Source: Candidatus Limnocylindria bacterium
Lineage (GTDB): Bacteria > Chloroflexota > Limnocylindria > P2-11E
NCBI GenBank assembly: GCA_035651155.1
Contig: DASRGG010000021.1
Span: forward strand, 339,752 to 403,751
Length of the DNA: 64,000 bases
Direction: 5' to 3'
Part shown: positions 1-64,000 of the stretch, in pieces
How positions within the stretch are numbered: the first letter of the stretch is position 1
Layout of the letters: the number at the start of each line of letters is the position of its first letter
Notes under the pieces: model-generated
Database searches by the model: none
What the model was told of the DNA's origin: nothing
What the model saw: the letters and a program-made list of their open reading frames with translations, nothing else
Program-made: the position numbers and the translations under genes

Positions 1-183
1 GGAGGGGTTGGTTGAGGCCGAACTCGGTGCGCAGCGCGTCGATGTCCTGCTCGGTCGCATCCTGCGGTGCGAGCACGGCGATCGGGTCGCCGGGGATGGC
101 GTGCAGGATCGCGAACGTCATGAGCGACACGCCGACGAGCACCGGCACGAGCTGTACGAGCCGTCGCAGGGCGTAGCGCAGCA
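1..183 (-). CDS. ABC transporter permease, partial (N-terminus only; DppB/OppB-like)
   Basis: Reverse-strand translation gives (V/M)LRYALRRLVQLVPVLVGVSLMTFAILHAIPGDPIAVLAPQDATEQDIDALRTEFGLNQPL, the classic N-terminal TM1 plus periplasmic-loop signature of oligopeptide/dipeptide ABC permeases. GTG start overlaps the stop of the upstream gene (TAGTG). Runs off the window edge. Confidence 0.5.
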
Positions 184-1044
184 CTAGACCCCCAGCGCGT
201 CCCCGATCGCCCGCGTGACGAGCGTCGCGATGAGCTCGCGCCGGTAATCGGCCGATGCGTGGATGTCCGATTCGACGTCCGCGCCCGCGGCCGCGAGCCG
301 CGCCGCTTCGGCGATCCCCGCCGCGCCGCCGGCCGCCACGAGCGCGACCTCGGCCTGGGTCGCGCGCACCGGCGTCGGACCGCCACCGGCGATGGCGATG
401 CGGGCCGAGGTCACTGCACCCGACCCGACGCCGAGGACGACGCACACGGCCGCGAGCGCGAAGTCGCCGCTGCGCCGCGTGAACTCGGTGAAGGCCCATC
501 GCTCGTCCTCGCGCAGCCACGGGAACCGCACCTCGACGAGGAGCTCCGCAGGACCGAGGGCGGTCTGGAGGTACGACACGAAGAGGTCCGACGCGCTCAC
601 CCAGCGCTCCCCGGTCGCGCTCGCCAGACGCACGCGGCCGCCGAGGGCGGCCAGCGCCAGCGGCAGCTCCGCCGACGGATCGGCGTGCGCGATGCTCCCG
701 CCGACGGTGCCGCGGTTGCGGATGGTGCGGTGCCCGACGTTGCGGATGGCGTTAATGAGGAGCGGGCAGTGGCGCGCCACAAGCGGCGAGCGCTCCGCGT
801 CGCTCTGGCGGACGAGCGCGCCGAAGCAGAGCTCGCGGGTCGCGGGATCCTCGGCGATGGCGGCGAGGCCGGCGACGTTGTTGATGTCGATGATCAGCTT
901 CGGCCGCGCGAGCCGGAAGTTCAGGAGCGGGACGAGGCTCTGGCCGCCCGCGAGGACCTTCGCGTCGTATCCGTGCGCCGCGAGGAGGGCGAGCGCCTCT
1001 GCCTGCGTCGCCGGCGCGCGGTACTCGAAGCGCGGGGGCTTCAC
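184..1044 (-). CDS. FAD-binding molybdopterin dehydrogenase medium subunit (CoxM/XdhB-like)
   Basis: 286 aa; N-terminal FAD-binding motifs (AGGQSLVPLLNFRLARP, GTVGGSIAHADPSAE) typical of CO-dehydrogenase/xanthine-dehydrogenase medium subunits. GTG start overlaps the stop of the large-subunit gene. Confidence 0.8.
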   Translation of the reverse strand: MKPPRFEYRAPATQAEALALLAAHGYDAKVLAGGQSLVPLLNFRLARPKLIIDINNVAGLAAIAEDPATRELCFGALVRQSDAERSPLVARHCPLLINAIRNVGHRTIRNRGTVGGSIAHADPSAELPLALAALGGRVRLASATGERWVSASDLFVSYLQTALGPAELLVEVRFPWLREDERWAFTEFTRRSGDFALAAVCVVLGVGSGAVTSARIAIAGGGPTPVRATQAEVALVAAGGAAGIAEAARLAAAGADVESDIHASADYRRELIATLVTRAIGDALGV

Positions 1045-3371
1045 GTGACACCCCGCGCGAGCGCGCGCACTCGCTCGGGCGTGAACGGGAGCTCGTACAG
1101 CTCGCCGACGCCGTCGAGGGCATCGACGATGGCGTTCCCGATCGCGGCGGGCGCCCCGATGATGCCGCTCTCGCCACAGCCCTTCATGCCGCCCACGGTG
1201 AGCGGCGAGGGTGTCTCCATGTGCAGCACGTCGATGGGGCAGATCTCACCCATCGTCGGAATGAGGAAGTCCATGAAGCTCGCGTTCGCGAGCTGGCCGT
1301 CGCCGTCGTACTGCACCTGCTCGAAGAGCGCCTTCGCGATGCCCTGCGTCGCGCCACCGCGGATCTGCCCTTCGACGATGAGCGGGTTCAGCATGCGGCC
1401 GGCGTCCTCGGCGACCACGTAGCCGATGACGCGGACCTTCCCGGTGACCGTGTCCACCTCGACCGCGGCGGCGTGCGACGCGTTCGAGGACACACCGTTC
1501 GAGGGCGGGTCGTAGAACGCGGTCGCCTCGAGGCCGGGCTCGAAACCAGCGGGCACCGAGCCCTCGCGCCGGTACGCGACCCAGGCGAGCTTCTTCACGC
1601 TCACCGTGTGGGACGGGTCCGCAAGCACGTACGCTTCGCCCGTGCGCAGGCCGACGCCCTCGACCCGCTCGTCGAGGAGGTGCGCGGCGAGCTGGAGGAG
1701 CTTCTCGCGCAGCTTGCGCGCGGCGAGGAGGACCGCGCCTCCGCTCGACACCGCGGTCCGGCTGCCGGTCGACCCCATCCCGTACGGCACGAGGTCGGTG
1801 TCGTTGTGCCGAACCGTGATGTCCGCGACCTCGACGCCGAGCTCGTCCGCGGCCAGCTGCGCGAGCGAGGTCTCGATGCCCTGGCCCATGCCCGCCGCGC
1901 TGCTGAGGACGGTGACGTGGCCGCGGACGTCGAAGCGGATGAGCGCGCCATCGTACCCGGCGATCGAGTAGAGCTTGCGTGGCATGCGCCGCACCGTGCC
2001 GACCGCGCACTCCTCGGCGAAGCTCGCGACCCCGAGTCCGATCCGGGTCGTGCCGCGCATCGTGCGCTGGCGCGCGCGCAGGGCGTCCCACCCGAGCCCC
2101 TCGATCGCCATCTCGAGCGTGCGCACGTAATCGCCGCTGTCGCGCTCGAGACCGGTCACGGTGCGGAAGGGCATCTGCTCCGGGCGCAGCAGGTTGCGCC
2201 TGCGCAGCTCTACGCCGTCGATACCCATCTTCCGCGCGAGCATGTCGACGAGCCGCTCCATAGCGAAGTTCGCCTGTGATCGCGCGACGCCACGGATCGG
2301 ACCGTGCGGGCATGTGGTCGTGACGACCGCGCGCGCGTTGTAGCGGTAGTGCGCGAGCGCGTACGGGCCGACGATGCACGACGCGCTGTTGAGAAGCTCG
2401 TTGCACGGTGTGTCCGGGAAGATGGAGTACGCGCCGCCGTTGAGCACGATGTCCGATTCGAGGCTGAGGAAGCGCCCCTCCGGGTCGGCCGAGAGGCGCA
2501 GCCAGATGCGCTCCTCCTGGCCATGAGTGCTCGCGAGGAAGTTCTCGCGCCGGTCCTCGATCCACTTCACCGGTCGCCCGAGCCGCCGCGCGAGCGCGCA
2601 CACGACGACCTGCTCAGGATCCATGTTCGCCTTGTTCCCGAATCCGCCGCCGACGTCGGGGCCGACGACGCGGAGCTCGCTCTCGGCAACTCCGAGGCAG
2701 TCGGCGAGGCCATAGCGGAGCACGTGCGGGAGCTGCGTGCTCGTCCAGAGCGTCGTCCGGCCGGTCCCCGCGTCGTGGTCCGCGAGCGAGCCGCGGCACT
2801 CGATCGGCGCCGCCGCGCTTCGCTGGGTGCGGAACGTCGCCTCCACGACGTGCGCCGCGCGCGCGAGCTGCGCGTCGACGTCGCCGAACGACTTTTGCTC
2901 CCGGACAAAGAGGTTGTCCGGCAGCTCGTCGTGGATGCGCGGCGCCTCGGGCGAGAGCCCGTCCTCGATCGTGACGACCGCCCGGAGCGGCTCGTACTCG
3001 ACCTCGACGAGATCCGCCGCGTCCTCGGCCACGTAGCGGTCGATCGCCGCGACGACGGCCACGGCCTCGCCGACGAAGCGCACCTTCCCGACGGCGACGA
3101 CCGGCCAGTCGGACTCCAGGTAGCCCGTGCCCGCATACGGCGTGCGGATCGGCCGCACCCACTGCGCGAGATCGTCACCGGTGAAGACGCCGACCACGCC
3201 CTGTACCGCGCTCGCCGCCGCGACGTCGATGCGGAGCAGTCGCGCGTGGGCGTACGGGCTGCGGACGAAGGCGAGGTGTACCTGTCGCGGGAGGTTGAGG
3301 TCGCCGACATAACGAGCCGCCCCCGTGACAAACCGTGGATCCTCGAGGCGGCGGACCGCGCGGCCGGTCAC
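1041..3371 (-). CDS. Xanthine dehydrogenase family molybdopterin-binding large subunit (CoxL-like)
   Basis: Long ORF whose N-terminal region reads (M)TGRAVRRLEDPRFVTGAARYVGDL, the canonical start of aerobic-type CODH/XDH large subunits, with MoCo-binding regions downstream. The track ORF extends to 3632, but its first ~85 codons look like non-coding read-through. Likely GTG start near 3371; an alternative GTG lies near 3413. Confidence 0.8.
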   Translation of the reverse strand: MTGRAVRRLEDPRFVTGAARYVGDLNLPRQVHLAFVRSPYAHARLLRIDVAAASAVQGVVGVFTGDDLAQWVRPIRTPYAGTGYLESDWPVVAVGKVRFVGEAVAVVAAIDRYVAEDAADLVEVEYEPLRAVVTIEDGLSPEAPRIHDELPDNLFVREQKSFGDVDAQLARAAHVVEATFRTQRSAAAPIECRGSLADHDAGTGRTTLWTSTQLPHVLRYGLADCLGVAESELRVVGPDVGGGFGNKANMDPEQVVVCALARRLGRPVKWIEDRRENFLASTHGQEERIWLRLSADPEGRFLSLESDIVLNGGAYSIFPDTPCNELLNSASCIVGPYALAHYRYNARAVVTTTCPHGPIRGVARSQANFAMERLVDMLARKMGIDGVELRRRNLLRPEQMPFRTVTGLERDSGDYVRTLEMAIEGLGWDALRARQRTMRGTTRIGLGVASFAEECAVGTVRRMPRKLYSIAGYDGALIRFDVRGHVTVLSSAAGMGQGIETSLAQLAADELGVEVADITVRHNDTDLVPYGMGSTGSRTAVSSGGAVLLAARKLREKLLQLAAHLLDERVEGVGLRTGEAYVLADPSHTVSVKKLAWVAYRREGSVPAGFEPGLEATAFYDPPSNGVSSNASHAAAVEVDTVTGKVRVIGYVVAEDAGRMLNPLIVEGQIRGGATQGIAKALFEQVQYDGDGQLANASFMDFLIPTMGEICPIDVLHMETPSPLTVGGMKGCGESGIIGAPAAIGNAIVDALDGVGELYELPFTPERVRALARGVT

Positions 3372-3537
3372 GGAGCCGGCGTCCGCGACGATCGGGTGGG
3401 TGGCCGTGACCACGATCGGATTATCGCGTCGCGGCGGTCGCGGGGTGCAATGTGCGCTGCGCCTCGCAGTGCACCGCAGCAGTGTGTCGGACGGCCATTG
3501 CCGCGGCTCTCGCTCGCACCGTCGAATATGGGGGCTG

Positions 3538-4203
3538 ATGGCCGCACGCGTCGTGGACCTGAGCCACACGATCCGCAACGGGATGCGCGCGTACCCCGGC
3601 ATCCCCGCGCCCGCCATCGACGCATTCCTCACCCACGAGCAGTCGCGCGCGCGCTACCAGGGCCAGTGCGAGCTGACCTTCTCTCGCGTGTCGATCGTCG
3701 CAGGTGTCGGGACGTACCTCGACAGCCCTTACCACCGCCAGGCCGGCCTCCCCGACCACGCCACGCTTGCTCTCGACAGGCTCGTCGATCTCCCGACGGT
3801 CGTCGTCGACATCACGCACCGCTCGGGACGTGCCATCGACAGTGACCTGCTCGGCTCCGATCTGCCCCAGGCTGGTGCGCTCCTCCTACGCAGCGGAATG
3901 GACGCCGACTGGGAGACCGACCGCTACTGGACCGATGGTCCCTTCCTCACCGCGGCGGCCGCCGACCGGCTCGTCGCCGCGCGCATCGCCGTCCTCGGGG
4001 CGGACTTCCTGAACGTCGACAACACCGGCGACCCGCGGCGTCCCGTCCACACCGGACTCCTGCGGGCGGGGATCCCCATCATCGAGAACCTCCGTGGGCT
4101 CGGCGCCCTTCCGCGGACCGGCGCGCGCCTCCATGTCGCGTCGATCCCGTTGGAGGGTGTCGCCTCGTTCCCCATCCGCGCCTATGCGATGCTCCCCCCA
4201 TGA
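3538..4203 (+). CDS. Cyclase family protein (kynurenine formamidase-like)
   Basis: Begins MAARVVDLSHTIRNGMRAYPG, followed by HEQSRARYQG and DFLNVD, typical of the putative cyclase (PF04199) family. Stop overlaps the next start (ATGA). Confidence 0.7.
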   Translation: MAARVVDLSHTIRNGMRAYPGIPAPAIDAFLTHEQSRARYQGQCELTFSRVSIVAGVGTYLDSPYHRQAGLPDHATLALDRLVDLPTVVVDITHRSGRAIDSDLLGSDLPQAGALLLRSGMDADWETDRYWTDGPFLTAAAADRLVAARIAVLGADFLNVDNTGDPRRPVHTGLLRAGIPIIENLRGLGALPRTGARLHVASIPLEGVASFPIRAYAMLPP

Positions 4204-5063
4204 GCCGCATCGTCCGCGTCGCCGCCGCGCAGCTCGGTCCCTCGGGCACGAAGAGCGAGAACGCCGAGCGCATGATCGGCCTCCTCGAGCGAGCTGCGAA
4301 GCAAGGCGCGCAGATCGTGGCCTTCCCGGAGCTCAGCCTCACGCCCTACTTCTGCATCAGGAACGAGCGCGGTTATGAGCAGTACTTCGAGCCCGTCGAC
4401 AACGAGCACCTCAGGTCCGTGGCGCGCCGCGCGGGACAGCTCGGCGTGGCGACCGTCATCCCGTTCGCCGAGCGCGACGGGATCCAGCTGTTCAACTCCT
4501 GCGCCGTCTCCGACGCGACCGGCCGGCTCGTCGGCCGCTACCGCAAGATCCACATCCCCGGCGCCTTCCCGTTCCAGGACCGCGGCGCCCTGGTATTCGA
4601 GAAGCTCTACTTCACGCCGGGCAACCTCGGATACCCGGTGTTCGACCTCGGCTTCGCACGGATCGGCGTGCAGATCTGTTATGAGCGCAACTTCCCCGAG
4701 GGGTACCGCATCCTCGCGATGCGCGGCGCGGAGATCGTCTTCACACCCACGAACCTCATGCGCATCGGGAGCGTCTGGCACTCGGGCACCTGGGAACTCG
4801 TACTGCGCGCCCGCGCCTACGAAAACGGCATCTTCGTCGTCGGCGTCAACAAGGCCGGGAGGGAGTGGGACCTCGACTACGTGGGCGATTCGCTCGTGGC
4901 GCGACCGACGGACGGCGAGGTCATCGCGCGCACCGAGGCCGCGACGGACGACGTGCTGGTCGTCGAGTGCGACCTCGACGAGATCGCCGAAGCACGACGC
5001 CGCCTCCCGTTCATGCGCGACCGCCAGCCGCTCACGTACGGCCCGCTCCTCGAGCGGGAGTAG
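4200..5063 (+). CDS. Carbon-nitrogen hydrolase family protein (N-carbamoyl-D-amino-acid hydrolase-like)
   Basis: Nitrilase-superfamily catalytic triad context: FPELSLTPYF (Glu), RKIHIPG (Lys), GVQICYERNFPE (Cys). Confidence 0.8.
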   Translation: MSRIVRVAAAQLGPSGTKSENAERMIGLLERAAKQGAQIVAFPELSLTPYFCIRNERGYEQYFEPVDNEHLRSVARRAGQLGVATVIPFAERDGIQLFNSCAVSDATGRLVGRYRKIHIPGAFPFQDRGALVFEKLYFTPGNLGYPVFDLGFARIGVQICYERNFPEGYRILAMRGAEIVFTPTNLMRIGSVWHSGTWELVLRARAYENGIFVVGVNKAGREWDLDYVGDSLVARPTDGEVIARTEAATDDVLVVECDLDEIAEARRRLPFMRDRQPLTYGPLLERE

Positions 5064-5119
5064 CGCGACCCCCCCCCCGCTCAGCAAACGCGCGAAGTGA
5101 TCCGCGTGCGCCGGACGAC

Positions 5120-6103
5120 ATGACCGCCGTCGCCTCGACGAGCCGCAGCGTGCCATCGCGCGCGGATCGCATGCGTGGCACGATCTGGGGACAGTTCGTC
5201 GGCGACGCGGCGTGCGTGGGCGCGCACTGGATCTACGACCCCGAAGAGATCGCGCGCCGGTGGCCGGGGGGCCTACGCGGGTTCGAAACGCCGTGGCCCG
5301 GTCACCATCACGCGCGGCGCCGCTCCGGGGACCTGACGCACTACGGCGACATGGCGCTCCTCCTCCTCGAATCACTCGTGGAGCGGAACGGCTTCGATGC
5401 CGCCGACTTCGGTCGTCGATTCATCGAGGCGGTCGCGTCGCCCGAGTACATGGGCTACCGCGACAAAGCGATGAAGGGCACGCTCGCGCGCTACGAGGCC
5501 TACGTCGCGACACACGGTCCGGCCACCTTCGACCACCAGCAGGGGGCCGAGGACTTCGAACCCGCCACGGTGTCGCGGCTCGCTCCACTGGTCGTCGCAG
5601 GCCTGTCGGACGAGAACGTCGTCGACCGGCACACGCGCGTGACGCAGGATCACCCCCGGGCGCTCATCTACGCGCGGTACCACGCGCGCGTGCTCTGCGC
5701 GCTCGTTGACGGTCACGCGCTCGCCGACGCCTTCGCTCTCGCCACGAGCGCGCTCCCGACGGACGGATTCGGCGAGGAGCTGCGCGTGTCACTCGCGCGC
5801 GTACGGGGGCCGCTCGCCGGCGCGGACGTGACCGACGCGACGAGGACGCTCGGTCAGCACTGCCGGCTCGATCAGAGCCTGCCGGCGGCCATACACGCCG
5901 CGCTTTCGTACCCGACCGACCTGCGCGCCGCGGTCCTCGCTACGGCCCGCGCCGGTGGCGACAGCGCGGGCCGGGGGGCCATGATCGGTGCATGGCTCGG
6001 CGCGTCGCTCGGGGTCGGCGGCGTGCCGGCGGAATGGCGGACCGCGCTCGCGGCCCACGAGCGGATCGCCGCGCTCGTGGAGCGGCTCGTGGCACGCGCC
6101 TAG
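5120..6103 (+). CDS. ADP-ribosylglycohydrolase family protein
   Basis: GQFVGDAACVGAHWIYD N-terminal motif and C-terminal GGDSAGRGAMIGAWLGASLG metal-site motif of the ARH family. ATG at 5120 follows a C10 homopolymer. Confidence 0.75.
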   Translation: MTAVASTSRSVPSRADRMRGTIWGQFVGDAACVGAHWIYDPEEIARRWPGGLRGFETPWPGHHHARRRSGDLTHYGDMALLLLESLVERNGFDAADFGRRFIEAVASPEYMGYRDKAMKGTLARYEAYVATHGPATFDHQQGAEDFEPATVSRLAPLVVAGLSDENVVDRHTRVTQDHPRALIYARYHARVLCALVDGHALADAFALATSALPTDGFGEELRVSLARVRGPLAGADVTDATRTLGQHCRLDQSLPAAIHAALSYPTDLRAAVLATARAGGDSAGRGAMIGAWLGASLGVGGVPAEWRTALAAHERIAALVERLVARA

Positions 6104-6232
6104 AGCCTGTGCCCGCTGCACACGCGGTCCAGCATTTCTGTCGCCAGCGGACATTGCCGCACCGCCGCGCGAAACGAAGACTTCGCCGGCAGAGCCTGAA
6201 GATTGGGGGACCTGGGGTTGGGCCAGCAGCAC

Positions 6233-7228
6233 GTGAGATTCGGCATGCGTCTCATCGACGATCTGGGCGGTCCGCGACAGCTCGTCGAGCTCGCGATCCT
6301 CGCGGAGCAACTGAAGTTCGACACGCTCCTCTTCCCCCACGACATGTTTCGGTTGAACTCGTGGGCACTGCACGCTGCGGTCGCGCAGGCGACGAAGAAG
6401 ATCGAGCTCCACATCCGCTCGAACGTCTACACGATGAGCCCCGCGGAGATCGCGACGTTCGTCGCCACGCTCGACGACATCGCGCAGGGCCGGACGGCGA
6501 TCACGATCGGGCTGCACAACTTCGACACCATCACCTGGCTCGGCATGGAGAAAGGTGACGTGTTCCAGCGCATCCGCGAGGCGGCCGACATCGTGCGCCG
6601 TCTCCTGCGCGGCGAGGTCGTGAAATACGACGGGCGGATCTTCAAGGGCTGGACCGAGAAGGCGTACCTACGCGTGAAGCCATACCGCGCGAACGTCCCG
6701 ATCATGATCTGCCCGGTCGGCGAGGACTTCCTCGAGCTCTCGGGCGAGATCGGCGACGGTACGCTTCCCATGGTCACACCCCCCGAGTCCGCGAAGCTGA
6801 TCATGGAGCCCGTGCTGCGCGGCCTGAAGCGGTCGGCGGATCCGGGCCGGAAGTTCGACAAGTGCGCCTTCGTCTGGATGTCGATCTCGGATGACCGCGA
6901 CGAGGCGCGAGAGCTCCTAGCCGACGTCGTCGCCTATTTCGGCACGTACCTCGACCCGCGCGCGCTCGCGGTCATCGGCCTCACCGTGGCCGACTACCAG
7001 CTCGCCTACGAGCGTGCGATGGCGCGCGACACCGAGGGCGCGCGGCGTGCGCTGACGCCGCAGCACCTGAAAACCGGAATCTACGGCACGCCCGAGGACT
7101 GCGTTCGCCAGCTGCAGCCGGTCATCGACGCGGGCTTCGACCACATCTCTATCGGCGGCCCGCTCGGCCGCCGTCCTGCGGAGGCGATGAAGCTCATCGC
7201 GGAGCGCGTCGTCCCCGCGTTCCGGTAG
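6233..7228 (+). CDS. LLM class flavin-dependent oxidoreductase (luciferase-like monooxygenase)
   Basis: MRFGMRLIDDLG start and TIM-barrel LLM motifs (ITIGLHNF, GDGTLPMV). Possible GTG start at 6233 or ATG at 6245. Confidence 0.8.
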   Translation: MRFGMRLIDDLGGPRQLVELAILAEQLKFDTLLFPHDMFRLNSWALHAAVAQATKKIELHIRSNVYTMSPAEIATFVATLDDIAQGRTAITIGLHNFDTITWLGMEKGDVFQRIREAADIVRRLLRGEVVKYDGRIFKGWTEKAYLRVKPYRANVPIMICPVGEDFLELSGEIGDGTLPMVTPPESAKLIMEPVLRGLKRSADPGRKFDKCAFVWMSISDDRDEARELLADVVAYFGTYLDPRALAVIGLTVADYQLAYERAMARDTEGARRALTPQHLKTGIYGTPEDCVRQLQPVIDAGFDHISIGGPLGRRPAEAMKLIAERVVPAFR

Positions 7229-7232
7229 CGAG

Positions 7233-8435
7233 GTGCAGGTCGCGCGACCGGCGCCGCTCGCCCGCGGACTGAACCGCTCCTCGACCGCGGACCTCGAGGC
7301 CGCGGTGGAGCGCCTCCTCTCCGAGGGCGTAGACGTCTGCCGCCTCGGGCTCGGCGAGCCCGACACGGTCGTGCCCGCGCACGTGCAGGAGGCGGCCATC
7401 GCCGCGATCCGCGAGAACTTCAGCCATTACACGAGCACCGCCGGCATTCTCCCCCTCCGCACCGCGATCGCCGCGCGCCTCGAGGAGGAGATCGGCGTCG
7501 CCTACGAGCCGTCGGAGGTCATCGTGTCCACCGGCGGGAAGCAGGCGATCTTCAACGCGCTCGGCGCGCTCGTCGCGCCTGGGGACGAGGTGCTCATCCT
7601 GGTCCCCTACTGGGTCTCGTTCCCGGAGATGGTCCGCTTCCTCGGCGCGACGCCGGTCTTCGTCGAGACGGGGCGCGAGTCCGGGTACCGGGCGACCGCC
7701 GCGGACATCGAGCGGCACGTCACGCCGAGCACGCGCGTCCTCATCCTCAACAGCCCGAACAACCCGTCGGGGGCCGTGTACGCCTCGGCCGAGCTCGCGG
7801 CCATCGCCGAGGTATGCCGCCGCCGCGATCTCTGGGTCGTGAGCGACGAGGTGTATTCCACCTTCGTCTACACGGCGGAGGGTCACCGCAGCATCGCGGC
7901 GCTGCCGGGCATGCGCGAGCGGACCGTCGTCGTGAACGCCGCGTCGAAGACGTTCGGCATGACCGGCTGGCGCGTCGGGTACGCGGCCGCTCCGGCGGCG
8001 GCCGCTGGCACGATGGTCACGCTGCAATCACACGTCACGAGCAACGTGAACACCATCGCACAGCGCGCGGCGCTCGCGGCGATCGGCGGACCGCACGCGT
8101 GGCTCGACGGAGTGCGCGCGGACTACGCACGCCGCCGCGAGGAGCTCGTGCGCGGCGTGCGCGCGACGCGGGGTCTCACCGCGGAGCTGCCCGACGGCGC
8201 GTTCTACGTGTGGGCGGACACCTCGTGGTGGAGTGGCCGCGAGCTCGCAGGCCGGAAGATCCGCGACGCGGGAGATCTCGCCGCGCTGCTGCTCGAGCGC
8301 GCGCGCGTCGCGGTCATGCCCGGGGCCGCGTTCGGCAGCCCCATGCACCTGCGCCTTTCGTTCGCCGCGGCGCCGGCCGAGCTTGCCGAGGGGGTCCGCA
8401 GGATGCAGGAGCTCCTCGGGACCGTGACCGCGTGA
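7233..8435 (+). CDS. Pyridoxal phosphate-dependent aminotransferase (class I/II, aspartate aminotransferase-like)
   Basis: 400 aa; SNPNNPSGAVY and the PLP-lysine context NAASKTFGMTGWRVGY. GTG start. Confidence 0.85.
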   Translation: MQVARPAPLARGLNRSSTADLEAAVERLLSEGVDVCRLGLGEPDTVVPAHVQEAAIAAIRENFSHYTSTAGILPLRTAIAARLEEEIGVAYEPSEVIVSTGGKQAIFNALGALVAPGDEVLILVPYWVSFPEMVRFLGATPVFVETGRESGYRATAADIERHVTPSTRVLILNSPNNPSGAVYASAELAAIAEVCRRRDLWVVSDEVYSTFVYTAEGHRSIAALPGMRERTVVVNAASKTFGMTGWRVGYAAAPAAAAGTMVTLQSHVTSNVNTIAQRAALAAIGGPHAWLDGVRADYARRREELVRGVRATRGLTAELPDGAFYVWADTSWWSGRELAGRKIRDAGDLAALLLERARVAVMPGAAFGSPMHLRLSFAAAPAELAEGVRRMQELLGTVTA

Positions 8436-8863
8436 GGATCGACGCGAGCTACACCTACCCGGCCGCGCCCGCGCAGGTCTGGGCGAGGCTCCTCGACCCC
8501 GAGTCACTCCGCGCCTGTATCCCAGGATGCGAAGCGCTGGAGTCGATCGGCCCGGACCGTTGGAACGCACGGCTGAGCGTCGGCGCCGGCCCCATCCGCG
8601 GCACGTACACCGGCGCCGTCGCGATCACGGGCAAGCGCGAGCCGATGTCGTACACGCTCGAGGTCGAGGGCCGCGGCAGCCCCGGCTTCGTGAAGGGAAG
8701 CGCGCAGGTCACTCTCGTCCCCGACGGCGTCGGGACGCGGGTCGACGTCGTCGCGGACGGGCAGGTCGGTGGCACCGTCGCGGCGGTGGGCCAGCGCATG
8801 CTCACCGGCGTGGCGAGGAGCCTCATGGGGCAGTTCTTCGACTGCCTGCGAAGCCGGCTGTGA
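8432..8863 (+). CDS. SRPBCC family protein (CoxG-like carbon monoxide dehydrogenase subunit G)
   Basis: 143 aa starting (V)RIDASYTYPAAPAQVWARLLDPESL, with the CoxG/polyketide-cyclase-like fold signature. GTG overlaps the upstream stop. Confidence 0.65.
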   Translation: MRIDASYTYPAAPAQVWARLLDPESLRACIPGCEALESIGPDRWNARLSVGAGPIRGTYTGAVAITGKREPMSYTLEVEGRGSPGFVKGSAQVTLVPDGVGTRVDVVADGQVGGTVAAVGQRMLTGVARSLMGQFFDCLRSRL

Positions 8864-9633
8864 GGCGCGTCGCCATCGTGATGGCCGCGAGCGACGGCCT
8901 CGGCCGCGCTGCGGCGGAGGCGCTCGTCCGCTCCGGGCACGCAGTGGTGTTCTGCGCGCGGCGACCGGACCGCGTGAGCGCGACGGAAGAATCGCTGCGC
9001 GGGTCGGGTGGCGAGGCCGTCGGGGTCGTCGCTGACGTCACGAAGCCCACGGATCTCGAGGGCGTCTTGGCCGTCGCCGACGCGCGCTTCGGTCGCCTCG
9101 ACGTCCTCGTGACGAATGCCGGCGGCCCGCCGCCCGGCGCGCTCCTTTCGGTCACCGACGAGCAGTGGCAGGCGGCGTTCGAGCTCACGCTCATGAGCGC
9201 GGTGCGCGCCATCCGGCTCGCGATCCCGCGCATGAAGAAGAACGGCTACGGCCGTATCGTCGCCATCGGCTCGTCGTCGGTGCGTCAGCCGCTCGAGAAC
9301 CTCGTGCTGTCGAACGCGATGCGGCCGGCCGTCGTCGGCGTCGTGAAGAGCCTCGCACCTGAGATCGCGGCGGAGGGCATCACCGTGAACGTCGTTTCCG
9401 CGGGCCGCGCCGACACGGAGCGCGTGCGCCAGCTCGACGAAGGTCGAGCGAAGGCGCGCGGACTTTCGTACGCGGACTACCGGGCGTTGGCCGAGCAGCA
9501 GATCCCGATCGGGCGGTACGCGAAGCCGAGCGAGGTCGCGGCGCTCGTCGCGTTCCTCGCCTCCGAGGACGCCGCCTACATCACCGGCCAGAGCATTCTC
9601 GTCGACGGCGGCATGGTGAGGTCTCTGCCGTGA
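8860..9633 (+). CDS. SDR family oxidoreductase
   Basis: Rossmann N-terminus RRVAIVMAASDGLGRAAAEAL, NAG motif VTNAGG, and C-terminal ITGQSILVDGG. Confidence 0.8.
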   Translation: MRRVAIVMAASDGLGRAAAEALVRSGHAVVFCARRPDRVSATEESLRGSGGEAVGVVADVTKPTDLEGVLAVADARFGRLDVLVTNAGGPPPGALLSVTDEQWQAAFELTLMSAVRAIRLAIPRMKKNGYGRIVAIGSSSVRQPLENLVLSNAMRPAVVGVVKSLAPEIAAEGITVNVVSAGRADTERVRQLDEGRAKARGLSYADYRALAEQQIPIGRYAKPSEVAALVAFLASEDAAYITGQSILVDGGMVRSLP

Positions 9634-10550
9634 CCGCAAAGCGAGGCGCCGCACTGTACGAGCGGATGAGTGGTGTGTTCACGATCTTCCTCACACCGTT
9701 CACCGCGGGCGGCGAGGTCGACCTCGACGCTGCTGCGGAGAACGTGGACTACCTCATCAAGGCCGGCCTGAACGGGATCGTCGTCGCCGGCACGTACGGC
9801 GAGTACGTGACGCTCACGCTGCGGGAGCGGCGGACGCTGCTCCGAGCCGTGGTACGGGCCGCCGCCGGACGGGTCCCGATCGTCGCGTGCACCGCGGGCG
9901 GCAGCACCGCGGAGGTCATCGACTATACGCGTGACGCCGAGGAGGCCGGTGCGGACGGCGCCATGATCACGCCGCCGTACGGCATGATCGAGCCGACCGA
10001 GGGCGCGATCGTTGGCCACTTCGAAGCGGTGGCGCGCGCGACGAACAGCGCGCTCCTTCTCTACAACAACCCCAACATCCACCCCACCCTCGCACCGGAG
10101 CTTCTCGCGCGGCTCGCCGACATCGACGGTTACGTCGGCATCAAGCAGGGCGCGACGACCTTCGCCGAGCACGCCGAGCTCATCGCCCTCGCCGGCGATC
10201 GCCTCCGCATCTTCTGCGGCTCGGACCAATCGATGGTCGGCTCGCTCGCACTCGGCGCCGTCGGCCTCAGCTCGACGCAGTCGAACTTCATTCCCGAGAT
10301 CATCCGCGACACGTACCGCGCGATGACCCGCGGTGACCTCGGGACGGCGCGCGAGCTGTTCAACAAGTGGGGCCCGTTCCGCCGATTCGCCCGCCGCGCG
10401 GGGCAACCGGCCGCCGCGAAGGCCGCCGTCGAGCTCCTCGGTCGGCGCTGCGGGACCGTGCGAGCGCCGCTCGTGCCGCTTGCGCCGGTGCAGCGAGCCG
10501 AGCTCGCTGACATTCTCCGTGGGATGGGCCTGGACGTACGGAGGCCGTAA
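9630..10550 (+). CDS. Dihydrodipicolinate synthase family lyase (DapA-like)
   Basis: GIVVAGTYGEY motif and YNNP motif of the DapA/NAL class I aldolase family; 306 aa. Confidence 0.8.
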   Translation: MTAKRGAALYERMSGVFTIFLTPFTAGGEVDLDAAAENVDYLIKAGLNGIVVAGTYGEYVTLTLRERRTLLRAVVRAAAGRVPIVACTAGGSTAEVIDYTRDAEEAGADGAMITPPYGMIEPTEGAIVGHFEAVARATNSALLLYNNPNIHPTLAPELLARLADIDGYVGIKQGATTFAEHAELIALAGDRLRIFCGSDQSMVGSLALGAVGLSSTQSNFIPEIIRDTYRAMTRGDLGTARELFNKWGPFRRFARRAGQPAAAKAAVELLGRRCGTVRAPLVPLAPVQRAELADILRGMGLDVRRP

Positions 10551-10661
10551 GGCGCAGGCGACGGCCATGACGGCTGAGCGCTTCGGGACCGGACTGACGT
10601 GCGACGAGTAGAAGCAGCGAATGACGCAGAACCGCGAGCGCTTCGAGCGCTACGAACGTGA

Positions 10662-10979
10662 TTGCGGACAGGGATCGCGCGGTTCACGCGGCTCGAAGCG
10701 AACGCTCCACGTTGCGGTACGAGGACGCGACCGATCGCGATCGCTCTCGCGCCCGACGGGGTGCTCTCGCGTGCCGGCCTCGTCCTGGCCGGTTCGGCCC
10801 TCCTCGCGCTGTCCGCGCGTCTCGAGATCCCGCTGCCGTTCAGTCCCGTCCCGGTCACCGCGCAGACGCTCGCGGTCCTGGTCATCGGCGCGGCGCTGGG
10901 TGCCCGACTTGGTGCCGCGACCGTCACGCTCTATCTCGTCCAGCCCCTCCATGATCGTGTCCGCCCATGCGAACGCTGA
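10662..10979 (+). pseudogene. BioY-family biotin transporter fragment (truncated after ~105 codons)
   Basis: ALSARLEIPLPFSPVPVTAQTLAVLVIGAALGARLGA is the conserved BioY N-terminal core. The ORF stops after TM2-3 and no frame continues the family, so it is likely a gene remnant. Confidence 0.45.
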
Positions 10980-11117
10980 CGGGCGTTCCGGCGGTGGAGA
11001 AGTGCCGAGCGGCGGAGGGCCTCTCGTCCGCTGGTCGCGCTCGTGTAGGGCACGACAGCGCGAGAGCGGCGCCACGTCTCGGACGAAGCGGCCGGCCCGG
11101 CCTGTCATCGTAGTGCC

Positions 11118-11555
11118 GTGGACGCCGGGGCCGTCACGAGAGCGCGCGGCTATCGCTACCTCGAGCACACCGCGGACGTCGGGATCGAGGCGTGGGGACC
11201 GGATCTGCGCGCGGCGTTCGAGGAGTCGGCGATGGCGCTCGCGGCGCTGATGGTCGATCCCGCCACCGTGGAGGACCGCGAGGAGTGGCGCATCGCGATC
11301 GACGGCGGCGACCCTGGCGAGCTGCTCGTGCGCTGGCTCTCGGAGCTCATCGCGCTCGTCGACAGCGCCGGGTGCGCCTTCCGGCGCTTCGCGATCGACG
11401 TGCTCGACGGTCGGCGTCTCGAGGCACGCGCCTGGGGCGAGCGGATCGATCCCGCGCGCCATCACCCGCGCACGGCGGTCAAGGCCGCCACGTACCACGC
11501 GCTCGCGGTCGACGCCGGTCCGCCGGCGCGCGTGACCGTGATCCTCGACCTATGA
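11118..11555 (+). CDS. Archease (RtcB activator)
   Basis: YRYLEHTADVGIEAWG N-terminal archease signature; stop overlaps the rtcB start (ATGA). Confidence 0.8.
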   Translation: MDAGAVTRARGYRYLEHTADVGIEAWGPDLRAAFEESAMALAALMVDPATVEDREEWRIAIDGGDPGELLVRWLSELIALVDSAGCAFRRFAIDVLDGRRLEARAWGERIDPARHHPRTAVKAATYHALAVDAGPPARVTVILDL

Positions 11556-13006
11556 GCGATCGCATCGGGCCGCTCGAGCGGATCGACGACTTCCGATGGC
11601 GTCTCCCCGCGACATTCCGTCCGGGGATGCGCGTTCCCGGGATCGTGTACGCGGACGCTTCGATGGCGCGACGCATCGTCGACGACCGATCGCTCGAGCA
11701 AGTCGCGAACGTCGCGACGCTTCCGGGGATCGTCCGCGCGTCCCTCGCGATGCCCGACATCCACTGGGGCTACGGCTTCCCGATCGGCGGGGTCGCGGCG
11801 TTCGACGAAGAAGAGGGCGTCGTGGCGGCGGGTGGCGTCGGGTACGACATCAACTGCGGCACGCGGATCGTCCGCACCGACCTCACCGCGGCGGACGTCC
11901 GGCCGGTCATCGATCGCCTGGCCGACGCCCTCTACGGCGACGTTCCCGCGGGACTCGGATCCCGCGGAACGCGTGAGACCGACGCCGCGCTCGAACGCGC
12001 GCTCCGCGATGGAGCGCGCTGGGCCGTGGAGCTCGGCCGCGGCTGGGACGAGGACCTCACGCTCACCGAAGAGGGGGGCGCGATGCCCGGCGCCGATCCG
12101 GCCGCGGTGTCGCGGCCGGCGAAGGACCGTGGAAGGACCCAGATCGGATCGCTCGGCTCGGGCAACCACTTCCTCGAGGTCGAGACCGTCAGCGAGATCC
12201 TCGACGCGGCCGCCGCTCGCGTCATGGGCATCGACGCGATCGACCAGGTCGTCGTCTTCTTCCACTGCGGCTCGCGCGGCCTCGGCCACCAGGTGTGCAC
12301 CGACCACCTGCGGGGCATGGCGAGAGCGGCCGAGGCCCATCGCATCGCCCTCGCCGACCGGCAGCTCGCGTGCGCCCCGATCGGGTCGCCCGAAGGCCGC
12401 GCCTACCTCGCGGCGATGGCTGCGGCGGCGAACTTCGCGTGGGCGAACCGGCAATTCATCACGCACGCGATCCGGCGCGCCTTCGAGCACGTGTTCCAGC
12501 GGACGCCGGAGTCACTCGGCATGCGCCTCGTGTACGACGTGGCGCACAACATCGCCAAGACCGAGGTGCACGAGGTGGAGGGCCGTCCGCGAAGGCTCGT
12601 GGTGCACCGCAAGGGTGCGACGCGCGCGTTCCCGCCGGGGCACACCGACGTGCCGGTGCGCTACCGCGCGATCGGCCAGCCCGTGCTCATCCCAGGGGAC
12701 ATGGGACGCTACTCCTATCTTCTCGTCGGCACCGAACGCGGCATGCGCGAGACCTTCGGCTCCGCGTGTCACGGCGCCGGTCGTCTCGAGAGTCGCGGCG
12801 CGGCGAAGCGCCAGCTGTGCGGGATCGACATCGCCGAGCGCATGCGCGCGCAGGGCATAACGATCCGCGTGACGCAGCCCGGCCTGCTCGCCGAGGAGGC
12901 ATCCGAGGCCTACAAGGACGTCGCCGACGTCGTCGCGGTGTGCGAGGGCGCCGGCATCGCCAAACGGGTCGCCCGATTCCGGCCGCTCGCGGTGATCAAA
13001 GGATGA
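11552..13006 (+). CDS. rtcB: RNA-splicing ligase RtcB
   Basis: 484 aa; metal/GTP motifs DIHWGYGFPIGGV, GYDINCG, GSGNHF, HCGSRGLGH, HNIA, ACHGAGR. Confidence 0.9.
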   Translation: MSDRIGPLERIDDFRWRLPATFRPGMRVPGIVYADASMARRIVDDRSLEQVANVATLPGIVRASLAMPDIHWGYGFPIGGVAAFDEEEGVVAAGGVGYDINCGTRIVRTDLTAADVRPVIDRLADALYGDVPAGLGSRGTRETDAALERALRDGARWAVELGRGWDEDLTLTEEGGAMPGADPAAVSRPAKDRGRTQIGSLGSGNHFLEVETVSEILDAAAARVMGIDAIDQVVVFFHCGSRGLGHQVCTDHLRGMARAAEAHRIALADRQLACAPIGSPEGRAYLAAMAAAANFAWANRQFITHAIRRAFEHVFQRTPESLGMRLVYDVAHNIAKTEVHEVEGRPRRLVVHRKGATRAFPPGHTDVPVRYRAIGQPVLIPGDMGRYSYLLVGTERGMRETFGSACHGAGRLESRGAAKRQLCGIDIAERMRAQGITIRVTQPGLLAEEASEAYKDVADVVAVCEGAGIAKRVARFRPLAVIKG

Positions 13007-13206
13007 TCACCGGGACGACGAGCGCGGCGAAGCTGGCGACTCGCCCCACCTCTCGCCGCTCCCACCTGGCGCCTCGGCGCCACAGCTCGTACGCGCTCTG
13101 GCCGCCGCGGTCAGGGTGCGGCGCAGTGTTCCAGATGTTCGTGCCAGACAGAACCGCTCGTTGCCCTCAGGCCGGTCGTGCGAGGTCGCGTTGCGCGCGA
13201 AACGCC

Positions 13207-13253
13207 ACGAATCCGCTGAGGCGACGGCGGGAATCGGACCCGCGGTCGGGGTC
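13207..13253. repeat. 47-nt direct repeat of the 3' half of tRNA-Cys (att-like partial tRNA copy)
   Basis: gctgaggcgacggcgggaatcggacccgcggtcggggtcttgcagcc matches 14714-14760 (anticodon stem through 3' acceptor) at 44/47 positions. Confidence 0.7.
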
Positions 13254-13415
13254 TTGCAGCCTCGCCCTTTGCGTCTCGGTGCGTTCCGACGCGTCTGTTT
13301 GGGGCCGACTTGTGCCGTTGCGTCTCGTTGTGCTCCAGCGCGTTCGTGGCCGTTGTTGTCGAATTGTTGTCAGAACAGAAATCGTGGGACAGCGGCGTCT
13401 TGCCCTGTCCGGTGT

Positions 13416-13970
13416 CTAGTTTGCGACGAGCGCCCGCTCCCCGACGAGCTTGCGCAGGCTGTCGCGTTCGTTCGACTGCAGCTTCGGTAGCGAACGACGT
13501 TCGGCGAGCACAGCGTTAACAGCCGCGACAAAGGCGTCGTAGTGATCCTGCTCCGCGCGGCCCTCGTAGCTGTCGAACCATCGCTCGACCTCGCTCCAGC
13601 GCCAGAGCCTGTGTCCAGCGGTGACGTGTGCCGCCGCCGGAAAACCGCCGGGACCACGCCTGCCCTCGACGAGCAGGCTCACGCTCTCCTTGCTGCGACC
13701 CCGACGCGTCGCGATGTCCGCCATGAACACAAGATCATCTGGCTCGAGCTCGATGACGGGGACCTCGGGTAGGACCCGCTCGAGGTCGAGGATCGCGCTT
13801 ACGACCGCCTCGGCGAAGCTCGGCGCCTCGCGATCAAAGCCGATGTACACGCGGCCGTCGCGCTGGCTCAGGTTCGCGTCTGGCAAGTGGTCGTAGATCA
13901 GCTTGACTTGCGCGTCGCTAAGCTCCGGCGCGCCGAGCAGCAGCGTGAAACTGAATTCATCTCGACTCAT
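13416..13970 (-). CDS. Putative antitoxin (HicB-like partner) with C-terminal MerR/AlpA-type HTH
   Basis: 185 aa, MSRDEFSF start; C-terminal DLVFMADIATRRGRSKESVSLL...GHRLWRWSEVERWF is an HTH_17-type DNA-binding motif. ATG overlaps the stop of the upstream small toxin-like ORF (ATGA). Confidence 0.4.
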   Translation of the reverse strand: MSRDEFSFTLLLGAPELSDAQVKLIYDHLPDANLSQRDGRVYIGFDREAPSFAEAVVSAILDLERVLPEVPVIELEPDDLVFMADIATRRGRSKESVSLLVEGRRGPGGFPAAAHVTAGHRLWRWSEVERWFDSYEGRAEQDHYDAFVAAVNAVLAERRSLPKLQSNERDSLRKLVGERALVAN

Positions 13971-14203
13971 CGCGCTTCCTCCTTGCTCGATCCTCGGTGC
14001 GGGCACTTGAGCACCTCACGAAGCAGCCAGCGCGCGTGCCCGCCGGGATTCTCCGGCGTTCCGTTCACGGGAAGGCTGCAACCGCCGCGTTGCCGGTGAC
14101 CGCAGAGCAGCACGCCCCAGTGGCCGCCGGGCTCAAGACGCCACCAGGGGTCTTTAAGAATCTCCTCGAGGGCCTCGCGGACCTCCTTCTTCGGGTGCTT
14201 CAC
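13967..14203 (-). CDS. Putative HicA/YcfA-like toxin (mRNA interferase family)
   Basis: 78 aa; spacing of KDPWWRLEPGGHWGVLLCGHRQ...LLREVLK resembles the GW..v.qkGSH...lkqaGl pattern of the HicA family. Upstream gene of the overlapping pair. Weak call. Confidence 0.4.
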   Translation of the reverse strand: MKHPKKEVREALEEILKDPWWRLEPGGHWGVLLCGHRQRGGCSLPVNGTPENPGGHARWLLREVLKCPHRGSSKEEAR

Positions 14204-14222
14204 GAGCAGGGTAGCCTAAGCC

Positions 14223-14238
14223 GTTGACCGCCGTCAAC
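14223..14238. promoter_or_regulatory. Perfect palindrome GTTGAC-cgcc-GTCAAC upstream of the toxin-antitoxin pair (candidate operator overlapping a TTGAC -35-like hexamer)
   Basis: 6-bp inverted repeat with 4-nt spacer about 20 nt upstream of the first gene of the TA-like operon. Confidence 0.35.
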
Positions 14239-14335
14239 AGCAGGCGACATGCCAGCGTTCGCGCATGGCCGCGAGGCCGCAGTCGACTCCCGACGGTGAA
14301 GGGCACCGACGCGGTCGAGGTGTTCCGCCTTCCGC

Positions 14336-14704
14336 GCCTACCACAACCAGCGCCGTCCGCACCGCGCGCTCTCCGGCAGGACGCCGCTTCTCGCCTGGAA
14401 CGCGCGCATCAAAGCGAGACCGCAGACGCCGGCGAGTGAGCCCGTCCACTTCCGCGTCTGGCAGGACACCGTCGATCAGTGGGGACACGTCACCGTGCGT
14501 TATCTGAGCGTGCTGCGCCACATCCACGTCGGTCGCCGGCACACCCGCGAACGCATCCGCCTGCTCCTCGCGGGACCGCGCGCGCATCGCGTTCGCGAGG
14601 ACGGCACGCTTCTGCCGGCGCTAACGCTGGAGCGCGATCGCCTCTACTTCGGCAATTCGCCGCGCGTCCACAATGACGCGAGACAGGCATCCGGGATGTC
14701 CTGA
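14336..14704 (+). pseudogene. Transposase/integrase C-terminal remnant (rve-type; IS481/IS21-like)
   Basis: AYHNQRRPHRALSGRTP (the Y-N-x-x-RPH-x-xLgg-tP end of the rve catalytic core) followed by a VHFRVWQDTVDQWGHVTVRYLSV...EDGTLLP C-terminal module. The upstream frames 14224-14335 are broken. Confidence 0.5.
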
Positions 14705-14717
14705 GACATCACAGCTG

Positions 14718-14789
14718 AGGCGACGGCGGGAATCGAACCCGCGGTCGGGGTTTTGCAGACCCCTGCCTTAACCACTTGGCTACGTCGCC
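14718..14789 (-). tRNA. tRNA-Cys (anticodon GCA)
   Basis: GGCGACG/CGTCGCC acceptor stem, anticodon stem GGGGT/ACCCC with loop CTGCAAA, T-arm GCGGG-TTCGATT-CCCGC; 72 nt, CCA not encoded. Confidence 0.85.
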
Positions 14790-14897
14790 TAGGAGCCGCG
14801 CCGGACCGAGGTCGTGGAGCGACCGACGGCGCCCGCCGGTCACCCAAGTCTACGGAACTGACGCGCCTTTGGTCATCCGCCTGCATACTGCCTCCCC

Positions 14898-15641
14898 GTG
14901 CTGCCCATCGGCGACGACGACCAGCGAGCCGGGCTCCCCATCGTCAACATCACGATCATCGCGATCAACGTCCTCGTGTTCGTGCTGCTTCAGCTCCCCA
15001 GCGACGCCTTCACGATGGGCTTCAGCGTCATCCCGAAGGAGATCACGCACGGCATCGACCTCGTCGGGCCTCAGCCGGTCATGCTCCCCGACGGGACCAC
15101 CGACGTGATCAACGAGGCGCCCGGCCCGAGTCCGATCTGGCTCACCCTGTTCACGTCGCTGTTCATGCACGGAGGGTGGACGCACATCGGCGGCAACATG
15201 CTGTTCCTCTTCATCTTCGGCGACAACGTCGAGCGCCTCTTCGGATCCCTCAGGTACCTGGTCTTCTACCTCATCTGCGGGATCGCGGCGGATCTCGCCC
15301 AGATCGCGTCGAACCCCGACTCGGTGATCCCGAGCCTCGGGGCCTCGGGCGCCATCAGCGGGGTGCTCGCGGCGTACGTGCTCTTCTTCCCGCAGAACCC
15401 GGTGCGCGTGCTCCTCAGCTTCGGGTATTTCGTCCGCATCACGATGGTGCCGGCGTTCGTGATGATCGGTCTCTGGATCGTCATCCAGTTCGTGAACGGG
15501 CTGGGCGCGATCGCGCTGAGCGAGCAGACCGGGGGCGTCGCGTACTGGGCGCACATCGGCGGATTCGCGGCGGGGCTGCTGCTGGCGCTCCTGCTGCGTT
15601 CGTTCGTCGGCCGAGGGCCGACGCCGCGCTTCGCCGTCTAG
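14898..15641 (+). CDS. Rhomboid family intramembrane serine protease
   Basis: Six-TM protein with GASGAISG (GxSG catalytic Ser) and AHIGG (catalytic His). Confidence 0.85.
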   Translation: MLPIGDDDQRAGLPIVNITIIAINVLVFVLLQLPSDAFTMGFSVIPKEITHGIDLVGPQPVMLPDGTTDVINEAPGPSPIWLTLFTSLFMHGGWTHIGGNMLFLFIFGDNVERLFGSLRYLVFYLICGIAADLAQIASNPDSVIPSLGASGAISGVLAAYVLFFPQNPVRVLLSFGYFVRITMVPAFVMIGLWIVIQFVNGLGAIALSEQTGGVAYWAHIGGFAAGLLLALLLRSFVGRGPTPRFAV

Positions 15642-15672
15642 CGGCCCGAGTGAGAACGTCTAGCGGCCCGGG

Positions 15673-16914
15673 TCACAGGATGCGGGCGAGCCGCTCCACG
15701 TCGTCCGCGACGTCGGCCCTGCCATCAAGGCGATAGGCCTGCGACAGGAGCGTGCACTTCTCCTTGGCGACGTCGCGACGCCCGAGGGCGCAGTCGACCT
15801 CGATGAGCAGGCGCTGCGCCTCGCGATCGGTAAAGCCGTGACCGATGAAGTCGAGGAGCACGTCGCTCGCCGACTGGAGCTTCCCGAGCGCGAGCAGCCG
15901 GCGCGCGGCGTCGAGCACGGCGTCGCTCGCGCGCGGGTCGTGCGCGCCGGTGAGGAGCGCGGCCCGCGACGCGGCGACCGTGGCGGCCTCGATGCCGGTC
16001 CCGGTCGTCATGAGCGCGGCGAGCTGCGATTCGATGTCCACGGGCGGCCGTTGCGGCTGCATGCGCTTGATGACGCCCGCGCGCGACAGGACGTCGATCG
16101 CGGCGCCGCCATCCGGCTCCGTGCGGGTGAGCGTGCGCGCGCCGTCGTGCACGACCTTCGCGTCCGGCGACGATCCCCGCGTCCGCGCCGCGAGCGAGGT
16201 CGACGGCGTCGCGTCTAGCTCTAGCCGTCTCGCGGCGGGCGGCTCGGGCGGACGAGGCGCCTTCGCGGGCTGGGCGGTGGTGGTGGGCGCGGTGGACGCG
16301 GGCGCGTAGTGCGGGAGCGGCGCCTGCCGCGAGGCCGGTCGCGGCCCGTCGACGCGACCCTGCGCCGGGGCGCCGGTCACGCGATCGACGAGCGCGACGA
16401 GACCCGGCAGGTCGCCGAGGGTCTCGCGTCCGTACTCGATCTCGAGCAGGGCGCGGCGCGAGTCGTGGGACGCGAGCGCGGCGTCGACGAAGCGCGCGTA
16501 TTCCTCGACCGCGCCGGGCAGGTCGCCCTGGTTCGCGAGCGCCGCAGCGAGGCGGCGATGCGCGGAGAGGTCGCTCGGCGCGAGCGCCACCGCTTCCGCG
16601 AGGAGCGAGACCGCGGTCGCGCGGTCGTTCGCCTTCGCGAAGCGGGCGGCGCCTTCGCGCAGCGTCGTGAGCGCGGCCTCCGTGTCGTCGAGCGCGGCCT
16701 GCGTGCGCGCGAGGCCGATGAGCGCGGACATGTCGCCGTGCTTCTCGACGAGCTCGAGGTAGGCCTTCTCGGCCTGCCGCAGCTTGCCGCTCTCGAGGAG
16801 CTTCGCCGCCGCATCGGCGGCGAGGCGATGACCTCCGCCGGACCGCTCGCCCTGCCGCCCCGCCTCGCACCGCGCGAGCGCCTCGGCGAGCTGGCTCGCC
16901 TTCTGCGCGCCCAT
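15673..16914 (-). CDS. TPR-repeat protein with Pro/Ala-rich linker
   Basis: Real coding part of the 911-aa track ORF. TPR-like helical repeats (LAEALARCEAGRQ..., AVEEYARFVDAAL...), a low-complexity PAPT-rich linker and a C-terminal helical domain. The N-terminus may extend to ~17085 (no ATG/GTG there). Confidence 0.55.
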   Translation of the reverse strand: MGAQKASQLAEALARCEAGRQGERSGGGHRLAADAAAKLLESGKLRQAEKAYLELVEKHGDMSALIGLARTQAALDDTEAALTTLREGAARFAKANDRATAVSLLAEAVALAPSDLSAHRRLAAALANQGDLPGAVEEYARFVDAALASHDSRRALLEIEYGRETLGDLPGLVALVDRVTGAPAQGRVDGPRPASRQAPLPHYAPASTAPTTTAQPAKAPRPPEPPAARRLELDATPSTSLAARTRGSSPDAKVVHDGARTLTRTEPDGGAAIDVLSRAGVIKRMQPQRPPVDIESQLAALMTTGTGIEAATVAASRAALLTGAHDPRASDAVLDAARRLLALGKLQSASDVLLDFIGHGFTDREAQRLLIEVDCALGRRDVAKEKCTLLSQAYRLDGRADVADDVERLARIL

Positions 16915-17081
16915 GACGCGCGCGGCGTGCTCGCGGACCCGCTCGGCGAGAGGACCGATATCCGATGGCCGGACGGTGTTCGCGTTGACGCCGAGCGCGT
17001 GCAGCTCGTTGGACAGGAAGGACTGCGCTGCCGGGCCGAGGTAGCCCTTCGCGACGCCGAGGAGGGACTGCGCGAGCGCGT

Positions 17082-18317
17082 TCAGTCCTCGCCTCCGGCA
17101 GGCTCGTCCGACAGCGCGTAGAACCGCAATGCGTTGAGCATCCGGTCGAAGGCCGACGCGACCTCGCGGGTGATGTCGTCGCCCTCGCGCGTGTCGAACC
17201 GCGCGACGCGCAGGTCGACGTCGCCGGTCGACACCGCGGTCGCCTCGCCGACGAGACGGCGGAGCGGACCGACGAGCGACCGCGTGAGCGCGATGCCGAT
17301 GATCAGGGACAGCAGCAGGCCGATCGCCACGACCGACAGCGCGTTGAAGGTCGCGTCGTCGGCGGCCTTCGTGTAGGTCGTGAGCGGGACGGCGAGGATG
17401 TAGGCCCACGGCTTCGCGACGAGCCGCGTGACGACGCCGCGCTGCTCCGCCGCACCGGCGCCGTACGAGAACTGTCCGCTCACGGCCTTGCCCTTCGGCA
17501 GGTCCTCGAGCGCGCTCTTCAGCGTCGGGAGCGGATCGACCACGAGCTGGTCGGGCGTCTTCTGCCCGAAGCGCTTGTCGGCGGCGAGCTTCGTCGCCGT
17601 CTCCTTGTCGATCGGCGCGATGGGCTTGTAGATGAGCGACTCGGCCTGATCGCGGTGGCCCTTCGTCTCGGAGACGGCGAGGCGGATGCCGTAGTCGTCC
17701 ACGAGGAATCCGTGCGCGCCCACGCCGACCGAGCCCTGGTCGGTCTCGACGATGTCCCAGACCGCGGCGAGGTTCACGCGCGTGCGCACGACCGCGTAGA
17801 CGACGCGACCGTCCGTCACGGGAGCGGAGAAGAAGAGCGCGGGCTTGTTCGTGATGACCGAGTACGACGGGTCGCTGATGTACGGCTGGCCCTTGAGGGC
17901 GGTGGTGAAGTACTCGCGGAACTTCACGCTGGTGCCTTCGTCGCTCTGGATCGAGGCGGCGACGATCGTCCCGTTCGGGTCGACGACCGCGACCGATTCG
18001 TATTCGGCCGAGCGCGCGGCGGCCGCCGCGAGCGCCTGGCGCGCCGCGATCTTCGCGCTGCTGTCGGTCAGGTTCTGTCCGAAGCGGACGATGTCGGGGA
18101 GCTTGCCGACGAGCACGATGTCGCCGAGCCTGCTCTGCAGGTACGCGTCGATCGCGCTCGCGGTGGACGTGGATCGCTGCTGGATGTTCGTGACGCCGAG
18201 CGTCGTCAGGTCGCTGCGCGTGTTGTTGATCGAGACGGCGGACACGAGCGCGATCGGCACGACGCCGACGACGAGCAAGGCCGCCAGGACCTTCTGCCAA
18301 AAACGTGGTCGAAGCAC
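17082..18317 (-). CDS. Membrane sensor protein with periplasmic Cache-like domain and HAMP domain, no output domain
   Basis: N-terminal TM ([16 protein letters not shown]), ~270-aa extracellular double-Cache-like region, second TM ([18 protein letters not shown]) and HAMP ([26 protein letters not shown]). The ORF ends right after HAMP. Confidence 0.6.
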
Positions 18318-18438
18318 GTTCGCCCCTCCGCACGCCGCCCCTCAGCGGCGCGCGCGGCAACTTTCGGAACATGAAAGGGGGCGCAACAGTCAGGCGCACG
18401 GGTGCCACTCGTACCGGAAGAGGACTAGTACTCCCCGG

Positions 18439-19065
18439 TCAGCGTATGGCGCGCGCGCCGCGCCTGGCGTCGCGCAGCAGCCCGCGAAGGAGGCGCTTCG
18501 AAGACTCGACGTCCTCGCGGTCGGCCTCGGTCAGGCCGGTGCGCTCGGGATCGACGCGCCACCAGCACTCGAAGCCCCAGAGGCGCTCGTCGCCCACGCG
18601 GAGCCGCGGGATCCCGGCGCCGGGGCGGCGCGGCTCGCCGGTCTCGAAATCGAAGAAGCCCTCGAACACGGCGGGCGATCCGGTGCGGTCCGGCTCACCC
18701 TCGCGGGCGTCGAGGAGGATGAGGCACGCCGTGCCGGCGCGAACGTCGTCGGGAGACCGCGTGCCGCGGCCGCGGCCACCGCGTCGGGATCGCCGCTCGC
18801 GCGCGAAGGTGTCGCGCGGCGCGAGCGCGCGGTCCGGTCGCGGCGCGCGATCCGGTCGCGGGGCGCCGCCGCGTCCGCGCTCGCGCGCGCCGCCGCGGTC
18901 CCGTGCCGGACCGCGGTCATGCGCGGCGGATGGACGCCGCGGCTCGGTACGCTCGCTCCGCTCGCTGGACGGGGGCGCCTCCCCCCGCGCCTGCTGCGGA
19001 CGTGGCGCGCCGCCACGCCGGCGTCCCCGCGGGCGTCGTCGCGGCGGCCGCGGCTCGTCGGTCAC
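18439..19065 (-). CDS. Hypothetical protein with Arg/Pro-rich disordered N-terminus and conserved C-terminal domain
   Basis: C-terminal region [45 protein letters not shown] looks protein-like. The N-terminal ~100 aa are RG/RP low complexity, so start codon and reality are uncertain in this GC-rich context. Confidence 0.3.
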
Positions 19066-19270
19066 GCCATCAGTCTGGCATGCCCGCGGTCAGCTCATCG
19101 AGCCGGCCCTCTTCGGATCGCACGCCGTTCACGTCGAGCGCGATGGCGGTCGCCCGCGTGACCACGTTCATGCACGTCGCGAAACGCGCCGCCATCGATG
19201 CGCGCGAGGAGCGATCGCCGTGTCCTCCGCGCCGGTACACTCGTCGTCGATAGGGGCGAGGGACGTGGGC

Positions 19271-21949
19271 ATGCACGAGGTCTTCGACGAGTTCAAGCGG
19301 CAGCTGCCGGACGTCGATCCCGATGAGACGCAGGAGTGGATCGAGTCGCTCGACGCGCTGGTCGAGCAGGCTGGGCCCGAGCGCGCCCGCTTCGTCCTCT
19401 ACAAGCTGCTCAAGCGTGCGCGCATGCTGCAGATCGGCCTGCCACCGCTCACCCAGACCCGGTACATCAACACGATCTCCCCCGAGCAGGAGCCCGAGTT
19501 CCCCGGCGACGAGGAGATGGAGCACCGCATCCGCCAGTTCATCCGCTGGAACGCGGTCGCGATGGTCGTGCGGGCGAACCACCACTACGAGGGCATCGGC
19601 GGGCACCTCGCGACCTACGCGTCGTCGGCCACGCTCTACGAGGTCGGCTTCAACCACTTCTTCCGCGGCAAGGACGACCCCGGCGGCGGCGACCAGATCT
19701 TCTTCCAGGGGCACGCCTCGCCCGGCATCTACGCGCGCGCGTTCCTCGAGGGCCGGCTCACGGAATCGCAGCTCGACCACTTCCGCCGCGAGGTGAAGCG
19801 CGGCGAGGGCCTCTCGTCGTACCCGCACCCGCGCCTCATGCCCGAGTTCTGGGAGTTCCCCACCGTCTCGATGGGTCTCGGCCCGCTGGCCGCGATCTAC
19901 CAGGCGCGCTTCAACCGCTACCTCGCGATGCGCGGCCTGAAGGACACCAGCGCGCAGCGCGTGTGGGCTTTCCTCGGCGACGGCGAGTGCGACGAGCCCG
20001 AGGCGCTCGGCGCGCTGCACGTCGCGGCGCGCGAGGGTCTCGACAACCTCACCTTCGTCGTGAACTGCAACCTGCAGCGCCTCGACGGACCGGTCCGCGG
20101 CAACGGCAAGATCATCCAGGAGCTCGAGGCGGTCTTCCGCGGCTCCGGCTGGAACGTCATCAAGGTGATCTGGGGCCGCGAGTGGGACGACCTGCTCGCC
20201 CGCGACGTCGACGGCGTGCTCGTAAACCGCATGAACGAGACGACCGACGGCGAGTCGCAGCGGATGGTCGTCGCCGACGGCAAGTACATCCGCGAGCACT
20301 TTTTCGGCGGCGACGCGCGCCTGCAGCAGCTCGTCGCGCACCTTTCCGACGACGACCTCCGCAAGCTGCGACGCGGCGGCCACGACTACCGCAAGGTGTA
20401 CGCCGCGTACAAGGCCGCGACCGAGCACCGCGGCGCGCCGACGGTGATCCTCGCGCAGACCGTGAAGGGCTGGGCGCTCGGACCATCGGTCGAGGGCCGC
20501 AACATCACGCATCAGGCGAAGAAGCTGTCGTTCGAGGAGCTCAAGGTCTTCCGCGACCGCCTCGACCTCCCGATCCCCGACGATCGGCTCATGGAAGACC
20601 CGCCGTACTTCCACCCCGGCCCTGAGAGCGCGGAGGTGCGCTACATGCTCGAGCGCCGTCGCGCGCTGGGCGGACCGGTCCCGCGCCGCATCGCGTTCCC
20701 GGTGCGCCTCGCCCCGAAGGACGACGCGTTCGCCGAGTTCCCGAAGGGATCGGGGAAGGCCGCGGCCTCGACGACGATGGCGTTCACGCGCCTGCTCCGG
20801 AACCTGCTGCGCGACCCGAACATCGGCAGCCGCGTCGTGCCGATCATCCCGGACGAGGCACGCACCTTCGGCATGGATCCGCTCTTCAAAGAGGTGGGCA
20901 TCTACTCGCCGCTCGGCCAGCGCTACGAGCCGGTCGACGCCGAGACGCTCCTTCCCTATCGCGAGGCGACGGACGGACAGGTGCTCGAGGAGGGCATCAC
21001 CGAGGCGGGCTCGATGGCGAGCTTCACGGCCGCCGGCACGAGCTACGCGACGCACGGCGAGCCGATGGTGCCCTTCTACATCTTCTATTCGATGTTCGGC
21101 TTCCAGCGGACGATGGACCAGATCTGGGCGTTCGGCGACGCGCGCGGCCGCGGGTTCCTCATGGGCGCGACCGCCGGACGCACGACGCTGAACGGCGAGG
21201 GCCTGCAGCACGAGGACGGGCACAGCCAGCTCCTCGCGACCGCCATCCCCAACGTGCGCGCGTACGACCCCGCGTTCGCGTACGAGACCGCGGTGATCGT
21301 GCGCGACGGCATCGCGAGGATGCTCGTCGGCAACGAGGACATCTTCTACTACCTCACGCTCTACAACGAGAACTACCCGATGCCGCCGATGCCCGAGGGC
21401 GTCGAGGAGGGCATCCTCCGCGGCATCTACCTGTTCAAGAAGGGCGCGGGGGGACGCCGGCGCGTGACGCTGCTCGGGTCCGGTCCGATCCTCCTGCAGG
21501 CGCTGCGCGCGCAGGACCTCCTGCAGGAGCGGTACGGCGTCGCGGCGGACGTATACAGCGTCACGAGCTACCAGCTGCTGCGGAACGACGCGCTCGAGAT
21601 CGAGCGGTGGAACCGCCTGCATCCGGCGGAGCGGCCGCGCGTCCCGTACGTATCGCAGGTGCTCGGCGGCAAGCTCCCCATCGTCGCGGCGACCGACTAC
21701 ATGAAGGCCGTCGCCGACCAGATCGCGCGCTGGGCGCCGCAGCCGTTCATCCCGCTCGGCACCGACGGCTTCGGCCGGAGCGACACGCGCGACGCGCTGC
21801 GCCGCCACTTCGAGGTGGACGCGGAGAGCATCGCCGTCGCGTCGCTCCAGGGCCTCCAGCTCTGCGAGCTGCTCGGCGCGGCCGACGTCGCGAAGGCCAT
21901 CGCCGACCTCGGTATCGACCCCGCAAAGCCGGAGCCACGCAGCAGCTAG
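19271..21949 (+). CDS. aceE: Pyruvate dehydrogenase E1 component (homodimeric type)
   Basis: 892 aa from ATG 19271 ([28 protein letters not shown]). ThDP motifs [21 protein letters not shown] and GDGECDEPE. The upstream 320 codons of the track ORF are read-through. Confidence 0.9.
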
Positions 21950-22047
21950 CTCGGCCCCTCCGACCGGAAGACCTGCGCGCTCCCGTGCCTCTGGCGGATC
22001 TTCAGCGAGTGCCGGGGCTCACGATCCGAATGCGAACGCCGGGGATG

Positions 22048-22464
22048 CTACGCGCCGGGGAGGAGCTCCAGCGCCACGACGTGCCGCGGGCGCATCACCC
22101 CGAAGTGGCGGCGGTCCAGCGTGGCGAGCTTTCGCTCACCGAGGCGCTCGACGATCGCGAGGACCGCGGCGTCCACGAAACCGACGCGCAGATCGCGGTA
22201 GTCGGAACGTATCTCGAGGATGCGCTCGTAGTCATCCGCGTCGAGCTCCTCGATCCGCGTGGTCCCGCGTAGACCGCTCCGAAGCACCTCGTCGAACGCA
22301 CCGGGAAGCCCCTTTACCGCACACCAGTAGTCGAGCTCGCCGAGGACCGGCGCGGGAATGACGCGCTCCTCCCGTGCGCGAAGCAGCTCCGCGCACTCGT
22401 TGTGGTGGATGTCACTGCGATCCAATGAAGCGAGCAGTGGGCCGGTGTCTATGACGAGCGCCAC
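22048..22464 (-). CDS. vapC: PIN-domain toxin VapC
   Basis: MALVIDTGPLLASLDRSD... with PIN acidic residues (D6, E43-like, D96-like). 138 aa, 7 nt downstream of an RHH antitoxin gene. Confidence 0.8.
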   Translation of the reverse strand: MALVIDTGPLLASLDRSDIHHNECAELLRAREERVIPAPVLGELDYWCAVKGLPGAFDEVLRSGLRGTTRIEELDADDYERILEIRSDYRDLRVGFVDAAVLAIVERLGERKLATLDRRHFGVMRPRHVVALELLPGA

Positions 22465-22470
22465 CTCCCG

Positions 22471-22713
22471 CTACGGTTCACTCGCGTACGGCTCTGCGAC
22501 GTACTCGTCGTTGCTCGACCGTTCCGAGTCGTCGCGCCGCCCGGACGCGTACTTTCCGATGAAGGAGGGAATCGGATGCGCGCGGCCCCGGTCCCCGAGC
22601 GCGGCCTCGAGCGCGTCGCGGACGACCTGCGCGACGGAGACGCCGCGCTGCGCGGCGCGCTTCTTCACCCTTCGGATGAGATCGTCGTCGGCTTGAACGA
22701 TGAAACGGCGCAC
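22471..22713 (-). CDS. vapB: Ribbon-helix-helix antitoxin (VapB/CopG-like)
   Basis: 80 aa; N-terminal MRRFIVQADDDLIRRVKKRAAQRGVSVAQVVRDALEAAL is a typical RHH DNA-binding module. Confidence 0.65.
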   Translation of the reverse strand: MRRFIVQADDDLIRRVKKRAAQRGVSVAQVVRDALEAALGDRGRAHPIPSFIGKYASGRRDDSERSSNDEYVAEPYASEP

Positions 22714-22772
22714 GGCATCATGATATCAGCTTGGGCCGCGCGACCCCCGGCCGGACGAGCCGACGGAACATG

Positions 22773-24449
<1,677 letters not shown>

Positions 24450-24547
24450 ACCAACACCGTACCGCAGGCGGCGCCGCGACAGCTCTTCGGTGTCCCCCGT
24501 CATAGAGGATTCGATACGCTTGCCTCCAACACGCAGGGGAGGGCGCC

Positions 24548-27118
24548 GTGAGCCGGTACGACCGTAACTTCCGTCTGTCCAAGGACGTCCTGCCTTCCCG
24601 ATACGAGCTCCATTTCGACCTCGACCTGGACACCTGGACCTCACGGGGCCGCGAGGAGATCACGCTCCGGACGGCCAGGCCGTCGCGCGAGATCGTCCTG
24701 CACGCCGTCGAGATCGAGATCGCGTCCGCGACGATCGACGGCACGAACCCCATGGAGGGCGCGTCGATCGAGGCGGAGGCGCAGGTCGCCGTGCTGCGCT
24801 TCGCCGGCGAGATCCCCGCGGGCGAGCACCGGCTCGAGATCTCGTGGACCGGCGGGATCCGCGAGTCGCTGCGCGGCCTGTACCGCTCGGTCCGCGGCGA
24901 GGAGCGCTACGCCGCGACGCAGTTCGAGGCGGCCGACGCGCGGCGCGCCTTCCCGTGCTTCGACGAGCCCGAGTTCAAGGCGAAGTTCGCCGTCGAGCTC
25001 GTCTACCCGTCCGGCAACACCGCCATCGCGAACATGCCCGTGGAGTCGACCGAGGAGCTCGGCGAGAACCGCACGCGCACGCGCACCCGCTTCCGCGAGA
25101 CGCCGGTGCGCATCTCGACGTACCTCGTCGCGTTCACCGTCGGGCCGTACGAGTCCACGCCCGAGGCGACGACGCCGACGAAGATCCCCGTGCGCGTCTG
25201 GCTCCCGCCGGGGCTCGCGCGGCAGGCGCTCTTCGCGCGCGACGCCCACGTGCGGTCCGTCGACTGGCTCCAGCAGTACACGGCCATCCCCTACCCGTTC
25301 ATCAAGCTCGACGCGATCGGCATCCCCGACTTCGAGGCCGGCGCGATGGAGAACCCCGGCGCGATCACCTACCGCACGCGCCTCCTCGCGGCCGACGAGA
25401 AGAACGCGTCCATCGTCACGCTCAAGGGGGTTTTCAGCACTGCGGCACACGAGCTCACGCACATGTGGTGGGGCGACCTCGTGACGATGCGCTGGTGGAC
25501 CGACCTCTGGCTGAACGAATCGTTCGCGTCCTTCGTCGGCGAGAAATGCACCGCGTCGCTCAATCCGCAGTGGAGCTACTGGCGCGACTTCGTCGCCGAC
25601 AACACCGCCGCGTTCAACCTCGACGCACTCGCGTCGACCCACCCGATCTCCATCGAGGCCAAGAACGCGGAGGAGGCATCCGAGCGGTTCGACGCGATCA
25701 CGTACACGAAGGGCGCGGCCGTGCTGCGCATGATCGAGGGCTATCTCGGCGAGGACGCCTTCCGGACGGGCGTGCGCATCTACCTGAATCGACACCGGGA
25801 ATCGAACGCGTCGGCCGACGACTTCTGGCACGCGCTCGACGAGGCATCGGGCCAGGACGTGACCACGATCATGAACGCGTGGATCACGGAGCCCGGGCAT
25901 CCGCTCGTCTCGATCGCCGTGCGGGACGCGCAGGCCGGGATCTTCGAGCTCGCGCAGACGCGCTGCTACAGCGACCGCGAGGCGACGCCGTCCCCACAGC
26001 GCTGGCCGGTGCCGCTCGTCCTTCGCTACGGCACGAACGACGGCATCAGGGAGGAGCGCGTGCTGCTGCGCGAGGAGCGCGCGACGGTGCGTCTCGAGGG
26101 TGCGGAGTGGCTCTATCCGAACGCCGGCGGCCGCGGCTTCTACCGCTGGCAGCTCGACCAGACCGGTGACCGCCTGCTCGACGCCGGCGTGCGGCGGCTC
26201 GCGCCGGAGGAGCGGCTCTCCCTCGTCGACAACATGTGGGCGCTGACGCGCACCGGGCGCGCGACGCTCGCGTCGTTCCTCCGCCGTCTCGACACGCTCG
26301 CCGGCGAGGAGGACCGCGCGGTCCTCGCCGCGATCTCGGACGCGCTCACCTGGCTCTCCGGCTACGCGGTGCGCGATCACACCGAGGCGGCGTTCACGCG
26401 CTTCATCGACGCGTTCTACCGCCCGATCTTCCAGAGGCTCGGCTGGCGTCCGCGCGACGGCGAGGACGCGGACACGCGCGAGAAGCGCGCCCGCGTCATC
26501 GGCATGCTCGGCTACCACGCGCGCGCGGCCGACGTCCGCCGCGACGCGCGCGACCGCGCGCTCCGTCACCTCGACGGCGTCGAGCCGCTGCATCCGGACG
26601 GGGCCGGCGTGATCCTCGGGGTCGCGGCCACCGACGGGGACGGCGCGCTCTGGGACCGCTACGTGAAGCGGATGCGGGCCGCGCAATCGACCGACGCGCA
26701 GGAGGAGGCCCGCTTCCGGCAGGCGCTCACGTCGTTCGAGGACGAGGCGCTCGCGCAGCGCACCGCCGACGCGATCTTCTCGCCGCTCATCCGCACGCAG
26801 GACCGGGGCCTCATGGTCATCCCGTTCCTCCAGGGCCGCCGCACCCGGAAGGCCGGCTGGCAGACCATCCGCGATCGCTGGGACACGGACGTCGCGACGG
26901 CCGAGCCGCTCCTCAAGCAGCGGTTCGTCAACGCGGTGAGCCAGCTCGCGCTGCCCGAGTACCGCGACGAGGTGACGCGCTTCATCGAATCGAAGCGCAC
27001 GTCGGACATCGCCGAGGCCGTGAAGCAGAGCGTCGAGCGGCTGCGCATCAACACCGAGGCCGCCGAGCGGCTCGCCAAGGAGCTCGAGGAGGCGCTCGCC
27101 GCGCCGGCGCGCCGCTAG
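24548..27118 (+). CDS. pepN: M1 family aminopeptidase (aminopeptidase N)
   Basis: 856 aa; GAMEN motif and [10 protein letters not shown]...WLNESFA zinc-binding HEXXH-X18-E. Confidence 0.9.
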
Positions 27119-27121
27119 GGT

Positions 27122-28123
27122 CTACCCGCCGATGAAGCTCATTTCGATCTTCTTGAGGCCGGTGGTGTCGGCGGAGCGCAGCTCCGAGTAGCGGTCCTCG
27201 CGCGCGGCCCACACGGCCTGGATGGCGGCGCGGATGTCGTCGTCGCCCGCGCCGCTCCTGAGGAGCGCCCGCAGGTCGTGACCCTGCGTCGCGAAGAGGC
27301 AGGTGTACATCGACCCGTCGGCCGAGAGCCGCGCGCGCGTGCAGTCCGCGCAGAAGGGCTGCGTCACCGACGAGATGACGCCGATCTCACCCGCGCCGTC
27401 GCGGTACCGATAGCGCCCGGCGACCTCGCCGCGATAGGCGGGCTCCACCGGTTCGATCGGGAACTCGCGGTCGATCGCCGCGATGATCTCGCGCGCCGGA
27501 ACGACGTCGTCGAGCCGCCACCCGTTCGACGTGCCGACGTCCATGTACTCGATGAAGCGCAGCACGTGGCCGGTGCCGCGGAAGTGTCGCGCCATCGGCA
27601 GGACGCTGTCCTCGTTCAGGCCGCGCCGCACGACCATGTTCACCTTGATCGGCGCGAGGCCGTTCGCTTCCGCCGCGGCGATGCCGTCGAGCACCTTCCG
27701 GACGGGGAAGTCGACGTCGTTCATCCGGCGGAAGGTCGCGTCGTCGAGCGAGTCGAGGCTCACGGTGATGCGCTTCAGTCCCGCGTCCGCGAGGGCCTTC
27801 GCCTTCGCGACGAGGAGCGAGCCGTTGGTCGTGAGCGTGAGGTCGAGGTCGCCGAGCCTCGCGAGCATGCCGACGAGACGCTCGACGTCCCGGCGGACGA
27901 GGGGCTCGCCGCCGGTGAGACGGACCTTGCGGACGCCGAGCCCGACGAAGATGCCGACGAGGCGCGCGATCTCCTCGAACGTGAGCACCTGCGAATGCGG
28001 CAGGAAGGCGTAGTCCTTGCCGAAGATCTCCTTCGGCATGCAGTAGACGCAGCGGAAGTTGCAGCGGTCGGTGACGGAGACCCGCAGGTCGTGGAGCGGC
28101 CGGCGGAAGACGTCCTCGGTCAT
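27122..28123 (-). CDS. moaA: GTP 3',8-cyclase MoaA (molybdenum cofactor biosynthesis)
   Basis: Radical-SAM CNFRCVYC N-terminal cluster motif and C-terminal second cluster ([18 protein letters not shown]); 333 aa. Confidence 0.9.
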
Positions 28124-28184
28124 ATCAAAAGTATGAGGCCCGAACCTAGCGGTCCGGGCCTCAGCGCCTGGTCGTGATCGTGGA

Positions 28185-31100
28185 TTACGGGGTCGGGACG
28201 CCGAGCAGGATGCCCTCGCTCGCGCCGGCGGCGTTGTCGATGCCGACCACGAGCAGGCCGAGCGCGGGCGTCCGCGCCCATTCGGCCGCGTCGATCGAGA
28301 CAGGCTGGTCGACCGCGGCGCCCGGCGCCACCGCGTCGAAGGCGCCGGTGCTGATGGCCGGGGTGAAGGCGTTGAACGTGGCCGACGTGGTGCCGATGTC
28401 GTCGGTGCCGTCGCGGCCCGCGAAGACGTCGATGTGGTAGCTGAACCGCGGGCTGGCCGCGCTGAGGCCGAGCCGGTTGCTGAAGACCGGGATGAACACC
28501 GTGCTGTTGTCGGTCGCGATGGCGGTGCTCGTCAGCACGAGCGAGCCGGTCGTGAGGTTGACGACGCCGGAAAGGAACACGCCGTCGCGCGAGCCGGTCC
28601 GCACGAGGCCGTTGTCCGCGCCGAACACCAGGAAGTCGTCGACGCCGTCGCCGTTGGTGTCGACGAGGATGTCGTACTCGTTCACCGCGGCGTTGGAGAA
28701 CCGCTCCCAGGTATTGACCGCGAAGACGATCAGGCGACGGGTACCGGACGGGAACGACTGGGCGCCGGCCGCGCGCAGGTCGGTCTGGCCGTGTCCGTCG
28801 TTCGGCGAGCTGATGCCCCACGCGTAGAAGTCGGCGGTGCCGGTAAAGGCGCCGCCCGCGTTGGTGAGGTGGACCGTGCCGCTCGGGTTCGACGGGCCGA
28901 ATGGCGACGAGAGCGTCGCCGCGGTGTTCGAGAGGCCGCGCGGAACGAGGTAATAGGGGACGCGAAGGGCGATGCCGTTGTTGGCCCCGTTCACGGGCGT
29001 GAGCTCGATGAAGCCCGAAGCCTCGCGGAACGCGTTCGCGTTCCCGGTCGTGGCGCCGGGCACGGTGAGGGTCACGTCGATGGACGCGGACCGCTCGCCT
29101 GAAAGACGGATCGAGCTGCGGGACAGGCTGACCGTGTGCGGCGCGCCGCTCTGCATGGTCGCCGCGGCGGTGAAGCGCGGATCGCCCGCGTCCTCCCCGT
29201 CCTCGCCGCGGAGCGCCTGCACCCTGATCCGCTTCGTCGCGGTGTAGGTCCCGAGGAACTCGTTGTACCCGAAGGACAGGCTGGCCGTGCCGCGGTCGCC
29301 CGTCGCGATCGCGCGGGTGTGCGTGGCCGCGTAGGCCTGGACGAGTCCCGCGCCGCTGGTCCGTGTCCTGTATCCGGCGATCGCCGTGGCGGAGGCCGTG
29401 TTCATGATCGCGGCCTTGACCCGCTCGGCCACGCCGTTGCCGTCCTCGTCGTCATCGCGACGCCCCTGCTTCTGGGCCTGGACGACGAGGGCCGCGACGC
29501 CGCTCACGTGCGGCGCCGCCATGGACGTACCGGAGAGACGCTCGCCCTGGTTGCCGGTGCCGACCGCGGTCGAAAGGGTCGAGACGCCGGGGGCTGCGAC
29601 GTCGGGCTTCAGGCTGCTGTCGCGCAAGCGCGGGCCGCCCGAGGAGAAGCTCGCGATCGCGCTGAAGGCGGTGTTCGTGAGGGGACTGTTCGTCAGCGTG
29701 ACGGTCCCGCCGTCGCGGGTCTTGATCGCGGCTCCGTCGGTGGAGCGGACGCCCAGGAACGGGATCGTGACGGCGTAGACCTCGCCCGTGTCCGGGTTCC
29801 CGGTGATCGGACCCTCGAAGGGCGGGTAGCTCGTCGCGTTGTTGACCATGAGCACGGCCGCGGCGCCGTGCTGCTGGCCGAAGACGGCGCGCGCGACGCG
29901 CGCGCAGGTGCCGCGCTGCGTCACGACGAGCATGCCGGCGGTGCCGGCGTACTCGTTCGGATCGCAGCCGAGGCTGATCGCGGTGTGCGCGGCGTCGGAC
30001 CAGAGGACCTTCACCGGCAGCGTCAGGCCGTCGGCGAACGTCGCGCCGTTGGCGTTGATCGACGCGAGCGTCGTGGTCCCGAGGGCGGTCCCACCGGAGA
30101 ACGCGAGGGAAGCGCCGGGGAAAGTCTTCGTCGCGTCGTTCGCCGCGACGCTGATCGTGCGGGTCGCCGTGGAGGGCGATCCCGTGATGTACGGCGCAGG
30201 GCCGGAGTTGCCGGCCGAGGCCACGACGACGACGCCCGAGCGGGCGGCGTTGTCGGACGCGACGGCCGAGGGGTCGTCCGGGCGACCGAAGGACGAGCCG
30301 AGCGACATGTTGATGACGTCCATGTCGTGATCGACGGCCCAGTCGATGGCGTCGACGGTGACGTCGGTCGCGCCGTTGCAGCCGAAGACGCGGATCGCGT
30401 AGAGGTCGGCGAGGGGCGCGACGCCGGGTCCGATGCGGAAGGTGCTGAACGGGAGCGACGTGTCATACGTGCCCCGGTAGGTCTGGCCCGATGCGGTCAC
30501 GCCGAATCCCGCGACGGTCCCGGCGACGTGGCTGCCGTGGCCGTTGCAGTCGAGCGGGTTCGGGTCGGGCTTCGGGGTCGCGATGTTCGGGTCGGGCGAG
30601 CTCGGGTTGTAGGCGTCGCCGACGAGGTCGATGCCGCCCTTCACCTTCGGCGCGTGCTTGCCGAAGAGCGCGGGATCCGCGGGCAGCGCCTCGTTCGCGT
30701 GCGCGTCGACGTAGGCCGCGGGTGTGCCGGGGCCGCCGAAGTTCGCGTGCGTGTAGTCGATGCCCGTGTCGATGACGCCGACCTTGATGCGCTCGCCGCG
30801 CAGGCCCTTCTTGCCTTCCCAGACCTGCGGCGCGCCGATGTAGGGAACGCTCGTCGAGTTGTCGCGCTCCATCCGCTGGACCGGCACGACCGCCTCGACG
30901 TTCGGGAGCGAGGCGAGGGCGCCGAGCGACCGGCGCGCGATCTCGACCTTGATGCCGTTGTAGGCCGACTGGTATTGGCCGAGGACCCGGCCGCCCGCGG
31001 CGCCGATGCTCGGGAGCAGCGGATCCTGCTTCGCCCTGAGGCTGGCCTTGACGCTGTCGCGCTCGGCGTCCGAGATCTGCTTTCCGGGCTTGGACGCCTT

Positions 31101-31325
31101 CACGAGCGCGACGGGATCGCCGGCGAGCCTGAGCATCACGATGACCTTCGCGTCGGGATCCGCGCCGATCGGAAGCGTCGCGGGCGTGACGCCCTCGAGC
31201 TCATCGATCGTGAAACGCGAGGACTGACCGTCGTCGGCGGTGGTCGGCGACGCACCGACGATGGCGACGGTCGCGAGGAACGCAAGAGCCAGCGTGGCGC
31301 CGAGCGCACGGAATGAGCGCGACAT
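28185..31325 (-). CDS. Secreted S8 family serine peptidase (subtilisin-like, with I9 propeptide and PA-type insert)
   Basis: Signal peptide [25 protein letters not shown]; catalytic triad motifs [12 protein letters not shown] (Asp), [11 protein letters not shown] (His), [16 protein letters not shown] (Ser); 1046 aa. Confidence 0.85.
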
Positions 31326-31428
31326 GAGCGTGGCCCCTCTCTCCGTCCGGGCCTGCGTGCGCGGACGGCGGAGAGTGTGGCGGAAGGTATCTAGGCCGTA
31401 AAGGGGAGCGAGGGCGCGGTGAGTGTGG

Positions 31429-31680
31429 TTAGACGCCCGCCAGTGCGCTTCGCACGGCGTCGGCGACGGCCTTCGGTTCAGGAAAGCCGCCGTCGCGGGT
31501 CATCGAGTGAACGAGCTTGTCCGCGACGCGAACGTCGAAGGTGCCGCCCTCCCACGGGATGAGCTCGATCGACGAAAGCTGGCCGCCGAATTCGTACATG
31601 AGGGCCTTCGCGAGGTCGAGCGTCTGCGGCTCGTACCCGCACTCGGCGCAGTACGTGATCTTGATCTTGACCGGGCTCAT
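31429..31680 (-). CDS. Rdx/SelW-like thioredoxin-fold protein (Cys homologue, CxxC)
   Basis: MSPVKIKITYCAECGYEPQ...IPWEGGTFDV. Rdx family with CAEC in place of the CxxU selenoprotein motif. ATG overlaps the upstream stop. Confidence 0.7.
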   Translation of the reverse strand: MSPVKIKITYCAECGYEPQTLDLAKALMYEFGGQLSSIELIPWEGGTFDVRVADKLVHSMTRDGGFPEPKAVADAVRSALAGV

Positions 31681-32279
31681 CGCACCGGTTGCGCCGCGAC
31701 GAGCTCGCGCAGCTCGCGCTGTACCTCGGCGTTCGCGAACGCCGTCGTCTCCTCGCGCATCTTCTGGAGCTCGGCCTGCAGCCGCGCGCGAACGTCGTCC
31801 GCGAGCTGGTCGACGGGCGCATCCGGCGAGCCGAACTCCGGATGCGCGGCGAAGATCTCGCGTCGCTTGCGCGCGCGCAGCTCGCTCACCGAGGCGGGGC
31901 GCTCGATCCAATGGCCGAGCTCGCGGAAACGGTCGTCGAAGAAGGCGATGACCGGGATGGACTTGTACTTCCCCTGATTCAGCCATCGCTCCATCAGGTC
32001 CTCGTTCTGGTCCCGGTAGAAGATCCGGACGTCGAGCGTCCCGACCTCCTTCGCGAGCCGTCCGAGGACCGGGAGGTTGGCGATCACGTCGCCGCACCAG
32101 TCCTCCGCCAGCACGACGACGTTCAGGGGGCGCGCGAGCGAGCGGAAGAAGCGCACCGTCTCGGCATCCAGCGTCACGCGCCGCTCGTTCTCCTCGAGCC
32201 GCTCGCGGTTCCGGGTCATGGCGGCCTTGAACGCGTCGTACCTCAGGCCTGTCTCGAAGCGCGCCCGATCCATGCTCAT
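31677..32279 (-). CDS. Thioredoxin-like family protein
   Basis: 200 aa; LAEDWCGDV active-site-like motif in a thioredoxin-fold context. Weakly supported. Confidence 0.5.
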   Translation of the reverse strand: MSMDRARFETGLRYDAFKAAMTRNRERLEENERRVTLDAETVRFFRSLARPLNVVVLAEDWCGDVIANLPVLGRLAKEVGTLDVRIFYRDQNEDLMERWLNQGKYKSIPVIAFFDDRFRELGHWIERPASVSELRARKRREIFAAHPEFGSPDAPVDQLADDVRARLQAELQKMREETTAFANAEVQRELRELVAAQPVR

Positions 32280-32983
32280 CTCATCCTCCGTCTCTGCGCG
32301 GTGCCGGCACTCTCCTCGAACACGAAGAGGCCGTCGCCTCTTCCCAAGAGGCGCGGCACGTCACCGATGCGTCGGGCGACGACGTCCGGCGGGGGGCCGT
32401 CGTACGCGTCGTCGGCGTATTTGCCCTGCAGCACGTGCACCGTGGTGACCCGCTCGGCCCAGTGCGACTTGACGCGTCCGAGGATCGCCGCCTTGTCATC
32501 GACGGCGACGTAGTGATCCGCCGGAAAGAGCCGCGCGACATCCCGCAGGTGCTCCTCCTTGTGCGCGAACACGAGGACGTTGCCGCGCACCGCGGCGGTC
32601 ACGCCGGAGCGCGCGATCTTCAGCGGCTGGAAGACCGGATCGCCGTCCGATAGCACCACCGGCGTGCCCGCGAGCCAGAGCGCGCCGAGCACCTCGACGG
32701 TCGCCGGATAGCGGACCTCGGCGTAGGGGAAATCGAGGATCGCGCGGTCCAGCGCGTCCGCCGGCGCGTCCGGGTAGCGCTCGTGGAAGCGCGAGAGCGT
32801 CTCGAGCGAGTCGACGTAGCCCAGCTCGCCACGCACCTCCTCGTACACGTCCCAGTACGCGCGCGAGGGCTCGGCGCCGAGGACCCGCGCGCTCGCCTCC
32901 GCGAGGCGCTCGCGCGCCAGATCGTTGTCGATGAGGGTGTTGTCGACGTCGAGGAGGAAGACGAGGCGCACCGCGGCGACCAT
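32276..32983 (-). CDS. HAD family hydrolase
   Basis: LLDVDNTLIDND (DxDxT motif I) and later SDGD/VDDK motifs; 235 aa. Confidence 0.7.
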   Translation of the reverse strand: MVAAVRLVFLLDVDNTLIDNDLARERLAEASARVLGAEPSRAYWDVYEEVRGELGYVDSLETLSRFHERYPDAPADALDRAILDFPYAEVRYPATVEVLGALWLAGTPVVLSDGDPVFQPLKIARSGVTAAVRGNVLVFAHKEEHLRDVARLFPADHYVAVDDKAAILGRVKSHWAERVTTVHVLQGKYADDAYDGPPPDVVARRIGDVPRLLGRGDGLFVFEESAGTAQRRRMR

Positions 32984-33083
32984 ACACCGCGGGGCGGGAC
33001 CGCGGACTATGCGGCTTCGGCCGGCGTCACCGTGATGGAGATGCGCTCGCCACGCCGCGCGAGCGTGACGATCGCGGGTGCGG

Positions 33084-33638
33084 TCAATTCAGCGGACCCT
33101 GCTGCCTGACCTGCCCGACCTTCGCGATCGCCTCGCGCAGCTCGCCGAGCCACTCCTTCTGGTTGCGCTCGACCAGACGCACGCACCACGCGAGCGCGTG
33201 CGCGCGGTTCCGCGCGACGCCGGCGTGGATGAGGGTGTCGAGCACCTCGCGCTCGGGCAGGCGCAGCCGCGTCATCACGGGCATCGCCAGATGCGTGAAC
33301 ATCTCCTGCGTGTCACCGATGCGGACGCCCCACGCGGTCTCGCGGCCGAAGCGGTTCCTCGCCTCGCCGGAGATGACGATGCGCTGGTCGCGCGTCTCCT
33401 CGCGGAACCGCTTGATGCGCCCGCCGCGCGCCGCCGCGAGCGCCTCCTTCGTCGCGCCCGTGCCGAGATCGACATCCGGCAACGTCCCGATGACCCAGAT
33501 CTCCTCGCGGTCCGCGCGCACCTCGGGGGTGCCGGTGAACCAGCCCTGCGGGATGCGTCCCGCGAACCATCCGACGATCTCTTCACGCTCGCTCACGCCT
33601 CGTCCTCCTCGTTCTCTACGCCGTACGATTACTGACAT
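33084..33638 (-). CDS. Hypothetical protein
   Basis: 184-aa ORF with protein-like composition (EEIVGWFAGRIPQGWFTGTPEV...). No family recognised. Start may be an internal GTG (VSEREEIV). Confidence 0.35.
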   Translation of the reverse strand: MSVIVRRRERGGRGVSEREEIVGWFAGRIPQGWFTGTPEVRADREEIWVIGTLPDVDLGTGATKEALAAARGGRIKRFREETRDQRIVISGEARNRFGRETAWGVRIGDTQEMFTHLAMPVMTRLRLPEREVLDTLIHAGVARNRAHALAWCVRLVERNQKEWLGELREAIAKVGQVRQQGPLN

Positions 33639-33706
33639 ACAAGATTACTGATATCGAAAATAGATGCAGCGGCCGCACCGGCGTCGCCCTGGTCTGCGCG
33701 GTCGCG

Positions 33707-34816
33707 GTGGCCTTCGGGCTCGCGTACGCCGACCACGCGCCGCTCATCCCGCTCGTCGCCGCGGACCTCGGCCTCGATGACCTGCGGGCCGGGCTGCTGT
33801 CGACGGCGCTCTTCCTGTCCTACCTCGTCACCACGCTCCTCGGCATCGCGCCGGCGGCGCGGCTTGGGCCACGCCGCTCGGTGTTCGTCGGATTGGCGCT
33901 CGCCACGACGGGAACGGCGCTCCTCGCCGTCGCGCCGGTGTACGGCGTCGCGCTCGCGGGGAAAGCCGTCCAGGGGATCGGCTCCGCGCTCGCGTTCGTG
34001 TCGGCGACGCGGTACATCGCCGGTCTTTACGGCGAGCGCCGCAGCCACTTCGCGCTCGGCCTGTACGGCGCGGGGTTCCCGCTGGGCAGCGCGCTCGCGC
34101 TCGCGGTGATGCCGACGCTCGCGGTGACGCTCGGCGGATGGCGCGAGGCCTTCGCGGCGGAGGCGATCCTCGTGGGCGGCGCGACGCTCGCGTGGACGTG
34201 GAGCCCACGCGTTCCATGGACGCCCGCGCCCGGCGACATGCGCGACGCGCTTCGCTGCGCGAACTGCTGGTGGACGAGCCTGCAGCACGCCGCCGGCTTC
34301 GGGCTCGCGCTCGCCTCGGGAACGTGGATCACCGTCTACCTGCTGCGCGAGTTCCAGCTGCCGCTGGCGCTCTCCGGCGTGCTCGGCTCGCTGCTGCTGG
34401 ACGTGGCGGTCGTCGCGCGGACGCTGGGCGGCTGGCTCGTGGCCCGCGAGCACGCGCCCTCGCGCCTGGTGATGCGCGCGGGTGACGCGTCGATCATCGC
34501 CGGAGTGGCGCTCCTCGCGCTACCCGGACGGCCGCTCGCCGTCGCCCTCGCCGGCGCGGTCCTCGTCGGCGTGGGCGTCGGCGTCCCGTACGCGGCGGTC
34601 TTCAACACCGCGGCCGCGTCGCTGCGCTCGGCGCCCGCCGCGGCGCAGGGGCTCGCGGCGATCGGCGGCACGGCCGGCGTGATGATCGGCGCGCCGATCA
34701 TGGGCCTCGCGGTCCAGACCTTCGGCTTCTCCGCCGCGTGGGCCGTGGTCGGCGGCGTCGCCGCGCTCGCGGGCGGCGCGACGTTCGTCATGCGCGGCGA
34801 GGAGGACCTCCCCTGA
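33707..34816 (+). CDS. MFS transporter
   Basis: 369 aa, ~10-12 predicted TM helices, MFS loop motif GIAPAARLGPRRSV (G-x-x-x-D/R-R-x-G-R-R); GTG start. Confidence 0.7.
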   Translation: MAFGLAYADHAPLIPLVAADLGLDDLRAGLLSTALFLSYLVTTLLGIAPAARLGPRRSVFVGLALATTGTALLAVAPVYGVALAGKAVQGIGSALAFVSATRYIAGLYGERRSHFALGLYGAGFPLGSALALAVMPTLAVTLGGWREAFAAEAILVGGATLAWTWSPRVPWTPAPGDMRDALRCANCWWTSLQHAAGFGLALASGTWITVYLLREFQLPLALSGVLGSLLLDVAVVARTLGGWLVAREHAPSRLVMRAGDASIIAGVALLALPGRPLAVALAGAVLVGVGVGVPYAAVFNTAAASLRSAPAAAQGLAAIGGTAGVMIGAPIMGLAVQTFGFSAAWAVVGGVAALAGGATFVMRGEEDLP

Positions 34817-34912
34817 GGCGCGAGAGCGCGCGGCGGCTCGCGGAGGCCGCACGCTCGCAACGTCTTGCTCCGTCCGGCGCGGGGCTGACCTCGCGTTCGC
34901 CGGCGTCAGGGC

Positions 34913-35881
34913 TCAGTCGAGCCGCGCGGCGCCGACCTCCTGCCTGATGCGCGCGACGGTGCCGTCCCGCTGCAGGCTCTCGAACGCGCGCACGACCTCG
35001 GGATCGAACTGCGCGCCGGCGCCGGAGGCGATGGCCGCCATGCCCTCCTCGAGGCTCCACGCGTCCTTGTACGGGCGCTTCGAGGTGAGCGCGTCGAACA
35101 CGTCCGCCACCGACACGATGCGCGCGGCGAGGCTGATCTCGCTCCCCTTCTTCCCGTCGGGGTAGCCCGTGCCGTCCCAGCGCTCGTGGTGCTCGCGCGC
35201 GATGGCGCGCGCGGTCTCGAAGAAGCGCGCGTCGCCGAGCATGACCTCGCCGTCGATGCAGTGCTGCTTGATGACCTCGAACTCCTCCGTCGAGAGGTGG
35301 TGCTCGCTCTGGAGGATGTGGTCGGGCGTGTGGATCTTGCCCACGTCGTGCATGACGCTCGAGTAGCCGAACTCCTCGATGAGCTCTTGGCGAAGTCCGA
35401 GCCGCTGCGCGATCGCCTCGACGTAGCGGCGGACGCGCAGCAGGTGCGCGCCGGTGGTCTGGTCCTTGAGCGTCGCCGCGAGCAGGAGATGGCTGATGCC
35501 TTGCAGGCCCGTGCGGCGCAGCTCCTCGTTCGCGATCCGCTCCTGCTCGAGCGCGTGCTCGAGCTGCGCGGCACGCTGGCGCTCGGTGCGGAGCATCTCC
35601 GCGAGGTCCTCCGCGTAGCGCGTCGTCTGGCGCTCCATGAGGCGCAGCTCCTTGAGCTTCGCCTCGTACTCGGCGCGGATCCGCTGCTCGCGGTGATAGA
35701 CCTCGGCGAAGTCCGCGGCCATGCGGACGGACTGCGCGTTCGCCTGGTCGGCGACGCGGATGGCCTGCTGGAGGAGCTGGCGGAACACCTCGCCCGCGAC
35801 GGTCTGCCCCTCCGGCGGGAGCGCGACGTTGGGAGAGACCTCCACGACCTCTATGGTCATGCGCTCCTCGTCATCAGGCAT
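34913..35881 (-). CDS. HD-GYP domain protein (cyclic-di-GMP phosphodiesterase family) with N-terminal coiled coil
   Basis: HD motifs HDVGKI and HHERWDGTGYP (HD-GYP signature); the N-terminal 150 aa are coiled-coil-like. Start overlaps the upstream receiver gene by 11 nt. Confidence 0.75.
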   Translation of the reverse strand: MPDDEERMTIEVVEVSPNVALPPEGQTVAGEVFRQLLQQAIRVADQANAQSVRMAADFAEVYHREQRIRAEYEAKLKELRLMERQTTRYAEDLAEMLRTERQRAAQLEHALEQERIANEELRRTGLQGISHLLLAATLKDQTTGAHLLRVRRYVEAIAQRLGLRQELIEEFGYSSVMHDVGKIHTPDHILQSEHHLSTEEFEVIKQHCIDGEVMLGDARFFETARAIAREHHERWDGTGYPDGKKGSEISLAARIVSVADVFDALTSKRPYKDAWSLEEGMAAIASGAGAQFDPEVVRAFESLQRDGTVARIRQEVGAARLD

Positions 35882-35888
35882 GCGTCTC

Positions 35889-36260
35889 TTATGAGTGCGT
35901 GAGGATCCCGCGGATCGTATCGATGAGCTCGAGCGGGCCGAACGGCTTCGTGAGGTACTGCGTCGCGCCGGCCGCGAACCCGAACGCACGGTCGCTCTCC
36001 GATTCGTGCGCCGTGAGCATGACGACGGGAATGTCCTTCGTCGCCTCCTCGGCCTTCAACGTCTTGCAGACCTCGAATCCGTTGGGTCCGGGGCCCATGT
36101 CGACGTCGAGCAGGATGAGGTCGGGCTTCGAGCTACGCGCGGTGTCGAGGGCCTCGGTCCCGTTCTTGGCCTCGAGGATGGTCCAGCCCTGCGTGGACAG
36201 CGTGATCCGCACCATCTGACGGATCGGCACGAGGTCGTCGGCGACGAGAAGTGTTGCCAT
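35889..36260 (-). CDS. Single-domain response regulator (CheY-like receiver)
   Basis: 123 aa; LLVADD, phospho-acceptor Asp in LILLDVDMGPG, conserved T (MLTAHES) and K (YLTKPF). Confidence 0.8.
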   Translation of the reverse strand: MATLLVADDLVPIRQMVRITLSTQGWTILEAKNGTEALDTARSSKPDLILLDVDMGPGPNGFEVCKTLKAEEATKDIPVVMLTAHESESDRAFGFAAGATQYLTKPFGPLELIDTIRGILTHS

Positions 36261-36319
36261 GGAGAGGGATGGTAGGCGCTCCGGTCATCGGTCCGACCCC
36301 CTGCAAGGGGGGTTCGAGC

Positions 36320-37042
36320 CTAGACGAGCGCCTTCCCCCTCGCGGGTGAGCGATCCCGCGACGGCGTTTCCAGCGTGATGAGCCCGAGCCTCGCCGCCTC
36401 GGCGACGGCCTCGAGCCGCGAGTGCGCGCCGAGCTTCCGGAGGACGGCCTGCACGTGCGCTCGCAGCGTGGCGGTCGAGATCCCGAGCAGCTGCGCTCCG
36501 ATGCTCGTGCTCGCGCCCCCGGCGAGGACGCGAAGGACGTCCAGCTCGCGCGCCGTGAGCGGCTCGTCGAGCGGCCGCTCGGCGCCGTCCATCACGAGCA
36601 ACCGCTGCAGCTCGCCCGGCGTGAAGAGGATCTCCCCCGCCGCGGCCGCGCGCACGGCCGCCACGACCTCGTCCAGCCCGCGGTCCTTCGTGAGGTGGCC
36701 GACCGCGCCCGAGCGCGCGACGTCGGCGAGCGTTGCGCCCGACGGATCGCCGGTGAGGACGAGGACGGCGACGCCGGGTGCGGTGCGGCGGAGCGTGCGC
36801 GCGACGTCGGCGCCGGTGCCGTCCGGCAGGTGGTAATCCGTGAGCGCGACCGCCGGCCGAAGGCGCGGTGCCGCCTCGAGCGCGCTCGCGACGTCTTGCA
36901 CGACGCCCGCGACCTCGATGTCCGGCGCGTTCGACAGCGCGACGCGCATGAGCTCGGCGAAGAGGCGCTCGTCGTCCACGACGAGGACGCGGAGCCTACG
37001 CTCGCTTCGCTCCCTCGACAGGGGCCCCTCCCCCTGGGTCAT
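36320..37042 (-). CDS. NarL/FixJ family response regulator (REC + LuxR HTH)
   Basis: RVLVVDDE, Asp in VALTDYHLPDG, and the C-terminal LuxR HTH LTARELDVLRVLAGGASTSIGAQLLGISTATLRAHVQAVLRKLG. Confidence 0.85.
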   Translation of the reverse strand: MTQGEGPLSRERSERRLRVLVVDDERLFAELMRVALSNAPDIEVAGVVQDVASALEAAPRLRPAVALTDYHLPDGTGADVARTLRRTAPGVAVLVLTGDPSGATLADVARSGAVGHLTKDRGLDEVVAAVRAAAAGEILFTPGELQRLLVMDGAERPLDEPLTARELDVLRVLAGGASTSIGAQLLGISTATLRAHVQAVLRKLGAHSRLEAVAEAARLGLITLETPSRDRSPARGKALV

Positions 37043-38343
37043 CGCATCCCCTCCGCCGACCGCACCTGGGCGGCGAGCGCTGCGACGACCGCGGGGTCGA
37101 GCTCGCCCTTCGTGACGGCGCCCTGGAGGATGCGTACGGCCTCCTGCTCCGAGACCTTCGCGCGGTCGGGACGGTCGACGAGCAGGGCCTCGAAGCGATC
37201 CGCCACGGTGACGACGCGCACCTCGAGCGGCAACCCGTCCGCCCGCTTGTGGTCCGGATAGCCGCCGCCGTCGAGCCGCTCGTGATGCCAGCGCACGATC
37301 GGGAGGATCGCGCGCAGCGGCGCGACGCCCTCGAGGATCTCCTCGCCCAGGATCGGATGACGCTCGACGAGCTCGCGCTCGCCGGACGTCAGCTCGCCCT
37401 GCTTCTGGACGAGGGCCGGCGGCAGTTTCGCGTTCCCGATATCGCGCAGCAGCGCGCCGAGACGGATCGTGCGGATCGCCTGCTCGTCGAGCCCGAGGAC
37501 CTGCGCAGCGGCGACGGCACGCGCCGCGACACGGTCCGAGTGGCCCACCGTCGAGCGGTCGCGGCTCTCGAGCGCGGTCGCGAGCGTGATGAGCGCGTCG
37601 GCCGCGGCGTCGAGGTCCCGATCGACGCGCCGCTCGCGCACCAGGAGACCGGCGACACGCGGGAGCTCGTCGTCGAGACGGGCCGCATCCGCGCCCGGCG
37701 CGACCCCGTCGCCGACGATCTCGAGGACGACCGTCTCCTCGTCCGCGAGATCGGCCGGCACCACCCCACCCGCGTCCAGGAGCACCAGATCCGCCGTCCG
37801 GCCGCCCTCCTCCGCCACGTCGAAGGTCCGAGCGAGCAGCGACTGGGCACGGCGCCGCCGCGCGGCGTCCGAGAGCGCGATCGCCGCGATCGGACGGGCG
37901 CGCCCGGGACGCGTCGAGGGAGGCTCGAGACGCGGCGGGCGTGCGCTGCGCGTCTGCTGCAGGACCACGTCGATGCGCGCCAGGAGCTCCGCCGCGTTCC
38001 AGGGCTTCGTGACGTAGTCCGCGGCGCCGCACGATAGACCGCGGACCTTGTCGACCACCTCGCCGCGCGCGGAGAGGAAGATCACCGGGATGTGCGCCGT
38101 GTTGCCGTCGCTCTTGATGCGGAGGCACACGTCGTAGCCATCGGTGTCCGGGAGCATCACGTCGAGCAGCACCAGGTCGGGCAGCACCTTCTTCACGAGC
38201 GCGAGGCCCTCGCCGCCGTCGCGACCGACCGCCACCGTCATCCCATTCGCCTCGAGACGGCGCTGCAGCACGTCGGCCGACGCGGGGTCGTCCTCGACGA
38301 CCACGACGCTCCTGGCGGGCCTGGCGTCCTTCGCGATGGTCAT
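37039..38343 (-). CDS. Response regulator with HD-GYP output domain (RpfG-like)
   Basis: N-terminal REC (VVVVEDDPASADV..., LVLLDVMLPDTDG, YVTKPW), then the HD-GYP domain (HSDRVAARAV..., HHERLDGGGYP). Confidence 0.8.
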   Translation of the reverse strand: MTIAKDARPARSVVVVEDDPASADVLQRRLEANGMTVAVGRDGGEGLALVKKVLPDLVLLDVMLPDTDGYDVCLRIKSDGNTAHIPVIFLSARGEVVDKVRGLSCGAADYVTKPWNAAELLARIDVVLQQTRSARPPRLEPPSTRPGRARPIAAIALSDAARRRRAQSLLARTFDVAEEGGRTADLVLLDAGGVVPADLADEETVVLEIVGDGVAPGADAARLDDELPRVAGLLVRERRVDRDLDAAADALITLATALESRDRSTVGHSDRVAARAVAAAQVLGLDEQAIRTIRLGALLRDIGNAKLPPALVQKQGELTSGERELVERHPILGEEILEGVAPLRAILPIVRWHHERLDGGGYPDHKRADGLPLEVRVVTVADRFEALLVDRPDRAKVSEQEAVRILQGAVTKGELDPAVVAALAAQVRSAEGMR

Positions 38344-39098
38344 GCCGTCGCCTCCCCGTCGCCGAGCAGATGACGCATCGCGATGACGTACTTCGACGGT
38401 CGCTCGTTCACCATGCGCTCGTGGATGTAGCCGTACAGCTCGTCCGCCCAGTGCGGTAGCTGGTCGAACCACTTGACCTCGATCACCACGCCAGGCTCGC
38501 GGCCGATGACCGGCCCGAGCTTGCACGGGATCGCCTCGTCCGAGTTCGCCTCCCAGGGCAGCGCGAGGTACATGAGGTTGTGGTCGGCGGTGATGCGCAC
38601 CGTACCGTCCGGCGCCGAATACGCGATGCGGTTGTACTGCGTCGCCACGACGGGACGCACGCCCGCCTGCACCAGCGCCGCGACGTTCGCCGCGAGCGGC
38701 CCGGGCTGCGTCTCCACGGACCGCTCGCCGCGGAGGTACGCGGGCACCTCCTTCGTGGGAACGCGATAGCGCTCCTTCGTCGACGCGCCCGGCGAGTCGT
38801 CCTTCATCTCCAGGAAGATCGACTCGCCGCTGAACGCGTCGTTCGGACGGGTGCGGTGGTATTCGCGCAGCCGGAGCTGGACCGCGTGCCCTTCCTTCTC
38901 CGCGCCCAGCACGCGGAAGTCGTACGTGTCGCAATACGTCGTGGTCGACCACTGGTACGGCCGGTCCTCGCGGTCGAGCGGCAGGTAGGCGCCGGCGGTG
39001 CGCAGCGCGAGACGGGCGACCGCTTCGTTCACGAGGAAGCGGTGCTCCTTGCGCGGCTCGTTCGCCGTCGACACGCGTGTCGTCGAGAGCGTCGTCAT
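38340..39098 (-). CDS. VTC domain-containing protein (polyphosphate polymerase-like CYTH/VTC fold)
   Basis: EHRFLVNEAVARLALRTAGAYLPLD...YQWSTTTYCDTYDF...LRLREYH matches the bacterial VTC-domain (PF09359) pattern. Family assigned from memory. Confidence 0.5.
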   Translation of the reverse strand: MTTLSTTRVSTANEPRKEHRFLVNEAVARLALRTAGAYLPLDREDRPYQWSTTTYCDTYDFRVLGAEKEGHAVQLRLREYHRTRPNDAFSGESIFLEMKDDSPGASTKERYRVPTKEVPAYLRGERSVETQPGPLAANVAALVQAGVRPVVATQYNRIAYSAPDGTVRITADHNLMYLALPWEANSDEAIPCKLGPVIGREPGVVIEVKWFDQLPHWADELYGYIHERMVNERPSKYVIAMRHLLGDGEATA

Positions 39099-39102
39099 CT
39101 CA

Positions 39103-40611
39103 TCACTCCGCCGAATCCACGGCCACGGCGAGGACCCCGCGCCGGGTGAGCGCGAGACGGGCGCCGTGCGCCACCTCGTCGGTCCCCTCCTCGGCCACGG
39201 CGCGTAGCAGCTCGGTGGGCACCGCGGCGCCATCGGCACGCAGCATCTCGACGGCGCTCCGCCGCATCGCGGCGTCCTCCGACGCGAGGTTCTGCGCGAT
39301 GCGCCGGCCGAACACGCGGCGCGTCTGCCACGTGGTGGCCACGTAGACCGCCGAGGAGCCCGCTCCTGCCGCGAGCAGCGCGGTCGTCGAGAGGTTCGCG
39401 ATGCCCAGGATGAGCGCGATCGCCGCGGCCATGTTGCCGATCGCGTTGACGCCGCCCGACAGGAACGCGCGGGCGCGCGGTCGGATCGCGGCCGCGATCT
39501 GGCTGTACACGAGCTCGGTCGCGGGCCGATGGATCGCCGGGATGACGATGCGCTCGCCGATCTGCAGCGCGATCACGGCAGGCAGCACGAGCCATGCGAC
39601 GTTCCCACCGTAGGCGTACGACGCGACGCCGTACGCGCCGACGTACCAGAGGGGCAGCGCGAACAGCACGCGGGCGACGCCGAAGCGGCGCACCAGCGGC
39701 GTCGTGATGAACGACTGGATCCCGAGGGCGACGAGCGACGAGCTCGTGTACACGGACGCGTACAGGATGCTGAAGACGTCCTCCTGCCCCACCTGCGTCG
39801 TCGCGGACGCGGAGGACTGGTCGAGGCCCACGAGGTACAGGAAGTTCGCGAACTGCATCAGGAAGTACCAGAAGAAGACGCCCAGGCCGAAGACGCGCAG
39901 CAGCCGATCGGCGCCGACCGTGCGATAGCCGTCGACGGAGTCGCGGAGGCTCTCGCGCAGGCCGCTGGGACGGCGGGCGATCTTCGCGTGGAGGCCCTCA
40001 CCCTCGGGCAGATCGCGGTACAGCACGATCGCGATGAGGCACACCGCGAAGCCGACCGCCTGGGCGCCGATGAAGTTCTCCGCGTGCACCAGCGGCGCGA
40101 TCCCCGCGCCGACGGCGCCGCCGAGGATCTTCCCCACCAGCACCGAGCCCGCGAAGAACGGGAAGAGGCGCTTCGACTGCTCGACGTCGTAGAGGTTCCC
40201 CGCGTACACCCAGAAGAGGATGTAGATCGTCTCCTTCACGCCGTGCGCGAAGATGTAGGAAATAGGCTGTATGGCTCCCGTCGCGCCGGACGAGATGGCC
40301 CACTGGATGAGCAGCGAGGAGACCGTCACGGACGCGACGTACCAGATGAGCATCGTGCGCCGGCGGACGCGGTCGACGAAATAGAAGATCAGGCCGGAGA
40401 CCGCGAGCATCACGATCGGCGTGACGATGTACATCTTCGGGATCTCGTTGACGCCGTAGCGCTTCACGAAGAGCGCGTCCGCGCCGAGCTTTCCCACCCA
40501 GTCCGCGGCCACCATGAGCGTCAGGACGCCGTACAGGAAGAGGCCGAGCTTCCACTCGCCGCGGCGCAGCGGCACGACGTCGACGAGGACCGTCCGCAGC
40601 CGCACGATCAC
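39103..40611 (-). CDS. Nucleotide-transporter-like (TLC/NTT family) 12-TM transporter with C-terminal HEAT-like repeats
   Basis: 502 aa; N-terminus LRRGEWKLGLFLYGVLTLMVAADWVGKLGADALFVKRYG resembles the ATP:ADP antiporter family start. The C-terminal 60 aa (AMRRSAVEMLRADGAAVPTELLRAVAEEG) look like HEAT repeats. Confidence 0.5.
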   Translation of the reverse strand: MIVRLRTVLVDVVPLRRGEWKLGLFLYGVLTLMVAADWVGKLGADALFVKRYGVNEIPKMYIVTPIVMLAVSGLIFYFVDRVRRRTMLIWYVASVTVSSLLIQWAISSGATGAIQPISYIFAHGVKETIYILFWVYAGNLYDVEQSKRLFPFFAGSVLVGKILGGAVGAGIAPLVHAENFIGAQAVGFAVCLIAIVLYRDLPEGEGLHAKIARRPSGLRESLRDSVDGYRTVGADRLLRVFGLGVFFWYFLMQFANFLYLVGLDQSSASATTQVGQEDVFSILYASVYTSSSLVALGIQSFITTPLVRRFGVARVLFALPLWYVGAYGVASYAYGGNVAWLVLPAVIALQIGERIVIPAIHRPATELVYSQIAAAIRPRARAFLSGGVNAIGNMAAAIALILGIANLSTTALLAAGAGSSAVYVATTWQTRRVFGRRIAQNLASEDAAMRRSAVEMLRADGAAVPTELLRAVAEEGTDEVAHGARLALTRRGVLAVAVDSAE

Positions 40612-42140
40612 GCTCGCGCGTCACGCGTGGGCATGGTCAGCTCGATGATCGCGCCCGCTTCGCCCGGGTTCGCGACCGCGATCGTGCCGCCGTGGAGCTC
40701 CACGGCGAGCTTGCAGAAGGCGAGTCCCAGGCCGGTGCCGCCGCGGCTGCGGCCGCCCGCGGTCTGATAGAAGCGGTCGAACACGTTGGCCGCTTCGACC
40801 GCCGGGATGCCCGGTCCGGTGTCGGATACGCGCACGACGATCCACCGCGGATCGGCTGCGGCGCGCGCGGTCACGCGCGCGCTGCCGCCGCTCGGCGTGT
40901 TCTTCACGGCGTTGGCGAGCAGGTTCGTGAGCACGCGCACCATGAGCGTCTCGTCCACGAACACCGCCGCGTCGCCGGTCTCGACCGACAGCGCGACGCC
41001 GCGGGCGCGCGCCTCGGCGGCGAGCTGCGCCACGCTCTTCTTCGCGAGCTCGTCGAGCCGGATCATGTGCTGGTCCGCTTCGAGGCGGCCCTCTTCCATC
41101 TTGTAGACGTCGAGTAGCGCGTTGACCATCCGCAGCAGCTCGGTGACGTTCGACTCCGACAGTCCGAGGAGCTCGCCGAACTCCGGGCGCGACGCGTCCA
41201 GCTGGCCAAGCCGGACGAGCTGCAGGAAGGCAACGAGGCTGTTCGCCAGGTTGCGGATGTCGTGGCCGAGCATGCCGATGAGCTCCTGCCGCGAGCGCTC
41301 GAGCGTGTGCAGCTGGGCGTTGCGCGCGCGTAGCTCGTCCTGGAGACGCTTCGTGAAGATCGCGCTGCGGACGCGCGCCGCGAGCTCGACCGGATCGATC
41401 GGCTTGGTGACGTAGTCCACCCCGCCGGCCTCGAAGCCCTTGGACAGGTCGTCGGCACGGTCCTTCGCGGTGACGAAGATGACCGGGATCGGCGCGGTGC
41501 GATCGTTCACCTTGAGCCGCCGGCAGGTGTCGTACCCGTCGATCCCCGGCATCATGACGTCGAGCAGGATCAAGTCCGGCAGCTCGCGCTCCGCCACGAC
41601 GAGCGCGTCCTCGCCATTCGTGGCGCGCAGGCTGTCGGCGCCGAGGGACTCGAGCCGGCGGACGAGGAGCTCGACGTTCGCGGGCTCGTCGTCGACGACG
41701 AGCACGCGACCGAGGCGCTCCGCCGGCGCCTTCGCGGCGCGCGCGCGCGTCCCCGCCCGCGCCTTCGCGGGACCGCCGTCATCGAGGAAGCGCGCGAGCA
41801 CCGCGCGCAGCTCCGAGGGCGCGTACGGCTTCGACACGAAGTCGTCGCACCCTGCCTCGATGGCGCGCGCCCGGTCCTGCGGCATCGCCAGGGCCGACAC
41901 CGCGATGATCGGGGTCGTCCGCGCCCACTCCTCCTCGCGGAGCGTCTTGGTCACGGTCCACCCGTCGATGCGCGGGAGGAGCAGGTCGACGAGGATGACG
42001 TCCGGATGCTGGGCACGGGCGGTCTCCAGCCCGGCCGCGCCATCGGTCGCGGCGAGCGGCTCGTGGCCGGCCGCGCGGATGATGCGCTGCGCGACGTCGA
42101 GGTTGTTCGCGTCGTCCTCGATGACGAGCACACGTGCCAC
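40608..42140 (-). CDS. Hybrid sensor histidine kinase with two N-terminal receiver domains
   Basis: REC1 (RVLVIEDD, ILVDLLLPRIDG, FVSKPY), REC2 (RVLVVDDE, LILLDVMMPGIDG, YVTKPI), HisKA H-box IGMLGHDIRNL and HATPase_c G-boxes (DTGPGIP, GGTGLGLA). GTG start 3 nt after the upstream stop. Confidence 0.8.
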   Translation of the reverse strand: MARVLVIEDDANNLDVAQRIIRAAGHEPLAATDGAAGLETARAQHPDVILVDLLLPRIDGWTVTKTLREEEWARTTPIIAVSALAMPQDRARAIEAGCDDFVSKPYAPSELRAVLARFLDDGGPAKARAGTRARAAKAPAERLGRVLVVDDEPANVELLVRRLESLGADSLRATNGEDALVVAERELPDLILLDVMMPGIDGYDTCRRLKVNDRTAPIPVIFVTAKDRADDLSKGFEAGGVDYVTKPIDPVELAARVRSAIFTKRLQDELRARNAQLHTLERSRQELIGMLGHDIRNLANSLVAFLQLVRLGQLDASRPEFGELLGLSESNVTELLRMVNALLDVYKMEEGRLEADQHMIRLDELAKKSVAQLAAEARARGVALSVETGDAAVFVDETLMVRVLTNLLANAVKNTPSGGSARVTARAAADPRWIVVRVSDTGPGIPAVEAANVFDRFYQTAGGRSRGGTGLGLAFCKLAVELHGGTIAVANPGEAGAIIELTMPTRDARA

Positions 42141-42142
42141 CG

Positions 42143-44464
42143 TCAGGACCTCGCGCCGAGCGACGCCTGCTCGACCTGCGCGGCGCGCATGCGGACCGGA
42201 AGCGTGAAGCGGAACGTGCTGCCGACGCCCACGGTGCTGTCCACCCAAATGCGCCCGCCGTGCAGCCCGACCAGGCGCTTCGAGATGGCGAGGCCGAGGC
42301 CGGTGCCGCCGTACTTGCGGGTCGTCGAGCTATCGGCCTGCCGGAACTCGTCGAAGATGTACGCGAGCGCGTCCTGCGGGATGCCCACGCCCGTGTCCGT
42401 GACCGCGAGCGTGATCCAGCCGTCGGCCGACGCCGCCGCGATGGTGACGCTGCCGTGCTCGGTGAATTTCACCGCGTTCGCGGCGAGGTTCACGAGGATC
42501 TGCCGGATGCGCGCCCGGTCGGCGAACGCCGCGGGCAGGCCGCGCGGCACGTCCATCTCGAGCGCGAGCCCCTTGCCCTCGGCCTGCGGCCGGACGAGCT
42601 CGATGACCTCTTCGACGACGGCCTGGATGTCGATCTCCTCGGCGTCCAGCTCCATCTTGCCGGCCTCGATCTTCGCCAGGTCGAGCAGGCCGTTGATCAG
42701 CCCGAGGAGGTTGTCGCCGGCCTGCGCGACGCGCTGCAGGTCCGCGACCTGCTGCTCGGTCAGATCGCCATCGAGCCCGTCGAGCATGAGCTTCGTGTAG
42801 CCGATGATCGCGTTCATCGGCGTGCGGAGCTCGTGGCTCACGGACGCGAGGAACTCGCTCTTGAGGCGGTTCGCACGCTCGAGCTGCAGGTTGTTGTCCC
42901 GCAGCTCGGACACCAGGTCGGCGTTCTCCTTCGCCACCGAGACCAGCCGGGCGATGGTCCGCATGGCGCGTGCTTCGGTCTCGCTGATCTCGCGCGGCGC
43001 CTTGAAGTACGCCGACAGGAGGCCCACCGCGCGGCCGCGCGCTGAGAGCGGGATGTGCGCGACGTACGGGAGCGGCGAGCCCTCCACCTGCGCGTGCTGG
43101 ATGCGGTTCGGGTCGTGGGCGCTCGACACGAGCACGCGCGTCGCGGTGGCGACCGCGACGTCCGGCTCGATGTTCATGACCGTCGCCGGCACCAGTCGGC
43201 CACCGGAGCCCAAGGGCGCGCCGGGCGGGTCCTCGCGGATGACGATCGACGCCCCATCCGCCCGGAAGAGAGCCACCATGCGCGAGAGCGACTCCGCGAA
43301 GATGCGCTCGCGATCGGTGACGCCGACGACCGCGTCCGCGACCTCGTTGACCGTGCGTACCTCGGCGAGGTACTCCTGCTGCGCGCGCTCGCGGTCGTGG
43401 AGCGAGCGCGCCATCGTGTCGAAGGCGCGCTCGAGGGTGCCGATCTCGTGGCTCGAGCGCTTCTCGACGGTCACCTGCAGGTCGCCCGACTCGATCCGCT
43501 GCGCCGCCGCGGCGAGGTTCGCGAGGGGCTTCGTCATCGCGGTCGCCGAGCGGTACGCGAAGAAGGTGACGAGGATGATGAGTCCGGCCGCGAGGGCCAC
43601 CATGATCGCGAGCAGCGTGCGCTGCGCGCTCAGCACCGCGCTCGTCGGGACGAGGACCGCCAGGACGCCGGGGTTCTGGTTGAAGTTGCGCATGACGCGG
43701 AAGGTGCCGTAGTAGTCCGTACCGTCGACCGTGACGTTCTGGAAGAGCGTGTCGCGCTCGCCCTTGTCGACGGCGCCGACCGTTGGGAAGATCGCGCCGT
43801 CGATCGCGAGCGCCCTTCCGTCCGGCCCGGTGAACGTCGACCCGCGGACCTTGCCGTTCCAGACGAGCGCGATCTGCGCGTCGCTCTTTGGGTTGATGCT
43901 CTTGAGGAAGTCGTCGCTGAGGATGGAGCCGACCTCCACGACGCCGACGGGATCCTGTTCCGCGCCGCGCACGACGAAGATCGCGCGGATCACCAGACCC
44001 TCGGCCTCGTCGTAGAGGACCCACGACTGCTGCGCGCCGGCCCGCGTGAGCGCGAGGAGCTCGGGCCGGAGCGTCTCTCCCCGCTTCACGTCTTGCGCGC
44101 CCGCGAGGTAGACGCCGTTCGTGTCGGCGACGTTCATGACGTCCACGCCAAGACGAGACTTCTGCGGGATCAGGAAGCTCTGCAGCCCGGCCGTGTCGCG
44201 AGCCTCGGTGAGCTGGCGCGTCGTGGGCAGACCGGCGATGAGCGACGCGGCACGCACCATGAGGGTCGCCTGGTCGTCGATCTGGTTGCGAGCCGTCTGC
44301 GCCACAACGTTCGCCTCGTCCTCGAATTGTTTCCCGACGAGAGCGTTCGATTCGTACGGCGCCACGGCCGCGAGCACGATGAGCGCGACGACGGCGGCGC
44401 CGACCGTGCGTCCGACGAGCGCGCGCAGCAAGCTCGGCGCGAAGAGCTGCGAGATGAGGCGCAT
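42143..44464 (-). CDS. Sensor histidine kinase (periplasmic Cache-like sensor, HAMP, GAF, HisKA, HATPase_c)
   Basis: Two TM helices flank a ~250-aa periplasmic domain. HAMP (PLANLAAAAQRIESGDLQV), GAF-like region, H-box SHELRTPMNAIIGY, G-boxes DTGVGIP and GGTGLGLAISK. Confidence 0.8.
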   Translation of the reverse strand: MRLISQLFAPSLLRALVGRTVGAAVVALIVLAAVAPYESNALVGKQFEDEANVVAQTARNQIDDQATLMVRAASLIAGLPTTRQLTEARDTAGLQSFLIPQKSRLGVDVMNVADTNGVYLAGAQDVKRGETLRPELLALTRAGAQQSWVLYDEAEGLVIRAIFVVRGAEQDPVGVVEVGSILSDDFLKSINPKSDAQIALVWNGKVRGSTFTGPDGRALAIDGAIFPTVGAVDKGERDTLFQNVTVDGTDYYGTFRVMRNFNQNPGVLAVLVPTSAVLSAQRTLLAIMVALAAGLIILVTFFAYRSATAMTKPLANLAAAAQRIESGDLQVTVEKRSSHEIGTLERAFDTMARSLHDRERAQQEYLAEVRTVNEVADAVVGVTDRERIFAESLSRMVALFRADGASIVIREDPPGAPLGSGGRLVPATVMNIEPDVAVATATRVLVSSAHDPNRIQHAQVEGSPLPYVAHIPLSARGRAVGLLSAYFKAPREISETEARAMRTIARLVSVAKENADLVSELRDNNLQLERANRLKSEFLASVSHELRTPMNAIIGYTKLMLDGLDGDLTEQQVADLQRVAQAGDNLLGLINGLLDLAKIEAGKMELDAEEIDIQAVVEEVIELVRPQAEGKGLALEMDVPRGLPAAFADRARIRQILVNLAANAVKFTEHGSVTIAAASADGWITLAVTDTGVGIPQDALAYIFDEFRQADSSTTRKYGGTGLGLAISKRLVGLHGGRIWVDSTVGVGSTFRFTLPVRMRAAQVEQASLGARS

Positions 44465-44475
44465 CGTTATCCGGC

Positions 44476-45321
44476 CTAGAGGCTCGCGAGGACCTTCTGT
44501 CCGTCGGGGCCCTTGACCCAATCGATGAACGCGCGCATCGCCGGCTTCAGCTTCTCCGCGTCCACGTTGTAGACGAAGTACAGCGGACGGCGGATGGGAT
44601 ATGTCCCGTTCGCGAGGTTCTCGCGCGACGCCGCGATGCTGTCGATCGTGAGCAGCCGGACCTCGTTGTTGGTCAGCGTCTGCGCGTTGATCGTCATCAT
44701 GCCGATCGCGTCCTTGAACGACGCGATCGCCTTCTGCGTCTCGTCGATCTGGAAGACCTCGATCGCGTCCTTGGCGTAGACCGGCTTCGCTGTGCCGAAG
44801 AAGTACGCCTCGAAGGCGGAGCGCGTGGCGGACTCGGGCTCGCGCAGCAGCACGCGGATCTTGCCGGGCGTGCCCCCGACGTCCTTCCAGTCCGTGAGCT
44901 GGCCGGAGAAGATCTTGGAGACCTGGTCCTTCGTGAGCGCCTTCACGGCGTTGCCCGCGTTGACGCCCACGCCGGTGCCGGAGGCGCCGATGCTCAGCGT
45001 CTCGACGGTGCCCTTCTCGGCGGCCTTGAGGTCGCGGCTGATGTAGCCGATGTCGACAGAGCCGTCGATCGCGAGCCTCACCCCGGCGTCGGAGCCGACG
45101 TCATCGAACCCCTGCCAGATGACGCCCGGGTGGACCTTCGAGAACCCAGCGGTGAGCGCCTTCACGGCGTCGGTCGCGCCGCCGCCGCCCTTGAGCACGT
45201 AGGTACCGGCGATGGGATCGTCGGTGGGCTTCGCCTGGAGCGGCCCGGCGCCGCCGCAGCTGGCCGCCAGCAGGCCCAGGACCGTACCGCAGACGAACAG
45301 CCGTATGGCGGTTTCCACCAT
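44476..45321 (-). CDS. PstS-like phosphate-binding protein family lipoprotein (PBP superfamily)
   Basis: Lipobox LLAASCGG; type-2 periplasmic binding fold motifs (IGASGTGVGVNAG, SRDLKAAE) as in phosphate-binding PstS homologues. Confidence 0.65.
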   Translation of the reverse strand: MVETAIRLFVCGTVLGLLAASCGGAGPLQAKPTDDPIAGTYVLKGGGGATDAVKALTAGFSKVHPGVIWQGFDDVGSDAGVRLAIDGSVDIGYISRDLKAAEKGTVETLSIGASGTGVGVNAGNAVKALTKDQVSKIFSGQLTDWKDVGGTPGKIRVLLREPESATRSAFEAYFFGTAKPVYAKDAIEVFQIDETQKAIASFKDAIGMMTINAQTLTNNEVRLLTIDSIAASRENLANGTYPIRRPLYFVYNVDAEKLKPAMRAFIDWVKGPDGQKVLASL

Positions 45322-45386
45322 TCGCCTCCCCTGGCACGCGATGAAGTCGCGCCAGTCTTGTCCATCCGGATGTGGCCGCCATCCCC

Positions 45387-45656
45387 CTAACGGGGAGTAG
45401 GCCGCCCTACTCCATTTGGCGGACGCGGCACGGCACGGCCGGTCGCCTTGGAACGCGGGAGCCGCCCCAGGAGGCGCGTCGTGGCGGCCTCGACCGCGGC
45501 CACGGCGGCCTCGAACGCGTCCGCGTTCTTCGCCGAGGGCTCCCGGAAACCGGACACCTTGCGTACGAACTGGCGCGCCGCCGCCCGGATCTCGTCTTCC
45601 GTCGCCGGGACCGGACCGCGCAGGGTGTGGATGCTCCTACACACAGGCAGGAACAT
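45387..45656 (-). CDS. DUF2277-like small protein
   Basis: (V)CRSIHTLRGPVPATEDEIRAAARQFVRKVSGFREPSAKNADAFEAAV matches the remembered MCRxIKTL...EEIRAAALQFVRKVSGF pattern of DUF2277. Start uncertain. Confidence 0.4.
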   Translation of the reverse strand: MFLPVCRSIHTLRGPVPATEDEIRAAARQFVRKVSGFREPSAKNADAFEAAVAAVEAATTRLLGRLPRSKATGRAVPRPPNGVGRPTPR

Positions 45657-45696
45657 ACCGCTTCTTTCGTGAACCTCGGTAGCGCTCCCGGCTGTG

Positions 45697-46698
45697 CTAG
45701 CGCCCATTCGGGCCGTCCGCGGGACGCATCGCGGCGGCGGCCGCGGCCGGCATATTCGGAAGGCGCAGCGTCACGCGGCTGCCCCGGCCGATGGCCACGC
45801 GCTCGACGTCGACGCTCCCGCCCATCGCCTCCACGAGCAGTCGCGCGAGCTGCATGCCGACCCGCAGGTCCGCTCCCCGGATGGAGCGCGTCGCGCCCGC
45901 GGGCATCGCGGCAGACACCGACACGAGCGCCTCGTCCGCTCGCGCGCGTACGTTGATGGAGACGTAGTCGATCGCGCCGGCGTCGCTCACCACGTGCGCG
46001 ATGGTGTTCGCCAGCGCCTGGCGCAGGCGGTCGGGATCGGCCATCACCACGAGGCCGTCGCCCGGGACGGTGACGGGCAACGAGCCGCGGTCGGGCCGCT
46101 CGCGAGAGATCTCGGCGACGAGCTGCGCGATGTCCACGGGGACCGAGCGCAGCGGCAGCCGGCTGGCCTGCGCCCGGCCCAGCGCGACGAAGTCGCGGGT
46201 CAGGAAGAGCAGCGATTCGGCGCGATGCCGCAGCGCGTCGATGGCGCCGGCCTCGAGCGCTCCGCTTGCCTGCGCCTCGTTCAACACGGTCACCATCTCC
46301 TGAGCGGGGACGGGGAGCTCGTGCTCGAGCACGCGCAGGAATTGATCGCGCTCCGCGTCGATCCGCGCCATGCGGCCGCGATCCGTCCTCACGCGATCGA
46401 TGAGCAGCGCGCCGCCGACGAAGATCGCAAGGCGGCTGAGCGCGTTCCACACGATCGGCGCGAGCGCCTGCTCGGGTCGCTGCGCCGCGTCGGCGCCGAA
46501 CCACATCGCGGCGGACGCGACGGCCACGATGAGGCCGGGGCCGAGCCCCAGGCGCCACGCCACAGGGATGATCGGGGTGAAGTAGAAGAAGGCGAAGCCG
46601 TAGTCGGGCCCGGTCACGAAATCGACGAAGCCGATGGCGCCCACCAGGGCGAGGCCGAGGACGAGCCCGCGGACCGTCGAACCGATCATCCGCGGCAT
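45697..46698 (-). CDS. Membrane-bound sensor histidine kinase
   Basis: 3-4 N-terminal TM helices (Fxx-rich, DUF4118-like), H-box LRVLEHELPVP, and C-terminal ATPase region with GxG boxes. Confidence 0.65.
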   Translation of the reverse strand: MPRMIGSTVRGLVLGLALVGAIGFVDFVTGPDYGFAFFYFTPIIPVAWRLGLGPGLIVAVASAAMWFGADAAQRPEQALAPIVWNALSRLAIFVGGALLIDRVRTDRGRMARIDAERDQFLRVLEHELPVPAQEMVTVLNEAQASGALEAGAIDALRHRAESLLFLTRDFVALGRAQASRLPLRSVPVDIAQLVAEISRERPDRGSLPVTVPGDGLVVMADPDRLRQALANTIAHVVSDAGAIDYVSINVRARADEALVSVSAAMPAGATRSIRGADLRVGMQLARLLVEAMGGSVDVERVAIGRGSRVTLRLPNMPAAAAAAMRPADGPNGR

Positions 46699-46743
46699 CG
46701 TGCGGCCCGGGCGGTGCCCGTGGCCATCCCCCGACGGTGGAAC

Positions 46744-47133
46744 CTATCGGGGGGTCCCGGCGTGCGCCCTCGGCTTCAGGTGCTTCCGCAGCATGTCGCG
46801 CATCTGCTCGGGGTAATACGGCTTCGGAAGGAAGTCGTCGCAGCCGGTGCGGAGCGCGCGGTCGCGCTCCGGCGGCGTGGCCGACGCGGAGACCGCCACC
46901 ACCGGCACCCGCTTCCCCCACTCCTCCTCGCGCAGCTTCTTTACGAACCCCCAGCCGTCCAGCTTGGGGATGTGCAGGTCGAGCAGGACGAGATCGGGCC
47001 GGACGGCGCGCGCCACGGCGAGGGCCGTCTCGCCGTCGGCGGTCGTGATCGGCTCGTGCTTCTCGAGCCGGACGATCCGGAGCGCGAGGTCCATGCTCGC
47101 CGGATCGTCCTCGACGATCAGGACGCGCGCCAC
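46744..47133 (-). CDS. Single-domain response regulator (receiver only)
   Basis: (V)ARVLIVEDDPASMDL, Asp in LVLLDLHIPKLDG, T/K motifs (VVAVSAS, FLPKPY). The upstream 95 codons of the track ORF are read-through. Confidence 0.75.
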   Translation of the reverse strand: MARVLIVEDDPASMDLALRIVRLEKHEPITTADGETALAVARAVRPDLVLLDLHIPKLDGWGFVKKLREEEWGKRVPVVAVSASATPPERDRALRTGCDDFLPKPYYPEQMRDMLRKHLKPRAHAGTPR

Positions 47134-47191
47134 TGAGCCCTCATCCCGGGGTAGGGTAGCCGCCGAGCATGCCGTCTGACACCATGTCTGG

Positions 47192-48169
47192 GTGCTCGTC
47201 CTGACCGAAGCCGAGGTCGAGGGTCTCCTCGATACCGATCTGCTCCGCGAGGCCGTCGGGCGCGCGCTCGCCGACCTCTCGGCGGGGCACGCGTCGATGC
47301 CGACCCGGATCGCCGCCCAGGTCGCCGAACGCGACGCCATGCTCGCCGCGATGCCGGCGTACCTGCCCGCGGCGGGTGCGCTCACCACGAAGCTCGTGTC
47401 GCTCTTCCCACGGAACACCGACCGTCCGACGCATCAGGCGGTCATCGTCGCCTTCGATCCGGCGACGGGGACGCCCGCCGCGCTCATCGACGGCGAGTCC
47501 ATCACCGCCGCGCGGACGGCGGCGGCCTCGGCGCTCGCGACCGACCTCCTCGCGCGTCGCGACGCGAAGACGCTCGCGATCGTCGGCACGGGTGTGCAGG
47601 CGCGCGCGCATCTGCGCGCGGTGCGGCGCGTGCGTCCCTTCACGCGCGTCGTCGTCGCGGGGCGCGATCGCGCGAAGGCCGAGCGTCTGGCGCTGCAGGA
47701 GAGCGCGCCAGGCGCGCCGGTCGCCGCGCTCGAGCACGTCGAGCAGGCGGTGCGCGAGGCGGACGTCGTGTGCGCGTGCACGCACGCCGCGGAGCCGGTC
47801 GTCCGTCGCGAGTGGCTGCGCGACGGGACGCACGTGAACTCCGTCGGCTACAACACCGCGGGCCGCGAGGTCGACGAGCGCACCGTCGTCGACGCGCGCG
47901 TCGTCGTCGAATCGCGCGCGGCCGTGCTCGCGCCGCCGCCCGGCGGCTCGAACGACATCGCGTGGCCGATCCGCGACGGGAAGATCACCGCGGCGCACAT
48001 CCACGCCGAGCTCGGCGAGATCGTGAGCGGGGCTCGCCCCGGGCGAGCGAACGACCGCGAGATCACCCTCTACAAGTCCGTCGGCGTCGCCGTCGAAGAC
48101 GCCGCCGCCGCCGCGCTCGTGCTGAAGCTCGCGCGCGAACGCGGCGTCGGTCGAGAGATCGAGATCTAG
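47192..48169 (+). CDS. Ornithine cyclodeaminase / mu-crystallin family protein
   Basis: 325 aa; Rossmann LAIVGTGVQARAHL and family-typical N- and C-terminal motifs. Confidence 0.85.
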   Translation: MLVLTEAEVEGLLDTDLLREAVGRALADLSAGHASMPTRIAAQVAERDAMLAAMPAYLPAAGALTTKLVSLFPRNTDRPTHQAVIVAFDPATGTPAALIDGESITAARTAAASALATDLLARRDAKTLAIVGTGVQARAHLRAVRRVRPFTRVVVAGRDRAKAERLALQESAPGAPVAALEHVEQAVREADVVCACTHAAEPVVRREWLRDGTHVNSVGYNTAGREVDERTVVDARVVVESRAAVLAPPPGGSNDIAWPIRDGKITAAHIHAELGEIVSGARPGRANDREITLYKSVGVAVEDAAAAALVLKLARERGVGREIEI

Positions 48170-48216
48170 GGCGTAGGGGACGAGCGTCGGCGCCGCGAGG
48201 AGCGGGACCGCGAGCG

Positions 48217-50025
48217 TCAGTACTCCGGATCCGGCCCCTTCGCGTTGCGCGGCCCCTCGATGAGCTGCTCGACGCCGCGCTGCTGACCCCGCAATGCGTC
48301 GAGCACGCGCAGCGCGTCGTCGAGCGTGAGACCGGCGCGGAAGTCCGACAGCGCGCCGCGGAGGTCCTCGGGCGGCCGCGCGCCCGGCGGACGGTCGCTC
48401 GTGGGATCCGGCTTCTCGTCGAGCCCGGCGGCCTGCAGGTCGCCGGTGCCGGGGGATGCGCTCGGCGACGCTCCGCTCGCACCCGCGCCGCCGGACGCGC
48501 CCGGCGACGCGCTCGGCCTCCCGCTCCGGCCCGGCTGCTGCTGCGTGCCCCGGCGGCCGTCCAGCAGACGCTGCACGAGCTCGAGGTTGAACTTCGCGTC
48601 GCGATCCGCCGGCTCGAGGCGGAGCGCTTCGCGGTACGCGTCGCGCGCGTCCTCGAGGCGACCGAGCCGGAACAGCGTGTTCCCGCGGTCGTACTGCGCG
48701 ATCGCGCGCACGTCGACGGGCGCGAGATCGATCGCGTGCGCGTACTCCGGGAGCGCGCGGGCGTGCTCGCCGATCATGTGCAGCGCGTTGCCGGCGTCGA
48801 TGGCGAGCGCCGGCGAGTCCGGCTGCGCCGCCTGCAGATCGCGGTACTTCGCGAGCGCGCCCTGATAGTTCCCGGCGGCGAAGAGGCCGCTCGCGTCCTC
48901 GATCGTCGACGCGGCGTCGCCGCACGCGACGGACCAGAGCAGGGTCGACCCGATGGCGACGCCGAGCACCCGCCGTCGGCGCCTCGGCCTTGCGAGGCGC
49001 TCGTGACGCGGGGCGGGCATGCGCCGGCGATCCGAGAGCAGGCGCTCGACGAGCACCGCGGCGACGGCGAAGGCCACGAAGGGCTGCGAGCGCTCGTCGG
49101 GGACAGCGCCGGCGTTCTCGATCGGCTCGATCGCCTCGAGCGTGCGCAGCTGCGCCGCGAGCTCGCCGACGACGGCGTCGTCCCCGGTGTACCGCCAGTA
49201 GCGGCCGCCGGTCGCGCTCGCGAGCCGCCGCAGGCCGGATTCGTCGAGCCTGCTCGTGATCGCGACGCCGTCGGGACCGCGCAGGTATCCGGTGAAGTTG
49301 CCGGTCGCCGCGTCGTAGGTGGGGATCTGCCCGCCTTTCGGCGTCCCGATGCCGATCGTGTAGAGCGTGATCGCACGGTCGGCCAGGGTCCCGGCGTCGG
49401 CAGCGCCGCCGAGGGTCACCTCGCCGTCGGAGAGCACGACGATCGCGCGTCCGCGTCCCGGATCGACGCCGGTCGGGAAGGCCGCGAGCGAGGACGAGAT
49501 CGCTGCCGCGAGCGAGCTGCCCTGCTGGAGCCGCACGCCCTTGCCGGAGTTGTCCAGGACCTCGCCGAGGATGCGCGGATCGGTCGTCGCGGGGTAGCGC
49601 GTCGTCCCCTGCCCGGCGAAGAGCACGAGGGAGACGCGGCTCCCGATCATCCGCCCGCCCAGCTCCTCCGCGAAGTGCCGCGCGGCGCGCAGGCGGTCGG
49701 GCTCGACGTCGCGGGTGGCCATCGACTGCGAGACGTCGACCGCGAGGACGACGTCCACGCCGAGCCTGCGCGCCCCGCGCGCGCGGAGGTCCACGTACGG
49801 TCCGGCGAGCGCGATGACCAGCGACACGAACGCGAGCAGCACGAGAGCGCTCCGCAGCCGCATGCGCGCGTCGCTGCGCGCGGACAGCGCGGCCGTACCC
49901 GCGAACCTCGCGAGCGAGCGAGCGCGCGCGTTCGCCGACAGGACGACGAGCGCGCCGAGCAGCGGCGCGAGCAGCAGCAGCGCGAGGAGCTCCGGACGCG
50001 CGAGGCCGATAGGCGGAAGCGTCAC
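48217..50025 (-). CDS. Fused BatB-like VWA membrane protein plus BatC-like TPR protein (single 602-aa ORF)
   Basis: The VWA/MIDAS region (VVLAVDVSQSM, VVLSDGE), a C-terminal TM (FVAFAVAAVLV), a basic linker ([20 protein letters not shown]), a second TM and TPR repeats (NYQGALAKYRDLQ...AYREALRLEP) are all in one frame with no stop. GTG start overlaps the batA stop. Confidence 0.6.
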   Translation of the reverse strand: MTLPPIGLARPELLALLLLAPLLGALVVLSANARARSLARFAGTAALSARSDARMRLRSALVLLAFVSLVIALAGPYVDLRARGARRLGVDVVLAVDVSQSMATRDVEPDRLRAARHFAEELGGRMIGSRVSLVLFAGQGTTRYPATTDPRILGEVLDNSGKGVRLQQGSSLAAAISSSLAAFPTGVDPGRGRAIVVLSDGEVTLGGAADAGTLADRAITLYTIGIGTPKGGQIPTYDAATGNFTGYLRGPDGVAITSRLDESGLRRLASATGGRYWRYTGDDAVVGELAAQLRTLEAIEPIENAGAVPDERSQPFVAFAVAAVLVERLLSDRRRMPAPRHERLARPRRRRRVLGVAIGSTLLWSVACGDAASTIEDASGLFAAGNYQGALAKYRDLQAAQPDSPALAIDAGNALHMIGEHARALPEYAHAIDLAPVDVRAIAQYDRGNTLFRLGRLEDARDAYREALRLEPADRDAKFNLELVQRLLDGRRGTQQQPGRSGRPSASPGASGGAGASGASPSASPGTGDLQAAGLDEKPDPTSDRPPGARPPEDLRGALSDFRAGLTLDDALRVLDALRGQQRGVEQLIEGPRNAKGPDPEY

Positions 50026-50993
50026 GGCGTCCTCCGAAAGACGGTCGCGCCGAGCATGAGCTCGAGGGCGAGGAGGGCGGCGCCGAGCGCGACGAACGGC
50101 AGCGTCGCGTCGGTACTCTCGACGAAGCCGCGGCTGCCGACGCGCGCCTTCTCGAGCGCGGAGACCTCCGCGTAGATGTTGCGGAGCGCGGCCTCGTCGT
50201 TCGCGCGGTAGTACTGGCCGCCCGCGAGGTTCGCCATCTTCTTCATGAGCGCCTCGTCGACGTCCCCCGCGCCCTTGCCGGTCGGCGCGACGCCGACGGT
50301 GTACACGCGGATGCCGAGCGCCTTCGCCATCTGCGCGGCGTCGAGCGGCTGGATCTCGCCGGTATTGTTCTCGCCGTCGGTCGCCAGGACGACGACCTTC
50401 GAGCGCGACGTGGACGCGCGCAGCGCGTTCAGCGCGGTCGCGAGACCGGTCCCGATCGCGGTGCCGTCCCTCAGGATCTTGCCCGGCTCGACCGGTTGGA
50501 CGAGACGCTGCGCCGCCGCGTAGTCGAGTGTGAGCGGGCTCAGCACCATGCCCTCCGCGCTGAAGATGACGACGCCCGCGCGATCGTTCTTCAGCCCGCC
50601 GAGGAACTCGTGGATGACCTTCTTCGCCGCGTCGATCCTCGTCTCGCCGCTGAAGTCTCGGTTCGTCATCGACGACGAGACGTCGAGCGCGATGACGATG
50701 TCGATGCCCTCGGCCGGAACGTCGAACGCCGCCTGCACCAGCGACGGCGCCGCGAGCGCGGTGACGAGCACGGTCGCGGCGACGACGCGGAGCGGAAGCA
50801 GGAGCCAGCGCAGACGGACCCGCCAGCTCGGCCGCGCCGGCGGGAGGAGCGCGAGCGACGAGAACAGCATGCTCGCGGGCCGCGCGCGCTCGCGCCTGAA
50901 CTCCAGCACGGCCGCGACGAGGACGATCGCGAGCAGCGCGAAGGCCCACGGCGACTCGAAGCTGATGTCGCGCCCGAGGAGACGCGCGCTCAT
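50022..50993 (-). CDS. BatA-like VWA domain membrane protein
   Basis: TM helices plus the VWA MIDAS motif IVIALDVSSSM and TDGENNTG; 323 aa. Confidence 0.75.
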   Translation of the reverse strand: MSARLLGRDISFESPWAFALLAIVLVAAVLEFRRERARPASMLFSSLALLPPARPSWRVRLRWLLLPLRVVAATVLVTALAAPSLVQAAFDVPAEGIDIVIALDVSSSMTNRDFSGETRIDAAKKVIHEFLGGLKNDRAGVVIFSAEGMVLSPLTLDYAAAQRLVQPVEPGKILRDGTAIGTGLATALNALRASTSRSKVVVLATDGENNTGEIQPLDAAQMAKALGIRVYTVGVAPTGKGAGDVDEALMKKMANLAGGQYYRANDEAALRNIYAEVSALEKARVGSRGFVESTDATLPFVALGAALLALELMLGATVFRRTP

Positions 50994-51982
50994 TGCGGCT
51001 GCAGCGCGGCGATCTCGTATTCGTCCGCGCTCGCGGCACGCCGGACCACCTCGAGCGCCGCACGCACCGCGTTCAGCGCGTGCGCGGGGTACGGCGTCGC
51101 GCCGCGGAAGCGGACCTCGTCGCCCTCGCGGAGGATCTCGTAGATCGCGGCGGCCTGCGCGCGCTCCAGGCCGGCCCGCTCGAGCGCGTCGCGCAGCTCG
51201 CGGCTCGTGCGGCCCGGCGCGACGCCGAAGCGCTCGACGGCGTAGCGGCGCAGGCACGCGGTGAGGCGCTCGTAGTGCTCCGCGGTCCGTCCCTGCTCCG
51301 GGAGCCGGAGCGCCGAGAGCTCGTCCAGCGCGCGGAGGGCGCGCTGTGCGGGCGTCAGACGCTCCGCGGGGATGCCGACGCTCCGGCGCCTCAGGAAGAG
51401 CCAGAGCGCGAGCGCGACGACCCCGGCGAGCGCCGCCGCCGAGACGATCCCGATCGCGACGCGCGCCAGCCGCCCCCAGACGGCCTCGGGCACACCGAGC
51501 TGCGGCTTGAGCGGCTTGATGTCCGAGGTGTCCTCGCCCGCGGCGACGACGCTCGTGACCGCGATCGGGATGTCCGCGGTCCGCGCCGTGCCGGCGGCGC
51601 CGTCGGGTCCGAGCCAGGAGACGTCGATGGCCGGGAGCACGAGGTCGCCGACGCGCCACGCGGTGACGACGTACCGGTATGTGAAGCGGATCTGTGAGCC
51701 GCGCGCGGTCTTCTGGCTCGCCTGGGTCTGCACCACCTCGAACTCGCCGAGCTGTCGCGCGATCGTCGGATCGCTCACCGCGTATCCGGGCGCCGCGTCG
51801 ACGAGCACCGACAGGGCGATGCGGTCCCCCACCGTGATGCTCGTGCGGTCGACCGTGGCCGCGGCGTTCACCGGATCGGCCGCGCGTGCGGGCGTGCCGA
51901 CGAGCGAGAGCGACAGCGCGACCGCGAGCGCCAACGCGAGCCGGGGGATCCTCGGGGGGCAGAGCCCCCCGGTGGCTGTCAT
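50990..51982 (-). CDS. Membrane protein of the MoxR/Bat cluster (signal peptide, periplasmic domain, one TM, cytoplasmic tail)
   Basis: Signal peptide LALALAVALSLSLVGTPARA, internal TM AIGIVSAAALAGVVALALWLF; position between the DUF58 and BatA genes with 4-nt overlaps on both sides. Confidence 0.45.
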   Translation of the reverse strand: MTATGGLCPPRIPRLALALAVALSLSLVGTPARAADPVNAAATVDRTSITVGDRIALSVLVDAAPGYAVSDPTIARQLGEFEVVQTQASQKTARGSQIRFTYRYVVTAWRVGDLVLPAIDVSWLGPDGAAGTARTADIPIAVTSVVAAGEDTSDIKPLKPQLGVPEAVWGRLARVAIGIVSAAALAGVVALALWLFLRRRSVGIPAERLTPAQRALRALDELSALRLPEQGRTAEHYERLTACLRRYAVERFGVAPGRTSRELRDALERAGLERAQAAAIYEILREGDEVRFRGATPYPAHALNAVRAALEVVRRAASADEYEIAALQPQ

Positions 51983-52896
51983 GCGCGCTTCGTCCTCGCG
52001 TTGAAGAACGCCATGAGCGCGGGTACGAACGGCCGGTCGGTGAAGAGCTCGACGCTGTCGATCTTGAGGCGCCCGAGCGCGCGCCGGCGTTCGACGCGCC
52101 GCCGCCGCGCGGCGTCGGCGTAGTCCGCGCGGAGCCGCTCGTCGGAGGTGTCCACGTACGCGATGCGGCCCGTCTCCGCGTCCTCGAGCGCGACGACGCC
52201 GACGTCGGGCAGCTCGAGCTCGCGCGGGTCGTTGAGGAGCACCGCGATGACGTCGTGCTTGCGGCCGAGCATGCGCAGCGACGCGTCCAGGTCAACGTCG
52301 ATGAAGTCGGAGACGAGGAAGACCACGCTGCGCTTCTTCGTCACGTTCGTCAGGAAGCGCGCGGCGGCGGCGAGCTCGGTCCGCGTCCGGCGCGGCTCGG
52401 CGTAGAGGAGCTCGCGGATCACGCGGAGAAGGTGGTCGCGTCCCCGTCGCGACGGCAGCCACTCCTGCATCCCGGACGCGAAGCGCAACAGGCCGACGCG
52501 ATCGCTGTTCTCCATCGCCGTCAAGGCGAGCAGCGCGGCGACTTCCGCGCCGAGCTCCCGCTTGCTCTGCGGCACGCTCCCGAACCACGACGACGCTGAG
52601 ACGTCGACGGCGAGGAAGATGTTGAGGTCGCGATCCTCGCGGAACTTCTTGATGAAGGGCGTGCCCATGCGCGCGGTCACGTTCCAGTCGATGCTGCGGA
52701 TGTCGTCGCCGGGCTCGTATTCGCGGACCTCCTCGAATTCGAGCCCGGACCCGCGGAAGACGCTGCGGTACGTGCCGAGGAGCGCCTCGTCGGCGAGGAT
52801 GCGCGCCTTGATCTCCACCGCTCGGATCCGCCGCACGACCGTGCCCGGGAGTCCCGGCTCCGATCCCTCGCGGTCGACCGCGCGAGCGAGCGTCAT
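51979..52896 (-). CDS. DUF58 domain protein (MoxR partner)
   Basis: GLEFEEVREYEPGDDIRSIDW motif characteristic of DUF58. Confidence 0.8.
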   Translation of the reverse strand: MTLARAVDREGSEPGLPGTVVRRIRAVEIKARILADEALLGTYRSVFRGSGLEFEEVREYEPGDDIRSIDWNVTARMGTPFIKKFREDRDLNIFLAVDVSASSWFGSVPQSKRELGAEVAALLALTAMENSDRVGLLRFASGMQEWLPSRRGRDHLLRVIRELLYAEPRRTRTELAAAARFLTNVTKKRSVVFLVSDFIDVDLDASLRMLGRKHDVIAVLLNDPRELELPDVGVVALEDAETGRIAYVDTSDERLRADYADAARRRRVERRRALGRLKIDSVELFTDRPFVPALMAFFNARTKRA

Positions 52897-52898
52897 GG

Positions 52899-53894
52899 CT
52901 AGGGCAGGGCGACCTTGTCGAGCACCTGCGTGATGATCACTTCGGGCGTGACCTCTTCGGCCTCGGCCTGGTAAGTGACGATGAGCCGGTGACGCATGAC
53001 GTCAAGCGCGACGGCCTTCACGTCGTCGGGCAGGACGTAGTCACGGCCCTCGAGGAAAGCGTTCGCGCGCGCGGCGAGCGAGATGAAGATGGAGGCGCGC
53101 GGCGAGACGCCGAACGAGATGAGCTGCCGCAGCTCGTCGAGGCCGAACTGCGCGGGCTCGCGCGTGGCGAAGACGATGCGCACGATGTAGTCCTTGAGCG
53201 ACTCGTCCATGTGGACCTGGCGGACCGCGGCGCGCGCGTCGAGCACGGCCTTCGGCGTCGCGACGCGCCGGATCTCCGGCACGACGCCGGAGGTCTGCCG
53301 GTCCATGATCTCCCGCTCTTCCTGCTGCGAGGGGTAGCCGATGACCACCTTCATCATGAAGCGGTCGACCTGCGCCTCGGGCAGGCGGTACGTGCCCTCG
53401 TGCTCGATCGGGTTCTGCGTCGCGAGGACCATGAACAGCTCTCCCAGCGGATGGGTCGTCCCGCCGATGGAGACCTGTTTCTCCTGCATCGCCTCGAGGA
53501 GCGCGCTCTGCACCTTGGGCGGCGCGCGGTTCACCTCGTCCGCGAGGAGGATGTCGGTGAAGATCGGCCCGAGCCGCGGCCGGAAGGTCTGGTCGGCCGG
53601 GTTGTAGATCATCGTGCCGTTCAGGTCGGCGGGGAGCAGGTCCGGCGTGAACTGGATGCGCTTGAAGCTCGCCTCGATGGTGTCCGAGAGCGTCTTCACC
53701 GCGAGCGTCTTCGCGAGCCCGGGAACGCCCTCGATGAGGAGGTGGCCGTTGCACAGGAGCGCGAGGAGCAGCCGGTTCACCAGGTAGTCCTGCCCGACGA
53801 TGACCTTGCGGACCTCGTGCAGCACCGGCGCGATGAAGTCGCCGCGCCGGAGGACGGAGTCGTTCGTCGTCGGTGGGCGGTACGTCTTCACCAC
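52899..53894 (-). CDS. MoxR family AAA+ ATPase
   Basis: Walker A GVPGLAKT, Walker B LLADEVNRAPPKVQSALLEAMQE, sensor regions; 331 aa. Confidence 0.9.
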   Translation of the reverse strand: MVKTYRPPTTNDSVLRRGDFIAPVLHEVRKVIVGQDYLVNRLLLALLCNGHLLIEGVPGLAKTLAVKTLSDTIEASFKRIQFTPDLLPADLNGTMIYNPADQTFRPRLGPIFTDILLADEVNRAPPKVQSALLEAMQEKQVSIGGTTHPLGELFMVLATQNPIEHEGTYRLPEAQVDRFMMKVVIGYPSQQEEREIMDRQTSGVVPEIRRVATPKAVLDARAAVRQVHMDESLKDYIVRIVFATREPAQFGLDELRQLISFGVSPRASIFISLAARANAFLEGRDYVLPDDVKAVALDVMRHRLIVTYQAEAEEVTPEVIITQVLDKVALP

Positions 53895-53966
53895 GTCACA
53901 GCGTACCGGCTGGGCGGCCGGCGGGATCGCCCTTTTGGGCAGATCGCAGCACGTGGCGCGGAGCGC

Positions 53967-54420
53967 CTACGCCGTGAGCGCTCGCAGCACCTCGACCGCG
54001 TGACCGTCGGGCTTCACCGCGTACCAGGCTTTCGTGATCTTCCCGTCGGGCCCGACGAGGAAGGACGAGCGGATGACGCCCTCGCCGCGGCCGGGCCGGT
54101 CACCCCACGCGCCGTACGCCTTGTGCACCGAGCGATCGGCGTCGGTGAGCAGGTCGAACCGCAGCCCGTACTTCTTCTGGAAGGCCTGGTGCGAGTTGGC
54201 GTCGTCCTGAGAGATGCCGATCACCGGGACGCCGAGCGAGCGGAACTGCGCGAGGTTGTCGTTCAGCTGGCACGCCTCGGTCGTGCAGCCCGGCGTGTCG
54301 TCCTTGGGGTAGAAGTAGAGGAAGTAGGTCTTCCCCTTGAGCGACTCGCTCGAGACGGTCTTGCCGTTCTCATCCGGGAGCGAGAACGCGGGCGCGGTGT
54401 CGCCGGGCTTGAGCTCCATT
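53967..54420 (-). CDS. bcp: Peroxiredoxin Bcp (thiol peroxidase, AhpC/TSA family)
   Basis: FYPKDDTPGCTTEAC peroxidatic/resolving Cys motif; ~150 aa. Confidence 0.85.
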
Positions 54421-54445
54421 CGTGCGCCTCCCCGGTGGACGGAGT

Positions 54446-56341
54446 CTATTTCGCTGACCGCACGCCGCGCATGCGCTCTGCCGTGCGCATCGCCAGCGCC
54501 ATCACGGTCGTCATCGGATTCACGCCCGAGGCGCTCGGGAACGCGCTCGCGTCGGTCACGTAAAGACCGCGCACGCCCCAGACCCGGCCGTCGGGGTCGG
54601 CGACCGAGGACGCGCGATCCCGCCCGATGCGGCAGCTCGACATCTGATGTGCCGAGAAGAGCGTCACCCGGTTGGCGGCGATACCGCGCCGGCCGATCTC
54701 CGCCACGAGATCGTCGACCCGCGTCGCCTCGAGGTCGAGCGGCGGTGTGTGCAGAGTGAAGATGCGCCGCGCGCCGGCGGCGGCGTGGATCCGCGCGGCC
54801 TCGACCATCCCGCGCTCGAGGAGTGCGCGCTCGCTCGCGCCATTCACGTAGCTGACGAGCGGCTCCCCGTCGCGGTCGACCGTCACGCGCCCTGCATCGC
54901 GATCGCGCACGATCGCGATGAACGGCGCGACGTGGCGCGCTTCGGTCGCGCGACCCTGGTGCGCCGCCGCGCCCCACCAGGGGAACGAGGCCGCCAGGAT
55001 GCCCGGATACGCCTGCGGGACCTCGAGGCGGAAGCCGTGCGCGCCGTCGATCTCGGCGAACGCGCTCACGACGACCGACTGCGGCACGCCCGACCACACA
55101 CCGCCGAGGTCCTCGTCGTACACGCCGGAGGTGACGGACACCGGGTGCAGGTGCAGGCCGCGACCGGCCTGTCCGGACGCGATCCCCGATCGCAGCAGCA
55201 GCGCCGGTGAGTGGATCGACCCGCCCCCGAGGGCGATGAGCGGCGCGCGCACTCTCAGCTCACCGCCCTCGACCCGTGCGGTCACGCCGGTCACGGCTCC
55301 GCGCGCGGACTCGATGCGGCGCGCGTCGGTGCCGGCGAGGATCTCGGCGCCCGCGGCCGAGGCATCGGCGAGGAACGTGCGCGGCGCCGACTGCTTCGCG
55401 CCGCGACGGCAGCCGAGCGTGCAGTGCCCGCAGTCGCCGCAGCCCTTCACGTTGCGCGCGATCGTCGCCGGCTCGAGTCCGAGCGCGCTCGCGCCCCGCT
55501 CGAGGGCGGCGTTCGCGCCGTTGCGCGCGCTCTCGTCGGTGTCGACGTCGGACCGCGCCTCGACCGCCGCGTAGCACGCCGCGAGATCGTCGACGCCCGC
55601 GCGCCGCCACTCCTCGGCGACCGCCGGGCTGATGCGCAGCGAGGTGTTCCAGTTGACGACGGTACCGCCGCCGACCGCCGATCCCGCGAGCAGGGCGATG
55701 GCGCGATCCTGCGTCGCGGCGATGCCGCGATCGACGAAGAGCGCCGCGTAGCCCGCGAGCTCGCGCGAGTCAAAGGAGTCCTCGAACCGCGGCCGAGCGC
55801 GCTCGAGGATGACCACGCGCTTGCCGGCGCCCGCGAGCGTAGCGGCGGCGACGGCCCCGCCCGCGCCCGAGCCGATGACGCAGACGTCAGCCTCGATGAC
55901 CTCGCCGGCGCGCGGCACGCGCACGCGGAGCGTCGATGGCGACATGGGCGGCAGCGGCGGACGCGCGTAGCCCATCGCCGCGGCGTAGGGCGAGCCGTCG
56001 ACGCCATACGCATAGAGCAGGGTGAGGCGCTTCATGACCTGGAACGCGCGGCGCTTCAGCGCGAGCGGACTGGTCGCCCACCGCTTGAGATACGCCTCGC
56101 GCTCGTGGTGCGCGAGCGAGGAGAAGCGCGACGGACGGCCGGTGAGGATGAGATTGAGCGGCGGCGATTCGATGGTGTCGAGGAGCTGATCGAGCTCGGC
56201 GAGGAGCGCGGGCCGCCCGAGCGCGGTGACCTCGGCCCGGAGCAGCTCGGGCACGCCGAGCGCGGATGCGGAGGGAAGGCCATCGCCGCCGGGTACGAAG
56301 GTGTCGCAGATCGCGGCGAGCGCGCGTGCGCGGTCCGGCAC
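54446..56341 (-). CDS. GMC family FAD-dependent oxidoreductase with N-terminal gluconate-2-dehydrogenase-subunit-3-like extension
   Basis: ADVCVIGSGAGGAVAA (FAD GxGxxG), GMC core and C-terminal active-site region (HQMSSCRIG, GLYVTDASAFPSASGVNP). The first ~140 aa (ICDTFVPGGDGLPSASALGVPEL) resemble the small subunit family fused in frame. Confidence 0.75.
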   Translation of the reverse strand: MPDRARALAAICDTFVPGGDGLPSASALGVPELLRAEVTALGRPALLAELDQLLDTIESPPLNLILTGRPSRFSSLAHHEREAYLKRWATSPLALKRRAFQVMKRLTLLYAYGVDGSPYAAAMGYARPPLPPMSPSTLRVRVPRAGEVIEADVCVIGSGAGGAVAAATLAGAGKRVVILERARPRFEDSFDSRELAGYAALFVDRGIAATQDRAIALLAGSAVGGGTVVNWNTSLRISPAVAEEWRRAGVDDLAACYAAVEARSDVDTDESARNGANAALERGASALGLEPATIARNVKGCGDCGHCTLGCRRGAKQSAPRTFLADASAAGAEILAGTDARRIESARGAVTGVTARVEGGELRVRAPLIALGGGSIHSPALLLRSGIASGQAGRGLHLHPVSVTSGVYDEDLGGVWSGVPQSVVVSAFAEIDGAHGFRLEVPQAYPGILAASFPWWGAAAHQGRATEARHVAPFIAIVRDRDAGRVTVDRDGEPLVSYVNGASERALLERGMVEAARIHAAAGARRIFTLHTPPLDLEATRVDDLVAEIGRRGIAANRVTLFSAHQMSSCRIGRDRASSVADPDGRVWGVRGLYVTDASAFPSASGVNPMTTVMALAMRTAERMRGVRSAK

Positions 56342-56371
56342 GCGGCCAGCCTAGGGCGTCGGGCCCAGCGC

Positions 56372-56531
56372 CCTACTTCTTGACGGTGCGCCGCGCGACG
56401 CCGCCGTACACGGTCGGACCGTCGAGCCTCGCCCACGCCGCGTCGGCCTTCGTCTTGTCCGCGTACACGACGACGGTGTCCTCGTTGGCGCGCTCGTCCC
56501 ACGCGGTGACGACGAACACGACATCGGCCAC
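56372..56531 (-). CDS. Small hypothetical protein (~52 aa) with strong RBS
   Basis: Alternative frame to the track ORF: GGAGGTAATCAT-GTG, then ADVVFVVTAWDERANEDTVVVYADKTKADAAWARLDGPTVYGGVARRTVKK with balanced composition. Coordinates are +/-2 nt. Confidence 0.3.
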
Positions 56532-56586
56532 ATGATTACCTCCGAGACATCAGAACGCCGGCAACCGGCCGGCGTTCAGTGCGCTG

Positions 56587-56659
56587 AGCGGAAGACGGGT
56601 CTCGAACCCGCGACCTCGTCCTTGGCAAGGACGCGTTCTACCAACTGAACTACTTCCGC
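56587..56659 (-). tRNA. tRNA-Gly (anticodon GCC)
   Basis: GCGGAAG/CTTCCGC acceptor, anticodon stem CGTCC/GGACG with loop TTGCCAA, T-arm GCGGG-TTCGAGA-CCCGT. Confidence 0.85.
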
Positions 56660-56687
56660 ATGCAGGCGAGACGCGACGCGACCCCAA

Positions 56688-56921
56688 TCATAAAACCTTG
56701 GGACGACCGACGCGCGCCGCGTATCGCTTCGGCGAACGGACGCGCAAAGCAGTCACACGTTTGAGATCCCGGATGCTGACGTATGCCTCGGGGTCACCCG
56801 CCCGCCTGGCCCGCGCCACTTTGCCCGCGGCTATCAGGCGATAGAGCGTTGCCCGCGACAGGCCGAACTGCCGCAGCGCGGCCCTGACCGTGAGCCAATT
56901 CCTTGTATCACGTTGTATCAT
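56688..56921 (-). CDS. AlpA/excisionase-family HTH DNA-binding protein
   Basis: 77 aa; RAALRQFGLSRATLYRLIAAGKVARARRAG is a phage-excisionase/AlpA-type HTH_17. Confidence 0.6.
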   Translation of the reverse strand: MIQRDTRNWLTVRAALRQFGLSRATLYRLIAAGKVARARRAGDPEAYVSIRDLKRVTALRVRSPKRYAARVGRPKVL

Positions 56922-56932
56922 GTTGTCTCAGT
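56903..56932. repeat. Three tandem decamers TTGTATCACG / TTGTATCATG / TTGTCTCAGT spanning the start codon of the AlpA-like gene
   Basis: Read directly: ccTTGTATCAcgTTGTATCAtgTTGTCTCAgt. Copy 2 contains the ATG (reverse strand). Confidence 0.5.
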
Positions 56933-56962
56933 CGAAACCTCTAGCCATTTTCCGTCTTCGCG

Positions 56963-57271
56963 GTGCAAGCGGCAACCGATAGCGAATCGGAGAATCTACT
57001 GAAGAACACGACGGCCCAGGGCGATGTCACGGAGTGGCAGGTCGCGGCGGCGCTCATGCGCCAGGGCCACAAATTGCTTCGTCCGCTCTCGTCAGCCACT
57101 CGCTACGACCTCCTGATCGATCACGAGGATGGCAGGTGCACGCGCGTCCAGTGCAAGACTGGCGTCTTGCGGAACGGTTGCGTCGTATTCCGCCTCTACA
57201 GCGTCAGCGGGCACAATGGCGGGTACCACTTAGCCTCATCGCATGGCACGTCGAACAGGAGAGCAAGAGCG
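56963..57271 (+). pseudogene. PD-(D/E)XK nuclease-like N-terminal fragment fused in frame to the downstream VOC gene
   Basis: GDVTEWQVAAALMRQGHKLLRPLSSATRYDLLIDHEDGRCTRVQCKT has the E...YDLI...RVQVKT spacing of small Hjc/endonuclease-like PD-(D/E)XK proteins. It runs without a stop into the VOC gene, which has its own RBS and ATG at 57272. Confidence 0.35.
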
Positions 57272-57700
57272 ATGACCACCAAGCTGAACGTCACCTCGGT
57301 CAAGGTCCTCGACCAGCACGAGGCGCTCGACTTCTACGTGAACAAGCTCGGCCTCGAGAAGGCCCAGGACATCAGGCAGGGGCCCTTCCGCTGGCTGACG
57401 GTGCGGTTCCCGGGCGACGAGGTCGAGATCTTCCTCGAGGAGCCAGGACCGCCTCTTCACGACGAGGCGACCGCCGCGCAGCTGCGGGAGCTCATCGCCA
57501 AGGGCGCCATGAGCTCGCTCGTTTTCTACTCGGACGACGTACGGGGTCTTTACGAGACGCTGCAGGCGCGCGGCGTGAGCGACTTCACCCAGGAGCCGAT
57601 CGAGCACGCCTACGGGACCGACATGGGACTCCGCGATCCCTTCGGCAACGCGATCCGGGTCCTCCAGCCGCCGAAGTCCCGGCAGAAAGCGACGGTGTGA
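57272..57700 (+). CDS. VOC family protein (glyoxalase/bleomycin resistance fold)
   Basis: MTTKLNVTSVKVLDQHEALDFYVNKLGLEK...FRWLTV...IFLEE...FYSDDVRGLYETLQARGV...DPFGN is a paired beta-alpha-beta-beta-beta module pattern; AGGAG RBS upstream. Confidence 0.75.
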   Translation: MTTKLNVTSVKVLDQHEALDFYVNKLGLEKAQDIRQGPFRWLTVRFPGDEVEIFLEEPGPPLHDEATAAQLRELIAKGAMSSLVFYSDDVRGLYETLQARGVSDFTQEPIEHAYGTDMGLRDPFGNAIRVLQPPKSRQKATV

Positions 57701-57702
57701 CG

Positions 57703-58161
57703 ATGCCCGCGAAGAAGACCGCGACAAAGACCGGTGCCAAGCGCGAGCGCGGGTCGGGCCTCACCGCCGAGGAGAAGGCCGCCATGCGGGAGACGCTCGC
57801 GGACGAGAAGGCGAGAGCGAAGGGCGTCGAGGGCGAGAAGCTGCTTCTCCAGAAGATCGCCGCGATGAAGGAGCCCGACCGCGGCATGGCAAAGCGCATC
57901 CACGCGATCGTGAAGGCGAATGCTCCGAGCCTCACGCCAACTACCTGGTACGGGATGCCGGCGTATTCGAAGAACGGCAAGGCCGTCCTCTTCTTCCAGG
58001 ACGCTGCCAAGTTCAAAGCGCGCTACGCGACGCTGGGCTTCAACGACATCGCGACGCTGGACGACGGAGAGATGTGGCCGACGTCGTTCGCGCTCAAGGA
58101 GATGAACGCGGCGACCGAGGCGAAGATCGCGGCGCTCGTGAAGAAGGCGGTGCGGTCCTAG
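57703..58161 (+). CDS. DUF1801 domain protein (YdhG-like)
   Basis: 152 aa; Lys-rich N-terminus, then KRIHAIVKANAPSLTPTTWYGMPAYSKNGKAVLFF typical of DUF1801. Confidence 0.6.
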   Translation: MPAKKTATKTGAKRERGSGLTAEEKAAMRETLADEKARAKGVEGEKLLLQKIAAMKEPDRGMAKRIHAIVKANAPSLTPTTWYGMPAYSKNGKAVLFFQDAAKFKARYATLGFNDIATLDDGEMWPTSFALKEMNAATEAKIAALVKKAVRS

Positions 58162-58543
58162 AACGCGTCTTCGCGACGTTGTGCGCGACGGCGGCCTTCA
58201 CGATCACCTTGAGCGCCCGCTCATCGAGCTTCTCGTTCTCAGAGACGTCGATCGCCCGCGACTTGCCCAAGAGCTGGGCATTGAAGAGCTTCTTCGGGTC
58301 CGGAAGGCTCGAGCCCGCCGGGAACGAGAGCCGCACTCGCTCCTTGAGGACGACCCCGATGCACACTATCCCGTCGTGCGACCAGACGGCGGAGCCGAGC
58401 GGATCGCTGGGTCGCTTCCACTTCACGTCCTCCGCAATGTCGGGGTCCGCGTCGTGGACGATCTTTCGGAGCCTCGCCAGCGTCGCGCCGCGCCGACCGG
58501 GCGTCTTCGCGATCAGCGCGTCGACCGGGCCCGCTCGTGTCAC
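58158..58543 (-). CDS. DUF1801 domain protein (second, convergent copy)
   Basis: VDALIAKTPGRRGATLARLRKIVHDADPDIAEDVKWKRPSDPLGSAVWSHDGIVCIGVVLKERVRLSFPAG. Likely GTG start; stops of the two DUF1801 genes overlap tail-to-tail by 2 nt. Confidence 0.5.
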
Positions 58544-58567
58544 GGGAGCGTCACCGAAACGACACTG

Positions 58568-58615
58568 TGCCGAGGGCCAGGATCGAACTGGCGACACATG
58601 GTTCTTCAGACCATG
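58568..58615 (-). other. tRNA-like fragment (anticodon arm with GAA, variable loop, T-arm, 3' acceptor strand; D-arm absent)
   Basis: Reverse strand: CATGGT-CTGAAGA-ACCATG, TGTC, GCCAG-TTCGATC-CTGGC, CCTCGGC-A. The 5' side has only GCCGA and no D-arm, so it is a pseudo-tRNA or att remnant, not a functional tRNA-Phe. Confidence 0.35.
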
Positions 58616-58722
58616 CGTCTCGGATTCGGCCAGAACGCTAGCAAATCGACGACGGGGCGCACGACGACGCATTGTCCAGCAACGAATTGTCCGACGAGCG
58701 TCGCGCGCTCCATGCCGCCTTG

Positions 58723-59268
58723 TCAGCCTGATTTCTCGATCTGCGCGATCGCGTTCTTCGCCATCTCGTTCAACGTGTCCACCGCCTCTTCGAGTGCCTG
58801 GCGCTTCTCGGTTGGCTTCGCAGTCGTGTCGCCCGCCTTGGCGTCGTTGAACGCGAGCGCGTATTGGTTGAAGGCAACAAAGACCTTCTGGTACTGGTCG
58901 ACGAACTGCTGCGAGTCGGTCTCGAGCGCGAGCTGGGCGCGCGCCTCGTTCACACCCTTCGACCCCTCCTGGAGCATGGCCGTGAGGCGCTTGTTCTTCG
59001 CGTCGTCGGTCTCGCCGCCATAGCCGAAGACCATGCCGACGGAGACGGACTGCATCGACCACGAGCCGAGGAGGAGTGGCTGCAGTGCAGCGCGCATGCG
59101 CGCGAGCTTGCCATCGCGCACCAAACGCCGGTCGCGGCGAGTGTCGCGCCGCTCCTCGAAGTAGGCCGCGAGCCAGAAGCCCGCGAGCGCGCCGAGCGCT
59201 GGACCGATGAGCGGCCACGCGGAAGCGATCCACCCCGTGACCGTCGAGATCAGCGCTGCAATGTCCAT
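58723..59268 (-). CDS. Small membrane-anchored hypothetical protein, third gene of the pAgo operon
   Basis: 181 aa; one N-terminal TM (AALISTVTGWIASAWPLIGPALGALAGFWLAAYF), then a soluble helical domain. ATG lies 10 nt downstream of the pAgo stop, same strand. Confidence 0.5.
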   Translation of the reverse strand: MDIAALISTVTGWIASAWPLIGPALGALAGFWLAAYFEERRDTRRDRRLVRDGKLARMRAALQPLLLGSWSMQSVSVGMVFGYGGETDDAKNKRLTAMLQEGSKGVNEARAQLALETDSQQFVDQYQKVFVAFNQYALAFNDAKAGDTTAKPTEKRQALEEAVDTLNEMAKNAIAQIEKSG

Positions 59269-59278
59269 CTTCGCAAGA

Positions 59279-60778
59279 TCAGATGTAGAACTTGAACTTG
59301 GCCTTGCGGTCCTTGACGTTCGGGTTGGCGACGAGGATCTCCCCCACCGCGTCTGAGAATCCGACGGTGACGGGCTCGACCTCGCCCAGGCGACACGCGT
59401 TGTAGTTCAGCTTGGTCAGACCAAAGATGTCCGATACCACCTGATCGAGGTCAGCCTCGCCGTGCTGCACATCGATCTGGAGCGGCAGTGGCGTCTCCCA
59501 CCCGTCGTACGTTCCGAGGCGCGGCTTGTAACCCGTCGTCCAGAGGAACGCGGTTCGGTCCGAGACGCGCCAGTACGTACCGCGGACCACGGGAAGATGA
59601 CCCTCGCGGAAGAGACGCACGTCGAAACGTTCCTGACGGACACGAACGCCGATGAGGCGCACGCCCTCCGGGCAGGCCTCCTGGAAGCCCGCGAACTCGT
59701 CGGCGTTCAGGCCCGACCTCGCGTGCAGGAACAGCTCCGTGAGCGGCTGGCCACCGAGCTCCTTGTAGGTGTCCAGCGCGCCGGTCAGGAGATCGCGCGC
59801 GCCGTCGTAGCTCAGGTGGTACTGGTTGCGCTCGGGCGAGTACCAGGGCCCGAACTCGCCCATGAAGACGATGCCGTCGCCACTGTCGAGGAACATCTGA
59901 GCGGCGCACGCGGCCACAGGGCTATCTGAACTCGGATCACGCCGGCGGTAGGCCAGTCCGAGGTAGCAAACACCCGGGCGCGCCGTGCTCAAGCGCCATG
60001 GCTTCCCGCCGGCCTTGTAGTAGAGCGCGACACCGAGGTTCCACGCGCGGTCGCACAGCGGCGTCAGGCTGCGCTCGCCGAACTTGTACTCGTCTGACAG
60101 TCGCAGAGTGGACTCGCGCACGATCTGGATCGGAATGCCGTACTTCATCGCACGCGCCTTGATCTGCCGTCTGAAGTCGACGGAGTACAGGAACACGTCG
60201 GGGCTCGTGTCATCGAACAGTCCCGTCTGGCCCGCCTTGCGGACGCGAACGTCCTTGGCCGCCATGCGCTCACCGGAACCGAACGGCACGCGCGAGAGCG
60301 GGCGGCAGTTCTTGTACACGAGGTCGGGAACGACGCACACGATCACATCGACGGGGTCGTCGTGACGCTCGAAGGCGGCGATCGCGTCCAGGTAGCGCTC
60401 CACGACCGCCGCGGCGCGCTTGTGCTCGTCCTTCTGGATGGCCTCGGCGAGGAGCGCGTCCTCATCGACGATGCGCTCGAGCGTCGGCTCTTCGGGAAGG
60501 ACGCAGCCGAAGGCGGGCTCGAAGCCGGGGAACATCGGCCAGAGCGCGGCGCTCCGACCCTCGGGCGGCATCGCGGCACTTTGCAGCCGCTTGGTCAGCG
60601 CCTTGAACGCATCCGTGCCGCGTGGCGTGCCGACGAGGCCCCACGAGACGTTGCGTCGATGCCCCGGCATGTCCGCGTCGAACGCGCCGAAGATGCTCAG
60701 GCCGTCGCGCGGATCCGAGACCGGCTGCGTGTAGCGGAACTCCAGGGGTGGCTCTGGGAGCATCCGAAGATCGATCAC
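59279..60778 (-). CDS. Short prokaryotic Argonaute (MID-PIWI, catalytically inactive), SPARTA-type
   Basis: 499 aa. Near-colinear to the remembered SPARTA short pAgo: DPRDGLSIFG, PMFPGFEPAFGC, YKNCRP, YYKAGGKPWRL, RPGVCYLGLAYRRR, AACAAQMFLDSGDGIVFMGEFGPWYSPE, LTKLNYNACRLGEVEPVTVGFSDAVGEIL, terminal KFKFYI. No DEDX catalytic tetrad. GTG start overlaps the TIR-APAZ stop (GTGA). Confidence 0.9.
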   Translation of the reverse strand: MIDLRMLPEPPLEFRYTQPVSDPRDGLSIFGAFDADMPGHRRNVSWGLVGTPRGTDAFKALTKRLQSAAMPPEGRSAALWPMFPGFEPAFGCVLPEEPTLERIVDEDALLAEAIQKDEHKRAAAVVERYLDAIAAFERHDDPVDVIVCVVPDLVYKNCRPLSRVPFGSGERMAAKDVRVRKAGQTGLFDDTSPDVFLYSVDFRRQIKARAMKYGIPIQIVRESTLRLSDEYKFGERSLTPLCDRAWNLGVALYYKAGGKPWRLSTARPGVCYLGLAYRRRDPSSDSPVAACAAQMFLDSGDGIVFMGEFGPWYSPERNQYHLSYDGARDLLTGALDTYKELGGQPLTELFLHARSGLNADEFAGFQEACPEGVRLIGVRVRQERFDVRLFREGHLPVVRGTYWRVSDRTAFLWTTGYKPRLGTYDGWETPLPLQIDVQHGEADLDQVVSDIFGLTKLNYNACRLGEVEPVTVGFSDAVGEILVANPNVKDRKAKFKFYI

Positions 60779-62124
60779 GTGGTCTCCTCCAGCTCCTCGT
60801 CCCCCACGCCAGGCGTCACGTCCGTCTCGTCGAGCTCCTCCTCGTCGTTCTCGACGGGAAGGGGACCGGCTTCTTCCTCATTGATGCCGTCGGGCGCGGT
60901 GACCGTAAGCGGGATCGCGCGGATGGCCAGGCGACTCTGCGCACGCGAGGTGAGCACGATCTCGCCTTGAGCGTCGGCGAGGAAGGCGCAGCTTCCGAGC
61001 TGGCGGCTCAGCCACTCGTAGTTCCACCAGTCCTTGCACAGGCGCTTCCGCCGGCGGACGAGCTTCACGCCCTGGAGCGGAGTGCCATTGAGGTCCGCGA
61101 GGTATACGCGGTTGCGGAGCTGGATCATCGGCGTCCCGTAGCGGAAGAGCGCCGGTCGGAACTCGACGGCGAGGTGATAGCGGAAGCGCTCGACCCCGTT
61201 CGTGGTCCGCGCGGCGCGCTCGCCGACGGCCTTCACGTGCGTCTTTTCCCCGTCCCATCTCGTGAAGCGCAGTCGGTCGCCGGGGACGAGGCCGCTCGGG
61301 AAATAGACATACTCCTCGTTGGCCGACTCTCTGAGGCCCTTCTGAACGCAGTGGCTGCGCATGCCCTCCTTTAGAAGGACGGTAACGATGTCGCGCGCGA
61401 TCGTCCGCTGCTCGCGATCGTCGTTCTCGAGCCAGGGGATCTCTTCGACCTTGTCGACCTCGACGCCCTCGGGCGGGCCCTCGAACGCGCCGACCACGTA
61501 GTCGTTCTCGGCCCAGTACGTCCAGCTCGAGGCGATCTCCGGTGAGAGCTTCTCATGCAGCGTGATGCGGAGGACGCTGCCGGGTATGTCGGTGATGGGA
61601 AGCAGGTTCGTCCAGAGGCGCTCGGGCCGGCCCGACAGCCGCTCGCGTTCGTGCATGTACTCACGAACGGAGTCGCGCGCCGGCATGAACGTGCGCGGCG
61701 CGTCGACTGAGGTTAGTTTCTTCAGGAGCTGAACGAGGCCGTGAGCCCAGCTCGTGTGGAACGGGATGTATGTGAGATCCGAAAGCTGCCACGGCAGCTC
61801 GTGCGAGGGGAGTGCCTCGACGTTGAGCGGGATGATGAACTCCTGCTTCCTGGCCCGACCGATGTTGAGGGCGATCGTGCGTTCCTTGAGCGGGTTGTCC
61901 TTCTCCTTGGACGCCCGCGAAATGAGCGAGAGCATCCGGAAGGTGCGCTCGTGGAGCGCGCGCTCGATATCCCTGGGGTACGACTCTCCACCGAGGAGCT
62001 TCACGCGATCGCACCACACGCTGTAGCCCTCGCCCGAGAGCTTTAGCGTGAGCCACTCCGCGAGCGCGGCATCCTCGATCGCGTAGTTGATGAACAGGTG
62101 GTCGCGCTCCAGGGCCTCGCCCAC
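60775..62124 (-). CDS. TIR-APAZ protein (SPARTA NADase partner of short pAgo)
   Basis: 449 aa. N-terminal TIR: LFINYAIEDAALAEWLTLKLSGEGYSVWCD, with the conserved catalytic Glu in NPLKERTIAL. APAZ region with KDWWNYEWLSRQLGSCAFLADAQGEIVL and an acidic C-terminal tail. GGAGG RBS 5 nt before the GTG. Confidence 0.9.
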   Translation of the reverse strand: MGEALERDHLFINYAIEDAALAEWLTLKLSGEGYSVWCDRVKLLGGESYPRDIERALHERTFRMLSLISRASKEKDNPLKERTIALNIGRARKQEFIIPLNVEALPSHELPWQLSDLTYIPFHTSWAHGLVQLLKKLTSVDAPRTFMPARDSVREYMHERERLSGRPERLWTNLLPITDIPGSVLRITLHEKLSPEIASSWTYWAENDYVVGAFEGPPEGVEVDKVEEIPWLENDDREQRTIARDIVTVLLKEGMRSHCVQKGLRESANEEYVYFPSGLVPGDRLRFTRWDGEKTHVKAVGERAARTTNGVERFRYHLAVEFRPALFRYGTPMIQLRNRVYLADLNGTPLQGVKLVRRRKRLCKDWWNYEWLSRQLGSCAFLADAQGEIVLTSRAQSRLAIRAIPLTVTAPDGINEEEAGPLPVENDEEELDETDVTPGVGDEELEETT

Positions 62125-62254
62125 GTCCCCTCCGTCGACGGTCGAACTTACGTTCTATCGTAGGTCGGTCGGGTCATCCGAGTAAAGAGACTGTCAAGCG
62201 ATAATTGAGCTTACCGCTAGACTCCAGCCCGCGTGAGCCTCTCCAGTTCTTTCG

Positions 62255-63913
62255 ATGCCAGCGTCGCGGACTAAGAAGCCAACCGCGTCGCCTGGACGAT
62301 CCCCGCGCATCGCGGCGCTCACGGTCTTCCTCCTCCGCCGCGAGATCGAAGACGCGAGGCAGGCACTTGGCGGACGTATCGCCGAGGAGTTTGGGGAAGT
62401 CGAGCTCCGACGGCTGCCGATCGACGCCCGCCTATTCGTGCGTCGCAGCGTCGTCCGCCACCCGTGGTGGGAGTCGTTTTTCGCGAGCGTGACGCGCGAA
62501 CCGCTGGTCGTCAAGGCATCGACCGCTGGCGCGATCCTCTTCGTCACGGTTGCGAAGCAGTTGTTCGCGTTCACCTTTGGCACCGGCCGCTTCGCCCTGG
62601 ACCCGTCGAGTTACGAGCGTGACTTCGGACTGCGCGTGACCCTCAATGCCGTTGACCCGCGGGCGCTGCGCAGTATCGACATGCAGACCGTTGAGGAACT
62701 CACCCTCTTCACGCAGCGACAGGCATCGCGCAGCTCCGGCCTCGAGGTCTTCCAACTCGACGAGATCCGCGACATGCTCCGCGGCGTCGTCGGTCAACCC
62801 AAGGACCCGAGTCTCGCGCAGCTCCTCGCGGGTTCCGACCGGCTAGCGCTGCGTGCGCGTGTCAGGCTGACCGACCTGGCCACGCTATGCGAGCGTCTCC
62901 AAGAGCTCTACGGCTCGAATGTCTACAAGGACGCCTTCGGCTTCATCGATCAAATGCGACGCGTCACTGAACCCGATTTGCTCGCGTCGCTCGACGAGCG
63001 GCTGGTTCAGGCGCTTGAAGAACCCGAAGACGCCACGCTTCACATGGCTCCGCCAGAGCCGATCGACTGGGAAGACTTCGGCGGGTACCGCTACGAGCCG
63101 ATCGACAAGGATGCTCCGCCACGTGGCGACCTCGACGTGGTCGAACTGGTCGAGACCTTCGAGGAAGCGCGCAAGCGTTCGCTGGAGCTGGACGATCTGA
63201 GGAAGCGCGTGCGCGTGGTGAGCCTCTCGGCCGCAACCGGTCAGCCGGCGCATCACTGGTCTCTCTACGACACGATGGTGACGGAGTTCGCCGTCGGCGA
63301 TCAACGCTACGTGCTCAGCGGCGGTGACTGGTTCGAAGTCAGTGCGACCTTCGCCGAGCAAACTGCAGCGGCAGTCAACGCGCTGCCCACCTCGGCGATC
63401 GCCTTTCCTAGTTCACCGAAGGGTGAGGTAGAGGCCCAATACCTCACACGGGCCGTGCCGCTGCTCGAGGCGGGCGAGGGTATCGGTTACGCGCTGATGG
63501 ACCAGAAGCTGGTCGCGTGCACCGGCGCCCCCTCGCGGATCGAGGTGTGTGATCTGCTCAACGAGCTCAAGCAATTCATCCACGTGAAGCGCAGGACGGC
63601 GTCAGCCACGCTTAGCCACCTCTTCGCTCAAGGCACGACTTCGGCGACGGCGTTCATCGGGGATCGGGGGTTCCGCCTGGCAGCACGTGACGAACTACCC
63701 GCGGCGTGGGATGCCGCCGCGATCTTTCCCGAGGACCAGCCCATCGCGGGCGAATACACGGTGACGTACGCCGTGATCGCGCGAGGCAACGGGCCCCTCG
63801 GGGAGACTCTTCCTTTCTTCAGCCAGGTCAACCTGACGCATGCGTCCCGCATCCTGCGCACGATGGGCTTTGCCGTCGAACTCGCGCACATCGAGGAGAC
63901 ACCGGCGCCGTAA
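62255..63913 (+). CDS. Large hypothetical protein, TIGR04141/DUF6119-like ('sporadically distributed' defence-island protein), possible PD-(D/E)XK-like C-terminal core
   Basis: 552 aa, divergent from the SPARTA operon with an AT-richer 130-nt spacer. C-terminal GDWFE...RIEVCDLLNELKQFIHVKR resembles a D...E-x-K nuclease motif. Family assignment is from memory only. Confidence 0.45.
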   Translation: MPASRTKKPTASPGRSPRIAALTVFLLRREIEDARQALGGRIAEEFGEVELRRLPIDARLFVRRSVVRHPWWESFFASVTREPLVVKASTAGAILFVTVAKQLFAFTFGTGRFALDPSSYERDFGLRVTLNAVDPRALRSIDMQTVEELTLFTQRQASRSSGLEVFQLDEIRDMLRGVVGQPKDPSLAQLLAGSDRLALRARVRLTDLATLCERLQELYGSNVYKDAFGFIDQMRRVTEPDLLASLDERLVQALEEPEDATLHMAPPEPIDWEDFGGYRYEPIDKDAPPRGDLDVVELVETFEEARKRSLELDDLRKRVRVVSLSAATGQPAHHWSLYDTMVTEFAVGDQRYVLSGGDWFEVSATFAEQTAAAVNALPTSAIAFPSSPKGEVEAQYLTRAVPLLEAGEGIGYALMDQKLVACTGAPSRIEVCDLLNELKQFIHVKRRTASATLSHLFAQGTTSATAFIGDRGFRLAARDELPAAWDAAAIFPEDQPIAGEYTVTYAVIARGNGPLGETLPFFSQVNLTHASRILRTMGFAVELAHIEETPAP

Positions 63914-64000
63914 GTGGTCGCCTTCGTCCACCTGCAAGCGGTCGGCGGTGGCGAAGCTGTTAGCCCGCTCGGCGAAGGCGAGGGGCACGAGGGCTCGGAT

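What the first reader, a model, noticed from the sequence alone, without database searches (positions are those of the whole stretch)
13207..14789. tRNA-Cys with a 47-nt direct repeat of its 3' half 1.5 kb away, bracketing a toxin-antitoxin pair and a transposase remnant
The segment from the anticodon stem to the 3' end of tRNA-Cys (14714-14760) recurs at 13207-13253 with 44/47 identity. This is the attL/attR signature of a tyrosine-integrase element inserted into the tRNA 3' end. The bracketed 1.5 kb holds only a HicA/HicB-like overlapping pair with a palindromic operator and the C-terminal stump of an rve-type transposase. It looks like an integrative element that has decayed to its addiction module.
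Basis: seen in the sequence. Interest (0 to 1): 0.6.

Follow-up and report, generated by a model that had tools for sequence, protein, structure and literature searches.

The report
Decayed island remnant at tRNA-Cys
A 1.45-kb leftover of a mobile island sits in a tRNA-Cys gene; that is ordinary, but the transposase stump beside the tRNA belongs to an insertion-sequence lineage that appears to home precisely to the 3' ends of tRNA genes.

Summary
The repeat is real. Window 13215-13259 matches 14714-14758 at 43/45, with background identity on both sides and no other copy in 64 kb. It runs from the anticodon loop of tRNA-Cys to 4 nt past the discriminator. The distal copy is followed by the flank that follows intact tRNA-Cys in the closest relative (18/24), so it is the displaced native fragment. 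A more distant relative carries a tyrosine integrase 76 nt from this tRNA. Best reading: an integrase-less island remnant, CIME-like.

The cargo is an overlapping, apparently autoregulated gene pair. It matches the untested PADLOC candidate PDC-M06, not HicA/HicB by profile or fold search. Its GTTGAC-N4-GTCAAC palindrome is conserved in homologous loci.

The transposase stump is IS481-family. Its tip abuts the repeat for a reason. All six homologue loci examined, like the window, place the same tip 3-5 nt after the discriminator of a different tRNA or tmRNA gene. The tip lies 15-17 nt from the T-loop box. One near-complete copy has a perfect 16-bp target duplication of the tRNA end.

The finding itself is ordinary. 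The tRNA-homing IS lineage is the interesting by-product.

The parts
13194..13214 (-). Native downstream flank of tRNA-Cys. It now follows the displaced fragment instead of the gene.
   Evidence: BLAST alignments of relatives run through this stretch: L092 covers 13194-13259 and L094 covers 13197-13259. The 24 nt after ...CGCCTC match L092 at 18/24, against 8/24 for the flank after the intact tRNA (alignment A1).
13215..13259 (-). Displaced 3' fragment of tRNA-Cys, running from the anticodon loop to the discriminator plus 4 nt. This is the attR-type core.
   Evidence: It is 43/45 identical to 14714-14758. Rfam does not call it a tRNA. It shares the T-loop variant GGGTCCGATTCCC with the intact tRNA-Cys of the closest relative L092.
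13260..13415 (.). Non-coding element arm next to the displaced fragment. It holds clustered same-strand GCGTCT motifs at 13271, 13291, 13320 and 13395, and a 29-nt direct repeat at 13266-13294 / 13315-13343. These are candidate arm-type recombinase or excisionase sites (inference).
   Evidence: This is the only 156-nt stretch in the 64 kb with 4 or more GCGTCT; the mean is 0.10. TTGCGTCTCG occurs only here, twice. The repeat is family D12.
13416..13970 (-). ORF-B, 184 aa. It has an N-terminal beta-alpha-beta-beta-alpha-beta domain, an AlpA-like winged helix-turn-helix and a C-terminal helical hairpin. It is the presumed DNA-binding regulator or neutraliser of the pair.
   Evidence: PADLOC PDC-M06B at 2.2e-18. 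phrog_2620 'excisionase and transcriptional regulator' at 5.6e-19. 398 homologues. AlphaFold2 model with pLDDT 90.9. Weak match to the AlpA structure 8c3t. No HicB in Pfam, NCBIfam or Foldseek.
13967..14203 (-). ORF-A, 78 aa. A small alpha-beta-beta-beta-alpha protein with conserved His and Cys (H3, W21, H28, C34, C42, T49, P50, C67). It is the presumed effector or toxin of the pair.
   Evidence: PADLOC PDC-M06A at 4.9e-10. phrog_5923. 229 representative clusters (alignment A4). AlphaFold2 model with pLDDT 89. A homologue lies directly upstream of ORF-B homologues in L172, L178 and L005.
14224..14239 (.). Perfect palindrome GTTGAC-GGCG-GTCAAC, 21 nt upstream of the ORF-A start codon. It overlaps a TTGAC -35-like hexamer and is the presumed operator.
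   Evidence: The same half-sites, with different 4-nt spacers, lie at the same distance upstream of ORF-A homologues in L172 and L005. A degenerate version is present in L178.
14300..14704 (+). C-terminal stump (134 codons, stop at 14702-14704) of an IS481-family DDE transposase. The N-terminal two-thirds are missing.
   Evidence: Translation. Pfam rve_3 at 3e-4 and NCBIfam transpos_IS481 at 0.009, covering the last 25 profile positions only. tblastn hit to an annotated IS481 family transposase. 65% identity to residues 227-349 of the near-complete copy in L192.
14675..14713 (+). Right terminal repeat of the IS (...GATGTCCTGAGACATCACA). Its tip at 14713 abuts the repeat, 4 nt after the tRNA discriminator.
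   Evidence: The terminal 19 nt are identical in L179, L180, L182 and L192, and related in L183 and L191. Each lies next to a tRNA or tmRNA 3' end.
14714..14758 (-). Proximal copy of the repeat. It is the 3' part of the working tRNA-Cys plus 4 nt, an attL-type core inferred to be element-borne.
   Evidence: It is followed by IS DNA, not by the native flank.
14718..14789 (-). Intact tRNA-Cys(GCA).
   Evidence: ARAGORN. Rfam RF00005 at 67.9 bits, full length. Linkage of tRNA-Cys to the rhomboid gene is conserved in relatives.

Best explanation
The segment 13260-14713 is the 1.45-kb remnant of a genomic island.

Proposed history:
1. The island integrated into tRNA-Cys by tyrosine-integrase recombination, with the crossover in the anticodon loop. 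It supplied its own copy of the tRNA 3' part, now 14714-14758. It displaced the native 3' part together with its downstream flank, now 13259-13194 read on the minus strand.
2. An IS481-family insertion sequence then landed between the regenerated tRNA and the integrase-side arm of the island. This lineage inserts about 4 nt after the discriminator of tRNA and tmRNA genes.
3. One or more deletions removed the 5' two-thirds of the IS together with the integrase and whatever else the island carried.

What is left:
- the two att cores;
- the far arm with clustered short repeats;
- the IS stump;
- one intact two-gene operon.

The operon (ORF-A and ORF-B, PADLOC candidate PDC-M06) has its own promoter. 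A conserved palindrome overlaps that promoter. ORF-B's winged helix presumably binds it to autoregulate, in the way a toxin-antitoxin-like or defence cassette does. That would explain why the operon outlived the rest.

The remnant cannot move by itself. It fits the definition of a cis-mobilizable element (CIME) only at the level of the cores, because the integrase-side arm has been replaced.

Shown: the repeat, its limits, the native flank, the gene families, the IS target pattern.
Inferred: the order of events, the loss of the integrase by IS-associated deletion, and the functions of ORF-A, ORF-B and the arm repeats.
For: Repeat and att anatomy:
- The repeat is significant and sharply bounded.
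- It runs from the anticodon loop through the tRNA end, in direct orientation downstream of the gene. This is the regenerated-target plus displaced-fragment arrangement that defines tRNA islands (Islander paper, PMC4383910).
- The flank after the distal copy (AGCGGATTCGTGGCGTTTCGCGCG) matches the flank after the intact tRNA-Cys of the closest relative L092 at 18/24. It also matches L103 (17), L094 (16) and L095 (15). The flank after the window's intact tRNA does not match, scoring 8-12.
- The distal copy shares the T-loop variant TCCGA with L092's tRNA.
- A relative (L122) carries a Phage_integrase gene (PF00589, 3.8e-12) ending 76 nt from the tRNA-Cys 3' end, followed by a non-native flank.
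- G+C is 63-67% inside the segment and 70-73% in the left flank.

Cargo:
- The cargo family occurs elsewhere in unrelated chromosomal contexts: between relA and a peptidase gene in L172, and also in L178 and L005.
- The operator palindrome is conserved.

IS position:
- The position of the IS tip is explained by 7 of 7 loci having the tip 3-5 nt after a tRNA or tmRNA discriminator.
- A near-complete copy has a 16-bp target duplication of the tRNA end.

CIME definition: PMC5704250.
Against: - No integrase or integrase fragment is left in the segment.
- No relative was found carrying the same island intact.
- The match to an empty site covers only about 21-24 nt. Beyond that, relatives do not have RtcB next to tRNA-Cys, so the wider left flank is not syntenic.
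- The lower G+C is shared by the right flank, so it is weak evidence.
- The shared T-loop variant is a single site.
- All copies of this locus found in four samples are 100% identical, so no polymorphic empty site was seen.
- The IS tip lies exactly at the edge of the identity block. This also invites an IS-based explanation (rival 1).
Confidence: 0.75

Rival explanations
1. The 45-bp direct repeat is an unusually long target-site duplication made by the IS481-like element itself. That element would have carried the gene pair as a passenger. No tyrosine integrase was ever involved.
For: The IS right tip abuts the repeat exactly. The lineage is specific for tRNA ends and does duplicate tRNA 3'-terminal sequence: 16 bp in L191 and 13 nt preserved in L115. 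IS481, IS1202 and IS481EU elements are reported to make target duplications of discrete lengths, about 5, 15 and 25 bp (PMC10045372). 45 bp would continue that roughly 10-bp series.
Against: No left inverted repeat lies next to the distal copy or anywhere in 13260-14300; the best alignments are no better than shuffles. The distal copy continues as tRNA sequence for 29 nt past the 16-nt point at which the IS left end would begin. The longest duplication reported for these families in the papers read is 24-29 bp. The inner edge of the block lies in the anticodon loop, a usual integrase crossover site (established knowledge: Williams 2002, Nucleic Acids Res 30:866). Four other loci of the lineage show no tRNA-half repeat, although their left ends are missing.
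Confidence: 0.08
2. The distal copy is the decayed remnant of a second, tandem tRNA-Cys gene or of a local segmental duplication. The DNA between the copies arrived by unrelated insertions.
For: The distal copy carries two substitutions, one in the conserved T-loop. Relatives show that the region downstream of tRNA-Cys is rearranged often.
Against: Identity falls to background exactly at the anticodon loop, with no trace of the 5' half. The native downstream flank follows the distal copy and not the working gene. A tandem gene model predicts the opposite: the distal gene would carry a flank of its own and the proximal gene would be followed by spacer DNA. Relatives have a single tRNA-Cys here.
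Confidence: 0.05
3. The cargo pair is a genuine, very divergent HicA/HicB toxin-antitoxin system.
For: The small gene comes first, with a 4-nt overlap with the larger gene. The larger protein carries a DNA-binding domain. A palindromic operator is conserved. ORF-A's predicted topology, alpha-beta-beta-beta-alpha, is that of the dsRBD-like HicA fold (the fold comparison is from established knowledge). In L005 ORF-A carries a stop codon while ORF-B is intact, which is the decay order expected for a toxin.
Against: Neither protein hits HicA or HicB in Pfam or NCBIfam. None of 83 family members hits HicA. Profile searches of PDB sequences find no HicA or HicB. Foldseek against the PDB gives nothing at E<=1e-3 for either model. 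In BFVD a 'HICA protein' appears only at rank 30, with E=1 and TM 0.35. ORF-B's N-terminal domain is beta-alpha-beta-beta-alpha-beta, not the beta-beta-beta-alpha-beta of HicB. The conserved Cys residues have no HicA counterpart.
Confidence: 0.1

Closest known systems
tRNA-integrated genomic islands of the tyrosine-integrase type, as mapped by Islander
   Same: There is an intact target tRNA plus a displaced 3' fragment in direct orientation. The identity block runs from the anticodon loop to the gene end. Foreign cargo lies between the copies. The native flank lies beyond the displaced fragment.
   Different: There is no integrase, so Islander-type criteria would not call it. It is only 1.45 kb. 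The integrase-side arm has been replaced by an IS stump.
[quoted passage not shown]
   Same: Both att cores are retained at 96% identity. No recombination or transfer genes remain. It is a small remnant at a tRNA 3' end.
   Different: Descent from a conjugative or mobilizable element is unknown. One arm is lost, so mobilisation in cis or in trans is doubtful. It comes from an uncultured high-G+C soil bacterium, not a Firmicute.
PADLOC phage defence candidate PDC-M06 (Payne et al., bioRxiv 10.1101/2024.01.29.577857)
   Same: Both proteins match the A and B models, and the genes are adjacent and co-oriented.
   Different: PDC systems were proposed from being embedded in BREX, DISARM or type I RM loci, and are untested. 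Here the pair sits alone in an island remnant.
HicA/HicB type II toxin-antitoxin systems
   Same: Gene order, overlap and sizes are similar. The second protein has a DNA-binding domain, there is an operator palindrome, and the small protein has an alpha-beta-beta-beta-alpha topology.
   Different: There is no detectable sequence, profile or Foldseek similarity. The larger protein's N-terminal fold is different. The DNA-binding domain is an AlpA-like winged helix, not RHH or Xre. The Cys/His motif is conserved.
Target-specific IS of the IS481/IS1202 clade, for example ISAjo2-type IS inserted 5 bp from the XerC side of dif sites (PMC10132070)
   Same: A single DDE transposase, TGT...ACA-type ends, fixed orientation and fixed distance from a conserved chromosomal site. 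Target duplications fall in the 15-17-bp class.
   Different: The target here is the 3' end of tRNA and tmRNA genes. The tip lies 15-17 nt from the T-loop box. The duplication regenerates the last 12 nt of the tRNA.
Eukaryotic tRNA-targeting transposons (Dada DNA transposons, PMC3706591; Dictyostelium TRE elements)
   Same: Mobile elements that use multicopy small-RNA genes as safe havens.
   Different: These are eukaryotic, with unrelated transposases or retroelements and different insertion geometry.

Membership tests
tRNA-integrated genomic island (tyrosine-integrase type) | Intact tRNA gene plus a displaced 3' fragment in direct orientation downstream of it | tested here: met
   43/45 identity between 13215-13259 and 14714-14758, with only two copies in the window.
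tRNA-integrated genomic island (tyrosine-integrase type) | Identity block starts in the anticodon loop or T-loop and runs to or past the 3' end of the gene | tested here: met
   The block starts at the CTGCA of the anticodon loop and ends 4 nt after the discriminator.
tRNA-integrated genomic island (tyrosine-integrase type) | Native flank lies beyond the displaced fragment, with an unoccupied site in relatives | tested here: met
   L092's intact tRNA-Cys is followed by a flank matching window 13214-13191 at 18/24. L103, L094 and L095 match at 15-17/24. The match covers only about 21-24 nt, and wider synteny is absent.
tRNA-integrated genomic island (tyrosine-integrase type) | Integrase gene inside the island | tested here: not met
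   There is no recombinase ORF or fragment in 13260-14713. A tyrosine integrase is present at this tRNA only in relative L122.
CIME (cis-mobilizable element) | attL and attR retained, integration and transfer genes lost | tested here: met
   Both cores are present at 96% identity and no integration or transfer genes remain. The definition comes from PMC5704250.
CIME (cis-mobilizable element) | Derived from an ICE or IME and mobilisable by a related incoming element | not testable with these tools
   No parent element was found, and the integrase-side arm has been replaced by the IS stump.
HicA/HicB toxin-antitoxin | Toxin matches the HicA family (Pfam HicA_toxin) or the HicA fold | tested here: not met
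HicA/HicB toxin-antitoxin | Antitoxin has the HicB N-terminal fold and family match | tested here: not met
   No HicB family hit. The model shows a beta-alpha-beta-beta-alpha-beta N-terminal domain. Foldseek finds no HicB.
HicA/HicB toxin-antitoxin | Small gene upstream and overlapping a larger gene whose product has a DNA-binding domain; autoregulated operon | tested here: met
   ATGA overlap. A winged helix in ORF-B. A conserved operator-like palindrome. Autoregulation itself was not tested.
PADLOC PDC-M06 | Adjacent co-oriented genes matching the PDC-M06A and PDC-M06B models | tested here: met
   ORF-A matches PDC-M06A at 4.9e-10 and ORF-B matches PDC-M06B at 2.2e-18. The candidate is listed as CAS_00046 with 497 instances.
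PADLOC PDC-M06 | Protects against phage | not testable with these tools
   The source paper lists the 145 PDC systems as untested candidates.
IS481 family insertion sequence | rve-type DDE transposase with an IS481-type N-terminal HTH or leucine zipper | tested here: met
   The stump matches the rve_3 and transpos_IS481 C-terminal ends only. Homologues carry PF13683. An annotated IS481 family transposase is hit. The L115 fragment has HTH_23 and LZ_Tnp_IS481. Near-complete copies exist in L192 and L191. In the window itself only the C-terminal third is present.
IS481 family insertion sequence | TGT...ACA termini with inverted repeats and a short target duplication (2-15 bp in ISfinder; about 15 bp for a subgroup) | tested here: met
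   In L191 the IS spans 4253-5528, runs TGTG...ACA, and has a perfect 16-bp duplication. Duplication length classes are given in PMC10045372. This cannot be tested in the window because the left end is deleted.

The most novel reading that the evidence does not exclude
The stump belongs to an undescribed lineage of IS481-family insertion sequences that home to the 3' ends of tRNA and tmRNA genes. The transposase appears to use the conserved T-loop box as a ruler, since the tip always lies 15-17 nt from it. It cuts at the T-stem/acceptor border and 4 nt past the discriminator. It duplicates those 16 bp, so the tRNA gene is regenerated next to the right end. This would be a bacterial DDE counterpart of eukaryotic tRNA-targeting transposons. 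It would also be a second, integrase-independent way in which tRNA genes collect mobile DNA and short tRNA-end repeats.
Probability: 0.4. Interest if true: 0.7.

Novelty: new member of a known kind. Interest (0 to 1): 0.42.

Why it matters
The att-flanked remnant is an everyday product of island decay. Its main value is as a clean example.
- It shows that integrase-less remnants escape island finders that require an integrase.
- It shows that a two-gene PDC-M06 cassette can be the last survivor of an island. That fits either addictive or defensive selection, and it gives a natural minimal context for testing this untested candidate system.

The by-product matters more. If the IS481-like lineage truly targets tRNA and tmRNA 3' ends with a 16-bp duplication, three things follow.
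- Short tRNA-end direct repeats in genomes are not always integrase footprints.
- tRNA-adjacent 'integrase core' gene fragments in metagenome annotations have a specific explanation.
- A single-protein transposase with sequence- or structure-guided site specificity would be available for mechanistic study.

Tried and rejected
1. Genome-collection scan with RtcB to find an empty site. It was of no use.
2. Exact-protein look-ups of RtcB and the rhomboid protein. They returned only 100%-identical copies of the same locus. Contig breaks near the repeat were judged uninformative, because tRNA sequences are shared between species in metagenome assembly graphs.
3. Searched relatives for RtcB, ORF-A, ORF-B or the stump next to tRNA-Cys. 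None was found.
4. Looked for an IS left end in 13260-14300. A TGTCAGAACA match at 13368 seen by eye is no better than shuffles, so I rejected the idea that the pair lies inside a complete transposon.
5. Looked for tRNA-half repeats at the other IS loci. None was found apart from the 16-bp duplication in L191. A resemblance seen by eye in L183 was weak, with 13 of 500 shuffles reaching its score.
6. Two scans of viral contigs with the IS tip sequence gave only chance matches, with no tRNA or transposase nearby.
8. Consensus promoter and terminator scans found nothing in 13000-14900.
9. Literature searches for a tRNA-targeting IS481-type element found none. The library is incomplete, so this does not prove novelty.
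Full report
**Observation**

ARAGORN finds tRNA-Cys(GCA) at 14717-14789 on the minus strand. Rfam places it at 14718-14789 with 67.9 bits, full length. The repeat finder reports one 45-nt direct repeat, 13215-13259 against 14714-14758, at 43/45.

With up to three mismatches the 45-mer occurs only at these two places in the 64 kb. It occurs in none of 100 dinucleotide-preserving shuffles. A 20-nt core also has only these two copies. In-register identity is 43/45 inside the block, 9/40 just to its left and 10/41 just to its right. Background is 11.9 +/- 3.2 per 41.

So the repeat is real, sharply bounded, and not part of a repeat family. The 44/47 count is reproduced with 13215-13261. On the tRNA strand the block starts at the CTGCA of the anticodon loop and ends 4 nt after the discriminator base.

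**Source**

The window is part of a 141-kb metagenome contig (ENA ERZ27279688 k141_1465674). Short contigs from three other data sets are 100% identical across this locus. No polymorphic empty site was seen. The organism is an uncultured high-G+C bacterium. The nearest RtcB in the genome collection is only 63% identical.

**Which copy is native?**

A metagenome scan with the neighbouring rhomboid protein gave relatives at 60-82% identity. In ten of these, tRNA-Cys sits just upstream of the rhomboid gene, as in the window.

I read the 24 nt after ...CGCCTC on the tRNA strand:
- The window's distal copy is followed by AGCGGATTCGTGGCGTTTCGCGCG.
- The intact tRNA-Cys of the closest relative, L092 (82%), is followed by AGAATTCGTTGGCGTTTTCGCGCG, an 18/24 match.
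- L103, L094 and L095 score 15-17.
- The DNA after the window's working tRNA (AGCTGTGATGTCTCAGGACATCCC) scores only 8-12.

The distal copy also shares the T-loop variant GGGTCCGATTCCC with L092's tRNA. The distal copy is therefore the original 3' part of the gene with its original downstream flank. The 3' part of today's gene came in with the inserted DNA.

This is the arrangement by which tRNA islands are defined: a regenerated target and a displaced fragment marking the island ends (PMC4383910). The empty-site evidence covers only about 21-24 nt. Further left, relatives have no RtcB.

A more distant relative, L122, has a 389-aa Phage_integrase protein (PF00589, 3.8e-12) ending 76 nt from the tRNA-Cys 3' end. 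It is followed by a non-native flank. Tyrosine-integrase elements therefore do use this tRNA in this group of bacteria.

G+C is 63-67% inside the segment and 70-73% to its left. The right flank is also low, so this is weak support.

**Cargo**

Two minus-strand ORFs overlap by ATGA: ORF-A (78 aa, 14203-13967) and ORF-B (184 aa, 13970-13416). Neither matches HicA or HicB, or any toxin-antitoxin family, in Pfam or NCBIfam.

Both match the two components of the PADLOC candidate PDC-M06, A at 4.9e-10 and B at 2.2e-18. PDC systems are 145 untested 'phage defence candidates'. They were proposed because homologues are embedded inside BREX, DISARM or type I RM loci (bioRxiv 10.1101/2024.01.29.577857).

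ORF-B:
- It matches phrog_2620 'excisionase and transcriptional regulator' at 5.6e-19.
- It has 398 homologues.
- Its AlphaFold2 model (pLDDT 90.9) shows an N-terminal beta-alpha-beta-beta-alpha-beta domain, a winged helix-turn-helix and a helical hairpin.
- The only PDB sequence hint is an AlpA-family protein, 8c3t, at E=0.22.
- Foldseek against the PDB gives nothing at E<=1e-3 and no HicB.

ORF-A:
- It belongs to a family of 229 representative clusters.
- Nearly invariant residues are H3, W21, H28, C34, C42, T49, P50, A57 and C67.
- Its model (pLDDT 89) is alpha-beta-beta-beta-alpha.
- That is the topology of HicA, but Foldseek finds no HicA.
- BFVD's best matches are uncharacterised phage proteins with TM 0.67-0.69. 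A 'HICA protein' appears only at rank 30 with E=1.
- None of 83 family members hits Pfam HicA.

The pair is conserved as a pair. ORF-A homologues lie directly upstream of ORF-B homologues in L172, L178 and L005. Gene callers usually miss them. In L172 the pair sits between relA and a peptidase gene, with no mobile-element genes nearby. In L005 ORF-A has an internal stop while ORF-B is intact.

The 16-bp palindrome GTTGAC-N4-GTCAAC at 14224-14239 recurs in L172 and L005. The half-sites are the same, the spacers differ, and the distance upstream of ORF-A is the same. It is degenerate in L178. That is what an operator looks like, and it overlaps a TTGAC -35-like hexamer.

My reading is an autoregulated, toxin-antitoxin-like or defence cassette. 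The mechanism is inferred, not shown.

**Element arm**

Between ORF-B and the displaced fragment (13260-13415) the hexamer GCGTCT occurs four times on one strand. No other 156-nt stretch of the window has four; the mean is 0.10. TTGCGTCTCG occurs only here, twice. These could be arm-type binding sites for the lost integrase or for an excisionase. This is inference.

**The transposase stump and why it touches the repeat**

The plus-strand frame 14300-14704 encodes the last 134 residues of an rve-type transposase, with stops upstream. Three lines of evidence place it in the IS481 family:
- It matches only the C-terminal ends of rve_3 (3e-4) and NCBIfam transpos_IS481 (0.009).
- It hits an annotated IS481 family transposase on an Arthrobacter plasmid at 32.5% identity, 1e-10.
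- It is 65% identical to residues 227-349 of a near-complete copy in L192.

Its terminal sequence ...GATGTCCTGAGACATCACA ends at 14713, immediately next to the repeat.

I looked up six of its eight database homologues. Every one lies in the same orientation against the 3' end of a tRNA-type gene on the opposite strand:

| Locus | Neighbouring gene |
|---|---|
| L179 | tRNA-Tyr |
| L180 | tRNA-Leu(TAG) |
| L182 | tRNA-Leu(CAA) |
| L183 | tRNA-Asn |
| L191 | tRNA-Leu(GAG) |
| L192 | 3' end of a tmRNA gene (Rfam RF00023, partial, E=2.8e-6) |

Using Rfam ends, the IS tip is 3-5 nt (usually 4) after the discriminator in all seven loci. It is 16 nt from the T-loop box GAWTYGAA in five loci, 17 in one and 15 in one.

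L191 holds a near-complete copy with a frameshifted transposase, 4253-5528, running TGTG...ACA. It is flanked by a perfect 16-bp direct repeat, CCTATGCGCTCGAGTG. That repeat is the last 12 nt of the tRNA plus the next 4 nt (0 of 500 shuffles reach the score).

In relative L115, an IS left end with an IS481-type HTH/leucine-zipper fragment lies about 375 nt from the tRNA-Cys 3' end; its transposase fragment ends 85 nt short of it. The left end is preceded by 13 nt of the tRNA-Cys 3' end.

A 15-17-bp duplication class and TGT...ACA ends are known for IS481 relatives (PMC10045372). Fixed-distance targeting of dif sites is known for the related IS1202 family (PMC10132070). I found no report of tRNA targeting, but the searchable library is incomplete.

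**Putting it together**

The IS tip abuts the att block because this IS inserts at that position relative to any tRNA end. Since it lies next to the regenerated gene and not next to the displaced fragment, it arrived after the island did.

It sits where islands usually keep their integrase, as L122 does. The IS has lost its own 5' two-thirds and left end. I therefore infer that a deletion starting in the IS removed the integrase side of the island.

**Rivals**

1. The 45-bp repeat is a giant target duplication made by the IS. Against this: there is no left end next to the distal copy, that copy continues as tRNA for 29 nt past the 16-nt point, and the longest duplications reported are 24-29 bp. 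Confidence 0.08.
2. The distal copy is a decayed tandem tRNA gene. Against this: identity stops exactly at the anticodon loop, and the native flank follows the distal copy. Confidence 0.05.

**Comparison with known things**

The structure meets the defining anatomy of a tRNA island except for the integrase. It meets the definition of a CIME (attL and attR kept, integration and transfer genes lost; PMC5704250) at the level of the cores. One arm is replaced, however, and a conjugative ancestry is unknown.

A second example of the same kind turned up in L005. There a 41-nt copy of the tRNA-Gln 3' half lies 1876 nt downstream of the gene.

**Verdict**

The att/decayed-island reading is well supported. 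The HicAB label is not supported and is replaced by PDC-M06. The finding is an ordinary new member of a known kind. The tRNA-end-homing IS481 lineage is the part worth following up.

Noticed in passing
window 14675-14713; loci L179 (~1000-1014), L180 (1762-1776), L182 (2071-2085), L183 (1252-1270), L191 (4253-5528), L192 (1051-1065), L115 (3383-3675): An IS481-family lineage has its right tip 3-5 nt after the discriminator of a tRNA or tmRNA gene in 7 of 7 loci, at seven different genes and always convergent with the gene. The tip is 15-17 nt from the T-loop box. L191 shows a perfect 16-bp target duplication made of the last 12 nt of the tRNA plus 4 nt. I found no description of this in the searchable literature.
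   Followed up: partly
window 14300; L180 1318; L183 878: Three of the seven tRNA-adjacent IS copies are cut down to C-terminal stumps of similar size (134, 149 and 127 codons) and are bounded by unrelated DNA. Why truncation recurs in this way is unexplained.
   Followed up: no
L005 6778-6818 and 8654-8694: tRNA-Gln has a 41-nt, 93%-identical direct repeat of its 3' half 1876 nt downstream. The repeats bracket a GrpB/acetyltransferase gene and no integrase. This is another small att-flanked remnant. The PDC-M06 pair of that contig lies about 1.1 kb beyond it, and its ORF-A is broken by a stop codon.
   Followed up: no
L182 464-1387: A second, different IS481-type transposase gene (307 aa; HTH, rve, rve_3) is inserted into the tRNA-Leu-adjacent IS copy and truncates it. 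This is a nested IS arrangement at a tRNA end.
   Followed up: no
window 10621-11117: ORF 10662-10979 matches only the first 34 of 140 positions of Pfam BioY (4.6e-8). The public gene call uses another frame (209 aa, no domains). It is probably a bioY pseudogene just upstream of the archease-RtcB pair.
   Followed up: partly
window 11118-13006: An archease-RtcB (RNA ligase) operon ends 209 nt from the displaced tRNA fragment and converges on it. Relatives with the same tRNA-Cys/rhomboid arrangement have no RtcB there, so this side of the locus is not syntenic.
   Followed up: partly
window 28855-28946 and 55454-55532: ARAGORN calls a 92-nt tRNA-Glu and a 79-nt tRNA-Ala with the anticodon at position 37. 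Rfam at the gathering threshold confirms only tRNA-Cys (14718-14789) and tRNA-Gly (56587-56659). The other two are probably false positives.
   Followed up: partly
L178 6583-6930: There is a tandem duplication of about 171 nt (62-nt and 115-nt blocks, 97-100% identical) just downstream of the ORF-B homologue. A HicB-like gene lies about 1.6 kb away in the same locus.
   Followed up: no
L001, L005, L172-L178 (upstream of each ORF-B homologue): The public gene calls miss ORF-A in every locus examined, leaving a 350-450-nt 'intergenic' gap. A word-indexed protein search found only 3 homologues, whereas an exhaustive HMMER search found 229 clusters. This small protein family is badly under-annotated.
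   Followed up: partly

What the first reader, a model, noticed from the sequence alone, without database searches (positions are those of the whole stretch)
34913..47133. 12 kb minus-strand signalling supercluster: two HD-GYP proteins, four receivers, LuxR regulator, three kinases including a dual-receiver hybrid, PstS-like lipoprotein
Nearly every gene here is a signalling component, most with 4-nt start/stop overlaps. The order is REC, RpfG-like REC-HD-GYP and LuxR-RR; then VTC and a transporter; then a hybrid kinase with two receivers and a Cache-HAMP-GAF kinase; then a PstS-like binding protein, DUF2277, a membrane kinase and a receiver; a stand-alone coiled-coil HD-GYP ends the block. 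This points to a multi-input phosphorelay coupled to c-di-GMP turnover, possibly responding to phosphate or polyphosphate through the PstS-like sensor.
Basis: partly seen in the sequence, partly recalled or inferred. Interest (0 to 1): 0.55.

Follow-up and report, generated by a model that had tools for sequence, protein, structure and literature searches.

The report
Conserved phosphorelay module with embedded VTC enzyme
This is a real 12-gene signalling gene cluster, conserved across a whole class of soil and freshwater Chloroflexota; it wires two-component kinases and c-di-GMP-degrading enzymes to a phosphate-binding-like sensor protein, a transporter and a polyphosphate-polymerase-like enzyme, a combination not described before.

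Summary
Window 34913-47133 is an unbroken run of 12 minus-strand genes, and Pfam confirms every domain call. Corrections: there are six receiver domains, not five. Only 3 of 11 junctions are 4-nt overlaps. The membrane kinase G2 lacks its ATP-lid boxes. The "RpfG-like" protein G9 carries (R/K)D-GYP, never HD-GYP, in about 50 orthologues.

The cluster is not a chance co-location. A core of PstS-like protein, Cache-HAMP-GAF kinase, REC-REC kinase, (MFS), VTC, REC-RD-GYP, REC-LuxR, REC and HD-GYP keeps its order in every Ca. Limnocylindria locus with enough flank (31/33 by strict script, effectively 33/33).

The VTC protein models confidently as a Vtc4-type polyphosphate-polymerase tunnel and keeps the tunnel residues. 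Its clade sits with signalling genes in other lineages too. There it is found next to PstS-like + Cache-HAMP-GGDEF-EAL + MFS genes, and twice fused as cNMP-VTC-HisKA-HATPase.

Best reading: a branched phosphorelay with an SBP-assisted external sensor and a (poly)phosphate- or NTP-linked VTC/MFS unit. It drives a LuxR regulator and c-di-GMP hydrolysis. The ligands and the VTC activity are untested.

I rate it a new variant of a known kind, moderately high interest.

The parts
46744..47133 (-). G1: stand-alone receiver (129 aa). It is a paralogue of the first receiver of G6 (50% identity). Accessory gene: absent in L009 and the L010-type clade, and on the opposite strand in the L038-type clade.
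   Evidence: Pfam Response_reg 80 bits. D/D/D/S/K residues intact and 50% identity to G6-REC1. Distribution.
45697..46698 (-). G2: membrane histidine-kinase-like protein (333 aa, 3 TM). It has an H-box (LEHELPVP) and an N-box but lacks the G1 (DxGxG) and G2 ATP-lid boxes. It is probably a pseudokinase or phosphatase. Accessory gene.
   Evidence: HATPase_c 29.9 bits, DUF4118 weak. Motif inspection. TM segments. The window type is present only in the window, L001, L008, L012, L014, L017 and a few metagenome loci.
45387..45656 (-). G3: DUF2277 small protein (89 aa; alternative start at 45707 or 45644). It recurs upstream of the core in most loci and is absent in the L010-type clade.
   Evidence: Pfam DUF2277 89.5 bits. 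tblastn hits in uncalled gaps of L001, L006 and L007. Distribution. No PDB relative.
44476..45321 (-). G4: extracytoplasmic PstS-family solute-binding protein, probably a lipoprotein (LLAASC). It is an orphan, with no pstCAB genes nearby. Proposed co-sensor of G5.
   Evidence: PBP_like_2 104 bits. TIGR02136 119.6 bits, below the 206.6 cutoff. 94 bits to C. perfringens PstS 4gd5 with altered GSTS and GSSAG motifs. N-terminal hydrophobic segment. An 11-nt gap separates it from G5.
42143..44464 (-). G5: membrane sensor kinase. Layout: TM, a roughly 250-aa extracytoplasmic dCache-like domain, TM, then HAMP-GAF-HisKA-HATPase. All kinase boxes are canonical.
   Evidence: Pfam. TM at 16-34 and 284-302. 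SHELRTP, N, DTGVGI and GGTGLGL boxes conserved in 42-45 orthologues.
40608..42140 (-). G6: soluble REC-REC-HisKA-HATPase kinase (510 aa), a second-tier kinase gated by receivers.
   Evidence: Response_reg x2 183 bits, HATPase_c 90 bits, HisKA 24.5 bits. H-box LGHDIRN in 49/49 orthologues, with G1/G2 boxes and both acceptor Asp conserved. No TM.
39103..40611 (-). G7: polytopic membrane protein of MFS fold (500-502 aa) with a C-terminal helical-repeat tail. JGI annotates homologues as 'ATP/ADP translocase'. Substrate unknown. It starts 4 nt inside, or 2 nt after, the end of G6, and G8 starts 4 nt after its stop.
   Evidence: No Pfam or NCBIfam hit. Weak MFS_1 on homologues. About 9-12 hydrophobic helices. 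A low-confidence model (pLDDT 51.7) matches only MFS transporters, including NTT1. Present in 27 of 33 full loci.
38340..39098 (-). G8: VTC-family triphosphate tunnel metalloenzyme (252 aa), Vtc4-like. It is the invariant non-canonical core component. Its stop overlaps the G9 start (ATGA).
   Evidence: Pfam VTC 91 bits. AF2 model pLDDT 86.5. Best PDB match is yeast Vtc4 polyP polymerase, E 2e-15, TM 0.68-0.70, against ygiF at 4e-9. Invariant tunnel residues E18, R76, R78, E97, K99, K108, R110, R157, R168, D172, E207, K209, K236. Small clade.
37039..38343 (-). G9: response regulator with REC, a linker of about 110 aa, and a variant HD-GYP domain. The HD His is Arg (Lys in 3 orthologues) and the HDxGK Lys is Asn. 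The other metal ligands and HHExxDGxGYP are kept. Probably not a normal phosphodiesterase.
   Evidence: Response_reg 94 bits, HD_5 109 bits. Aligned to V-cGAP3: LLRDIGN against LLHDIGK. (R/K)D in about 50/50 orthologues.
36320..37042 (-). G10: NarL/LuxR-type response regulator transcription factor (REC-GerE). Its start overlaps the G9 stop (ATGA).
   Evidence: Response_reg 65 bits, GerE 48 bits. Best NCBIfam matches are MadR/MctR/NarL, all below cutoff.
36292..36318 (-). GC-rich stem-loop (CCCCCC-TTGCA-GGGGG with flanking pairs) directly after the G10 stop. A possible U-tract-less terminator or attenuator.
   Evidence: Sequence. A positionally conserved hairpin with different stem and loop letters occurs in most related loci. 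The consensus terminator scan does not call it.
36269..36274 (-). TACCAT, a -10-like hexamer about 9 nt upstream of the G11 ATG. A possible internal promoter for G11-G12.
   Evidence: A TA(A/C/G)CAT motif is conserved at the same place across loci. Inference only.
35889..36260 (-). G11: stand-alone receiver (123 aa). It is the most conserved protein of the module (72-96%). Proposed phospho-switch partner of G12, forming a 'split RpfG'.
   Evidence: Response_reg 89 bits. Catalytic residues intact. Identities.
34913..35860 (-). G12: stand-alone canonical HD-GYP phosphodiesterase (315 aa from ATG 35860, which has a GAGGAG Shine-Dalgarno sequence; 322 aa from 35881). It has a charged helical N-terminal region. 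It is the binuclear type, because it lacks the Glu four residues before the first His.
   Evidence: HD_5 126 bits. 154.8 bits to PmGH 4mcw, with HDVGK, HHERWDGTGYP, DVFDAL and KRPYK aligned. Canonical in 45/45 orthologues. Binuclear criterion from bioRxiv 10.1101/2021.11.05.467447.

Best explanation
The locus is one conserved, multi-tier signalling module of Ca. Limnocylindria (Chloroflexota).

Shown:
- Gene content, domain integrity, conserved order, and recurrence of the same component families in distant lineages.

Inferred mechanism:
1. The orphan PstS-family lipoprotein G4 binds an extracellular oxyanion. Phosphate or a larger phosphate-like anion is the leading guess. G4 then docks on the Cache-like domain of the membrane kinase G5, as LuxP does on LuxQ and PstS does on CtpL.
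2. G5 autophosphorylates and passes phosphoryl groups to receivers. These include the two receivers of the soluble kinase G6, which acts as a second tier. G1, a paralogue of G6-REC1, would act as a competing sink or connector.
3. The Vtc4-like tunnel enzyme G8, usually paired with the MFS-fold membrane protein G7, ties the relay to intracellular triphosphate/polyphosphate/ATP chemistry. It does so either as a ligand-sensing input to the kinase, the position it occupies in the cNMP-VTC-HisKA-HATPase fusions, or as a polyphosphate-making or -hydrolysing effector coupled to transport.
4. There are three outputs. G10 changes transcription. G11 (REC) controls the canonical HD-GYP enzyme G12, which cuts c-di-GMP to pGpG. 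G9, a phosphorylatable (R/K)D-GYP variant, most likely binds nucleotide or partner proteins without normal hydrolysis and modulates the pathway, as the degenerate HnoD does in Shewanella.
5. G2 (degenerate kinase) and G3 (DUF2277) are lineage-variable accessories.
For: - Domains.
- All six receivers and the G5 and G6 kinase boxes are intact.
- Tight spacing with three 4-nt overlaps in the centre and no intragenic-independent terminators.
- The ordered core is present in 31/33 (effectively 33/33) Limnocylindria-type loci with enough flank, from 49 species-representative genomes plus 44 metagenome contigs and 6 look-ups. The same module sits in different flanks in L010.
- G12 is a canonical HD-GYP. 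G9 is (R/K)D-GYP in about 50/50 orthologues.
- G8 has a Vtc4-like fold and a conserved tunnel.
- G8-clade VTC recurs with signalling partners elsewhere: MFS-VTC-FIST-PAS-GGDEF-EAL; VTC followed by REC-PAS-HisKA; cNMP-VTC-HisKA-HATPase fusions in two independent contigs, one flanked by cNMP-GGDEF, a HAMP kinase, three PstS-like proteins and a G7-like MFS; PstS-like + HAMP-GGDEF-EAL + G7-like MFS + VTC; VTC-VTC-MFS-PstS-like.
- Precedents for SBP-assisted sensors: PMC8050422. For degenerate RpfG-family modulators: 10.1101/2021.11.05.467447.
Against: - No experimental or expression data exist.
- Kinase-receiver partnerships are inferred only from adjacency.
- G4 scores below the PstS cutoff and has altered, variable anion-site motifs, so phosphate is a guess.
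- G8's reaction is unknown. Its first strand reads RxExRF (Glu kept, Lys replaced by Arg), unlike Vtc4 as I recall it, and there is no Vtc1/DUF4956-type channel partner.
- G7 is absent from one subclade (L008, L009, L011, L013, L014, L017). G7 homologues also occur away from the module, next to cytochrome bc genes. It is therefore not obligatory.
- The VTC-kinase fusion was seen only twice and may come from one lineage.
- No GGDEF gene was seen in any Limnocylindria-type locus (crude regex), so a c-di-GMP source in these organisms was not demonstrated.
- The hairpin and -10-like motif before G11 suggest separate transcription of G11-G12.
Confidence: 0.6

Rival explanations
1. Effector model. 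VTC (G8) and the MFS protein (G7) are not sensors. They are the regulated output: a PPK-independent phosphate-uptake and polyphosphate-synthesis (or polyP export) unit, analogous to yeast MFS phosphate transporters plus the VTC complex. The surrounding two-component and c-di-GMP genes only control when it runs.
For: - G8 is structurally closest to the Vtc4 polymerase and keeps the tunnel residues, including the equivalents of E426 and S457/K458.
- G8 starts 4 nt after the G7 stop.
- MFS-VTC pairs recur in distant loci.
- The PstS-like protein fits a phosphate theme.
- The fold hits for G7 include phosphate transporter PiPT and nucleotide transporters.
Against: - G8 sits in the middle of the relay, translationally coupled to G9 (and to G6 where G7 is absent), not at the end of an operon.
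- In two contigs the domain is fused N-terminal to a kinase core, the position of an input domain.
- G7 is dispensable in one subclade.
- There is no channel subunit of the Vtc1 type.
Confidence: 0.25
2. Different-messenger model. The HD-GYP proteins here do not act on c-di-GMP. They act on another nucleotide (for example 3'3'-cGAMP) or on a product of the tunnel enzyme G8. The module would then be a self-contained synthesis, degradation and receptor system for a non-canonical messenger.
For: - No GGDEF gene appears in any Limnocylindria-type locus.
- Some HD-GYPs hydrolyse cGAMP, and G9 and G12 hit V-cGAP3 5z7c.
- TTM relatives include class IV adenylate cyclases.
- G9's conserved but altered site could be a receptor.
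Against: - G8 matches Vtc4 far better than the cyclases (E 2e-15 against about 1e-6).
- G12 has all c-di-GMP-binding motifs, including RxxK.
- Distant versions of the module carry GGDEF or GGDEF-EAL proteins, pointing to c-di-GMP.
- The GGDEF check covered only about 20 kb per genome.
Confidence: 0.08
3. Loose-island model. The genes are several independent two-component systems that merely sit together, with no shared pathway. VTC, MFS and DUF2277 would be unrelated passengers.
For: - G1-G3 vary in presence and orientation.
- A likely transcription boundary lies between G10 and G11.
- Signalling genes are numerous in soil bacteria.
Against: - The core order is fixed in all adequately covered loci over deep divergence, and in a different genomic context.
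- Start/stop overlaps link kinase-MFS and VTC-RR-RR.
- The same families re-associate in other lineages in other orders and as fusions.
Confidence: 0.05

Closest known systems
Shewanella/Vibrio H-NOX network: HnoK kinase with response regulators HnoB (REC-EAL), HnoC (transcription factor) and HnoD (REC-degenerate HD-GYP)
   Same: One kinase tier feeds several receivers. The outputs are a c-di-GMP phosphodiesterase, a DNA-binding regulator and a catalytically degenerate REC-HD-GYP protein that modulates the active enzyme (10.1101/2021.11.05.467447).
   Different: - The input here is an SBP plus a Cache kinase, not H-NOX/NO.
- The active enzyme is an HD-GYP split from its receiver (G11 + G12), not REC-EAL.
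- G9 loses only the HD His and the HDxGK Lys and keeps HHE and GYP, whereas HnoD loses both motifs.
- A second REC-REC kinase tier, a VTC enzyme and an MFS protein have no counterpart.
RpfC/RpfG (Xanthomonas): two-component control of an HD-GYP response regulator
   Same: Both are sensor kinase plus REC-HD-GYP regulator systems that link an extracellular cue to c-di-GMP signalling. G9 has the RpfG domain order.
   Different: - G9 fails the HD motif test.
- It has a linker of about 110 aa between REC and HD-GYP.
- The canonical HD-GYP (G12) has no fused receiver.
- There are no rpfF/DSF genes.
Yeast VTC complex (Vtc4 catalytic tunnel domain, polyphosphate polymerase)
   Same: G8 has the same fold (Foldseek E 2e-15, TM about 0.7). 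It keeps the tunnel Arg/Lys/Glu residues that align with R264/R266, R361, R373, E426 and S457/K458 (numbering from the alignment and PMC4641920). It is also associated with a membrane protein.
   Different: - G8 is a stand-alone 252-aa protein with no SPX domain and no Vtc1-type transmembrane channel.
- Its partner is a 12-helix MFS-fold protein.
- The first strand has Arg where Vtc4 has Lys-200 (my recollection of the numbering) and keeps a Glu typical of hydrolytic TTMs.
- It is embedded in a phosphorelay, and its activity is untested.
SBP-assisted sensors: LuxP-LuxQ, TorT-TorS, PstS-CtpL
   Same: In these systems an orphan or shared periplasmic binding protein delivers ligand information to a membrane receptor (PMC8050422). 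G4 is encoded 11 nt upstream of the Cache kinase G5, with no ABC transporter genes nearby.
   Different: - The G4-G5 interaction is inferred from adjacency only.
- G4 is a divergent PstS-family member with an unverified ligand.
- In other lineages the same SBP type precedes Cache-HAMP-GGDEF-EAL proteins.
UhpABC (E. coli): the MFS-like sensor UhpC signalling to kinase UhpB and the NarL-type regulator UhpA (own knowledge, not tested here)
   Same: A transporter-fold membrane protein is encoded beside a kinase and a LuxR/NarL-family regulator. This offers a way for G7 to act as a co-sensor.
   Different: There is no sequence relationship between G7 and UhpC (no Pfam match). G6 is soluble. This is an analogy only.

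Membership tests
HD-GYP c-di-GMP phosphodiesterase (G12) | HD dyad, the other His/Asp metal ligands, the HHExxDGxGYP motif and the RxxK substrate motif | tested here: met
   HDVGK, KQHCIDG, HHERWDGTGYP, VADVFDAL and KRPYK align to PmGH 4mcw at 154.8 bits. They are conserved in 45/45 orthologues.
HD-GYP c-di-GMP phosphodiesterase (G12) | Hydrolysis of c-di-GMP | not testable with these tools
   Needs an enzyme assay. The absence of the E185-equivalent predicts the binuclear type, which stops at pGpG.
HD-GYP / RpfG family (G9) | Metal-binding His of the HD dyad | tested here: not met
   LLRDIGN aligns to LLHDIGK of 5z7c. The position is R in about 47 and K in 3 of about 50 orthologues, and is never H.
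HD-GYP / RpfG family (G9) | HHExxDGxGYP motif and an N-terminal receiver with the acceptor Asp | tested here: met
   HHERLDGGGYP is conserved. REC scores 94 bits with D, D, D, S, K intact.
HisKA-type histidine kinase (G5, G6) | H-box His and the N, G1 (DxGxG) and G2 (GxGxG) ATP-binding boxes | tested here: met
   G5: SHELRTP, LAANAVKF, TDTGVGI, GGTGLGLA. G6: LGHDIRN, LLANAVKN, SDTGPGI, GGTGLGLA. Conserved across 42-50 orthologues.
HisKA-type histidine kinase (G2) | G1 (DxGxG) and G2 ATP-lid boxes | tested here: not met
   VSVSAAMPAGA and GADLRVGMQLA occupy the places of the G1 and G2 boxes. HATPase_c scores only 29.9 bits and HisKA is not detected. The H-box LEHELPVP is present.
Receiver domains (six) | Acidic pair, phospho-acceptor Asp, Thr/Ser and Lys (CheY D12/D13/D57/T87/K109) | tested here: met
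   All six are aligned to CheY.
VTC / Vtc4-type triphosphate tunnel metalloenzyme (G8) | Closed eight-strand beta-tunnel fold closest to Vtc4 | tested here: met
   Model pLDDT 86.5, pTM 0.85. The top 13 PDB hits are all VTC subunits, E down to 2e-15 and TM 0.60-0.70. Pfam VTC 91 bits.
VTC / Vtc4-type triphosphate tunnel metalloenzyme (G8) | Conserved charged tunnel residues | tested here: met
   E18, R76, R78, E79, E97, K99, K108, R110, R157, R168, D172, E207, K209 and K236 are invariant over 22 sequences down to 25% identity and in 55 orthologues. The first-strand Lys is Arg in the whole clade.
VTC / Vtc4-type triphosphate tunnel metalloenzyme (G8) | Membrane channel partner of the Vtc1/DUF4956 type and polyphosphate polymerase activity | tested here: not met
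   No such gene exists in the window cluster or the related loci. The neighbour is an MFS-fold protein. The activity itself cannot be tested with these tools.
PstS phosphate-binding protein (G4) | Score above the family cutoff, canonical phosphate-ligand motifs, and adjacency to pstCAB | tested here: not met
   TIGR02136 scores 119.6 against a cutoff of 206.6. GSTS is replaced by GGGA(T) and GSSAG by GSDAG, while SRDLK and RE..S.TR are kept. The motifs vary among orthologues. There are no ABC transporter genes in the cluster.
PBP_like_2 superfamily (G4) | Domain match above the Pfam gathering score | tested here: met
   104.2 bits against a cutoff of 27.
NarL/LuxR response regulator (G10) | REC plus a C-terminal GerE helix-turn-helix | tested here: met
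   Response_reg 65 bits, GerE 48 bits.
Major facilitator superfamily (G7) | 12-helix MFS fold or a Pfam MFS match | tested here: inconclusive
   The window protein has no Pfam hit. Homologues have weak MFS_1. The low-confidence model (pLDDT 51.7) matches only MFS structures, TM 0.45-0.55.
NTT/TLC ATP/ADP translocase (G7) | Match to the TLC family | tested here: not met
   No Pfam or NCBIfam hit. No PDB sequence hit with a profile. NTT1 structures are only among many MFS fold matches. The JGI label 'ATP/ADP translocase' is unverified.
Anti-phage defence system | Match to PADLOC models | tested here: not met
   Only generic partial REC/HD similarities were found.

The most novel reading that the evidence does not exclude
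A small bacterial clade of Vtc4-like tunnel proteins is a previously unrecognised signalling component. It would be either a cytoplasmic sensor/input domain for tri- or polyphosphate or NTP status that gates histidine kinases and c-di-GMP enzymes, or a PPK-independent polyphosphate synthase working with an MFS partner under direct phosphorelay and c-di-GMP control. Together with a PstS-like extracellular sensor, it would form an inside-and-outside phosphate-status circuit. The conserved (R/K)D-GYP regulator would be a new non-hydrolytic HD-GYP subtype.
Probability: 0.3. Interest if true: 0.8.

Novelty: new variant of a known kind. Interest (0 to 1): 0.6.

Why it matters
Bacterial VTC-domain proteins have no assigned function, and polyphosphate synthesis in bacteria is attributed to PPK enzymes.

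This module shows a Vtc4-like enzyme hard-wired into a phosphorelay that controls c-di-GMP. The wiring holds across a whole, uncultured but abundant, class of soil and freshwater Chloroflexota. In other lineages the same enzyme is fused into a kinase or paired with GGDEF-EAL sensors. This yields a concrete hypothesis that can be tested with purified proteins: (poly)phosphate status and c-di-GMP signalling are directly coupled.

The module also supplies three further study objects:
- a natural split RpfG (REC + HD-GYP);
- a stable (R/K)D-GYP variant for studying what non-catalytic HD-GYP domains do;
- a recurrent PstS-like/Cache pair as a candidate SBP-assisted sensor.

Tried and rejected
- Exact look-up of G7 with the 502-aa start found nothing. 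The database copy uses the start two codons later.
- NCBIfam gave no equivalog-level name for any of ten proteins.
- The consensus promoter/terminator scan found nothing useful in intergenic regions.
- The G7 profile against PDB sequences gave no hit. The G7 AF2 model was poor (pLDDT 51.7), so its fold matches are only indicative.
- G8 against PDB by sequence was marginal (E 0.008). Structure prediction was needed.
- A search for more VTC-kinase fusions with the fused VTC domain returned only stand-alone VTC proteins. The second fusion came from the metagenome scan.
- DUF2277 and the G9 linker have no solved relatives.
- Rfam found only two tRNAs elsewhere in the window and no riboswitch.
- PADLOC gave no defence-system match, so the defence-island idea is rejected.
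- A regex scan for GGDEF in 963 kb of held DNA found none. That DNA is mostly redundant copies of this locus, so the result says little about the genomes.
- Literature searches found no paper linking the VTC domain to two-component or c-di-GMP signalling, and nothing on this cluster in Limnocylindria papers.
- I first misread 'SIGASGTG' in G4 as the SGT phosphate motif. The alignment to 4gd5 showed that the true equivalent is 'ESATR'.
- The idea that G7 is peculiar to this cluster was rejected. Homologues at 66-68% identity lie next to cytochrome bc genes.

Full report

The window is about 70% G+C, so raw ORF lists are full of spurious frames. A third-position GC frame plot resolves one uninterrupted run of minus-strand coding sequence from 34913 to 47133. 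It is bounded by plus-strand genes on both sides: 33707-34816 (MFS_1) and 47192-48169 (ornithine cyclodeaminase family). Start-codon inspection gives twelve genes, named G1 to G12 in transcription order.

- REC (G1);
- a membrane kinase with HATPase_c (G2);
- DUF2277 (G3);
- PBP_like_2 (G4);
- dCache_3 (marginal)-HAMP-GAF-HisKA-HATPase (G5);
- REC-REC-HisKA-HATPase (G6);
- VTC (G8);
- REC-HD_5 (G9);
- REC-GerE (G10);
- REC (G11);
- HD_5 (G12).

G7 has no Pfam or NCBIfam match. No NCBIfam equivalog cutoff is reached by any protein.

**2. Corrections of detail**

There are six receiver domains, not five. All carry the acidic pair, the acceptor Asp, Thr/Ser and Lys when aligned to CheY. G1 is 50% identical to the first receiver of G6.

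Only three junctions are 4-nt overlaps: G6/G7 GTGA, G8/G9 ATGA and G9/G10 ATGA. The other eight are gaps of 2, 4, 11, 28, 40, 45, 59 and 65 nt.

G5 and G6 have complete H, N, G1 and G2 boxes. G2 has an H-box but lacks the G1 (DxGxG) and G2 boxes. The window-type G2 occurs in only some relatives.

G12 is a textbook HD-GYP. It scores 154.8 bits to the Persephonella PmGH structure, with HDVGK, HHERWDGTGYP, DVFDAL and KRPYK aligned. It lacks the Glu four residues before the first His, which marks trinuclear enzymes, so it should stop at pGpG (criterion from 10.1101/2021.11.05.467447).

G9 aligns LLRDIGN to LLHDIGK of V-cGAP3. The metal-binding His of the HD dyad is Arg and the following Lys is Asn.

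**3. Is it one unit?**

The source is a Chloroflexota lineage, Ca. Limnocylindria. This follows from the names of the nearest records.

Contig look-ups with G7 and G8 homologues show one ordered core wherever the contig reaches. So do a scan of species-representative genomes with a VTC clade alignment (49 loci) and a metagenome scan (51 loci, 44 of this type). The core is G4-G5-G6-(G7)-G8-G9-G10-G11-G12.

Of 33 loci with enough flank on both sides, 31 pass a strict ordered-core script. The other two carry all the genes and were mis-scored because of an extra PstS-like paralogue downstream.

Divergence spans 86% down to 49% VTC identity. In L010 the module sits between unrelated flanks: FecR and a hydrolase on one side, TPR and CcmH on the other.

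G11 and G12 are the most conserved proteins (72-96% and 64-91%).

Variable parts:
- G7 is missing in one subclade (L008, L009, L011, L013, L014, L017).
- G1, G2 and G3 are present, absent or inverted depending on the clade.

No consensus terminator lies in any intergenic spacer. However, a GC-rich hairpin directly after the G10 stop, followed by a TA(A/C/G)CAT motif just before G11, is positionally conserved with varying letters. G11-G12 may therefore be a separate transcription unit. Rfam finds no RNA element in the cluster. PADLOC finds no defence system.

**4. The two non-canonical catalytic domains**

Across about 50 orthologues the HD position of G9 is Arg (about 47) or Lys (3), and never His. 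The first His, the third His, HHExxDGxGYP, the late Asp and the receiver Asp are all kept.

Known dead RpfG-family members such as HnoD (SE, QLE) and ECA3548 (HT, ANE) lose both motifs. G9 is therefore a stable variant rather than a decayed copy. I infer that it does not hydrolyse c-di-GMP in the usual way and acts through binding. This is not shown.

**5. The VTC protein and its partner**

G8 belongs to a small clade. Among 1.84 billion proteins there are 12 cluster representatives at E<=1e-30 and 320 at E<=1e-3.

An alignment reaching 25% identity shows these invariant residues: E18, R76, R78, E79, E97, K99, K108, R110, R157, R168, D172, E207, K209 and K236. They are also kept in 55 orthologues. 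Partial alignment to Vtc4 places R157, R168, E207 and S235/K236 on Vtc4 R361, R373, E426 and S457/K458. K458 is the catalytic Lys according to PMC4641920.

The AlphaFold model is confident (pLDDT 86.5). Its best PDB matches are the yeast polyphosphate polymerase Vtc4 and the other VTC subunits (E 2e-15 to 2.5e-12, TM 0.60-0.70). These are well ahead of the tripolyphosphatase ygiF (4e-9, TM 0.50) and the class IV adenylate cyclases (about 1e-6).

The first strand reads RxExRF in the whole clade. It keeps a Glu that PMC4641920 says is absent in Vtc4, and it has Arg where other family members have Lys. Polymerase versus hydrolase cannot be decided.

G7 has 9-12 hydrophobic helices. A shallow alignment gave only a poor model (pLDDT 51.7). 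That model matches nothing but MFS transporters, including the NTT ATP/ADP translocators. A sequence profile finds no solved relative. Homologues of G7 at 66-68% identity sit beside cytochrome bc/Rieske genes with no VTC.

**6. Evidence from outside the lineage**

This is the most informative result. G8-clade VTC genes at 36-47% identity were found in eight other contexts, all of them signalling contexts:
- MFS-VTC-FIST-PAS-GGDEF-EAL.
- VTC followed 7 nt later by a REC-PAS-HisKA kinase (L061).
- A 661-aa cNMP_binding-VTC-HisKA-HATPase fusion, flanked by REC, GAF and dCache-like genes (L060).
- A 663-aa fusion of the same architecture on an independent 274-kb contig. It is preceded by cNMP-GGDEF and followed by a HAMP kinase, three PBP_like_2 genes, a G7-family protein (56% identical) and a REC protein (L098).
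- PBP_like_2, then HAMP-GGDEF-EAL (N-terminus 35% identical to G5), then a G7-family MFS (54%), then VTC. This occurs on a 572-kb contig and on a second contig (L105, L104).
- VTC convergent with PBP_like_2 plus dCache_3-HAMP-GGDEF-EAL (L100).
- VTC-VTC-MFS_1-PBP_like_2, with a kinase nearby (L101-L103).

The fused VTC domain retains every clade-invariant tunnel residue and ends about 35 residues before the kinase H-box. A further search found no additional fusions, so this rests on two contigs.

The recurring set is therefore: VTC, an MFS protein, a PstS-like SBP, and a Cache/HAMP membrane sensor whose output is either a kinase or GGDEF-EAL. c-di-GMP enzymes are present in every version.

**7. 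Mechanism**

The best-supported reading is a branched, two-tier phosphorelay. Only the parts list, its integrity and its conservation are shown. The signal flow is inferred.

- Input 1: the orphan SBP G4 acts on the Cache kinase G5. Precedents are LuxP-LuxQ and PstS-CtpL (PMC8050422).
- Tier 2: the receiver-gated soluble kinase G6. G1 would act as a paralogous sink.
- The Vtc4-like G8, usually with G7, links the relay to tri- or polyphosphate or ATP chemistry. It acts either as an input (supported by the fusions and by its position between kinase and regulators) or as a regulated polyphosphate/transport effector (supported by its fold, its intact tunnel and its MFS pairing).
- Outputs: G10 (transcription), G11 plus G12 (a split RpfG that degrades c-di-GMP), and G9 (an (R/K)D-GYP modulator).

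The phosphate theme is plausible but rests on family resemblance. G4 scores below the PstS cutoff and has two altered, variable anion-site motifs.

**8. Comparison and novelty**

The closest functional analogue is the HnoK/HnoB/HnoC/HnoD network, which has one kinase tier, a PDE regulator, a transcription factor and a degenerate HD-GYP modulator. RpfC/RpfG, the yeast VTC complex and the SBP-assisted sensors each match one part.

Full-text searches found no paper connecting a VTC domain with two-component or c-di-GMP signalling, and nothing on this locus in Limnocylindria studies.

The general class, a two-component system controlling c-di-GMP, is well known. Three things are new:
- the conserved incorporation of a Vtc4-like enzyme, an MFS partner and a PstS-like SBP;
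- the VTC-kinase fusion;
- the stable (R/K)D-GYP subtype.

I rate it a new variant of a known kind, interest 0.6.

Noticed in passing
window 36261-36319 (minus strand), and the same spacer in L001-L059: A GC-rich hairpin (CCCCC-loop-GGGGG) lies directly after the G10 stop. A TA(A/C/G)CAT -10-like motif lies 9-20 nt before the G11 ATG. Both are positionally conserved, with differing stem and loop letters, across most loci. This may be a U-tract-less terminator plus an internal promoter.
   Followed up: partly
L060:1005-2990 and L098:7521-9512: Two independent contigs encode a fusion protein of about 660 aa: cNMP_binding-VTC-HisKA-HATPase. The VTC domain sits in the input position of a histidine kinase and keeps all tunnel residues.
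   Followed up: yes
L002:10001-11476, L004:10001-11494, L005:9759-11252: Homologues of the unassigned membrane protein G7 (66-68% identical) lie next to cytochrome b/Rieske/cytochrome c genes, DUF402 and succinyl-CoA ligase in other Limnocylindria. There is no VTC or signalling gene nearby. Whether they are paralogues or relocated orthologues is unresolved.
   Followed up: partly
L101:912-2781, L102:2889-4758: Two VTC-domain genes sit in tandem (the second only about 27% identical to G8), followed by an MFS_1 transporter and a PstS-like protein.
   Followed up: partly
window 46744-47133 versus 41760-42140: The stand-alone receiver G1 and the first receiver of the hybrid kinase G6 are 50% identical, sharing DGW and REEEW motifs. 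This suggests a duplication, and competition for the same phosphodonor.
   Followed up: partly
window 47192-51063 and L001, L006-L009: The upstream flank is conserved with the module in the closer clades. It comprises an ornithine cyclodeaminase/mu-crystallin gene on the opposite strand, then BatA/VWA and VWA-TPR genes. The 948-aa ORF at 48217-51063 in the window probably corresponds to two genes (about 324 + 600 aa) in the relatives.
   Followed up: no
L014, L032, L046, L051, L056 (genome contigs): Contigs carrying this Limnocylindria-type module are filed in MAGs labelled Acidiferrales, Dormiibacterota, Udaeobacter, Bathyarchaeia and Saccharimonadales. This is most likely binning contamination.
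   Followed up: no
L038-L054 and L058, about 1.6-3.7 kb upstream of the core: In a deeper clade the accessory trio is arranged as DUF2277 (+), then a G1-like REC (-) and a G2-like kinase (-). This kinase has normal G1/G2 boxes (DQGVGL, GVGLGLYVA), unlike the degenerate window G2.
   Followed up: partly
window 14718-14789 and 56587-56659: Two tRNA genes on the minus strand are the only Rfam matches in the window.
   Followed up: no
window 37600-38000 (G9 residues about 130-245): G9 has an Ala/Arg/Asp-rich linker of about 110 aa between REC and the HD-GYP domain, with no Pfam or PDB relative. RpfG proper lacks such a linker.
   Followed up: partly

What the first reader, a model, noticed from the sequence alone, without database searches (positions are those of the whole stretch)
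56587..64000. Accessory island beside tRNA-Gly with mosaic and decayed cargo
From tRNA-Gly(GCC) rightwards, gene content switches from core metabolism to an AlpA/excisionase-like regulator and mosaic cargo. The cargo includes a nuclease-like fragment fused in frame to a VOC gene, two convergent DUF1801 paralogues whose stops overlap, a D-arm-less pseudo-tRNA with a GAA anticodon arm, then SPARTA and the DUF6119-like gene. No integrase is visible, and the island lies on the 5' side of the tRNA, which is not the classical 3'-end integration geometry. The true boundary or integrase may lie beyond the window end.
Basis: partly seen in the sequence, partly recalled or inferred. Interest (0 to 1): 0.55.

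Follow-up and report, generated by a model that had tools for sequence, protein, structure and literature searches.

The report
SPARTA defence island inserted in tRNA-Phe
A mobile island of at least 18.7 kb, carrying the SPARTA defence system, sits in a tRNA-Phe gene of an uncultured soil Chloroflexota bacterium; the genes between it and tRNA-Gly are ordinary conserved chromosome, so this is a textbook tRNA-targeted island whose anchor was misassigned.

Summary

**What is chromosome.** Related Candidatus Limnocylindria contigs share the block tRNA-Gly(-) | small HTH | PDDEXK_5 | VOC | DUF1801a | DUF1801b | tRNA-Phe(-). Protein identities there (about 60-84%) are in the same range as flanking core genes. 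So 56.66-58.56 kb is chromosome, not cargo.

**What the "pseudo-tRNA" is.** Positions 58565-58614 match, base for base, nucleotides 27-73 plus CAG of that lineage's genuine tRNA-Phe(GAA). It is the displaced 3' part of a tRNA-Phe split by site-specific integration. Relatives have an intact tRNA-Phe directly upstream of DUF1801b, which is the empty site.

**The island.**
- It starts at 58615 and runs at least to 77.3 kb on the source contig.
- A divergent tyrosine integrase lies at 63960-65024, so it starts 41 bases before the window end.
- SPARTA and DUF6119 lie between the tRNA scar and the integrase.
- Further right are a Cre-like 694-aa recombinase, a serine-recombinase remnant and a PLD-like gene cut by an IS630-type transposase.

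**Verdict.** New member of a known kind; modest interest.

The parts
56586..56659 (-). tRNA-Gly(GCC). A chromosomal neighbour, not the integration target.
   Evidence: ARAGORN and Rfam at 69 bits. No copy of its 3' part occurs anywhere in the 77.3 kb examined. It lies beside tRNA-Phe in relatives L071, L072, L073, L090, L096 and L112.
56688..56921 (-). 77-aa HTH ORF (HTH_17/excisionase-like, below thresholds). Part of a conserved chromosomal HTH/PDDEXK_5 pair.
   Evidence: Positional counterparts of about 60-72 aa lie between tRNA-Gly and PDDEXK_5 in L004, L112 and L154. The ORF is absent from L073, L090 and L136.
56963..57271 (+). PDDEXK_5 nuclease gene that has lost its 3' third. It now runs in frame into the VOC gene.
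   Evidence: Pfam PF11645, 54.8 bits, profile positions 2-78 of 138. A full-length orthologue of about 136 aa is in L154 and a frameshifted one in L004. The gene is convergent with tRNA-Phe in L073, L096, L112, L127 and L136.
57272..57700 (+). VOC/glyoxalase gene (142 aa from ATG 57272). Chromosomal.
   Evidence: Pfam Glyoxalase, 44.7 bits. Protein identity is 74-80% in L072, L090, L095 and L111. Nucleotide identity to L005 is 79.6%, against 77.5% for the core GMC gene. GC3 is 0.92.
57703..58161 (+). DUF1801a. Chromosomal.
   Evidence: Pfam DUF1801, 26.3 bits against a cut-off of 27.2. Orthologues at 70-82% in L005, L090, L095, L106 and L111. GC3 is 0.92.
58094..58543 (-). DUF1801b. This is the gene that lies directly downstream of tRNA-Phe in relatives. 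Here its C-terminal tail is extended and overlaps DUF1801a by 68 nt.
   Evidence: Pfam DUF1801, 54.8 bits. Orthologues at 76-84% in L086, L095, L106, L110 and L154, where the alignments stop at about residue 129-136 of 149.
58565..58614 (-). 3' part of tRNA-Phe(GAA): nucleotides 27-73 plus CAG. This is the attachment-site repeat that marks the left end of the island.
   Evidence: 50/50 identity to intact tRNA-Phe genes in at least 10 metagenome loci. Identity breaks exactly at 58614|58615. The junction and island-side arm are homologous in L154. The Logan contig begins at 58585, which is 58615 minus 30.
58615..58722 (.). Island-side arm next to the attachment site.
   Evidence: 80.9% nucleotide identity to L154 over 58565-58691. 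No match in any empty-site relative.
58723..59268 (-). 181-aa ORF with a hydrophobic N-terminus, 10 nt downstream of the pAgo gene. Variable cargo.
   Evidence: No family in Pfam, PADLOC or NCBIfam. L154 has an unrelated 158-aa ORF in this position.
59279..60778 (-). Short prokaryotic Argonaute (MID-PIWI) of SPARTA.
   Evidence: PADLOC pAgo class I, 562 bits. Full-length match to solved SPARTA pAgos 8qlo, 8ifk and 8fex, E = 1e-105 to 1e-109. 86% identical to the L154 orthologue.
60775..62124 (-). TIR-APAZ partner of SPARTA. It overlaps the pAgo start by 4 nt.
   Evidence: Pfam TIR_2, 64 bits. PADLOC Aga_TIR, 231 bits. PDB SPARTA TIR-APAZ chains at E = 1e-24. Glu81 aligns with the catalytic Glu77 (PMC9097488 read).
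62255..63913 (+). DUF6119/TIGR04141 protein. Cargo of unknown function and a candidate defence gene.
   Evidence: Pfam 439 bits and NCBIfam 435 bits. Linked to SPARTA and the integrase again in L154/L155. Embedded in type I restriction-modification operons in L157 and L158. The model is confident (pLDDT 87.8) but has no significant structural match.
63960..64000 (-). 3' end of the island's tyrosine-integrase gene. The whole gene is 63960-65024 on the source contig.
   Evidence: Pfam Phage_integrase 25.5 bits against a cut-off of 27.1. PHROG integrase E = 2e-9. R..K..SxxR..W..Y pattern. Homologues lie next to tRNA-Phe or its fragment in L136, L091 and L154.

Best explanation
The 56.6-64 kb stretch is two different things.

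**(1) 56.66-58.56 kb is chromosome.** It is a small, rearrangement-prone but conserved segment between two tRNA genes of Candidatus Limnocylindria (Chloroflexota): tRNA-Gly(-), a small HTH gene, PDDEXK_5 (here truncated by a deletion and left in frame with the next gene), VOC, DUF1801a, DUF1801b and, ancestrally, tRNA-Phe(-).

**(2) From 58615 rightwards is an integrative island of at least 18.7 kb.** It inserted into tRNA-Phe(GAA) by tyrosine-recombinase site-specific recombination, with the crossover block starting at the anticodon stem.
- The element brought its own copy of tRNA nucleotides 27-76, so the gene should be restored at the far end. That is inferred; the far end was not seen.
- The displaced original 3' part stayed at 58565-58614, abutting DUF1801b. 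That is shown.
- The integrase (63960-65024) is codirectional with this scar.
- The 5.3 kb between scar and integrase is a cargo slot. It holds an intact-looking SPARTA operon (TIR-APAZ plus short pAgo; known from experiments on other SPARTA systems to deplete NAD(P)+ on RNA-guided detection of invading DNA), DUF6119 and a variable small ORF.
- Further right come more mobile-element genes: a serine-recombinase remnant, a sigma-70-like protein, cI-like HTH genes, an HTH_17 gene with a 694-aa Cre-like recombinase, and a PLD-like gene cut by an IS630-type transposase, where the assemblies end.

**Not resolved.** Whether this is one element or two in tandem, and whether it can still excise.
For: **Empty sites.**
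- L095 and L106 carry an intact tRNA-Phe directly upstream of DUF1801b (78-82% aa). DUF1801b is convergent with DUF1801a, and in L095 VOC follows.
- L090 has tRNA-Gly, PDDEXK_5, VOC, DUF1801a and tRNA-Phe in order.
- L073 and L096 have tRNA-Gly, PDDEXK_5 and tRNA-Phe within 700 bp.

**The scar.**
- 58565-58614 is 50/50 identical to these tRNA-Phe genes. Identity ends sharply at tRNA nucleotide 27.
- At least 9 other metagenome loci carry only such 3' fragments (L066 second copy, L069, L081, L086, L109, L113, L128, L129, L136).
- Occupied/empty pairs share the same downstream flank: L066 versus L099/L112/L135, and L136 versus L068.

**The same island elsewhere.** L154 has tRNA-Gly, PDDEXK_5, DUF1801b, a Phe fragment with the same junction, SPARTA (86% and 73%), DUF6119 (74%) and the integrase (82%).

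**Integrase-to-site link.** Homologues at 31-34% identity lie 85-130 nt from, and codirectional with, the tRNA-Phe sequence in L136 and L091.

**Extent and composition.**
- Nothing right of 58155 matches the GMC-anchored relatives.
- G+C is 0.654 against 0.711. GC3 is mostly 0.69-0.89 against 0.88-0.96 in core genes.
- The source contig extends the island to 77.3 kb.

**Assembly break.** A k=31 Logan contig, identical to the window, starts exactly 30 nt inside the repeat (k=31 from PMC12424806).
Against: - **No second attachment-site copy or intact tRNA-Phe was seen.** Neither is present in the 77.3 kb available. Both assemblies end in an IS630-type transposase, so the right border is unseen.
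- **The integrase is weakly supported as a family member.** It falls just below Pfam's cut-off and has Ser where HxxR usually has His.
- **Integrase position is unusual.** It lies 5.3 kb from the scar rather than next to a tRNA.
- **A second recombinase is present.** The Cre-like 694-aa protein could belong to a separate element.
- **The Logan branch point is not specific to this genome.** Other species in the same sample share the same tRNA-Phe sequence and could cause it.
- **Relative L005 is uninformative on the site.** It lacks both DUF1801b and tRNA-Phe at this position and is locally rearranged.
- **The L154 island may be inherited, not independently acquired.** Its divergence (73-86% aa) resembles that of the flank (DUF1801b 78.5%), so shared occupancy may reflect old vertical inheritance rather than mobility.
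Confidence: 0.85

Rival explanations
1. One island is anchored at tRNA-Gly, and everything from 56.66 kb rightwards (HTH, PDDEXK-VOC, both DUF1801 genes, the pseudo-tRNA, SPARTA, DUF6119) is its mosaic, decayed cargo.
For: - G+C drops right at tRNA-Gly.
- An excisionase-like HTH lies next to the tRNA.
- The HTH and the PDDEXK fragment have low GC3, 0.69-0.77.
- The neighbourhood of tRNA-Gly differs among relatives found through the GMC gene: L004 and L005 carry other genes or an inversion there.
Against: - The HTH/PDDEXK_5/VOC/DUF1801a/DUF1801b order is conserved between tRNA-Gly and tRNA-Phe in many related contigs. Protein identities (about 60-84%) are in the same range as flanking core genes.
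- VOC and DUF1801a have core-like GC3 of 0.92.
- There is no repeat of the tRNA-Gly 3' part.
- The region lies on the 5' side of tRNA-Gly.
- The tRNA-Phe fragment gives a precise alternative junction.
Confidence: 0.04
2. The tRNA-like piece is a tRNA-Phe gene that decayed in place by an internal deletion of the D arm. The SPARTA region is simply old variable chromosome, not an integrated element.
For: - Five bases upstream (GCCGA, 58630-58626) could pair with the 3' acceptor strand, giving the 'D-arm-less tRNA' appearance.
- No second repeat was found.
Against: - The upstream GCCGA is not conserved in L154, which has the same junction.
- Identity to real tRNA-Phe is perfect over 50 nt and then stops abruptly at nucleotide 27.
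- The same kind of fragment recurs in at least 9 other loci, with matched empty sites.
- A tyrosine integrase of a family found next to such fragments lies in the adjoining DNA.
- A genome needs a working tRNA-Phe, and in relatives the gene sits at this locus.
Confidence: 0.04
3. The integration model is the same, but the island is an old, fixed and no longer mobile remnant. It would have been inherited vertically since before the window genome and the L154 genome split.
For: - The same site and the same junction occur in L154. Island divergence (73-86% aa) resembles that of the flanking DUF1801b (78.5%).
- Decay is visible: a serine-recombinase fragment and a PLD-like gene cut by an IS.
- The integrase has Ser in place of the HxxR His.
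- No relatives occur in viral contigs.
Against: - The non-functional scar is still 100% identical to functional tRNA-Phe over 50 nt.
- In L154 the scar carries a compensatory pair change in the T stem (GCCGG/CCGGC). That is the signature of a sequence copied from a functional tRNA after divergence.
- Many contigs of the lineage have empty sites.
- Cargo next to the scar differs between the two islands: a 181-aa ORF here, an unrelated 158-aa ORF in L154.
Confidence: 0.4
4. The low-G+C region is two elements side by side or nested. One is a SPARTA/DUF6119/Int354 element at tRNA-Phe. The other is built around HTH_17, the 694-aa Cre-like recombinase and a 121-aa protein.
For: - The HTH_17/p694/p121 module, often with the sigma-70-like gene, recurs at 39-57% aa identity in other contigs. 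There it carries different cargo and has no Int354 homologue.
- p694 has the tyrosine-recombinase fold: Foldseek against Cre gives E = 1.5e-5, probability 1.00. R353, K390, H493, R496, W520 and Y530 are invariant.
Against: - No internal repeat or boundary was found between them.
- L154 shares at least p82 and p102 beyond the integrase, but its contig ends there.
- G+C is uniform across the region.
Confidence: 0.45

Closest known systems
tRNA-gene-targeted genomic islands and integrative elements with tyrosine integrases (P4-like and related islands; the anticodon-loop class of tRNA sublocations is recalled from my own knowledge of Williams 2002, not checked here)
   Same: - Insertion is into a tRNA gene, and a displaced 3' tRNA segment of about 50 nt is left as a direct-repeat scar.
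- Related genomes have empty sites.
- Base composition deviates.
- The island carries a tyrosine recombinase, an excisionase-like HTH and accessory defence cargo.
   Different: - The integrase lies near the distal scar, with 5.3 kb of cargo in between, not next to the restored tRNA.
- The integrase is very divergent: below Pfam's cut-off, no PDB sequence match, and Ser in place of the HxxR His.
- The far end was not seen.
- The host is an uncultured Chloroflexota lineage in which such elements are, as far as I know, not described.
SPARTA (short prokaryotic Argonaute with TIR-APAZ; Koopal et al. 2022, PMC9097488)
   Same: - A two-gene operon with TIR-APAZ upstream of, and overlapping, a short pAgo of about 500 aa.
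- Full-length similarity to solved SPARTA complexes.
- The catalytic TIR glutamate is conserved.
   Different: - The TIR-APAZ is distant in sequence from the solved ones (E = 1e-24, mostly over the TIR domain).
- A third small ORF follows the pAgo, but it is not conserved in L154.
- Activity was not tested.
Defence-gene hotspots of integrated mobile elements, such as those in P2/P4-like prophages and satellites (my own knowledge, not checked here)
   Same: Variable defence cargo sits in a fixed slot of an integrated element, here between the integrase and the attachment site. A small ORF is swapped between two related islands.
   Different: No phage or satellite genes were detected and there are no relatives in IMG/VR. 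Only two islands of this type were compared.
Cre/XerH-type tyrosine recombinases (for the 694-aa protein beyond the window)
   Same: The predicted fold matches, and the R-K-H-R-W-Y catalytic pattern is invariant in the family.
   Different: It is twice the size of Cre, has no Pfam, PHROG or PADLOC hit, and the model is of moderate confidence (pLDDT 69). Its target site is unknown.

Membership tests
tRNA-integrated genomic island (tyrosine-integrase type) | Inserted within a tRNA gene, with a duplicated 3' tRNA segment at the distal end | tested here: met
   58565-58614 equals nucleotides 27-73 plus CAG of the lineage's tRNA-Phe, with a sharp break at nucleotide 27.
tRNA-integrated genomic island (tyrosine-integrase type) | A second repeat, the restored intact tRNA, at the other end | tested here: inconclusive
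   Absent from the 77.3 kb available. Both assemblies stop in an IS630-type transposase.
tRNA-integrated genomic island (tyrosine-integrase type) | An empty site in related genomes | tested here: met
   L095 and L106 have an intact tRNA-Phe directly followed by DUF1801b. L090, L111, L072 and L073 show the same block without an island.
tRNA-integrated genomic island (tyrosine-integrase type) | Encodes a tyrosine recombinase with the catalytic R-K-H-R-H/W-Y residues | tested here: inconclusive
   Pfam gives 25.5 bits against a cut-off of 27.1 and PHROG integrase gives E = 2e-9. R, K, R, W and Y candidates are present but Ser replaces the first His. Homologues sit next to tRNA-Phe sequences in L136, L091 and L154.
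tRNA-integrated genomic island (tyrosine-integrase type) | Composition differs from the host core | tested here: met
   G+C is 0.654 against 0.711. GC3 is about 0.69-0.89 against 0.88-0.96. The difference is modest.
tRNA-integrated genomic island (tyrosine-integrase type) | Excision or integration activity | not testable with these tools
   Needs read-level junction analysis or an experiment.
SPARTA | A short pAgo (MID-PIWI only, about 500 aa) related to characterised SPARTA pAgos | tested here: met
   PADLOC pAgo class I at 562 bits, full length. PDB 8qlo/8ifk/8fex at E = 1e-105 to 1e-109 over residues 3-499.
SPARTA | An adjacent TIR-APAZ gene in the same operon | tested here: met
   60775-62124 is on the same strand with a 4-nt overlap. 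TIR_2 scores 64 bits, PADLOC Aga_TIR-PNTD scores 231 bits, and PDB TIR-APAZ chains reach E = 1e-24 with a second matched stretch in the APAZ part.
SPARTA | The catalytic glutamate of the TIR NADase | tested here: met
   Glu81 aligns with Glu77 of the solved chain 8ifk_A. Glu77 is catalytic according to PMC9097488.
SPARTA | RNA-guided, DNA-triggered NAD(P)+ depletion | not testable with these tools
   A biochemical property.
DUF6119 / TIGR04141 | A full-length match to the family model above its cut-off | tested here: met
   PF19614 at 439.5 bits (cut-off 27), profile positions 1-523 of 524. TIGR04141 at 434.7 bits.
PD-(D/E)XK nuclease (for the DUF6119 C-terminal domain) | The alpha-beta-beta-beta-alpha-beta core, with an acidic residue at strand 2 and (D/E)xK in strand 3 | tested here: inconclusive

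The most novel reading that the evidence does not exclude
DUF6119/TIGR04141 is a stand-alone anti-plasmid or anti-phage defence protein, perhaps a nuclease with a divergent PD-(D/E)XK-like C-terminal domain. It travels in defence slots of mobile elements.
- Here it stays linked to SPARTA and the integrase in two diverged islands.
- Elsewhere it is embedded between hsdS and hsdR of type I restriction-modification operons.

Alongside this, Limnocylindria would host a previously undescribed family of tRNA-Phe-targeting elements, together with a novel 700-aa Cre-like recombinase module.
Probability: 0.35. Interest if true: 0.5.

Novelty: new member of a known kind. Interest (0 to 1): 0.3.

Why it matters
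The mechanism is textbook, so the value is mostly corrective. The apparent 'non-classical' island beside tRNA-Gly resolves into a classical insertion into the neighbouring tRNA-Phe, and the 'pseudo-tRNA' is the integration scar.

Three results are modestly useful:
- It documents SPARTA as cargo of an integrative element in an uncultured soil Chloroflexota class.
- It defines a recurrent tRNA-Phe integration hotspot in that lineage, with matched empty and occupied sites.
- It flags two uncharacterised families worth testing: DUF6119 as a defence candidate, and a large Cre-like recombinase with no database model.

Tried and rejected
**Second attachment-site copy.**
- I searched for a second copy of the tRNA-Phe block or an intact tRNA-Phe in L001, L002, L050 and the 77.3-kb extended sequence. 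I used ARAGORN, a 28-nt pattern with up to 3 mismatches, and blastn-short. None was found.
- General direct-repeat search in the island gave only chance-level pairs.

**Reaching the right border.**
- A homologue search with the partial 533-aa protein did not return the protein itself.
- The 694-aa protein did return itself and gave the contig to its end, but the contig ends in an IS.
- The JGI cluster member P0020 is not on record.
- A metagenome scan with the 694-aa protein found nothing.
- The 417-kb NCBI contig could not be fetched.

**Synteny through the GMC oxidoreductase.** This gave only two relatives with tRNA-Gly nearby, both rearranged. The decisive synteny came from the tRNA-Phe pattern scan.

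**tRNA-Gly as target.** Rejected. There is no repeat of its 3' part and the geometry is wrong.

**A phage origin.** Nothing supports it. PHROG hits are limited to integrases and a sigma factor, and there are no relatives in viral contigs.

**DUF6119 function.**
- There is no PDB sequence hit with a single sequence or a profile.
- Foldseek found nothing significant in PDB or BFVD.
- The literature search found no characterisation.

**The two DUF1801 genes as recent paralogues.** Rejected.

Full report
**Observation.**
- ARAGORN and Rfam confirm tRNA-Gly(GCC) at 56586-56659 on the minus strand.
- G+C falls from 0.71 upstream to about 0.65 from there to the window end.
  - a 77-aa HTH ORF with only sub-threshold HTH_17, AbiEi_4 and excisionase matches;
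  - a 245-aa ORF that joins the first 78 of 138 profile positions of PDDEXK_5 in frame to a complete VOC domain;
  - two convergent DUF1801 genes;
  - a 181-aa ORF with no family;
  - a short pAgo and a TIR-APAZ;
  - a full-length DUF6119/TIGR04141 protein.
- SPARTA is solid. The pAgo matches solved SPARTA pAgos over its whole length (E = 1e-109). The TIR-APAZ matches their partners and keeps the catalytic glutamate: Glu81 aligns with Glu77 (PMC9097488).
- Two details need correcting. The DUF1801 genes show no pairwise similarity. Their stops do not coincide: the minus-strand ORF reads 68 nt into the other gene's 3' end, with a tail absent from its orthologues.

**Getting beyond the window.** An exact-protein look-up of DUF6119 placed the window on a 141-kb ENA contig and on an 18.6-kb Logan contig. 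A second look-up through the 694-aa protein gave the ENA contig to its end. Together these give 77,290 bases in window coordinates.
- A 354-aa tyrosine-integrase-like gene lies at 63960-65024 on the minus strand, so it begins 41 bases before the window end. It scores Pfam 25.5 bits against a cut-off of 27.1 and PHROG integrase E = 2e-9, and it has an R..K..SxxR..W..Y pattern.
- Low G+C continues to the contig end.
- The rest contains:
  - small ORFs and a 174-aa fragment of a serine recombinase;
  - a 409-aa sigma-70-like protein;
  - HTH regulators;
  - an HTH_17 gene followed by a 694-aa protein and a 121-aa protein;
  - a 533-aa protein followed by a gene with two HKD motifs (PLD-like), which is cut by an IS630-type DDE_3 transposase.
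- Both assemblies stop in that transposase. No tRNA-Phe and no second copy of the tRNA-like piece occurs anywhere in the 77.3 kb.

**What the pseudo-tRNA is.** On the minus strand, 58614-58565 reads as anticodon stem-loop (GAA), variable loop GTGTC, T arm, 3' acceptor strand and discriminator A, then CAG.
- I scanned public metagenome contigs for its last 30 bases and 80 loci were returned.
- About 18 of them carry an intact tRNA-Phe whose nucleotides 27-73 plus CAG are identical to the window piece.
- At least 9 carry only a 3' fragment that begins in the anticodon stem or loop.
- Matched pairs exist. L066 has the tRNA, then a fragment 896 bp downstream, then the flank that directly follows the intact tRNA in L099, L112 and L135. 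L136 (fragment) and L068 (intact) also share a flank.
- tRNA-Phe is therefore a recurrent integration site in this lineage, and the window piece is such a scar. Identity ends exactly between 58614 and 58615.

**Which side is chromosome.** tblastn of the window proteins against these loci settles it.
- In L095 and L106 an intact tRNA-Phe is followed directly by DUF1801b (78-82%). DUF1801b is convergent with DUF1801a (70-74%), and in L095 VOC follows (76%).
- L090 has tRNA-Gly, PDDEXK_5, VOC (80%), DUF1801a (73%) and tRNA-Phe in order.
- L073 and L096 have tRNA-Gly, PDDEXK_5 and tRNA-Phe within 700 bp. L072 and L112 are variants of the same block.
- A small HTH ORF lies between tRNA-Gly and PDDEXK_5 in L004, L112 and L154.
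- The GMC-anchored relative L005 has VOC and DUF1801a at 79.6% nucleotide identity, against 77.5% for the core GMC gene.
- VOC and DUF1801a have core-like GC3 of 0.92.

So 56.66-58.56 kb is a conserved, if flexible, segment between the two tRNA genes. Within it, the PDDEXK_5 gene has lost its 3' third and has been left in frame with VOC. That is local decay, not island mosaicism. The island begins at 58615.

**A second copy of the island.** The closest DUF6119 homologue with context is P0024 (74%). It lies on L154, where the order is: tRNA-Gly, HTH, PDDEXK_5, other genes, DUF1801b (78.5%), a tRNA-Phe fragment with the same junction and a homologous island-side arm, an unrelated 158-aa ORF, pAgo (86%), TIR-APAZ (73%), DUF6119 (74%), integrase (82%) and further shared small ORFs.
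- The L154 scar differs from the window's by a compensatory pair in the T stem. That suggests it was copied from a functional tRNA of that host after the lineages diverged.
- More distant integrase homologues (31-34%) lie 85-130 nt from a tRNA-Phe sequence, and codirectional with it, in L136 and L091.
- This ties the integrase family to the site. It also implies that in the window and in L154 the SPARTA/DUF6119 cargo sits in a slot between the integrase and the attachment site.

**An assembly-graph clue.** The Logan contig is identical to the window sequence and starts at 58585, which is 30 nt inside the 50-nt block. Logan graphs use k=31 (PMC12424806). A branch at 58614|58615 is what a second sequence sharing the block would produce. 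It is consistent with an intact tRNA-Phe in that sample, but other species with the same tRNA could also cause it.

**Mechanism.**
- *Shown:* the junction, the empty sites, the integrase family link and the cargo content.
- *Inferred:* the element carried its own copy of tRNA nucleotides 27-76, recombined with the chromosomal gene through its tyrosine integrase, and restored a working tRNA-Phe at the unseen far end.
- *Inferred from experiments on other SPARTA systems:* SPARTA depletes NAD(P)+ when guide RNA-bound pAgo detects invading, highly transcribed DNA.
- *Unresolved:* whether the region is one element or two, and whether it is still mobile. The 694-aa protein has the tyrosine-recombinase fold (Foldseek against Cre, E = 1.5e-5, with invariant R-K-H-R-W-Y). 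Its HTH_17/p694/p121 module recurs with different cargo in other contigs.

**DUF6119.**
- It is uncharacterised in the literature held.
- A 50-sequence alignment gives a confident model (pLDDT 87.8). The model has no significant match in PDB or BFVD and there are no PDB sequence relatives.
- Invariant E393, D433, K445 and Q459 sit on a helix-strand-strand-strand-helix segment that resembles a PD-(D/E)XK core. The best weak Foldseek hits include two such nucleases. This is only a lead.
- Its contexts are defence-like. It is linked to SPARTA and the integrase twice (window and L154/L155). It lies directly after hsdS within type I restriction-modification loci in L157 and L158. It lies beside JAB and ThiF genes in L156. 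It is solitary in L153.

**Verdict.** The anchor, the left border and half of the cargo list are wrong. What is there is a classical tRNA-targeted integrative island carrying a known defence system in a little-studied phylum. It is a new member of a known kind and of modest interest. Two uncharacterised protein families are the most promising leads.

Noticed in passing
Source contig beyond the window: extended coordinates 69433-72193 (L050 9690-12450): An HTH_17 gene, a 694-aa protein and a 121-aa protein form a module conserved at 39-57% aa identity in other soil contigs (L051, L053, L055, L056), where it carries different cargo (AbiEii/Fic, a methyltransferase). The 694-aa protein has no Pfam, PHROG or PADLOC hit. 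It folds like Cre/XerH and has invariant R353, K390, H493, R496, W520 and Y530. It looks like an undescribed family of large tyrosine recombinases.
   Followed up: partly
window 62255-63913; loci L157 7001-8611 and L158 7001-8587: DUF6119 homologues lie directly after hsdS, with overlapping or abutting starts, inside type I restriction-modification loci. Their neighbours include GmrSD, Fic, DUF4062 and SduA_C genes. This is a typical position for embedded defence genes.
   Followed up: partly
Extended coordinates 73233-76540 (L050 13490-16798): A 533-541-aa protein with no family is followed, stop-to-start, by an ORF with two HKD motifs (PLDc_2 at 27.5 bits; PADLOC ZacB at E = 8e-13). The automatic gene calls missed this ORF. 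Its 3' end is interrupted by an IS630-type DDE_3 transposase (76551-77288), where both assemblies end.
   Followed up: partly
window 55454-55532 (+) and 28855-28946 (+): ARAGORN calls a tRNA-Ala(CGC) inside the GMC oxidoreductase ORF and a 92-nt tRNA-Glu(TTC). Rfam supports neither at its gathering score, and the first is not found even at E <= 1. Both are probably false positives.
   Followed up: partly
window 58723-59268 (-): A 181-aa ORF with a hydrophobic N-terminus lies 10 nt downstream of the SPARTA pAgo on the same strand. It has no family, and the L154 island has an unrelated 158-aa ORF at the same spot. This looks like a swappable slot next to the attachment site.
   Followed up: partly
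L066 4480-4553 and 5407-5451: An intact tRNA-Phe and a 3' fragment lie in direct orientation only 896 bp apart. The downstream flank equals the empty sites in L099, L112 and L135. This is either a very small insert or the remnant of a deleted element.
   Followed up: no
L005 5300-8300 versus window 56373-58161: In relative L005 the segment holding tRNA-Gly and the 52-aa ORF is inverted relative to the GMC gene. An AI-2E transporter gene and an AraC-like gene are present there. DUF1801b and tRNA-Phe are missing, and DUF1801a abuts an ABC transporter. The interval between the two tRNAs is a rearrangement hotspot.
   Followed up: partly
Extended coordinates 67269-68498 (L050 7526-8755) and 66726-67250: A 409-aa sigma-70-like protein (Sigma70_r2; PHROG sigma factor at E = 9e-33; PADLOC MzaA-like) lies next to a 174-aa fragment that holds only the 'Recombinase' domain of a large serine recombinase. 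The sigma-like gene recurs with the p694 module in L051 and L055.
   Followed up: no
L091 959-2069: A homologue of the island integrase (31% identity) lies about 125 nt upstream of a complete tRNA-Phe and is codirectional with it. In this relative the element-side repeat may span the whole tRNA, or the element may carry its own tRNA-Phe.
   Followed up: no
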